A stretch of DNA of 31,449 nt from a virus (lineage: Duplodnaviria; Caudoviricetes), in the IMG/VR virus record IMGVR_UViG_3300027863_000121, positions 1-31,449 of that record; one strand, 5' to 3'. Shown here one piece after another: positions 1 through 31,449 of this stretch. Both the position numbers and the translations under genes were made by a program. Position 1 is the first letter of the stretch, and every line of letters starts with the position of its first letter. The notes under the pieces were generated by a model. That model had not been told where the DNA came from. It worked only from the letters and a program-made list of their open reading frames with translations, and did not search any database.

Positions 1-1
1 T

Positions 2-280
2 TTCGGCATCGAGGCTGGGCGAATGGACACTCAAGGCGTGGCTGAAACAGTGGTCGCCCGTTGCCGCTTCTACCGATGTTCGCAGGCGGGTATCAGCATC
101 CAAAACTGGAACTCCCTTGACTGGTTCATTTGGCATTGCGTTTTCGAAGACTGTCGTTTCGGTGTCACCAATGTCTTCGGTGCTGGTAACTTCCACATTT
201 ACGAGAGCATTTTCAGGCGGTCAAAGGAAGCGGATGCAAGCATGGGACATGCGGGCTACTTTTCCCTTCGTGGGAACATC
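2..280 (+). pseudogene. 5' part (open at window edge) of host gene interrupted by the prophage; probable right-handed parallel beta-helix / pectate lyase superfamily protein
   Basis: Frame is open from nt 2 (FGIEAGRMDTQ...SLRGNI) with beta-helix-like strings (CRFYRCSQAGISI, CVFEDCRFGV). It continues in frame at 31168 once the phage and one ACATC are removed. Confidence 0.8.
276..280 (+). repeat. Target-site duplication ACATC, left copy
   Basis: Identical to 31163-31167. Flanking bases differ on both sides, so the duplication is exactly 5 bp, as in Mu transposition. Confidence 0.92.
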
Positions 281-285
281 CGCAA

Positions 286-371
286 AATTGCAAAAATCGG
301 CGCAGGTGGGCGGCGCAATTGCAAAAATCGGCGGTGTTAAATTGCAAAAATCGGCGGGGATTTTTGCAATT
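286..371 (+). repeat. Left-end subterminal repeats, probable transposase binding sites
   Basis: AATTGCAAAAATCGGCG at 286-302, 317-333 and 340-356, plus an inverted partial copy GATTTTTGCAATT at 359-371. A related CAATTTTTGCAA lies at 31121-31132 near the other end. Confidence 0.8.
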
Positions 372-442
372 ATGTCGGCAACGCTATCGGGATTTGGCAA
401 GAAGTTCCGAAACGCACTTGGCAAGAGTTTATGAGAATTTTT

Positions 443-462
443 TGTCAAGGTGTGCCTTGACA
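443..462. promoter_or_regulatory. TGTCAAGG-N4-CCTTGACA palindrome (operator or hairpin)
   Basis: Perfect 8-bp inverted repeat. The same TGTCAA/TTGACA half-sites recur at 12249-12292. Confidence 0.4.
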
Positions 463-482
463 CTTTTGCGCCTATTTTCGCT

Positions 483-3400
483 TTACACCGCCTGCCGAAC
501 CATCACCCGCCCCAACTCCCGACCGTCCACTTGGAGCGTGACGGCGGTGCTCAAGTTGATGGACGGTCCGTAAACTGCTGCTCCAAGGGGGATGACCGCT
601 GGCGGACTGGCTTTCTTTTTGCCACCAATTCTGATGCCAAAGACTTTCAACACCTCTCCAACTGTGTGGGTGATGAATTTGCCAACGCCTTCTATGGCTT
701 CCGTTATAGGTCTCAATCCGCCAAATAACGCTAATCCAACTAAACCTAACTGGATGCTTTGCGGCAATTGCGCCAACACTTGCGCAAGCGCTGCTGAAAT
801 TTGGTTGGCAAGATTGCCCATCGCTTTCCTAATTGCTTCCGTTAAGGGTTTAAGCAATTCACTCGCTATTTGCTCTTGAATATCTCTAACGAACTCTTTC
901 ACTGCTTCTTGCAACTCTATCCTGCCACTAACTACTTCTGGCAACCGCCTCAGAAAATCTTCAGTGACTTTTCCCATACCTTCCACAAAAGGTGGCACGG
1001 TTTTTCGGATTTTTGCGGATTTTACCTCTAATTCCGCTATCTCTCGTTCCACTTCCAGCGCCTTTAAGATTGCCTCTGTTGCATCTCTTTCCATTGCAAC
1101 GACTCTTTGCTGAGCCTTCAACGCTTCTATCCGCTTCTCAATTGCTTCCAATTCCAGTTGGATTGCCTTTGGGTCATTGCGTTCCTTTGCGATTGCCGCA
1201 TGGAGTTCCGCCAGTTTGGCTTCCCTGTCCAACAGTTTCGCTCTTTCTTCCAACTCACGGCGCAAATCTTCTGTCGCTCGTTCCATCTCAGGCAAAGGTG
1301 CAACAGGTGATGGTGGAACTACGGGCAAACCTTCAAGTTCTGGCGCAACTCTTGCCATCTCCCGATATGCCTGACTTATCGCTTCAATTTCCCTCATATA
1401 CTCCTTTGCTTCCTCAAAAGCCCTCCTTTCCACATCCCCAAGGGGCTCAAGGGGCGGGAAAAGGGGCGTTGGCTGAGGTAGTCCTCGCAATTCCCTCTGT
1501 AGCAATTTCTCCCGCTCCTCTTCTATCTTTGCTTGCTCTGCTTCTTCAAGATAGCGCTGATAACGCAGTTCCTTTTGCCGTTCGGCGAGGTCTCTTAGTC
1601 TCGCTTGCAACTCTGCTGCTTCTCTCTCTATTTCCAAGATTTCCTCTTCAGCAATAGGGACGCCTTTTCGCCGAAAATCTTTCATTCGTTGCAAGACCCG
1701 CATCGTTTGTGCTAACTGCTCCATAGTGGCTATTCGTTCCACTCTCAAAATGTCTTCCTCTGGCAACCCTCTCGCCCTTGCTAAAGCGACTTTGATATCA
1801 CCCCTCAAGTGGAATCGCCTCAGCCATCCCGTCCAAATCCCTATCAAATGCCCCGCCAATTGCTCCATCGCTTCAACGGCTTTTTGCCCGCCTTTTTTAA
1901 TGCCTTCAGCGATCAACTGCGGGATTTTGATGCCCGCCTCAACGATGTCCTTAAGCGGTCCCACCTCGGGCGGGGATTTGGGCAAGCGTTTCCGAACTTC
2001 CTTTAGGGCTTCGTCCATCGCTTTGGCGGGCTTCTCTTTCCCCTGCCTCATCCCTTTCGCCATCTCTTCCATGACCTTTTGCCCAAACCTTGCAAACTCC
2101 GCCGTTTGCCGCTCCGCTCCAGCCAACGCTTCTCGCAACAACGAGGAGGTCTCAAAGCGCCTTCTAATCTGCTCCATCGCCTCTGGTCGGCTGGGTCTCT
2201 GTCGGCTTCTCACCCAGTCACCAAGTTCCGCCACCGTCGCCACTAATCCGCCAAAAACGCTTGCACGGACAAATCCTTGGGGAAGTTTCCCAATCAACCC
2301 AATCAGGATAGGAATTTTTTCAATAAGCCACTTGATGCCCGAAATGAGTTTGGAAAGGAAGTTCAAGATATTGTTCAAAGCCCCCGCCAAAACGCCCAAG
2401 CCAAAGGTTAAGATTGGCAAATTGACAGCCCAACTGATGATTTTCTTTTGGGTGTCGTCGGAAAGGTCGTTGAAGCGCTCCAAGGCGTCGTTGACTTTTT
2501 TGATCTTCTCCGCCAAATCCTCTCCCATTTGCTTGGCGACCTCCTGCAAGTTTTTCACAAACCGATCAAACTCCTTGCTCTCCTTGAGTTTGTCCATGAC
2601 TTCCTTGATGGCAACAGCAACGGTTTTCACCGCTGGCGCGACGGCGCTACCGAAAGTGATGAAGGCATCGGTGATGCTCAAAACCGCCTGTCGCAACTGA
2701 AATCCCGTCGTGCTGGCGATGGTTTTGAAGGCTCGATCCGTTGCCCCTGCTGAATGTGAGATTTCCTGAAGTATTTGCTTGAACCTATCCCCTTGCGAGC
2801 CCGTCAGCACCATGACAGCCCGAAGCCCTTCCACCGAACCAATCAGTTCTGCCAGTTGCTCTCTGGGGATGGCTTTGGAAAGCAGTTCCAAAGCGCCCGC
2901 CAACCCTTTGGCTTGCAGCAACGCCAACCCCGACGAATAGCCCAACTTTTGCAAGGCTTCCGTTAAGGCTTTGTTGGGGTTGAGCAAGTTTTGCAGCAAT
3001 TGACCGAGGCTTGACATCGCCATCTCCGTCTGGACGCCCGCCGCCGTCATCGCCGCGACGGCAGCCGAAAGTTCCTCAAAGGAGACGCCCGCTTGGGCTG
3101 CCGTTGAGGCAACCCGTCCAATTTGCGCCGCCAGTTCTGGGATGGTCGTTTTGCCCAACTCTACCGTCTTGAACATGATGTCCGAGACCCGTTTTGCTTG
3201 TTCGGTGCTGAGCCGATAAGCGTTCAAGACGGTGGTCACCGCATCGGCGGTGTGTTCCAAATCCGCCAGACCCGCCGTCGCCAGTTTCGCCGACACCCGC
3301 AAGACATCTATTGCCTTAGAGGCATCAACGCCAGCGGAGAGGATTTGATAGACCGCCCTCGCCGTCGTGTCAAAACTTTGGGCACTTTCAATGGCGACTT

Positions 3401-3776
3401 GCCGAATTTGCTTGCCCATTTGTTGCAGGTCTTGAGGGGCTAATCTGGCGATAGTTTGGATTTCCATCAGCCGCGTCTCAAAGTCCATGAAAGTTTTGGT
3501 AGCAGCGCCCAAAGTCCCGATGACCGAGCCCGTTAGAATCGTTCCCCATCGGCGCAAGGTCTGTCCTGTATTCTCCAAAACTTTCGCTGCCCCCGCAAAG
3601 CCACGCTGAAGGGTCTCCAAGCGCTGGGAAAGGGGAGCAAGAGCCGAGGTGGTTTGCCGAGAAATACTCCGAACGGATGCCCCCACATCGGCGACGGCTT
3701 GGCGGATGCCCGCAAGGGCTCTTTGAACTTGTTCGCTCCCTTCCGCACGAATTCTAATGGTCAGTTCCTCAGGCAT
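483..3776 (-). CDS. Tail tape measure protein (TP901-type core), 1097 aa
   Basis: Long helical Ala/Leu/Glu-rich protein with a TP901-like core (FMDFETRLMEIQTIA...VELGKTTIPELAAQIGRV) and typical C-terminal VDGRELGR motif. GAGGTG RBS. Confidence 0.92.
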   Translation of the reverse strand: MPEELTIRIRAEGSEQVQRALAGIRQAVADVGASVRSISRQTTSALAPLSQRLETLQRGFAGAAKVLENTGQTLRRWGTILTGSVIGTLGAATKTFMDFETRLMEIQTIARLAPQDLQQMGKQIRQVAIESAQSFDTTARAVYQILSAGVDASKAIDVLRVSAKLATAGLADLEHTADAVTTVLNAYRLSTEQAKRVSDIMFKTVELGKTTIPELAAQIGRVASTAAQAGVSFEELSAAVAAMTAAGVQTEMAMSSLGQLLQNLLNPNKALTEALQKLGYSSGLALLQAKGLAGALELLSKAIPREQLAELIGSVEGLRAVMVLTGSQGDRFKQILQEISHSAGATDRAFKTIASTTGFQLRQAVLSITDAFITFGSAVAPAVKTVAVAIKEVMDKLKESKEFDRFVKNLQEVAKQMGEDLAEKIKKVNDALERFNDLSDDTQKKIISWAVNLPILTFGLGVLAGALNNILNFLSKLISGIKWLIEKIPILIGLIGKLPQGFVRASVFGGLVATVAELGDWVRSRQRPSRPEAMEQIRRRFETSSLLREALAGAERQTAEFARFGQKVMEEMAKGMRQGKEKPAKAMDEALKEVRKRLPKSPPEVGPLKDIVEAGIKIPQLIAEGIKKGGQKAVEAMEQLAGHLIGIWTGWLRRFHLRGDIKVALARARGLPEEDILRVERIATMEQLAQTMRVLQRMKDFRRKGVPIAEEEILEIEREAAELQARLRDLAERQKELRYQRYLEEAEQAKIEEEREKLLQRELRGLPQPTPLFPPLEPLGDVERRAFEEAKEYMREIEAISQAYREMARVAPELEGLPVVPPSPVAPLPEMERATEDLRRELEERAKLLDREAKLAELHAAIAKERNDPKAIQLELEAIEKRIEALKAQQRVVAMERDATEAILKALEVEREIAELEVKSAKIRKTVPPFVEGMGKVTEDFLRRLPEVVSGRIELQEAVKEFVRDIQEQIASELLKPLTEAIRKAMGNLANQISAALAQVLAQLPQSIQLGLVGLALFGGLRPITEAIEGVGKFITHTVGEVLKVFGIRIGGKKKASPPAVIPLGAAVYGPSINLSTAVTLQVDGRELGRVMVRQAV

Positions 3777-3804
3777 AGACCATCACCTCGAATATCGCTA
3801 CAAT
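3776..3804 (+). promoter_or_regulatory. Putative sigma70 promoter for the antisense moron gene
   Basis: TAGACC (3776-3781), 17 bp, TACAAT (3799-3804), followed by GGAGGTGA RBS and ATG 3826. Confidence 0.5.
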
Positions 3805-3825
3805 ACTTGAAGGGAGGTGAAAAAA

Positions 3826-4380
3826 ATGCGTTGGTTTGTCACCTCTTGGCTGGTCGGCTGGTTTGTTTTCAGCGCTTTCGCTGCTGAAGGGAAGGACGGG
3901 AAAGACATCCAAGTTCTGGCAGCATCCGTCAAAGGGCGCCTTTTTCAACTTCTGATCTCCATTGACCGCGAAAAGGGGAAGCCCAAAGAGACGGTTGAAG
4001 ATGCCTACCGAAAACTTTGCGAATATCTTCAAGGCACTCGTCCCCCTCAAGACCAAGACGCTTTGAGGAAAGCCCTTTCCACCCTTGACCAACTGATGGA
4101 CAATCGTTCGCCTTCTGTTTGGTGGTTGACGAGACAATCTGCCATTGTTTCTGAATGCGACAGACTGGCGTTGGCTTTGACAGAGGTTCGTCCCATCCCT
4201 TACAAACCCTTTAAACCTGAAAAGCGCCGTTTGAAAGTTGGTGAAGAATTTGACCCTATCGCCTTCCATGCCTTCAAATTCCTCCAAGCGTTGCGGGATA
4301 ACAGAATCTACAGCGCAAGTTACCATCTTTCCGAATTGCTCAAGTTGCTGAAAGAGCCACCATCCTACCGCAACCGTTGA
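3826..4380 (+). CDS. Secreted/exported protein of unknown function (moron)
   Basis: Strong RBS and signal-peptide-like N-terminus (MRWFVTSWLVGWFVFSAFA|AE). Lies antisense within the tail operon. Confidence 0.75.
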   Translation: MRWFVTSWLVGWFVFSAFAAEGKDGKDIQVLAASVKGRLFQLLISIDREKGKPKETVEDAYRKLCEYLQGTRPPQDQDALRKALSTLDQLMDNRSPSVWWLTRQSAIVSECDRLALALTEVRPIPYKPFKPEKRRLKVGEEFDPIAFHAFKFLQALRDNRIYSASYHLSELLKLLKEPPSYRNR

Positions 4381-4565
4381 ATCGCCTCCCAAATTTCGTC
4401 TGAGGTTTTCGTTCCACCCTGCGAAAGTGCCATATAGCCTTCCACTAAAGCGTAAATTTGCACCAAGTCCATTTGGGCAATTTGACCTATTGACAGGTGA
4501 AAGGTTTTCATTAGGAAGGCAATCAATTGCCACCATTGGTTTCGCCCCCTCCTTCGGCTTTTCCC
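4365..4565 (-). CDS. Tail assembly chaperone gpT-like segment, reached by -1 frameshift
   Basis: -1 frame relative to the 4523-4882 ORF, with no good start of its own. Sequence WQLIAFLMKTFHLSIGQIAQMDLVQIYAL is gpT-like. Slippery G GGA AAA at 4565-4559. Confidence 0.75.
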   Translation of the reverse strand, partial: GKSRRRGRNQWWQLIAFLMKTFHLSIGQIAQMDLVQIYALVEGYMALSQGGTKTSDEIWEAIQRLR

Positions 4566-4882
4566 CGCCACGCCTCGGGAACGGACATCAACAAAACTTC
4601 GTTGACCATCCTAATGGCTTCGTCCAAGTCATCAATGGCGTCGCCGACTTCCTCCAGCGTCGCTGTCGGGTCAACTTTTTTAACGAGCCGCCAAAGGACA
4701 AATTGCGTTGCGCTCATGACCGCTTTACCGTTGAAAGCATCCATGAATGCTTCCAATGAACCGAAATGTTGCTCTGCTGCCGCCCAATCAGCTAAAGTCA
4801 GGCGCCTCAAAGGAACTTGCCAGCGACCAATCGTCACGATTTTCGGCTCATGAAAGACATCGGACAGTTTTTGCTCCGCCAT
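4523..4882 (-). CDS. Tail assembly chaperone gpG-like
   Basis: ~120 aa acidic protein (VPLRRLTLADW motif) upstream of the TMP, with a slippery heptamer near its end. Start could be 4888 or 4882. Confidence 0.8.
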   Translation of the reverse strand: MAEQKLSDVFHEPKIVTIGRWQVPLRRLTLADWAAAEQHFGSLEAFMDAFNGKAVMSATQFVLWRLVKKVDPTATLEEVGDAIDDLDEAIRMVNEVLLMSVPEAWRGKAEGGGETNGGN

Positions 4883-4915
4883 TTTCATCCCTCCTTGTTG
4901 TTAACGGCAGGAAAT

Positions 4916-5053
4916 AGCGACTTGCGACTGGCGACTGGTAACGGCAGGAAATGGCGAATGGCGACTGGCGACTGGAAACGGCAAAAAGAACCAGTCGCTA
5001 ATCACCAGTCGCTGCCGTTTCACCAGTCGCTAATCGCTAATCGCCAGTCGCTA
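4916..5053 (+). repeat. ~140 bp palindromic repeat built from GCGACTG/CAGTCGC heptamers, copy 1
   Basis: Near-identical to 8369-8508 (inverted) and 18580-18755 (direct). Begins TAGCGAC and ends GTCGCTA. Confidence 0.9.
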
Positions 5054-6889
5054 CTTTGTTTTCGCTACGGTGTAATTTCTTTGCTGCTCCAAAATTTGCC
5101 TGACTAAGCCACGAAATGTGAGTTCCCTGTCGCCAGCCTTGATTTTTTGTGCGACAACTTCGCCAGCACGAACGGTCACCATGTTTTCAACGATGGGCAA
5201 GATGCTGATTTCTGCGATGCCGAAACGAAGCAGCCTCAGTTTGCCTGTCGGGTCAATCAAAACATCTTGCCCAACAACTGTGCCTTCAAAAACAATGTTG
5301 GGCGAAATAAGTGATTTCATTGCTGCAAAGCCGAGATTGCTCGGAAGGCTCAACAAGCCATAGCGGACGCCGTAATATGCCTCGCTCGTCGCTTTGTTCT
5401 CATCGCCTTGCAAAAACAGAATTCGCCCCAAAAGCCCAACATAAGGTGCTGGGTTGCCGGGTGGATATTTGTCAATGCTGACCGTAAGCCGGTAAGGTGG
5501 GTTGTTTGCGACGACGGTGAACTGCCACTCCTGCTGATAGTAGTAATCCCACAACTCTCCTTTTGTCCCCGCTGGCACGCCACTACCCAAAGTCCCATCC
5601 AAACTGTGCCAGATCCCTCGATCGAGATACAAGTTGAAGTTCGTCCCGCTCGGCTCAACCCTTGTGACCCTGAAGAAATTGCTTTGAGCAAGGAAGGTGT
5701 CAACTTCGCTCAAAAAATCATCATTGCTTCCGACCGGACGCAAAAGGTCGTTGCGACCAAGATAGCGGGAAAGGGAAGCAGCGTCAAGGTAAACTGTCAA
5801 GGGCGATGATGTTGAGCCAGTAATGCGAAAGCCAACTTTTGCCTTCGTTTGCGATGTGATGTTCCAAGTCCACTCATAGTAATTGAGCCCTGCTGCGATG
5901 CTGACGGCTGTGTTGAAAGTTGAGCCGATGAAGGCATTGATTGTCCCAACGGCTGCTGCCGAATAAGCCCAAATCCCCATCCGATAAGTTCCGGGCGCAA
6001 GTTCAATCTCAGAGCGGGTTCCGATGTCAACATAGCCGGCAGGGCTTTGCTGTGGGATGTAAACCCTCAAGACAGTCCCTTCCATGATGCCGATGATTCT
6101 CTCAGCGCCCAAATCGTAAACGCCCCTTCTTTCGACCGACCAACCGCTACCGCTCCCAACAATTTCCCAGCGCTCCGAGTTGTAGTCCTCAAAAGAGCCA
6201 TCTCCAAGCAAGTTTTTGAAAATTTCTGCGTTGGTTGGCGACAAAAGCAGACGGTTTTGAACTTGCGACGCGTCATATTCAATGCTCCAGTCAGCAAAAA
6301 AGTCAATGGGCAAAGTGACAAGATCATCGGAACGATACTGCAACTGTGGGATAATTCTATTTGTCCCGCTCTCTTTCTGCATCTTCAAAGCGACATCAAA
6401 GCCCATGTCAAGCAAAAACCTGTAAGCAGAGCCGAGATTTTGACCTCGCAGGTCAACTGAGTTTGTGCCCAAACTGTCGGTGACCGAAATTGAAGGTGTG
6501 ACAAGCCTTGACCAATGGACTCTTGCAACCTGACAGGCAGCCTTCCAAAATTGCCCAACAGACCAATTGCTGCTTTGGTAAAGGACGCAATCAACGGGCA
6601 AGTCAAGCAAAAACTCTGTCAAACCTTTAGCATCAATTTGCTGCTTGCCGTCGTGAGTGAACCTTTGCCTGACAATCTTTCCGAGCCAAACCACATTTTG
6701 GGCTTCGTCAACGATTTCAATTTCGTCGCCCAAACGCAAATCGTCAAAAGTAGGTCTTGGCAAAAACGCTTGCAAATTCCCGACCCAACCTGCGTGGCTT
6801 AGCGTGAATTGAAAATCAGCATCTTCAACAATCCGCTTTATCCCGTAGCCAAATTCGTAGGGCTTTCTGAAGATGAGCCTCAAATTCAC
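5051..6889 (-). CDS. Baseplate hub/Tal-like tail protein with internal carbohydrate-binding-like domain, 612 aa
   Basis: Hub-like N-terminus (GDEIEIVD..VVWLGKIVR) and CBM-like jelly-roll segment (NLLGDGSFE...W...GTYRMGIWA...VYLDAASL). Follows the Dit-like gene. Confidence 0.65.
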   Translation of the reverse strand: MNLRLIFRKPYEFGYGIKRIVEDADFQFTLSHAGWVGNLQAFLPRPTFDDLRLGDEIEIVDEAQNVVWLGKIVRQRFTHDGKQQIDAKGLTEFLLDLPVDCVLYQSSNWSVGQFWKAACQVARVHWSRLVTPSISVTDSLGTNSVDLRGQNLGSAYRFLLDMGFDVALKMQKESGTNRIIPQLQYRSDDLVTLPIDFFADWSIEYDASQVQNRLLLSPTNAEIFKNLLGDGSFEDYNSERWEIVGSGSGWSVERRGVYDLGAERIIGIMEGTVLRVYIPQQSPAGYVDIGTRSEIELAPGTYRMGIWAYSAAAVGTINAFIGSTFNTAVSIAAGLNYYEWTWNITSQTKAKVGFRITGSTSSPLTVYLDAASLSRYLGRNDLLRPVGSNDDFLSEVDTFLAQSNFFRVTRVEPSGTNFNLYLDRGIWHSLDGTLGSGVPAGTKGELWDYYYQQEWQFTVVANNPPYRLTVSIDKYPPGNPAPYVGLLGRILFLQGDENKATSEAYYGVRYGLLSLPSNLGFAAMKSLISPNIVFEGTVVGQDVLIDPTGKLRLLRFGIAEISILPIVENMVTVRAGEVVAQKIKAGDRELTFRGLVRQILEQQRNYTVAKTK

Positions 6890-8157
6890 AATCCAACCAC
6901 CTCGCCAACTCTGTGGTTATAAGCAACGGAAATTTCCCACGAGTATGAATCCGAAAGCGGGTTATCGTTGGGGTCAAGGAACTCAACGCTGATGACATTG
7001 TAACCGGGATGAAGAACGAATGGGACTTGACTTGAAATGTCAAGCCTATCTGTCACATCCGTAACAGTAGTCGCCGAGCCACGCCAAGCCAGTAAGACAC
7101 GACCATCTTCTTCAAACGAAACGATCTTTCCATACTCGTCCCCTCCCATGACATAAACCGCCTTTTGCCCCGATGGCGCTAAAGATATGCGGATTTTGTA
7201 ACCGTTTGTGACGGAACCGGGAGAAACGCGAATCGCACAAGGAGTTTCAACGCTACCTGAAACTGTCTCGTAAATCTGGATAGGGTAAGAGCTTGACGGA
7301 TAGACCAAACCTGTATGGGCTATCTTCCTGTCCTGATAGTAGCCGTAAGGTTGGAGAAGTTGAAGTTCAATGACGGCTCTGGCAACTATGCCGCCGACGG
7401 GTTCAAAGCGCAGCGATGCTGGGGCGCAACGAAATAAGTAGCCGTCAATGAACAACTCAAGCGGGTAACGGGGTGATGGCTTGGTCAAAAGCCCTTCAAG
7501 TTGTTTCCGCAAAGTCGCTTCGGTTCGGGAAAACAGAAGGGTTATTGTCAGCCGTTTTGCTGTCCACCGATAATGCGTCCCAACGAAATAGCGACCGAAA
7601 GGCATCTGAAAAACTTCGGTGTCCGAATCAGCGGGAATCAAATCTTCAAGGTAAGGCTCAATGTCAATGAACTCCCAAAGTCGAACTTCGTCAAGGTCTT
7701 GAGTTCCTCCCGATGCAGGGATGTTGACAGCGACTCGCCACCAACCTTGTGCTGGTTGTGTCCAACGGAGTTCGTAGAAAGTGTTTCCAGATGTCGGCGT
7801 AACATCAACAACCCCATCAGGGTTGCCCAGCACAAAAAAACCTCCAAGTGCTGGGTTGCCTCCCAGTCCAAACCTTGCGACTGCTCCAGCAGCGAAGGAA
7901 GGAGCAGCGTGGTCAACACCAACACCTGATTCTGATGTCCCATAACTTGCCCTCATATATCGTGAATGCAACGACCGAATGCCACCGAGGAAAGAACCAA
8001 CACTCACCCGTTGATACCATTTTCCCATCGTTGGCTGATAATATGATGGATAAGGTTCAGTGATTGGGTTTGTTTCGCTTGGGAATTTCAAAAAGTTGAA
8101 ATCCCCGTATGGGTCGCCAATGAGCAGCCGCCTCAACTCTATAGGCACAAACATCAC
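6886..8157 (-). CDS. Distal tail (Dit)-like protein, 423 aa
   Basis: Dit-like motifs (KRLTITL...ELQLLQPYGY...GSVETP...LHPGYNVI) preceded by an extra N-terminal domain. Coupled to the next gene by a 4-bp overlap. Confidence 0.65.
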   Translation of the reverse strand: MMFVPIELRRLLIGDPYGDFNFLKFPSETNPITEPYPSYYQPTMGKWYQRVSVGSFLGGIRSLHSRYMRASYGTSESGVGVDHAAPSFAAGAVARFGLGGNPALGGFFVLGNPDGVVDVTPTSGNTFYELRWTQPAQGWWRVAVNIPASGGTQDLDEVRLWEFIDIEPYLEDLIPADSDTEVFQMPFGRYFVGTHYRWTAKRLTITLLFSRTEATLRKQLEGLLTKPSPRYPLELFIDGYLFRCAPASLRFEPVGGIVARAVIELQLLQPYGYYQDRKIAHTGLVYPSSSYPIQIYETVSGSVETPCAIRVSPGSVTNGYKIRISLAPSGQKAVYVMGGDEYGKIVSFEEDGRVLLAWRGSATTVTDVTDRLDISSQVPFVLHPGYNVISVEFLDPNDNPLSDSYSWEISVAYNHRVGEVVGL

Positions 8158-8354
8158 CGACCTTTGTCAGCGACTGGCGATTGGCGACTGGCGACTTGTT
8201 GCTTTTCTTCGTCGTAGCGTTTGATTTGACCTGATGCGACCCGTTCCAACAATTCAATCCATTTCGCCGCTTTTTCGGGATCGCTTTCCTGTTCAAGTCT
8301 AGCAAGCAACAACGAAATAACCCTCTCAGTCAACGGAGTTTGTTGCTCCATCAC
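8154..8354 (-). CDS. Hypothetical 66-aa protein
   Basis: GGAGGTGA RBS and GTGA coupling to the Dit gene. The C-terminus is encoded by heptamer repeats (VASRQSPVA). Confidence 0.65.
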   Translation of the reverse strand: MMEQQTPLTERVISLLLARLEQESDPEKAAKWIELLERVASGQIKRYDEEKQQVASRQSPVADKGR

Positions 8355-8368
8355 CTTTCACCTCCGTG

Positions 8369-8508
8369 AGCGACTGGCGATTGGCGATTAGCGACTGGTG
8401 AAACGGCAGCGACTGGTGATTAGCGACTGGTTCTTTTTGCCGTTTCCCAGTCGCCAGTTGCCATTCGCCATTTCCTGCCGTTTTCCAGTCGCAAGTCGCC
8501 AGTCGCTA
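8369..8508 (-). repeat. ~140 bp heptamer-built palindromic repeat, copy 2 (inverted relative to copy 1)
   Basis: Reverse complement contains AACGGCAGGAAATGGCGAATGGC...AAACGGCAAAAAGAACCAGTCGCTAATCACCAGTCGCTGCCGTTTCACCAGTCGC as in copy 1. Confidence 0.9.
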
Positions 8509-8521
8509 TTCGCTGTAGTTA

Positions 8522-9559
8522 CTACGAGCCGCCAATTTGAGTGCCGGGATTGTAAGCGCTTGTTGAGTTGGTCAGGATAATTTGCAAGCCACGACCTAAA
8601 GACGAATCAAGCAACGCCTCAAAGGAAAGTTCCTGCTCAACGACTGCGTTCCTGCGGACGGGTTCTGAGATTTCGGTCCAGACAATCTTCGGGATTGAAA
8701 TTTCAAGTTGCTTGTCGGTTGCTGGTGCCCATTTGAGTTTCAGTGAAGTCGTTGGTGCAGTCGGGTCATTTTTGTGTTGGAGTGGATAGGTGGAAGCACC
8801 CGCTTGGTTCAGGAAAGCCTTAAGGAAGTTATCGTTCTCAAAGGTCAACCGAATCGTCCCGCGAACTCTCATTCCCGTCACTGGTTGATGCCCACGCGGG
8901 GAAACCACGCCACGAGCTGTCCATCGGAGTGCCCTGTCCATCGTGATTTCCAAATCAGCAGCGATGCATTGAGCGATAGCAGTTCCAATTGGAGTTTCAA
9001 CTGTAGCAAGGGCTTGAACGAATGGGTCGGCACTGTCAACGCCAACGCCCGCAGGAATGACAGTCCCTTCGTTGTTGAACACTGCAGCGTAAGTGCCAAT
9101 CAAGTCCAAGTCAAACTGCAACACTTCATCTCGTTCAGCATCAAAGCCGAGCCTTAACCGAGTTGCCGCTAAGCCGCCGAAGACTTCCTGCCTTGCGATG
9201 TCGTTGTAGGCGTGAACAACCGAAAGCCATCGCGATTGAGAAGCGGCGCCGTAGTTGAAGGTGTGGGTGTAGGGACCAGCTCCGCTGGTGGTCGGTGGGA
9301 CGCCAAGAGCGTGAAGGATGTAGCCGAAAGAGTTGGGTTGGACATCTCCCCGTAATCCGCCTTCAACCCAGACATGGGAAGTTAGAGCCCGTCGGGGCAT
9401 CAAAGAGCCAGTTCCCATGCCCGTAATAATTCTGTTGACGCGAACTCTAAGGTCGCTTTCAACGCCGTCAAGTTGGATTTGTGCTGCGACGGCAGCGTTC
9501 TCGTTGTTCGTGATGCCAACACCGATTTTAGTTAACAAGCCAACGACTTCTACTGGCAT
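8522..9559 (-). CDS. Major tail tube protein (~345 aa)
   Basis: Tube-like motifs (GAGPYTHTF, VRGTIRLTFEN, LEISIPKIVW, VEQELSFEA). No sheath gene is present, so the tail is non-contractile. Confidence 0.8.
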   Translation of the reverse strand: MPVEVVGLLTKIGVGITNNENAAVAAQIQLDGVESDLRVRVNRIITGMGTGSLMPRRALTSHVWVEGGLRGDVQPNSFGYILHALGVPPTTSGAGPYTHTFNYGAASQSRWLSVVHAYNDIARQEVFGGLAATRLRLGFDAERDEVLQFDLDLIGTYAAVFNNEGTVIPAGVGVDSADPFVQALATVETPIGTAIAQCIAADLEITMDRALRWTARGVVSPRGHQPVTGMRVRGTIRLTFENDNFLKAFLNQAGASTYPLQHKNDPTAPTTSLKLKWAPATDKQLEISIPKIVWTEISEPVRRNAVVEQELSFEALLDSSLGRGLQIILTNSTSAYNPGTQIGGS

Positions 9560-9780
9560 CAACTTTCACCTCCTTCGTTTTTTGTCCCTTGTCCCGTGTC
9601 CCCTGTCCCTTCGACGGGGACTAAAACTTCTGAGCCAACAAAATCGTCGCCAAAGATTTCCCTCGCTTTTTCAGCTGGGACGACATCGCCGGGATTTAGT
9701 TCGCCGAGCCCAATGATGGTGACTGGGCTCGTCCCGACATAGCGGAAGCCAATGATTGGCTGCGGCTTTTTAATTGGCAT
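9559..9780 (-). CDS. Hypothetical 73-aa protein
   Basis: GGAGGTGA RBS; translationally coupled on both sides. Confidence 0.65.
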   Translation of the reverse strand: MPIKKPQPIIGFRYVGTSPVTIIGLGELNPGDVVPAEKAREIFGDDFVGSEVLVPVEGTGDTGQGTKNEGGES

Positions 9781-10468
9781 CGTCCTTCACCTCCATGGCG
9801 GTTTTAAACCAACGCTCTAACTCAGTGTTGCCGATATGGACGGCAACAGCCTTTTCTTCGCCTTCACGAACTTTCCAGCCAACGAAATGCAAATCGTCAG
9901 GAAGCCAGACAAGTTGCCATTTGTCTTTGTATTTGTGGGCGAGAGTAACGAGAGCGGTTTCTTCGGGATAGTATTGCGATTTGTTCGTCAACATCTGCCA
10001 CTCGTCAATGTAGGCAAGGAATGCTTTGTTGGCGACAATCATACCCGTGCCGAAATAAAACTCCCACTCATCGCCGATCATGGCAAGGCGTTGAATTTCC
10101 CGAATGCGGTCCTCCGTCGCCAACTCGTCAAACTGGTCTTTCTCCCAAACCCGCGTGACGACCAAAGTGGGCTTCCCATTGTTTTTGATGCCCGAAAGAA
10201 ATTCCTTCAATCGCTTCACAAAACCATCCCGAAACTCAATGTCCACATCCACAAAGCAAGTCCATTCATCCTTTCGGGCAACGGTAAGCCCTAAGCCCAT
10301 CACCTTCGGTTTCAAACGCAACGCTTCCTCTCGATCCGCCTTCGTTTTCTCCAAAGTCAACAAAACATCATCATCGCACAGCTGTCGAAACAAAGCCCAG
10401 AGACACCGCTCAGCAGCAAACCTTTTTGCGCTGTCGATCGGATAAACGAGCATCGTCACGAAAATCAC
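9770..10468 (-). CDS. GT-A fold nucleotide-diphospho-sugar transferase-like protein
   Basis: Motif order K-P, hydrophobic strand + DxD (CFVDVD), FGTG (N/T-x-G), EETAL (DQxxL-like), LP, and C-terminal VH matches GT8/GT77/GT34-like enzymes. Confidence 0.6.
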   Translation of the reverse strand: MIFVTMLVYPIDSAKRFAAERCLWALFRQLCDDDVLLTLEKTKADREEALRLKPKVMGLGLTVARKDEWTCFVDVDIEFRDGFVKRLKEFLSGIKNNGKPTLVVTRVWEKDQFDELATEDRIREIQRLAMIGDEWEFYFGTGMIVANKAFLAYIDEWQMLTNKSQYYPEETALVTLAHKYKDKWQLVWLPDDLHFVGWKVREGEEKAVAVHIGNTELERWFKTAMEVKDDAN

Positions 10469-10584
10469 CTTCTCCGCCTCCTTTCCTTAAAGCGACTAAG
10501 CCTGTCAATCACAACCCACATCGCTACCCTTGCAGTGATGAAAGCAATAATGAGAAAAAGCAACACATAAAGGGCATCAAGCAT
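10465..10584 (-). CDS. 39-aa single-TM protein (not in ORF track)
   Basis: MLDALYVLLFLIIAFITARVAMWVVIDRLSRFKERRRRR. GGAGGT RBS; GTGA overlap with the next gene. Confidence 0.55.
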   Translation of the reverse strand: MLDALYVLLFLIIAFITARVAMWVVIDRLSRFKERRRRR

Positions 10585-10587
10585 GAA

Positions 10588-10764
10588 TTACACCTCCAAT
10601 TCCTCGCGACGAGAGACGCGGGACGAGGGGTGGGTGAAACGATGCATCATGTCGTTGAAGATGATTTTGCGTAACTTGCGCATCTGGAAGTGGGCGTAAG
10701 CGATTGTCAAGCCCAAGAAAATCCATGCCGCCATCTGCATCGCTTCTTTAAGTTCCATCGCCAT
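10588..10764 (-). CDS. ~57-aa small membrane protein (not in ORF track)
   Basis: MAMELKEAMQMAAWIFLGLTIAYAHFQMRKLRKIIF... fills the operon gap exactly. Confidence 0.5.
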   Translation of the reverse strand: MAMELKEAMQMAAWIFLGLTIAYAHFQMRKLRKIIFNDMMHRFTHPSSRVSRREELEV

Positions 10765-10939
10765 CACGCTCCAGCATGAGCATTAGCCGCTCAATCTTCT
10801 CGTCTATGCGAATCAAGGCGTTGACGATTTCCTGAACCGTCATGACCTTGTTGACGAAATACATGAGCCACAAAGCCACGACAATCGGAAAGCCCAACTC
10901 CTTGACGAACCCTGCGATTGAGTTCAGCCATTCGGTCAT
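10748..10939 (-). CDS. Holin-like membrane protein (YvrJ-like)
   Basis: ELGFPIVVALWLMYF TM motif followed by a coiled coil, within the lysis cassette. Confidence 0.6.
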   Translation of the reverse strand: MTEWLNSIAGFVKELGFPIVVALWLMYFVNKVMTVQEIVNALIRIDEKIERLMLMLERDGDGT

Positions 10940-10954
10940 CAAATCACCCCACAA

Positions 10955-10990
10955 TAGCGACTGGCGACTTGCGACTGGCGACTGGTGATT
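10955..10990 (+). repeat. Short GCGACTG heptamer array
   Basis: TAGCGACTGGCGACTTGCGACTGGCGACTGGTGATT between two lysis genes. Confidence 0.85.
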
Positions 10991-11237
10991 ACTTGATCAA
11001 CTGGACGGCAAGTTCAATGGCTAAGTTGATTGCTGATTCTTTGAGTTCCTTTCCACGCGCTATTGCTTCTGCCTTGATCATCTCAAAAGCCCGCTTCCGT
11101 TTCTCTTCGTTCGTCCAAGTTTCCATCTTCGCCGCTTCCTTGACTGCCAAGATAGCGACCTCGCTGAGTTCACCAAGCAAGTGTTCAAGCATCGCTTTTG
11201 CAAACGGTTTGAAGAAGCGTTTAACGAGCCATTTCAT
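10989..11237 (-). CDS. LL-H-type holin-like protein
   Basis: AVKEA...NEEKRKRA...AINLAIELAV pattern resembles the LL-H holin family. Directly downstream of the amidase. Confidence 0.55.
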   Translation of the reverse strand: MKWLVKRFFKPFAKAMLEHLLGELSEVAILAVKEAAKMETWTNEEKRKRAFEMIKAEAIARGKELKESAINLAIELAVQLIK

Positions 11238-11803
11238 CGCATCACGACCTCCTTTGTGCGAAGTTGCAGCGAAGCCGCCACGACCTTCGCCAGTTGTTCG
11301 CCGTGGTCGGCTTCATAGTCGCCATAAAAGCAACGAGCACCACGATCATCAGGCTGAGAAGTTTTGAATTTGTGCCCGATGTCCAAGCCGATGACGGCAT
11401 CAAAGGGAAGCCACTTGACCAAAGCATCGGCGATGGCTTCGCCAAATTTTCGGATGACTTGGACATCGTGGACGAGGTTGGCTTCTTCGGGATTGGTAAT
11501 AAAGCAAGGTTCCATGAGGATGGCAGGACAGTGATAGAAACGCAAAAATCCAGCCCTTGAGCCTTCAGCCTTCTTGACGCCCCTTGACTTTGTGCCCAAG
11601 ACGCTGGTGATGATGTGAAGGAGTTTTGCTGCGATGTAGTCGGCGTCGCCCTTACCGTTAGAGAAAACTTCGCTCCCATTGACTTTCGAGTTGTTGTGGG
11701 CGTTGAAATGAAAACTGATGACAAGCCGACAGTTTGCTTTTGATGCTTGCCTTTGCCGTTCATGATTTCCAACATAGTCGCCTTTGAGCCAGACAATCTT
11801 CAC
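11234..11803 (-). CDS. Endolysin, N-acetylmuramoyl-L-alanine amidase (Amidase_3), circularly permuted
   Basis: ISFHFNA (H32) and PAILMEPCFITN (E98) come first. The usual N-terminal LDxGH...GA...E block (H144, E164) is at the C-terminus. Confidence 0.85.
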   Translation of the reverse strand: MKIVWLKGDYVGNHERQRQASKANCRLVISFHFNAHNNSKVNGSEVFSNGKGDADYIAAKLLHIITSVLGTKSRGVKKAEGSRAGFLRFYHCPAILMEPCFITNPEEANLVHDVQVIRKFGEAIADALVKWLPFDAVIGLDIGHKFKTSQPDDRGARCFYGDYEADHGEQLAKVVAASLQLRTKEVVMR

Positions 11804-12216
11804 GATTGCTCACCTTCTTCCTCCATCAGGATTTGCTGGATTCGGGCGAACTTATCAGCAGAGACGAGGTCACGGAGGGCATCAAGGGCTGCTTTCGCTC
11901 GCTCTTCCCGCTCCCTTGCAAGTTCCAACTGCTTTCGCTTTTCTCGCTCGTAGCGGATGAGCAAATCAAGTCGTTTCAGTTCGTCAGCTTTCTCCGTTTG
12001 CAAGATCAAGTAGCGCTCCATCGCCCGAAGCATGTGTCGCTTGTGTCGATAGACAGTTTGGAAACTGACGCCCAACGATTGAGCGATTTCTTCGTAAGTC
12101 TTCCCAGCCTTCATCTGCTGCCAGATTTCTTCCTGCATATCAGCATCAAGCCGACAGAGCCGACACCTGCTGAAACTTTTAAGCATTGGCAAAAGTTCCC
12201 AAGCATCTTTGGGCAC
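11800..12216 (-). CDS. Terminase small subunit-like HTH protein (Mu gp27/DUF3486-like)
   Basis: CRLCRL...GKTYEEIAQSLGVSFQTVYRHKRH HTH followed by a coiled coil. Confidence 0.6.
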   Translation of the reverse strand: MPKDAWELLPMLKSFSRCRLCRLDADMQEEIWQQMKAGKTYEEIAQSLGVSFQTVYRHKRHMLRAMERYLILQTEKADELKRLDLLIRYEREKRKQLELAREREERAKAALDALRDLVSADKFARIQQILMEEEGEQS

Positions 12217-12248
12217 TTTACATCACCGACGACGAAAGTGGCACAAAA

Positions 12249-12292
12249 TTTGTCAAAGTGGTTTGTCAAATTTGTCAAACTACTTTGACAAA
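12249..12292. promoter_or_regulatory. Divergent late control region with four TTTGTCAAA boxes
   Basis: TTTGTCAAA at 12249-12257, 12262-12270 and 12271-12279, and inverted at 12284-12292, between two divergent late operons. Confidence 0.6.
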
Positions 12293-12320
12293 GAGGCGGG
12301 TATATTTGGAGGTGGTGATC

Positions 12321-12566
12321 TTGCTTGTGGCAGTTAAAAGCCTGTATCGGATTCGTGCCGAATTGGAGCAGGAGGGGATTTTCATCACCCCCGACTGGCT
12401 CTATCACATCGCAAGACGCCATTTCCGCTTGCGTGTTTGCAAAGAGACTTACCAGCGGGAGGTTTTCGGCGTAGATGAGGACGATGCTGAGCGCCTTAAG
12501 GAACTTGTTCGGCAAGCGGTTCAGCGCTCTAAGCGTCGTAGACCCGGCATTGAAAAAGGCACTTAA
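12321..12566 (+). CDS. Small basic protein, possibly DNA-binding
   Basis: GGAGG RBS at 12308-12312 and TTG start; first gene of the plus-strand head operon. Confidence 0.6.
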   Translation: MLVAVKSLYRIRAELEQEGIFITPDWLYHIARRHFRLRVCKETYQREVFGVDEDDAERLKELVRQAVQRSKRRRPGIEKGT

Positions 12567-14304
12567 GCGGAAAGGGACGAGGGGCGAGGGACGGGGGACG
12601 AGGGATGAGGGAAAGGTAACGGAGTTTATTGCAGCGCTGAAATTGCCTGACGGGAAAGAGTTTCGTTGGGATGGGCACGAAGATTTGAAAGCAATTGCGG
12701 AAGATAAGGCACAAGTCGTCATCGTTGAAAAAGCGGCACAAAAAGGCGTCACAGAATTGATGCTGCGATTGCAATTTTGGCTTTGCAAGCAAGGCTATTC
12801 ATCCGCCTACTTCCTTTCTTCGCTCCGTTTTCTCCGAATGCAGGTTCAACGACGGGTCGAGCCACTGATTCGGGCAAATCCCATCTTGCAAAAGGCTTTG
12901 GTTGAAGGCGCTGAAAAAGAATTGCTTGGCGAAGAGGAGGAAGTTGAAGGGTTGCCGAGAAAGTATCGGTTGCGAGACAACCTTTACCTGAAGCGGCTTT
13001 GGGAAGGGTGGCTGCTTTACATGCCCGTCCAAAGTGAAGCTGATGTTCGGATGTTTCCGTTGGACGCCATCTTCGTTGACGAAGTTGAGACGCTGAATCC
13101 TTCCTTGACCGATGCGTTGCAGGAACGCCTTTACCATTCACCGCTCAAATGGGAGCGATGGTTCAGCCAACCGACCGTTGCAGGTTACGGCATTGACGAG
13201 CGATTTGCGATGACGGATCAGCGATACTGGCATCTCAAATGTCCAAAGTGCAAGCAATGGTTTGCGATGGAAGAGCATTTCCCGAAAGTTTTGATGGCGA
13301 CTTTGGAAGGCAAGCCAGTTTTGTGGGGCGGCGATTGGGATGCAACGACTTGGGATGGACGATGGAAGTTTTCCTATTGCTGTCCTTTTTGCCAGTCGCT
13401 AATCGCCAATCCCCAGTCGCTGGAGAAGGAATGGGTTGCCAAATATCCCGACAGGGACGCTCACGGCTATCACTTGACACAACTTTATTCAGCGACGATG
13501 ACGGCGACGGATGTTGCAAGGTTGTGGCATCAAGCACAATTTTCGCTGAGACGCAAAGAGCGATTTTTCAACTCCGTCTTGGGCTTGCCCTACTCTGGTG
13601 GCGAGCGGCAACCGATTACGGCAGAGAAATGCGTTTATGGCAGTCACGATTTAGGCATATTGAATGAGTTAAATAAGCGCTTTGCTGGCTTGGATGTGGG
13701 CGATCGGCTGCATCTTGTCGTGCTGGAGCAACTTCCCGATGGAGTTTTGGCTCTCATTTGGGCTGAAGAATTCAGCGGGATTGACAAATGGGAGCAGGTT
13801 GCCCAGAAAGTTCGTTCGCTGAAAGTTTCCGCCATCGCCGTCAACGCCATGCCCTACAAAGACAGCGCCAAAAAGTTGCTCAGACAACTTGCCCCAGAAA
13901 TCAAAGGCGTTTTGGTTTACGATACTGGCGGGCAAAGGATGTCAATTAGCGAAGAAGACAAGGAGACGGGGCAACCGATCAAAACCATCTCCATCCCGCG
14001 AGTGGAACTCATGGACGGGACGGTCGATGCCGTGCTTTCAGGGCGAATCATCTTCCCACGCAGAAATCTCCCCATCACAGAACAAGTTATCAAGCATTTG
14101 CAGAACTACATCATTGAGATTGACGAAACTGGCAAGCGAGATTACGCCAAAGGTCGGGAAGACCACTTGGGGAGAGCCATTGACTATGCTCGCATAGTCG
14201 CGGAAACTGCAAGGGCACTCAGGGCGATGCCTGCCGAGCCAATCAGGGCTGATTGGCTTGCTGGGACGCCCCTTGTGCCATCACTGGGGGGTGTGTCATG
14301 GTGA
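12475..14304 (+). CDS. Terminase large subunit, lambda gpA-like family (true start may be ~12550)
   Basis: Walker A EKAAQKGVTE, Walker B IFVDEVE, SQPT...DQRYWHLKCPKC with a second CPFC, nuclease AGLDVG ... DH. Confidence 0.88.
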   Translation: MRTMLSALRNLFGKRFSALSVVDPALKKALKRKGTRGEGRGTRDEGKVTEFIAALKLPDGKEFRWDGHEDLKAIAEDKAQVVIVEKAAQKGVTELMLRLQFWLCKQGYSSAYFLSSLRFLRMQVQRRVEPLIRANPILQKALVEGAEKELLGEEEEVEGLPRKYRLRDNLYLKRLWEGWLLYMPVQSEADVRMFPLDAIFVDEVETLNPSLTDALQERLYHSPLKWERWFSQPTVAGYGIDERFAMTDQRYWHLKCPKCKQWFAMEEHFPKVLMATLEGKPVLWGGDWDATTWDGRWKFSYCCPFCQSLIANPQSLEKEWVAKYPDRDAHGYHLTQLYSATMTATDVARLWHQAQFSLRRKERFFNSVLGLPYSGGERQPITAEKCVYGSHDLGILNELNKRFAGLDVGDRLHLVVLEQLPDGVLALIWAEEFSGIDKWEQVAQKVRSLKVSAIAVNAMPYKDSAKKLLRQLAPEIKGVLVYDTGGQRMSISEEDKETGQPIKTISIPRVELMDGTVDAVLSGRIIFPRRNLPITEQVIKHLQNYIIEIDETGKRDYAKGREDHLGRAIDYARIVAETARALRAMPAEPIRADWLAGTPLVPSLGGVSW

Positions 14305-15557
14305 AGCCGATAGAGTTCGTTGAGTCATTGCAGTTTGCTGATTGGATTCGCATCTTGCCGAAAGGAACTTTCAAGCGGGACGGACGGACAATCAAACTTG
14401 ACGACGCTTTCCTGATGGCGATCAAGCGAAACTTTGATGCATGCGTGTTGGGTCGCGATGTCCCTGTCAACTTTGAGCACCAATACACAGCACTTGGCGC
14501 TGCGGGTTGGGTTCGGGCGTTGGAAGTTCGGGAAGATGGGCTTTACGCGTTGATTGAGTGGACGGACATCGGTAAGGAAGCCATTGAGAAACAACGCTTC
14601 AAATATGTCAGCGTTGAGTTGGGCGGAGCCGTTGACCCGCAAACAGGCAAGATTTTGGGCGAAGATGTTTTGACGGGCATCGCACTAACCAACCGTCCCT
14701 TCTTCAAGGGCTTGACAGCCCTTGAAGCAGCTGACCCTGATTGGACTGCAAACGATGACCCACTGCAATTCCCCATCCACGATGACCGAGACTACGAATG
14801 GGATGCCGACGAAAGCGAACGAAGATGGCGAAGGTGGGTATCGGAGAGAGACCCGTCAGAATGGGGCAACGAAGAGTGGCGAAAGTATCGGCGACGGTTC
14901 CTCGCTTACGATAGAGCCAACCCAGATCTATTTGGCTCTTACAAACTCCCTGTCGTTGATATCGTTAACGGTCAACCCCGCGTCATCTTCCGAGCTGTCG
15001 TCCAAGTCCTTGCCATTTTGGCAGGCGCTCGTGGGGGCGTTGATTTGCCCAGCGATGTGAAAGAGCGCGTTCGGTCTATTGCCGAACGCTTGAGAAGCAA
15101 GTTTGAAGGAGGTGAAGAAAAGATGAGCGACGAGAAGCAAGTCGCTCAAGACCATCTGACACTTGACCCCGCCAAAGTCGTTGCCTTAGAGCAAGAGGTG
15201 CAACGGCTAAAGGCGGAGCAACGGAAGCGACAATTTGCCGATGAGTTGGCAGCACTGCGTTTCAGCGAGGGCAAAGTTGCTCTCGCTCCTGACAGTCGCA
15301 ACAAATTCGTTGAAGTTCTCGCGGAGTTAAACGACGAACTTGCGGGCAAGTTGATGGACGCAATCAAGTCCATTCAATTTGTCCCGCTCGGCGAACTTGG
15401 CTTTTCTGCCACTGAGCCCGACGAGAAGACCGAGACCCTGCAAACTTACGCAGAGAAAATTGCCCGCGAACGAAACTTGAACTTCATTGACGCGATTCGC
15501 ATCGCCGCTTCCGAGCGACCCGACCTTGTTTTCAGCGAATACAAAGTCCACAAGTGA
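14298..15557 (+). CDS. Mu gpI-like prohead protease/scaffold with inserted domain
   Basis: WIRILPKGTF..DGR, NFEH, AAGW, DGLYALIEWT, YVS and ALTNRP motifs; coiled-coil scaffold C-terminus. Confidence 0.88.
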   Translation: MVKPIEFVESLQFADWIRILPKGTFKRDGRTIKLDDAFLMAIKRNFDACVLGRDVPVNFEHQYTALGAAGWVRALEVREDGLYALIEWTDIGKEAIEKQRFKYVSVELGGAVDPQTGKILGEDVLTGIALTNRPFFKGLTALEAADPDWTANDDPLQFPIHDDRDYEWDADESERRWRRWVSERDPSEWGNEEWRKYRRRFLAYDRANPDLFGSYKLPVVDIVNGQPRVIFRAVVQVLAILAGARGGVDLPSDVKERVRSIAERLRSKFEGGEEKMSDEKQVAQDHLTLDPAKVVALEQEVQRLKAEQRKRQFADELAALRFSEGKVALAPDSRNKFVEVLAELNDELAGKLMDAIKSIQFVPLGELGFSATEPDEKTETLQTYAEKIARERNLNFIDAIRIAASERPDLVFSEYKVHK

Positions 15558-15568
15558 GGTGATGAAAA

Positions 15569-15976
15569 ATGGCGACTTATCGGGAAGCGTTAGAGATTTC
15601 CTTTGTGGCGGGGGCGGATTTGCGAAACTACCCCTTCGCTCCCGTCAGACTTGACACCACAACTGGGCGCGTCGTTTTGGCAGGTGCTAACGAGCGAGCA
15701 ATCGGCATCTTGCAAAACAAACCAAACGCTGGCGAGACGGCATCCGTGATGCTTTACGGCATCAGCAAAGCTGTCGCCGCTGGCGCTATCACCATCGGAA
15801 GCCCCGTCGTTGCCGCCGGCAACGGGCGAGTGTCAGCGGCAGGGACTTTCCACAATCACGGCGCCGCTTCTTCCAACCCGCCAACTGGGCAACAACGAAT
15901 TCTCGGTTTCGCTTTGACGGCAGCGACTGCTGCTGGACAAGTCATTGAAGTTTTGCTTGCACCCTTTGAGTTCTGA
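15569..15976 (+). CDS. Capsid decoration/cement protein (DUF2190-like)
   Basis: Small Ala/Gly-rich protein (AIGILQNKPNAGE, GFALTAATAAGQVIEVLL) between protease and capsid genes. Confidence 0.8.
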   Translation: MATYREALEISFVAGADLRNYPFAPVRLDTTTGRVVLAGANERAIGILQNKPNAGETASVMLYGISKAVAAGAITIGSPVVAAGNGRVSAAGTFHNHGAASSNPPTGQQRILGFALTAATAAGQVIEVLLAPFEF

Positions 15977-15994
15977 CACGGAGGTGAGTGAACA

Positions 15995-16921
15995 ATGCCG
16001 CAAGTGACTGATGTCAAGGATGTGATTTTGGTTGACCCCGTATTGACGCAAGTAGCCATCAGTTACCGCGTGCAAGGGGCGGTCGCCGAAAACTTGTTGC
16101 CCACCTTGCCCGTCTCGTCCGTCTCAGGGCAAATCGCCCGATTTGGCAAAGACGCTTTTCGCCGCGAATCTGCCCGACGGGGACGGGGAAGCCAAGCAAG
16201 GCGAGTTCATTGGTCCGTTGAATCGGTGAAGTTCTTCTGCGAAGAATATGCCCTTGAAATTGCCGTTGATGACCGAGATGTCGCCGCCAGCCAGAACCCC
16301 ATTGACCCATTTGTCGCCGCCACGACCCAACTTGTAGACATGCTCACTTTAGACGCGGAAGTTCGGACGAGGGATGCCGTTGTCAATGCCCTGACGGCAG
16401 CGGGTTACCGAACCGTCCCATCAACTAAGTGGGACCAGAGTGGCTCCACGCCCATCACTGACTTGAAGAACGCCATCGTTGCCGTCAGCCGACGCATCGG
16501 CGTTCGCCCGACGACCGTCGTCATCTCCCGACCCGTCTGGGAGGTTTTGATTGAACACACCCAAGTTGCCGACCGACTGAAGTTCACCAATGCCACTTTC
16601 TCGACCGAAATCCTTGCACGATGGCTGGAAGTTCGGGAAGTGGTCATCGGCGACATGGTGATGGACACTGCAATTGAAGGTGATACACCGAACTTGCAGT
16701 ATGTTTGGGGCGATCGGGTCGTCGTCGCTTTCGTGCCCCAACGCCCCGCCATCAACCAACCCGCCTTCGGTTACCGACCGACCCTTTCTAACTTCGTCGT
16801 TGAACGCTACCGTGACGAGCCTTCCCGAAGCACAGTCATCCGCGTCCGACATGAAGTCGCTGAGGTCATAACAGCACCCGACGCAGGTCATCTGTTAGAC
16901 GATGTTCTGGCATCTATCTGA
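15995..16921 (+). CDS. Major capsid protein
   Basis: 308 aa with VDPVLTQVAISY, KWD..GSTPITD, GVRPTTVVI and AFGY motifs; position after protease and decoration genes. Confidence 0.88.
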   Translation: MPQVTDVKDVILVDPVLTQVAISYRVQGAVAENLLPTLPVSSVSGQIARFGKDAFRRESARRGRGSQARRVHWSVESVKFFCEEYALEIAVDDRDVAASQNPIDPFVAATTQLVDMLTLDAEVRTRDAVVNALTAAGYRTVPSTKWDQSGSTPITDLKNAIVAVSRRIGVRPTTVVISRPVWEVLIEHTQVADRLKFTNATFSTEILARWLEVREVVIGDMVMDTAIEGDTPNLQYVWGDRVVVAFVPQRPAINQPAFGYRPTLSNFVVERYRDEPSRSTVIRVRHEVAEVITAPDAGHLLDDVLASI

Positions 16922-17050
16922 ACGGCAGCGACTGGTGATTAGCGAATAGCGACTGGCAAAACGACAGCGATTAGTGACTTGCGAATAGCGACTGGTCAAA
17001 CGGCAAAAAGAACCAGTCGCAAGTCGCCAGTCGCCATTTCCCGCCGTTTT
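16921..17050. repeat. Mosaic copy of the heptamer-built repeat
   Basis: Contains modules in both orientations (AACGGCAGCGACTGGTGATTAGCGA; AACGGCAAAAAGAACCAGTCGC; CCAGTCGCCATTTCCCGCCGTT). Confidence 0.85.
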
Positions 17051-17130
17051 TGGCGTCTGATGGGCTTTTTGGGCGAGGGGGGTATTCCGATATAGGGGTG
17101 CCCCCTACGAGACGATTGTAGGGCAAAAGT

Positions 17131-17177
17131 TTGCGCAAAATTGAGCACGCTGGTATACTAATGTGCTCAATTTTGCG
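17131..17177 (+). promoter_or_regulatory. Putative sigma70 promoter of the portal operon inside a perfect 15-bp inverted repeat
   Basis: TTGCGC (17131-36), 17 bp, extended TGg-TATACT (17154-59). IR arms at 17134-17148 and 17163-17177. Confidence 0.65.
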
Positions 17178-17278
17178 AGAGACCCTTTCGGACGCCGTCG
17201 GGACGGAAAGGGACAGGGGACAAGGGACAGGGGGCATGTCAAGTTAGTATACCAACTTGCACATTGGAGGCGACAAAA

Positions 17279-19324
17279 ATGCGACTTTGGGGCTGGTGGA
17301 AAAAGCCAAAACAGTCGTTTCAGGAACTCCCACCGCAGCAACTTCGCTCCGAGTTGGGTTTTGGCGGCAGCGGGGTCGGCTATCTCTTGACAAACTTGGG
17401 CGCTGACGAATATTTGCCTGAACTTTCCTTCCCCAAATGCATTCAAGTTTACACCCGAATGCGTCGCTCCGATGCGACCGTTCAAGCCCTTGAACTTGCC
17501 ATCACTTTGCCCATCCGAGCGACCGATTGGGATGTCCAGCCTGCTTCCGACGACCCGACGGCAAAGGAAGCGGCAGATCTGGTCTATGACAACCTTTTCG
17601 GCGGCATGACCCACACTTTTGACGACTTCCTTCGGGACGCTCTTTTGGCGCTCTTTTACGGCTTTGTGGTCTTTGAGAAGGTCTTTGAGGAGCGGGATAA
17701 CTACATCGTTTGGCGCAAGTTCGCTCCGAGGCATCCGCAAACCATTGAACGCTTCCTTTTTGACGAAACAGGCGGCTTAGCAGGAGTTCGGCAAGTTGGT
17801 TTTGACCCCCAAGGGCGATTTCGGCAGGTTGACATCCCAATTGAGAAACTGTTGGTCTTCATCTGGCGTCGTGAACTTGGCAACCCTTATGGCGTCTCGG
17901 TTTTGCGGGCTGCCTACAAGCACTGGTTTCTCAAAGACCTTGCCTACAAACTTCAAGCGATTGCCCTTGAGCGATGGGCGGTCGGAATTCCCATCGGCAA
18001 AGTCCCCGCTGGCACTTCGGAGCAAGACAAGCAGACTTTTTTGCAAATGCTTGAAGCGATGCGGGGGCATGAGCGGGCTGCAATGGTGTTGCCTGAAGAC
18101 TACAGCGTGGAACTGATTGGAGCGGAAGCAGGACAGAGGGCAAATCAAGCATTCGTTGAAGCCATTCAGCATCACGACACGATGATTGTCAAATCAGTTT
18201 TGGCTCAGTTTTTGAACTTAGGGACGGGCGATGTTGGAAGTTGGGCACTATCAAGAGACCACAGCCAACTCTTTTTGATGGGCTTGAATTCCGTCGCCCA
18301 ATGGTTTGCCGACCACATCAACAGATATGCCATCCCGCAACTTTGCAGGCTCAATTTCGGTGAAGATTTCACCGACTTTCCCGAATTGACTTTCACTGAT
18401 TTGAGACTCGTCCTGCAACGGGAAGTCCTTGCCGAAGCCATCGGCAAACTGGTGCAAGTGGGCATCTTGACGCCCGACCGAAGTTTGCAGGAATGGGTTC
18501 GAGATGTCTTTGATTTGCCGCCACTGCCAGAAGAACAACCCGAAGAGGTTGAATTGCCAGCACCGGAAGCGACAGCGAGTAGCGACTCGCGACTGGCGAC
18601 TGGAAACGGCAGGAAATGGCGAATGGCGACTGGCGACTGGAAATGGCAAAAAGAACCAGTCGCTAATCACCAGTCGCTGCCGTTTCACCAGTCGCTAATC
18701 GCCAATCGCCAATCGCCGTCGTTTTGCCAATCGCCAGTCGCTAATCGCCAGTCGCAATTTTCCGATCCGCTGGGGCTCATTCAAGGGGCGACATTACGGG
18801 GATTGTCTGACACGACGATGACGGCGGCAGAGCAAAGTTTGCGGAATTTGTTGCGTCAACAAATTGACGCGTTGATGGAACAAGTTCGGCGTCTAATTGC
18901 CGATGCCGATGCTGGCAAACCTTCTGCGCTGCGAGAACTTGGTCGGCTTTCCGTCCCGCAGCATCTCGTTGATGCTTACGCCGTTGAGTTGACGAAATAC
19001 TTGATGGACGCCTATCGGGCTGCGAGATCGGTCTATCTCGCTTCCACTGGCTCCGACCCAACGAAGCCGATTCCCAGATGGGTTGACTTTTACTTGCAGG
19101 GGTTCGCTCAAGCCATCGCCCGCCAACACGCCGCGGATTTGGCTGCGACCGTCGGCTATGAGGCGCTGAGGCTTTATGAGGAAAGCAAAACGCTCGGGCG
19201 AAAATTCAGCGACGAACAAATTGAGGCGGCTGCAGTTGAACGGGCTGCAAACATGATGGACGATTTACCGCGAACGGTTGAGTTGTTGACAGAGATTTTG
19301 TTTGAGCCAGTGAGCAGCGAGTAG
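17279..19324 (+). CDS. Portal protein (Mu gp29/DUF935-like) with in-frame repeat insertion and C-terminal helical extension
   Basis: DALLALFYGFVVFEKV, GNPYGVSVLRAAYKHWFLK, LERWAVGIPIGK and GSWALSRDH motifs. GGAGG RBS at 17266-17270. Confidence 0.9.
   Translation: MRLWGWWKKPKQSFQELPPQQLRSELGFGGSGVGYLLTNLGADEYLPELSFPKCIQVYTRMRRSDATVQALELAITLPIRATDWDVQPASDDPTAKEAADLVYDNLFGGMTHTFDDFLRDALLALFYGFVVFEKVFEERDNYIVWRKFAPRHPQTIERFLFDETGGLAGVRQVGFDPQGRFRQVDIPIEKLLVFIWRRELGNPYGVSVLRAAYKHWFLKDLAYKLQAIALERWAVGIPIGKVPAGTSEQDKQTFLQMLEAMRGHERAAMVLPEDYSVELIGAEAGQRANQAFVEAIQHHDTMIVKSVLAQFLNLGTGDVGSWALSRDHSQLFLMGLNSVAQWFADHINRYAIPQLCRLNFGEDFTDFPELTFTDLRLVLQREVLAEAIGKLVQVGILTPDRSLQEWVRDVFDLPPLPEEQPEEVELPAPEATASSDSRLATGNGRKWRMATGDWKWQKEPVANHQSLPFHQSLIANRQSPSFCQSPVANRQSQFSDPLGLIQGATLRGLSDTTMTAAEQSLRNLLRQQIDALMEQVRRLIADADAGKPSALRELGRLSVPQHLVDAYAVELTKYLMDAYRAARSVYLASTGSDPTKPIPRWVDFYLQGFAQAIARQHAADLAATVGYEALRLYEESKTLGRKFSDEQIEAAAVERAANMMDDLPRTVELLTEILFEPVSSE
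18580..18755 (+). repeat. Heptamer-built palindromic repeat, copy 3, in frame inside the portal ORF
   Basis: Near-identical to 4916-5053; translated as SDSRLATGNGRKWRMATGDWKWQKEPVANHQSLPFHQSLIANRQS... Confidence 0.9.
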
Positions 19325-19342
19325 CAAGTAGCGAATGGAGGG

Positions 19343-19861
19343 ATGGCTATGGAGCCGGGCATTGCCATTGAAATCGTGAATGACCAACTGGTCGTTCACT
19401 TCATTGACTCTTACAGCCACCGCCTTCAAAACTTTGAACCTGTTTGGAGGCAGATTGCGAAAGACTTGATGGAACTTGAGGAGCAAATTTTTGCGACGCA
19501 AGGGAGCGTCATCGGCAAACCTTGGGCACCCTTGTCGCCCAAAACAATCCGACAAAAACAACGGAAAGGCTTCCCGCTTGAACCGCTTGTTAGGACTGGA
19601 AGGTTGAGAGCATCCTTGACCGATGAAACGAGCGGCGAGATGATTCTGGACATTGAGCCTTTAGGTTTGACTTTCGGTTCGGCAAGACCAGTTGATCGTG
19701 GCGATTGGTGGCTTGCTCCCATTCATCATTTTGGCGCTCCGAGACGAAACATCCCTGCAAGAGCATTGATGCCTGACAATCAGTTTCTTGTCGGACGCTA
19801 TCGAGAACGATGGCAGGATTACTTTCTCAATTACCTGTCCGAGGAGAAAGAGTTCCTTTAA
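19343..19861 (+). CDS. Virion morphogenesis / tail completion protein (Mu gpG-like)
   Basis: WAPLSPKT...LVRTGRLRASL...APIHHFG...IPARALM motifs. Confidence 0.85.
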   Translation: MAMEPGIAIEIVNDQLVVHFIDSYSHRLQNFEPVWRQIAKDLMELEEQIFATQGSVIGKPWAPLSPKTIRQKQRKGFPLEPLVRTGRLRASLTDETSGEMILDIEPLGLTFGSARPVDRGDWWLAPIHHFGAPRRNIPARALMPDNQFLVGRYRERWQDYFLNYLSEEKEFL

Positions 19862-19876
19862 CAAGGAGGTGCTTCG

Positions 19877-20305
19877 ATGCCACGCTATCACAGCCTTTCC
19901 GATGTCCAAAGTCGCTTGCCTTCGTCCATCGCCACCATTGATGCCTTGACAGAACCCAATGCCGATCAAGTGACGGCATGGATGGACGAGGTTGAGGCTT
20001 TCGTTGAAGGTCAATTGGCGACCCGATATCAAGTGCCCATCACTGGAACGCAAAGTCTCTTGATTGTCCGGGACATTTGCGCCGATTTGACAGCCTACCG
20101 AGTTTGGCAGTTTAAGGCGATGGGCATTGACGACCCCGAATTTCGCAACCAAGCGGAAGTGCTAAGGCAGCGGGCGATGGAAAAACTTCAAGCAATTTTG
20201 CAAGGCACAATGGTCTTGCCCGACCAAGCCGAAGCACCGTCTTCATCAACGCCAACAGGAACTTTCCCCGAACCGATTTTTGAGAGGGACAGAATTCAAT
20301 GGTGA
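19877..20305 (+). CDS. Head-tail adaptor (Mu gp36/DUF1320-like)
   Basis: Y.SLSDV...VEGQLATRYQVP...ICADLTAYRV...AMEKLQAILQG motif. Confidence 0.82.
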   Translation: MPRYHSLSDVQSRLPSSIATIDALTEPNADQVTAWMDEVEAFVEGQLATRYQVPITGTQSLLIVRDICADLTAYRVWQFKAMGIDDPEFRNQAEVLRQRAMEKLQAILQGTMVLPDQAEAPSSSTPTGTFPEPIFERDRIQW

Positions 20306-20325
20306 AGCGTAATGCATAAGACAAG

Positions 20326-20799
20326 GTGAGCAGGATGGCGAAGACGAGGGAGTTGATTGAGCAGATTATCAACTATTTGGCGATGCGGCTGCCAAATGCC
20401 GTTGCGGCGGCAGGGTTGCCGACGCCGACAGGGATTGAATATGGTGATTTGGTGTTGGTGAGCCCGACAAATTTGCCCCGACTTGCCGTTGACATCAATC
20501 GCTACCCGCAACAGCAGGCGACCCTCGGTCCGAGCGCCCAACTGCGTCAGCGGATGGAAGGAGAAGTTTGGGTTGCAGTGGCAGGGCAAGACAAGGAAGA
20601 GACGGCGAAACTTTTGCACGATTACGCCGACATCGTTGCGGAAGTTTTAGCGGGCGACATTCAGGCTGGCGGCTTGGCACTGATCTTGCAAGTGACGGAA
20701 GTAGATTTTTCGCCGACCGTTAGATGGCAAAACGCATTGGTTCGTGTGGCAAGGATTCGGTTTCAAGCGGTCACGCAAACGAGGCGAGTAGCGAGTTAG
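20326..20799 (+). CDS. Tail terminator-like protein (Mu gp37-like)
   Basis: Size, position after the adaptor, and alpha/beta pattern (NLPRLAV...VWVAV...ARIRFQA). Confidence 0.6.
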   Translation: MSRMAKTRELIEQIINYLAMRLPNAVAAAGLPTPTGIEYGDLVLVSPTNLPRLAVDINRYPQQQATLGPSAQLRQRMEGEVWVAVAGQDKEETAKLLHDYADIVAEVLAGDIQAGGLALILQVTEVDFSPTVRWQNALVRVARIRFQAVTQTRRVAS

Positions 20800-20816
20800 C
20801 GAGTAGCGAGTCAGTG

Positions 20817-21056
20817 TTACTTACTTACCAGAATGTCCATTGATTCGCCTAATAGCAAAGTTGCTTGCTCTGCTTGCCGATAGGCTTCTTCCTTAGGGAC
20901 ACCTCTCAAAATCGCTGATTTTGCTTGCCATTCCTTAAACAATCTCAAAATCTCCGCTTGTTCTTTGATTGTTGGTGCTCCTCGTTTGTCCACCCTCTCC
21001 AAAATTCCCTGCAATTGCTTTTCCAGTTCCTCTACTTCCTTTTTGAGTGCTTCCAT
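20817..21056 (-). CDS. 79-aa helical protein, candidate immunity partner of the MuF fusion
   Basis: GGAGGTGA RBS overlapping the upstream stop; starts 8 bp after the MuF-fusion gene. Confidence 0.6.
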   Translation of the reverse strand: MEALKKEVEELEKQLQGILERVDKRGAPTIKEQAEILRLFKEWQAKSAILRGVPKEEAYRQAEQATLLLGESMDILVSK

Positions 21057-21064
21057 AACTCAAT

Positions 21065-22564
21065 TCACCTCCAACCTAACCGTTCAAAAAGCCGATCGAA
21101 GGCTTCCGCAATTGGGCGGAAATCATCTTCTTCCCACTGCCAAGGGATCTCACGCGTCTCACCTGCAACATCCACAGCCATCCTTAACTTTCGCCTTATT
21201 TCAGCCAATAGCGCTTCATCTTGGGTCTTATAGGCGATGTATTGCGCATAACTACGGGCAAAAAATTCCCGCCTTGATGTCACATTCCGCGAAATGAGCA
21301 TACTTATCAATCCCAACCCCCTTCTCCGTAATTCTTCTTCAAACTGCACCAACTCCTGATATGCCCTTGATTGCCTTACTGCTCTCCACCAATCGTCCAA
21401 CACTGGGCTACTCATGTCAGACGAAAATTGCCCTCGCACACCAATTGCTTCCAAATCCAAAACATGTCCAATCTCGTGTATGATGGTAGACAGCGGGGTG
21501 GGAGGTGGCATTGCTATGACAATGTAATCGGGACTATTACTGGGTGCGTCAAGACTGTAACGCAGCACCAATCCGCCCAACATACCTCCGAGTTCTTCCT
21601 CTGCGGGTCTGACATCAAGCACTTTAACGGCAGGGATTTTGTGAACCTGCTCAATTAACTCCAGTGCTTTCCTATACTGCTGGACTTCTCCCACCAACTT
21701 GATGCAAGCGCTAACTGGTAATTTGGTCATGTATCTATGTAACTCTGGGAATATAACCCGCAGTGTAGCCATAAACGCTTGTGCTCCGTTGTCTCCCGTT
21801 GGCAATTGCCTTAGTCGCTCATAAACTTCCTCTGTGTTCAACGCGATGATGTTTCCTTCCAACCTCATCCATACAGCATTGCGTTGATTCAGTTCCCTCA
21901 CTATCGGCGAATCCTTTGGGGGAATGACAATAGCACTAACATTCGGCATTCCTTCCCTCCATGCTTCTGCAGGAATCTGCCTAAGCGTCCTACCGATGAC
22001 CGTCAGCGAAACAACCGGTCGCTCACCCGGTGGGGGCAATAAGCCTTGGAGGGAAAACCCGGGCATTTCTCTCTCAGGTGGTGGACGAAACTCCAACTTG
22101 CTAACCCATCGCCCTGTTGTCGGGTCTTTCACCCGACGGAAGATGAAATCCCGCCCCTCAACCCTCGCAGGAATTTGCAACGCCTCATAGCGAACCTCAC
22201 GACCTCTTACTCTGTCAGCGACGAAGTGGGCATGTCTAAGCAATGGCTCAACTTCGTTCGGGTCAAAGTTCTCTTGTGCCATCCCTTCTTGTAAATGAAC
22301 GACGACGCAACGGCAATTGATGTGGAAAGGAGGCAAATAAGCGCTGAAAGCATCTTTTCGGAAAACCTTTCGGTTCATCGCTTGACAAAAAGGACAAGCA
22401 TCGGCTCTTGCCCTGATTTCCACCAACGGAAATCGTTTCGGATCAACGGCTTCCATCCCGCCAAGCCTGATAGCGCTGGTGACCGAGACTCGAATCCCTG
22501 CCATCAACGGGGCATTTCGCTTGCCTTGTGCCAATTGTCGAAGTTGCTCAAGATTGATGGGCAT
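21065..22564 (-). CDS. MuF (minor head) core fused to an HEXXH metallopeptidase-like/LPD1-like domain
   Basis: N-terminal CPFC...PPFHINCRC (MuF signature); C-terminal HEIGHVLD...EFFARSYAQY...IAEAFDRLF. Confidence 0.78.
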   Translation of the reverse strand: MPINLEQLRQLAQGKRNAPLMAGIRVSVTSAIRLGGMEAVDPKRFPLVEIRARADACPFCQAMNRKVFRKDAFSAYLPPFHINCRCVVVHLQEGMAQENFDPNEVEPLLRHAHFVADRVRGREVRYEALQIPARVEGRDFIFRRVKDPTTGRWVSKLEFRPPPEREMPGFSLQGLLPPPGERPVVSLTVIGRTLRQIPAEAWREGMPNVSAIVIPPKDSPIVRELNQRNAVWMRLEGNIIALNTEEVYERLRQLPTGDNGAQAFMATLRVIFPELHRYMTKLPVSACIKLVGEVQQYRKALELIEQVHKIPAVKVLDVRPAEEELGGMLGGLVLRYSLDAPSNSPDYIVIAMPPPTPLSTIIHEIGHVLDLEAIGVRGQFSSDMSSPVLDDWWRAVRQSRAYQELVQFEEELRRRGLGLISMLISRNVTSRREFFARSYAQYIAYKTQDEALLAEIRRKLRMAVDVAGETREIPWQWEEDDFRPIAEAFDRLFERLGWR

Positions 22565-22844
22565 GGTTTGTCACCTTACCATTTCCTTGACCGTTTCCTT
22601 GCTTTACTGCGATGACCACAAAAATTTTGCCATTGCAGCAGCCACGATTTGATGAAGTTAAGACGGCTGAAAAGCGCTTTGAGTGCCAAATCCGAATTGT
22701 CGTCCCACACTTGCGACATTTCTGCTCGCAAAACAAAATGCCTCGCTTCGGCGGTCTTTTGACCTGCCGCAACTCAAACCTTGCCCCTTTGCGGATGAGC
22801 CGATAATGCATCACACCGTTTCGCATAAGAGCAGGGGCGACCAT
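22548..22844 (-). CDS. Hypothetical basic Cys-containing protein
   Basis: Fills the operon gap; contains CxxC and CC. Confidence 0.5.
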   Translation of the reverse strand: MVAPALMRNGVMHYRLIRKGARFELRQVKRPPKRGILFCEQKCRKCGTTIRIWHSKRFSAVLTSSNRGCCNGKIFVVIAVKQGNGQGNGKVTNHAHQS

Positions 22845-22878
22845 TTCGGTCGCCCCCTGACACCCCCTTTACCCCCCG

Positions 22879-23262
22879 TTAGTCTTTACGGAATTCAACC
22901 CTCGGCTCTTCCCCGACTTTTACGACCAACCGTTCAACGACATTGGCGGGCAAAAAGCCAGCGTCACGAAGTTTGGCTGGAACGGTGTGGTTGGGATTGG
23001 CGAAACGAAGGGCGGCTTCAAGTGCTTTCGGGTCATTTCGGATGTGCCGAAGCAAACCATCAAGGTCAAGGATGAATTTGGGTTGCCAGCGAACTATCGC
23101 CTTGCCGATGCCCTTTGCCTCGAAGCCCTCTGGGAACTTTTCAGCGAACCAATCACGGATCTCCTTCAACTGCTCTTCCAGCCTTTCAATCTGCGCCTTC
23201 AGTTGCAGTGCTTTGCGTAATCGCTTCGTTGCTTCCTTCATCAAATCTTGCGTTGCGATCAT
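22879..23262 (-). CDS. Hypothetical early protein (coiled coil plus beta C-terminus; distantly Gam/DUF3164-like at best)
   Basis: GGAGG/GAGG RBS before ATG 23262; N-terminal coiled coil. Confidence 0.6.
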   Translation of the reverse strand: MIATQDLMKEATKRLRKALQLKAQIERLEEQLKEIRDWFAEKFPEGFEAKGIGKAIVRWQPKFILDLDGLLRHIRNDPKALEAALRFANPNHTVPAKLRDAGFLPANVVERLVVKVGEEPRVEFRKD

Positions 23263-23578
23263 CTTCCTCGCCTCCTTCATACTTCGGAATTTGTCTGATA
23301 ACTTCCAACGCCCATGCAACTGACGCTTCAATCGCTTCTTCTTTTGTATCAAAGCGGCGGGTATAATCGGTTATGCTAATGGTATTCCTTTTCGTTCTGA
23401 TGCTAATGTCTGGACACCACTTCTTTTCTCCCCTCTCCCCAACCCAATCCGCGTAGTGGGCATAAATCACCGTGATTTCGTCTGCCTTTATAAAAATCAC
23501 TGAGCCCGTATCTCCAAGTTGCCTGAATACTAACCAACCTTTGGGAACTTTCTCTCCCTTAGGCAATGGAATTATCAT
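23186..23578 (-). CDS. Hypothetical protein
   Basis: AGGAGGTGA RBS; part of the early operon. Confidence 0.6.
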   Translation of the reverse strand: MIIPLPKGEKVPKGWLVFRQLGDTGSVIFIKADEITVIYAHYADWVGERGEKKWCPDISIRTKRNTISITDYTRRFDTKEEAIEASVAWALEVIRQIPKYEGGEEDDRNARFDEGSNEAITQSTATEGAD

Positions 23579-23590
23579 CCCTCTCACCTC

Positions 23591-23962
23591 CTAAATCGTG
23601 ATAAGCCTTGTAGTCCCAACAATCCGACCTTGTTCGTCACGAATTGCCCCCGAACCAGTATCGGGAGCACAAAAGAGCGGTTTCGTTGGCATGGATCTAA
23701 GGGCTGCTTTGAGCGAAAGCAGCATCGGCAAACTGACGATGACAATATCGGCTGACCAAATTTCCTGCGGCATCGTTGACATGTCAACGGAGAAACGCCT
23801 CGCTACAACTTCAATGCCTTCAGTGTCAAAACCCAGCCTTTCGGTGATCTCAACATCTTCTTCCTTCAACCGCCAGACCAACCCTGACGGCTCAATGGTG
23901 ATCTCTGAGCCGTCTTTCCTGCGAATCACGATTGGATGCGGCGTCAAGTTCAAAATCTTCAT
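23591..23962 (-). CDS. 123-aa NLTPH-motif protein; candidate Crn4-like ring nuclease
   Basis: Motif set MKILNLTPH...PSG...R...IVS...PD...RDEQGRIVG. AGGAGGT RBS and ATGA coupling. The family assignment is from recall and unverified. Confidence 0.55.
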   Translation of the reverse strand: MKILNLTPHPIVIRRKDGSEITIEPSGLVWRLKEEDVEITERLGFDTEGIEVVARRFSVDMSTMPQEIWSADIVIVSLPMLLSLKAALRSMPTKPLFCAPDTGSGAIRDEQGRIVGTTRLITI

Positions 23963-24552
23963 CGTCCATACACCTCCTTGATGAATTCCTTGACTGTTTC
24001 TTCTGTTATTCCCATCTGCCGAAGCCACGCTAAGGCGGGTTCGGACAGATAGTTGTGCTCTTTCAGCGCTGACAAAACTGCTCTGCTGAAAAGTTTTTGT
24101 GCAAACCGCTCTGGTGATTGTCTGAGATGCTTGATGTCTTCATCAAAGATGAGCGACATCAAAAATTGCTTCCCCTCATCGGTGATGATTGTCAACCTGC
24201 GTTGCACTTGTTCGTTGACCCACTGACGATAAACCCGCTTTAGGACGGAAATGGGCTTTGCTTGCTGTCTTAGTCGGTCAATTTCACGCTGGATGTAGTC
24301 CCAAAGTTCGTCAGGAGTTTCAGCAATGAAATAGCCAGCCAAAGCATCATTGCTGGCGCAAATCGAAAAGCCTTTGAGCCGAAGTTGATGCATGATGTCA
24401 CGAAGTTCCCTCGTCGGGTCCGCACCCAAGTCAATGCCAAGACTTTGGAGTTCAGCGATGATTTGTTTGCTTGGCTTTGCATTGACTTTCCCTTTGCCGA
24501 GAAGGCTCAGGACTGTTTCTTCAATGATTGTCAACTGCTCCGTTGCTGTCAC
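23959..24552 (-). CDS. Winged-helix DNA-binding protein
   Basis: RELRDIMHQLRLKGFSICAS...GYFIAETPDE phage wHTH pattern; GTG start coupled to the upstream TGA. Confidence 0.65.
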   Translation of the reverse strand: MTATEQLTIIEETVLSLLGKGKVNAKPSKQIIAELQSLGIDLGADPTRELRDIMHQLRLKGFSICASNDALAGYFIAETPDELWDYIQREIDRLRQQAKPISVLKRVYRQWVNEQVQRRLTIITDEGKQFLMSLIFDEDIKHLRQSPERFAQKLFSRAVLSALKEHNYLSEPALAWLRQMGITEETVKEFIKEVYGR

Positions 24553-24848
24553 ATCGTTTCCCTCCCGTTCAGCCTGACTTCGTAGATGGCATTGATGAGA
24601 GCGTCCCTTCGTTTGAGTTGGCGAGAACAAAACTGACAAAAAACTTCAAGGCAAATTTTCCGGAAGGCATAGTCGACGCAAAGCAAGTCGGCAAATTCGC
24701 CCTCTTTGATCACCCCATTGCAAGCACCGCACTCAATCGCTCTCCCGATTTTCACCCTAACCCACTTAAACTTCCCTCTCTCAATCAGCCACAATTTTTC
24801 ATCTCGCTCCAACATCCTCACGAGCCTCTCAGCAACCGCTTTCGTCAT
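24549..24848 (-). CDS. Hypothetical Zn-binding protein
   Basis: CGAC ... CQFC motifs; GGAGGT RBS. Confidence 0.65.
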   Translation of the reverse strand: MTKAVAERLVRMLERDEKLWLIERGKFKWVRVKIGRAIECGACNGVIKEGEFADLLCVDYAFRKICLEVFCQFCSRQLKRRDALINAIYEVRLNGRETM

Positions 24849-25095
24849 CGTAGAACACCTCCGAATAGCCCCTCATGAACAAATCCTCTTCCGACTTAAC
24901 CCACAACCTTCGCCCATTCTCAGGATCAATGCACCAGAGACGGCTCGTTTCAGCATCTCTGTGAGTTTCAACTCGGTAAACTTTCACAGTGAAACCGAAT
25001 TGCGTTAGCACTTCACCGATTGTTCGTGCGTTGTAGCCGTTCCCGACAATTTTCCGCTCACGACCTTCTTTGTCCTTTGTTTTCAGAAGCCACAT
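24829..25095 (-). CDS. Hypothetical protein
   Basis: In tightly packed early operon with RBS. Confidence 0.6.
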   Translation of the reverse strand: MWLLKTKDKEGRERKIVGNGYNARTIGEVLTQFGFTVKVYRVETHRDAETSRLWCIDPENGRRLWVKSEEDLFMRGYSEVFYDDESGC

Positions 25096-25258
25096 CCCCT
25101 TTCACCTCCGTTCGCTTTTGCATTGCGCAACGGAAGCAAACACGGGCAAAATGTCTGTCAACATCAATGACTGTGTGGATTGGGCAAATTGGCTTTTTGC
25201 ATTCGGCGCATTGATTGATTGCTTTCGCGTTGCAGTAGGCACATTTTTGCTCCTTCAT
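25058..25258 (-). CDS. Small zinc-finger protein
   Basis: CxxC-CxxC-CxxH-CxxC in 66 aa; ATGA coupling. Confidence 0.7.
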   Translation of the reverse strand: MKEQKCAYCNAKAINQCAECKKPICPIHTVIDVDRHFARVCFRCAMQKRTEVKGDVASENKGQRRS

Positions 25259-25557
25259 CGCTCGGACACCTCTGGGAACTCATCTGGATTGACCATCTTG
25301 AAGAACTTCGCAATTTTCAACATCAACCCCTCCCGGTTGGGCGACTGGTTTTCGTGGTCAAAATTCGCTAAGACCAGTTCACCATCGTTGAGTAAGCCTG
25401 TTAGCAACCTTTTAAGCACCTTTAACCGATACAAGCTCAAAAGCCATGAGTCCCGAGCGCCTTCTTGCTCAATCATCCGCCGAACACGCTCAATTTGCAA
25501 ACCGACTTCTTTCCTCAACTCCGCAACCAGTTGGGCATCCACCTTCATTGCTTTCAC
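25255..25557 (-). CDS. Hypothetical protein
   Basis: GGAGGTGA RBS (start probably ATG 25548). Confidence 0.6.
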   Translation of the reverse strand: MKAMKVDAQLVAELRKEVGLQIERVRRMIEQEGARDSWLLSLYRLKVLKRLLTGLLNDGELVLANFDHENQSPNREGLMLKIAKFFKMVNPDEFPEVSER

Positions 25558-25603
25558 CTCCGTGATGCGTGATGCGTAATGCGTCCTTCTCCGAGTCTCC
25601 GTT

Positions 25604-25873
25604 TCACCGCTTCACCGTTTCACCGTTGCTCTGCCACTTAGCCCGCCTCCTCCACTCCAGCAAGCGATGAATCTCATCAATCTGCCTCGGCAACGGCTTG
25701 ATGTCAACGGTTTGGTCAATGGCGGATTTGATGTCGTCAAGCGTCCAATCGCCCAAAGTCGTCGCAACTGCAATCCATTCAAGTCGCTGAATTGCACCGC
25801 TATCGCCGATAGCAAGATATGACCGAATGCCAAGTTCCTTCTCAAGCCATTCCAAGACTTCGTTCCTTGTCAT
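25604..25873 (-). CDS. Hypothetical protein
   Basis: GGGAGG RBS before ATG 25873 (MTRNEVLEW...). Confidence 0.6.
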   Translation of the reverse strand: MTRNEVLEWLEKELGIRSYLAIGDSGAIQRLEWIAVATTLGDWTLDDIKSAIDQTVDIKPLPRQIDEIHRLLEWRRRAKWQSNGETVKR

Positions 25874-25886
25874 TTCCGTCGCCTCC

Positions 25887-26606
25887 CTAATTCCCTGCGA
25901 TGATTGATTTCCTTTTCTCCAACGCTTCCCTTGCAGCCTTGCTTGATGCGGAAGCAAAAGCCCTCGTTGCTTGCTCAGCCATCTTCTCTGCCAAATCCTC
26001 ACGAAGCAACTTCTCCCACATCCGCTTTCGGGCTGCGTAAATGCGACGGATGAGCCGTTGTAAGTAGCGGATGGGAAGTTTTTGACCGGGCAAAAGACGC
26101 CTCTTTCCTCTCAACTTGCGGTCATGCTCAAAGAAAGTCTCAATTGCAGCGAAAGTCTCGGGTTCTCCGTTTCGCCTAACCGCTGCGGCGATGCGCCCAA
26201 GTAGTTCAGCCAGTTCGTGGATGTGGGCTGGGGTGAAGTAAGCCAAAAGTTTGTAAAGGGTCTCAAGGTGGTAGGAAGTCATGTTTTTGACAATCTTCCG
26301 ACCTCGCGGCGTCGTGTATCGCCACTGATAGTTGCGCCGCTTCGCAAATTCTTTGACCAACTCATCTAATTGCGGGCAATAAATCGGTTGACCGTTGTTC
26401 CAGACATCCTGCGTGATTTTCTCATCACCGTGGTTTGCCATCTCCTCCAACTTCGCCAGAACCGCCTCCTGATCGTCATACCGCAGATCGTGGGGCGACC
26501 AAATGCCATATCGCTCCCATAGCCACCGCCTTATCTTCTCATCGTCCTTGCTTATCACCTTTTTCGCCAATGCCCAAAATTTCCGCAACTTCTTCGTCTC
26601 CATCAT
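25887..26606 (-). CDS. GemA (Mu gp16/DUF1018)-like protein with C-terminal extension
   Basis: KKLRKFWALAKK...DDEKIRRWLWERYGIWSPHDL...EAVLAKL matches the GemA N-terminal pattern. Located after MuB. Confidence 0.6.
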   Translation of the reverse strand: MMETKKLRKFWALAKKVISKDDEKIRRWLWERYGIWSPHDLRYDDQEAVLAKLEEMANHGDEKITQDVWNNGQPIYCPQLDELVKEFAKRRNYQWRYTTPRGRKIVKNMTSYHLETLYKLLAYFTPAHIHELAELLGRIAAAVRRNGEPETFAAIETFFEHDRKLRGKRRLLPGQKLPIRYLQRLIRRIYAARKRMWEKLLREDLAEKMAEQATRAFASASSKAAREALEKRKSIIAGN

Positions 26607-26658
26607 TTCTGTTCACCTTCCAATCAATCGCTAATTGCCAGTCGCTGCCGAGACGGCA

Positions 26659-26727
26659 GGGGCGAGGGGGCGGGACGAAAGGGGCTACGGCTACTGGCGT
26701 GGCGGGCAAGTCGCTCCCCCTCGCCCC
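26659..26727. other. GC-rich 12-bp inverted repeat between the MuB-like and GemA-like genes
   Basis: GGGGCGAGGGGG (26659-70) and CCCCCTCGCCCC (26716-27); small hairpin CTGCCG-AGA-CGGCAG adjacent. Confidence 0.5.
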
Positions 26728-26735
26728 CCTGAGCC

Positions 26736-27470
26736 TCACCACTCAACGACAAGGTTCTTCGTCACAAACCGCAAATCCTGAACCGTAAGTTCGGTCGTCG
26801 GTTTCTTCCTTGCCGCCGCGTAGGCAAACAAGTGAGAAACCACTCGTTGGAGCCGCCTGAAGTTGCCCTGCGTAAGGTCATAGATGGCTTGCAGGAGTTC
26901 AGCGTTGAAATCAGCACCGTGAAGCAATTCCAAGTCAGGGAACGAAAGCGGCGGGACGACGAAACGCATCGCAACACGATCCCTCGCTTGCGGGTAACGG
27001 GAAAGCAACTTGACAATTTCGCCTTCGTGACCGATGAGCAAGATTGTCGCCCCGGTGAAGTCATGAAGCCTCCGAAAGACATCCAACGCCTTGCCTGTCA
27101 GCCACTGTGCTTCGTCAAGGAAAATTGTTCGTGGTGCATTGCCGTTGCCCGCCCACAACTCTAAAGCCTCTAATGCGTCCCACAACGATGCAGGCTGCCG
27201 ACCAGTTATTTCCGTCACGATTGTCCTGAAGAACCTGCTGGGCGATTTCTCCAAGATGACACGCTCAACGACTGTAATGAACGGGATGTTGTGTTTGCGG
27301 GCAAAGGACAATGCCCCGAAAGTTTTCCCGACACCCGGCTCACCTTCCAAAACTGCCATGCACCTTGAGCCGACGACTTCCCTCAAAAATGCCCAAGTCG
27401 CCTTGTAGGGTTGCGTTTCCCGCAACTTTGCTTCATCATAAGTTACTGGATTGACCATCAACCGACGCAT
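26736..27470 (-). CDS. MuB-like AAA+ transposition ATPase
   Basis: Walker A GEPGVGKT, Walker B IFLDEAQ, LLIGH, arginine finger DRV, GNFRRL. AAGGAGG RBS before ATG 27470. Confidence 0.92.
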   Translation of the reverse strand: MRRLMVNPVTYDEAKLRETQPYKATWAFLREVVGSRCMAVLEGEPGVGKTFGALSFARKHNIPFITVVERVILEKSPSRFFRTIVTEITGRQPASLWDALEALELWAGNGNAPRTIFLDEAQWLTGKALDVFRRLHDFTGATILLIGHEGEIVKLLSRYPQARDRVAMRFVVPPLSFPDLELLHGADFNAELLQAIYDLTQGNFRRLQRVVSHLFAYAAARKKPTTELTVQDLRFVTKNLVVEW

Positions 27471-29280
27471 GGCTGTTCGCCTCCTTCTCCTCATCGTTTT
27501 GTATCCACCAGAACCCCGCAAAGGGGTTCTCCTCTTCCCGCCTCTTTCTCAGCACTTCTTCAATCTCCTTCCTTTGTTGCTCAGCGAATATGTGCAAAAC
27601 TTCCATTTGCTCCTCCCAACTCATCTCGGGCTCTTCCTCCTCAAGGTCAACGGGCTTTGCTGGTCGGTAAGGCAGGAAGGTTTTGGGGTTAGCAAGGAAG
27701 GCATTGACTTGTGCGACAAACTCATCACGATACTTCAAAATCACATCGTCAACCCATTCGCCCTCTTTCTTTGCCTGCTCAACAATCTGCTTTATCCGCC
27801 TCACCATCGCCCGCTTGAATTCGGTCCAACATTGGGCTGTTTCGCTGTCTTCAATGTATCGCCAGCATGGGACTTCAATCGCTCTCGCCGCCTCTAAATC
27901 GCCACCCATCGGTTCGCCATTTAGGAAAACCCACGCACGAAAGTCGGGAGCGACATAAAGAGTGACCTTCCGTGTGTCGCCAAATGCAGCCATAATCGCT
28001 GTCCCATAGTTCCACCAACGATATCGACCCCAGAAAATCTCGCCGTCAGTTCGGGGCTTTCGTGGGACAGATGGCAGCAACATGACCCGAAGCATTTCCT
28101 CATTGAGTTCCGTCCTGTTGGCTTTCGCTTGAAAGAGTCCCAATCGTCGCCCATTCCAATGCGGACAAACTTGAGCGTTCCACTTTCGTGCCCAATCTTT
28201 CAGCAATTGGTTGAATTCTCGAACCGATAAAATCCGTCGCCCTGAGTCATCTACCCAATAAACCTCACCCGTTCTGGGATCAATCTCCTTGCGCAATTTC
28301 CCGCTTTCCGTAGTCGGCGGTCGGCTGTCGGGACGATTGAGCGAACCCAAGTAGCCGGGCAAGTAGGCTTCAAGTTGGCTATGGATGAACTGGAACAAGG
28401 CTTCAACTTGCGGCTTAGAGCCGGGATCGTAAGGGCGGGCATGTTGGACGCTTATCCGTAATTTTTTGCAAACCTTCTCAAGCGCCTGATTGTTTTCAAC
28501 CTTGCCCCAGTCAACAACAAGCACCTTCGGTTTCGCCTGAATGCCTGTCAGGTCACCCAAAAGGGCATCGGCGAACAATGAGTTGAATGCGGCGGCATCA
28601 AAGAAGGGGCTGAATTTGCCTTCAACCTGCCTCTTAACGGCAGCGATCGCCAAAACTGTCATCGTCCCTTGATCAATGAAAGCACCAATCTCATAACGAG
28701 CCACTTCTCCCTTCCACTCATCCCGCATCAACTGGATGTCGCTCTTTGACCTATCCGCCAACCAAACCATGCCCGGCGGAACGAGCGAAGTGTGGGAAGC
28801 CCGAAAGCGCTTGCGGAGATGCAGTTTGCCTTCCTTGTAAGCAGCTGGAAGCGACTGCAAAAAGCGAAGGGCAGTGTAGTAGGAAACGGTTTCATGTGGG
28901 CAATTATCGGACGATTGGCATTCAGGTGAGCATTCAAACTCTTGCAAATAAAACTGCCACAAAACCTTCGCAGGAAGATGCGCCGTCGCAGGATTGGACG
29001 CAAGGCGAGTTAAAACCGCCTTGTGACTCGGCAACAATTCCGAAGGTCGCCCCCGATCCAAATCATCCCTGCCATTACCATTGACAGATTTGAGCCATTT
29101 CAATATCGCAGGATGTGTTACTCTAATTGCTTTTGCCAGCGGTCTCAGTTCCCAACCGCTTTTCAATGCTTCCAACACAACTTTACCTCGCTCAACCACC
29201 GGCGCTCCCTCAGAAATTAGCGACTGCAACATCGCTACATATCTCCAGTCACCGCTCTTTCCTTTCCTCGCCATCTCCAT
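27436..29280 (-). CDS. MuA-like DDE transposase, 614 aa
   Basis: WLAD...D, VVDWG and PYDPGSKPQVE catalytic motifs; N-terminal HTH plus GRP motif; adjacent to the MuB-like gene. Confidence 0.9.
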   Translation of the reverse strand: MEMARKGKSGDWRYVAMLQSLISEGAPVVERGKVVLEALKSGWELRPLAKAIRVTHPAILKWLKSVNGNGRDDLDRGRPSELLPSHKAVLTRLASNPATAHLPAKVLWQFYLQEFECSPECQSSDNCPHETVSYYTALRFLQSLPAAYKEGKLHLRKRFRASHTSLVPPGMVWLADRSKSDIQLMRDEWKGEVARYEIGAFIDQGTMTVLAIAAVKRQVEGKFSPFFDAAAFNSLFADALLGDLTGIQAKPKVLVVDWGKVENNQALEKVCKKLRISVQHARPYDPGSKPQVEALFQFIHSQLEAYLPGYLGSLNRPDSRPPTTESGKLRKEIDPRTGEVYWVDDSGRRILSVREFNQLLKDWARKWNAQVCPHWNGRRLGLFQAKANRTELNEEMLRVMLLPSVPRKPRTDGEIFWGRYRWWNYGTAIMAAFGDTRKVTLYVAPDFRAWVFLNGEPMGGDLEAARAIEVPCWRYIEDSETAQCWTEFKRAMVRRIKQIVEQAKKEGEWVDDVILKYRDEFVAQVNAFLANPKTFLPYRPAKPVDLEEEEPEMSWEEQMEVLHIFAEQQRKEIEEVLRKRREEENPFAGFWWIQNDEEKEANSHASVDGQSSNL

Positions 29281-29512
29281 CGCCCCCGTTCACGAGTTCC
29301 AAAAGTTCGGGGAAGATGCGAACAAGTTTGAGAGTGTTCAAAACCGAAGGGGCACTTCTGCCTTTTTCCCACGCATTGACAGTGAGCCAACTCACTCCCA
29401 ATGCTTTTGCCAGCCGATATTTCGTCCATCCCCTTTTCAACCTCGCCGCCTTCAGTGCTTCATGGAAGCCTACTTTCCTTGCGACTTCCCGAAGCCTCAT
29501 GACCGTCGTCAC
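29249..29512 (-). CDS. Cro/Ner-like XRE HTH regulator
   Basis: LKAARLKRGWTKYRLAKALGVSWLTVNAWEKGRSAP; divergent from the repressor. Confidence 0.88.
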   Translation of the reverse strand: MTTVMRLREVARKVGFHEALKAARLKRGWTKYRLAKALGVSWLTVNAWEKGRSAPSVLNTLKLVRIFPELLELVNGGDGDGEERKER

Positions 29513-29545
29513 CTCTTATGCATGATTACATGCTCAGCGCTATGC

Positions 29546-29574
29546 ATTTTATCGTGCATCTTGCGCCTTGTAAA
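29546..29574 (-). promoter_or_regulatory. Early (lytic) promoter
   Basis: Minus strand TTTACA (29574-69), 17 bp, TAAAAT (29551-46). Confidence 0.7.
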
Positions 29575-29589
29575 GACTTGTGCCATAGT
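29561..29589 (+). promoter_or_regulatory. Repressor promoter overlapping the early promoter
   Basis: TTGCGC (29561-66), 17 bp, TGc-CATAGT (29584-89). Confidence 0.5.
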
Positions 29590-29641
29590 CAAAATCACGG
29601 ATTTTCCCGCCTGTTTTGGGCAATTTGAGAGGTGAACGAAA

Positions 29642-30268
29642 ATGAAGGATGGCTTCGTGGGTCAAAAGATCAAAGCGCTCCGTCAAGCCAGAGGTTGGTC
29701 GCAATATCGGCTCGCCAAAATAACAGGAATCCCACATCAGATGATCTCAGCATGGGAATCAGGGAAACAAAACCCGTCAGCCAAGCACCTTACCAAACTC
29801 GCTGCTGCCTTTGGGATACCTGTTGACGCCTTGCTTTATAGCCGTGACGCAAGGGTAGAAGATGGTAAGCCCATTTTGCGCCTACCCATTGTCTTGCGGG
29901 TTTCGGCAGGCAGCGGCAACGGCGGTCCTATTGTCCTTGAAGAAGCGGGAACGATTGAAGTCACCATAGAAGAAGCGATGGCTGCCGATGCTGCTATTGA
30001 AGTCAGCGGTGAAAGCATGTTGCCGACCTTAGAACCCGGCGACATTTGTGGCATCCGTTGGCAGGATTATCCTCCCGCTCACGGCAAACTTGTCGTTGCC
30101 TGCATTGACGACATAGACAAGCCAATTATCAAGCGTTACATTGACAAAGGAACTTATTTCGTCCTTCGTTCTGATAATCGCAAATTTGGAGATTACTCGT
30201 CCCGTGAGCACCAAATCCGCATCATTGGCAAGGTTGTTTGGATGAAGCGATGGTATGAAAGGCGTTAA
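29642..30268 (+). CDS. CI/LexA-like repressor (XRE HTH + S24 autopeptidase)
   Basis: N-terminal HTH, VSAG Ala-Gly cleavage site, SGESM serine and IKR lysine. Confidence 0.93.
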   Translation: MKDGFVGQKIKALRQARGWSQYRLAKITGIPHQMISAWESGKQNPSAKHLTKLAAAFGIPVDALLYSRDARVEDGKPILRLPIVLRVSAGSGNGGPIVLEEAGTIEVTIEEAMAADAAIEVSGESMLPTLEPGDICGIRWQDYPPAHGKLVVACIDDIDKPIIKRYIDKGTYFVLRSDNRKFGDYSSREHQIRIIGKVVWMKRWYERR

Positions 30269-30280
30269 GGGGGGATTTTG

Positions 30281-30865
30281 ATGGGACAACAAAATCCACA
30301 GCCATCAGCTCTGCGTGGATGCATTGCTTTGCTCCTCATCATTTTTGCGGTCTGGTGGTGTCTCTTCCGTCAACCATCAACCTACGAAGAGCCTAAATCA
30401 ACAACGCCACCAACTTCATCCCTTCACCCCAATGAACTCAAGCGCCATCGCCAAACTTTTGTTGACTTCCAATCAACCATTGTCATATACCGAGCCCGAT
30501 ACAATGGCTGCGTTTCCACTTGGCAGAAAATTTTCAATGACCTTTCTCGTCACCGCATTTCAGCATTACAGGCTTACGAACGCCTTCAAGCCCTGCAAAA
30601 AGCCGTTGACCTATTGCGCTGGTCATCATGGGAAATCCCCGAATCGCTCCCTAAGGATGTCTATGACCTGCTGAAACAAGCCGAGAACGATTACAGCCTT
30701 GCCGCAAAGGCTTTCTATGAAGCCATCGGGTTTGCGATGGAGTTTTTGGACACGGGCTCAGCAAACGCCTACACAAAAGCCAAAGAGCGCCTTCGGTGGG
30801 CGAACTCTCACATCCTTGAAGCCGACCTTGCCATCGCCAAAGCCAAAAAGAAGTTGGGTTTCTAA
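30281..30865 (+). CDS. Membrane-anchored helical protein co-transcribed with the repressor
   Basis: Single N-terminal TM (CIALLLIIFAVWWCLF), Pro/Thr linker, helical domain. Confidence 0.75.
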   Translation: MGQQNPQPSALRGCIALLLIIFAVWWCLFRQPSTYEEPKSTTPPTSSLHPNELKRHRQTFVDFQSTIVIYRARYNGCVSTWQKIFNDLSRHRISALQAYERLQALQKAVDLLRWSSWEIPESLPKDVYDLLKQAENDYSLAAKAFYEAIGFAMEFLDTGSANAYTKAKERLRWANSHILEADLAIAKAKKKLGF

Positions 30866-30939
30866 TGACTTGCCAAATCATTGCTAACCTTGTCCAGACC
30901 CAACGGTTGTATATTCCAAAACTGTCAAGGGGAACGGTG

Positions 30940-31048
30940 ATTTTGGTGACCAAAAGGGGGTCACCAAAATTCGCTTCAGATAGGTCACCAAAATCAGGTC
31001 ACCAAAACGCTCCAAAATGTCCGATAATTTTTCAAAGGTCACCAAAAT
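30940..31048. repeat. Right-end GGTCACCAAAA(T) repeats
   Basis: Direct copies at 30959, 30983, 30997 and 31037; inverted copy at 30940-30951. Confidence 0.85.
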
Positions 31049-31162
31049 CCGAGCCGACACAAAACACCCTAAAAACGAGCCAAAACACCCTCAAAATTCC
31101 ATCCCAACCTCACCAACTGTCAATTTTTGCAACCGAATTTCAATTCCGAATGCAAATGAGCG

Positions 31163-31167
31163 ACATC
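31163..31167 (+). repeat. Target-site duplication ACATC, right copy
   Basis: Matches 276-280. Confidence 0.92.
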
Positions 31168-31449
31168 TCGCTCAACTCTCAAGCCTTCTTCAAAGCGGGT
31201 TGGCTTAACGCTTGCGGTTTCGTGACCTTGCAACGCAACATCGTGATTGAGCCTAAAGGGACTGCCGTTGAAGTCAACAACATCGGACCACTGTTGCTCA
31301 TTGACAACATTTTCGTCTCGAAGACAGCACCTGTCGTCAAGGTTCGGAGGGATGCAGGCTTTTTCTCCATCGGTAACACCTTTACGGTCAAAAACGCAGT
31401 TGATGCGAACCCGCAGGCTGTTAGGTTGGACGAAAAGTTTGTCCCAACA
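31168..31449 (+). pseudogene. 3' continuation of the interrupted host beta-helix gene (open at window edge)
   Basis: Stop-free frame SLNSQAFFKAGWLNACGFVTLQRNIVIEP...GNTFTV..., in register with ...RGNI at 280. Confidence 0.8.

Follow-up and report, generated by a model that had tools for sequence, protein, structure and literature searches.

Gene content of the prophage

The 31,449 bp stretch of DNA analyzed here (the window) carries a Mu-like prophage of 30,882 bp (281..31162, no strand assigned) that lies between the two parts of an interrupted host gene for a pectate-lyase-like beta-helix protein. The 5′ part of this gene is at 2..280 and the 3′ part at 31163..31449, both on the + strand; when intact it encodes 738 amino acids. 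The prophage begins with CGCAAAATTGCA (from 281) and ends with TGCAAATGAGCG (to 31162), and its two termini are called the tail-side (“S”) and repressor-side (“c”) ends, respectively.

Domain and phrog scans covered 35 of the 150 listed ORFs. The tail module includes the tail tape measure gene, which is the last gene before the S end (483..3776, − strand; PF10145, phrog_991), and the tail tube gene (8522..9562, −; PF18906). A holin-like ORF (10989-11237, −; a weak phrog_2609 match) and an amidase endolysin gene (11234-11803, −; PF01520) lie further inward. The + strand then carries the terminase large subunit gene (12475..14304; phrog_675, E 3e-79) and Mu-type head genes, first those for a Mu-like protease I, a cement/scaffold protein and the major head protein (14253..16921; PF10123, PF09956, phrog_1005) and then those for a Mu-type portal, an S-like virion morphogenesis protein and a gp36-like protein (17264..20305; PF06074, PF05069, PF07030). 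Toward the c end, a gene for a MuB-like AAA ATPase (26736..27521, −; PF13401, AAA_22; phrog_296, E 6e-27) adjoins that of a 614 amino acid DDE transposase (27436..29280, −; D176/D257/E293; phrog_310, E 1e-26). These are followed by a putative Cro/Ner-like HTH regulator (29249..29512, −; PF01381), presumably acting in that role, and by a CI-like repressor with HTH and S24 peptidase domains, recognized in the same scans (29642..30268, +).

No tyrosine or serine integrase was found among the 35 ORFs scanned. GemA and Mor-type genes are a criterion for Mu-like transposable phages; neither gave a match in this set, in which small or divergent ORFs are only partly covered. Judged from its sequence, the element is a Mu-like transposable phage. 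An earlier note on this DNA had called it a transposable phage with a MuA-family transposase, and this is borne out by the phrog_310 match, by the invariant catalytic triad and TnsB/Mu fold matches of the transposase, and by 19 different insertion targets (below). The named relatives of the transposase belong to Armatimonadota, one of them being labelled Candidatus Fervidibacter, and of the 20 runs listed, 19 come from hot-spring metagenomes.

Prophage boundaries and terminal repeats

Copies of ACATC immediately flank the prophage on both sides (276..280 and 31163..31167, both +). The earlier note took this exact 5 bp repeat to be a target site duplication and held that the perfectly restored host frame fixes the ends. 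When 24 genomes from the host class were searched at the protein level for an empty allele, 11 host gene loci were obtained; the site is uninterrupted in ten of these, and the eleventh stops short of it. The closest empty allele, locus L040, matches the window flanks at 97.9% and 98.6% identity and reads GGGA ACATC TCGCTC; it has one ACATC, preceded by A and followed by T, where the prophage has two copies around it, in agreement with the reconstruction made earlier from the window. The empty site is also present on contigs of runs X2, X3, X8, and X9 and of run X1, from which the window itself may derive. Since the empty allele contains only one ACATC, both ends and the 5 bp duplication are fixed. 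The host base next to the duplication is A on one side and T on the other, which assigns the terminal C and G to the phage. The prophage ends are 5′-CG...CG-3′ between the two ACATC copies. The argument from the reading frame carries less weight: the host frame indeed contains no stops after in silico removal of the insert, but this is a weak test on its own, as four of 16 repeats of at least 5 bases across the junction zones give the same result.

The S terminus CGCAAAATTGCA (281..292, +) has the form C-N6-TTGCA, and its transferred 3′ end would be ...GCG on the − strand. Three direct repeats of AAATTGCAAAAATCGGCG (285-302, 316-333, and 339-356) and an inverted TTTTGCAA near 361-370 fill the zone 285..370 (+), and by analogy these are likely to be transposase-binding sites. 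The c terminus is CGCTCATTTGCA (31124..31162, −), and a second TTGCAAAAA box lies 23 bp further in.

The transposase

The D176, D257, and E293 triad, with its D-35-E spacing, is invariant in all 19 aligned proteins of the family. The structure model of the transposase (mean pLDDT 72; below 50 at residues 147-164) has as its best PDB fold matches ShTnsB (E 2e-13), Tn7 TnsB, the Mu transpososome (1e-9) and IstA, and entries 4fcy and 1bcm are among the matches. A viral structure library returns a phage transposase first and then retroviral integrases, and the Atlas places the protein with Mu-transpos_C/rve clusters at 0.95-0.96. The modeled fold is TnsB/MuA/IstA-like, a group that normally has TG...CA ends. 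At the sequence level, a profile of the family has no significant match to MuA or to B3 TnpA. The NCBIfam IS21 and IS481 models match weakly in 19 of 19 members, far under their cut-offs (scores of 41 and 28 bits for thresholds of 160 and 224, respectively); an IS21/IS481 insertion sequence was rejected on these scores and on the presence of a full virion module.

The second catalytic motif, DWG at D257, was singled out in the earlier note as atypical compared with DNG. It is present, is invariant in 19/19 family proteins, and is uncommon elsewhere: a profile search gave 149 proteins, 141 of which align both D257 and E293, and in these the motif is DHG in 49, DNG in 42, DRG in 23, DWG in seven (some of which may be close kin of the family) and others in 20. 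This position is variable, however, being DNT in MuA and DPG in B3, and DWG as a sign of altered end chemistry is not supported. The residue that follows the catalytic glutamate (E+1) sets the family apart more clearly: 112 of the 141 distant relatives have R there, and each of the 19 family members has A or G.

Ends of related prophages

The repressor-side end is readable at 16 of 26 metagenome loci and at one of four genome loci, and on one more genome contig; removal of three duplicates leaves 15 distinct repressor-side insertions, the window's own included. All 15 break at the same base, are joined to unrelated host DNA, and start C-N6-TTGCA. Their first two bases are CG in ten and CA (TG at the 3′ end) in five, and a contig of run X8 adds one repressor-side end that starts CC. 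The base just outside varies among 17 aligned ends (C in 8, G in 6, T in 3). Tail-side ends were read in only six cases. Those of the window and of L252 start CG, contigs of runs X2 and X9 join the window sequence from 281 and their tail-side ends therefore start with C, and that of L027 is CA in the 7-base register. The sixth, from run X3, starts GG (3′ end CC); it is abundant there, its contig reaching a depth of 153 compared with 355 for the host gene.

When both kinds of junction are pooled (22 distinct), C is first in 21 and T is first in none. The alignment of relatives' prophage ends that the earlier note had proposed thus yields no sister prophage with TG...CA ends. C-first ends extend to L029 and L030, elements with 52% transposase identity, and CG and CA elements show no visible difference in the linker or the catalytic motifs. 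The second base varies (CG, CA, and once CC), so what is conserved is a terminal G-3′ and not the dinucleotide CG. Of the non-canonical CG-3′ ends first described, what holds is that the ends are not TG...CA and that G-3′ is terminal at nearly all ends of the family; the dinucleotide does not hold, as its second base is free. The compared sequences support the terminal G as a heritable trait of a family with Armatimonadota/Fervidibacter-type hosts.

Recognition of the terminal base

Because integrated copies nearly all start 5′-C-N6-TTGCA, it seems probable that this TnsB/MuA-fold transposase uses a terminal G rather than an A as its point of cutting and joining, with a pocket reshaped for C:G and unchanged chemistry. 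The earlier note had suggested altered end chemistry; a change of recognition is the likelier explanation, since the DDE triad, the fold, and the 5 bp stagger are all ordinary. By analogy with Mu and TnsB, transposase tetramers would bind the TTGCA(AAAA) repeats, the last base pair would be opened and the 3′ ends nicked, and the 3′ ends would be joined at a 5 bp spacing to target DNA brought in by the AAA ATPase, with replicative growth as in Mu. The end binding, nicking, and joining steps are modeled on those of Mu as given in the available text of PMC3145075. Phosphoryl transfer would be of the ordinary DDE type; what would differ is the pocket for the opened terminal pair, which would accept C:G for T:A. 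Two regions are candidates for this recognition: residues 147-170, which form a helix and linker, and the catalytic helix, in which E+1 is A or G where R is common. Each of CA, TA, CG, and TG is a pyrimidine-purine step, and flexibility of the step has been proposed to be important at Mu ends. Our guess is that a terminal G:C pair opens more easily at high temperature, and hot-spring heat, by readily opening this pair, may have allowed the switch to G-3′.

The terminal pair of PseTnsB is splayed and is held by the DBD2 helix and the linker; dT1 stacks on a linker histidine, and the C-terminal helix of DBD2 reads dA-1 (available text of bioRxiv 10.64898/2026.05.05.722991). According to the same text, other TnsBs engage the terminal pair differently, and the PseTnsB Q199A protein, from which the dA-1-reading residue has been removed, is still functional, which means that the pocket need not read the base strictly. 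This tolerance also favors a different reading, in which preference for the terminal base has mostly been lost, G is an ancestral base kept by weak selection or by an adjoining binding site, and other bases work as well. The free second base, the abundant GG end in run X3 and a second possible GG reading at L027 point in the same direction. On the other hand, position +1 is C in 17 of 17 aligned ends while +2 to +6 vary, among elements whose transposases are 52-100% identical, and a lone mutated end such as the GG end of X3 would be expected of a trapped, defective copy. We regard such a loss of preference as unlikely, though not so unlikely as to be set aside, and favor cutting and joining after a terminal G.

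Target sites and the register of the cut

The insertions occupy 19 distinct and unrelated targets. In every one of these 19 independent sites an A or T stands three places outside the end (−3), a pattern with p about 6e-7 given the 47% AT of the flanks; it was spotted post hoc and holds after generous correction. An A/T middle base fits a symmetric 5 bp target, NNWNN, and supports the 5 bp register on sequence grounds. A second duplication, GGTAA, is assembled from two data sets and not from one contig: the c end of L183 and the S end junction of X3 lie in the same PfpI-like gene. The X3 flank translates as LVREAAQKGK, matching the register of empty PfpI-like alleles, and the gene runs on in L183. 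Both ends are on one contig only twice, in the window and in L027, a decayed copy of which a 9,449 bp remnant with a truncated transposase is left.

Individual junctions differ in how sharply they define the cut. The X9 junction may be ambiguous by two bases, and four junctions were each read from the loose end of a single contig. The empty alleles of L009, L023, and L252 also continue with C, and each of these junctions, taken alone, could lie one base later. The duplication at L027 is ACATG/CCATG, with 4/5 bases matching, and it can also be read as a 4 bp CATG or 3 bp ATG duplication, with the tail-side end then being GGCAAAATT. The last two cases are those that would be expected if the true cut were one base in or out of the apparent boundary, or the duplication were not 5 bp, and the terminal G had been misassigned. 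We consider this very improbable, as neither terminal base of the window prophage can be derived from its empty allele; the same is true of the repressor-side terminal bases of L027 and L183 and of the L020 end (the latter judged against an 83% orthologue), and the A/T at −3 in all 19 sites is as a symmetric 5 bp target predicts. That the ends were TG...CA and mutated after a single insertion, or that the 5 bp repeat is a site-specific recombination core, is a formal possibility of hardly any credibility, contradicted by the C-first ends that sister prophages share (none of 22 junctions is T-first, and the 19 targets differ) and, for site-specific recombination, by the integrase-free set of 35 ORFs scanned from the 150 listed.

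The terminal G, the free second base, and the NNWNN target are real and family-wide, and they give a sharper description of these ends than the one first made. A stricter form of terminal-G cutting is offered here tentatively: the transposase would require G-3′ (C:G), ignore the next base and reject Mu-type CA ends, and so would be an orthogonal and probably heat-stable enzyme with an NNWNN target. If G-3′ is indeed required, a base that is nearly invariant in the MuA/TnsB/retroviral integrase superfamily has been switched in this lineage. The family is a natural test case for why the terminal letter is normally fixed; it is the reactive terminal base itself that has changed, with natural variants at the next base, and swaps of ends or residues with MuA or TnsB should be informative. 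A hot-spring transposase with its own end rule, and with candidate heat stability, could be a useful tool. Phages of this kind would be overlooked, or given wrong boundaries, in prophage searches that demand TG...CA ends.

Comparison with other transposable elements

According to the available text of PMC8705779, every Mu- or B3-like phage described up to that time shared the conserved TG-CA termini; 28 TA-TA prophages, in which both 3′ ends are still A, are reported there among 74 complete ones. The Leptospira TA-TA prophages are the nearest precedent for the present family, as they are still classed as transposable phages despite their non-TG...CA ends and likewise form a whole clade with such ends and an outwardly standard DDE transposase; they differ in having 6 bp duplications and in keeping A-3′, whereas the terminal base of the window family is G (same portion of PMC8705779).

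The closest solved folds are those of Tn7-like TnsB, IS21 IstA, and IS481 transposases, which share the D-35-E spacing. The ends of those elements are TGT/TG...CA in the available portions of PMC10122671 and bioRxiv 10.64898/2026.05.05.722991; the window enzyme serves a tailed phage. Plant LTR retrotransposons with non-TGCA ends are a further example of integrase-superfamily elements with other terminal bases; they are not phages, and the available part of that account names no G-ending motif among them (PMC5659011). G-terminated ends are likewise not described in the available portions of PMC10122671, PMC1475752, PMC7761591, and bioRxiv 10.1101/2022.08.05.502904. In the open literature, as represented by titles and the starts of abstracts and with most subscription journals outside its scope, no terminal-G transposable phage was found, and none of the papers listed for one such search mentions Fervidibacter. 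It is likely that this terminal-G transposable phage family is new to the literature. The wider superfamily can also end in C or T, as in IS6 (GG...CC) and Polinton (AG...CT) elements.

The window prophage has in common with phages Mu (AF083977) and B3 (AF232233) a repressor, a Cro/Ner-like gene, a DDE transposase, and an AAA ATPase near one end, as well as the Mu-type portal, protease, gp36, and S genes. It also shares repeated binding boxes at both ends, which in the window prophage are predicted, and a 5 bp duplication like that of Mu. The Mu left end and both B3 ends are TG...CA, while those of the window prophage are C...G, and its 30,882 bp genome is below the range of about 36-39 kb given for Mu-like transposable phages (available text of PMC8705779). 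Unlike in Mu and B3, its head module is oriented opposite to the early and tail genes. The Mu target consensus has C/G in the middle, whereas the middle base is A/T in targets of the window prophage.

Gene order and repeats

The head module of the prophage (window 12475–20799) lies on the strand opposite to that of the early and tail genes; because relatives, for example the one at locus L246, are collinear with it in gene order, this orientation is not a one-off inversion. No further gene lies between the tape measure gene and the phage end. A 7 bp GCGACTG-type unit, REP-like and present in both orientations, forms arrays at window positions 4900–5057, 8160–8522, 10947–10988, 13384–13429, 16918–17050, and 18565–18771. 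One such array is contained within the portal ORF (17264–19324), and alignment gaps in the relatives coincide with it.

The repressor is followed by an accessory ORF (30278–30865), for which no family match was found and which is absent or replaced in the related prophages at L007, L023, and L183. Between the last ORF and the phage end lies a cluster of palindromic GGTCACC/GGTGACC repeats (30959–31049), whose counterparts in the relatives at L028–L030 are GGTAACC or GTTAACC versions; these could possibly be operator or enhancer sites.

The N-terminal DNA-binding region of the transposase family protein P0001 includes, within residues 101–129, a cluster of amino acids that are invariant among the 19 aligned family proteins (H101, C117, C121, C127, and H129) and that may bind metal.

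Junctions, target sites, and a remnant

A high-depth contig (depth 259) assembled from sequencing run X3 ends one base beyond the phage end at window 31162, and contigs of run X2 likewise stop there. Such stops are expected if several different flanks follow at this point; they are not proof of phage activity. At the 19 independent target sites from all loci, the target base adjoining the phage end is C in eight, G in seven, T in four, and never A; the base preceding it is G at 10 of the 19. At L007 (positions 1–124), the insertion lies in a repeat family of the host, and genome G010 has 45 matches to this family.

Locus L027 (8959–18407; also genome G002) carries a 9.4 kb phage remnant that retains both ends as well as the repressor and tape measure genes; its transposase is truncated. 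The host gene in which the remnant lies is intact in relatives.
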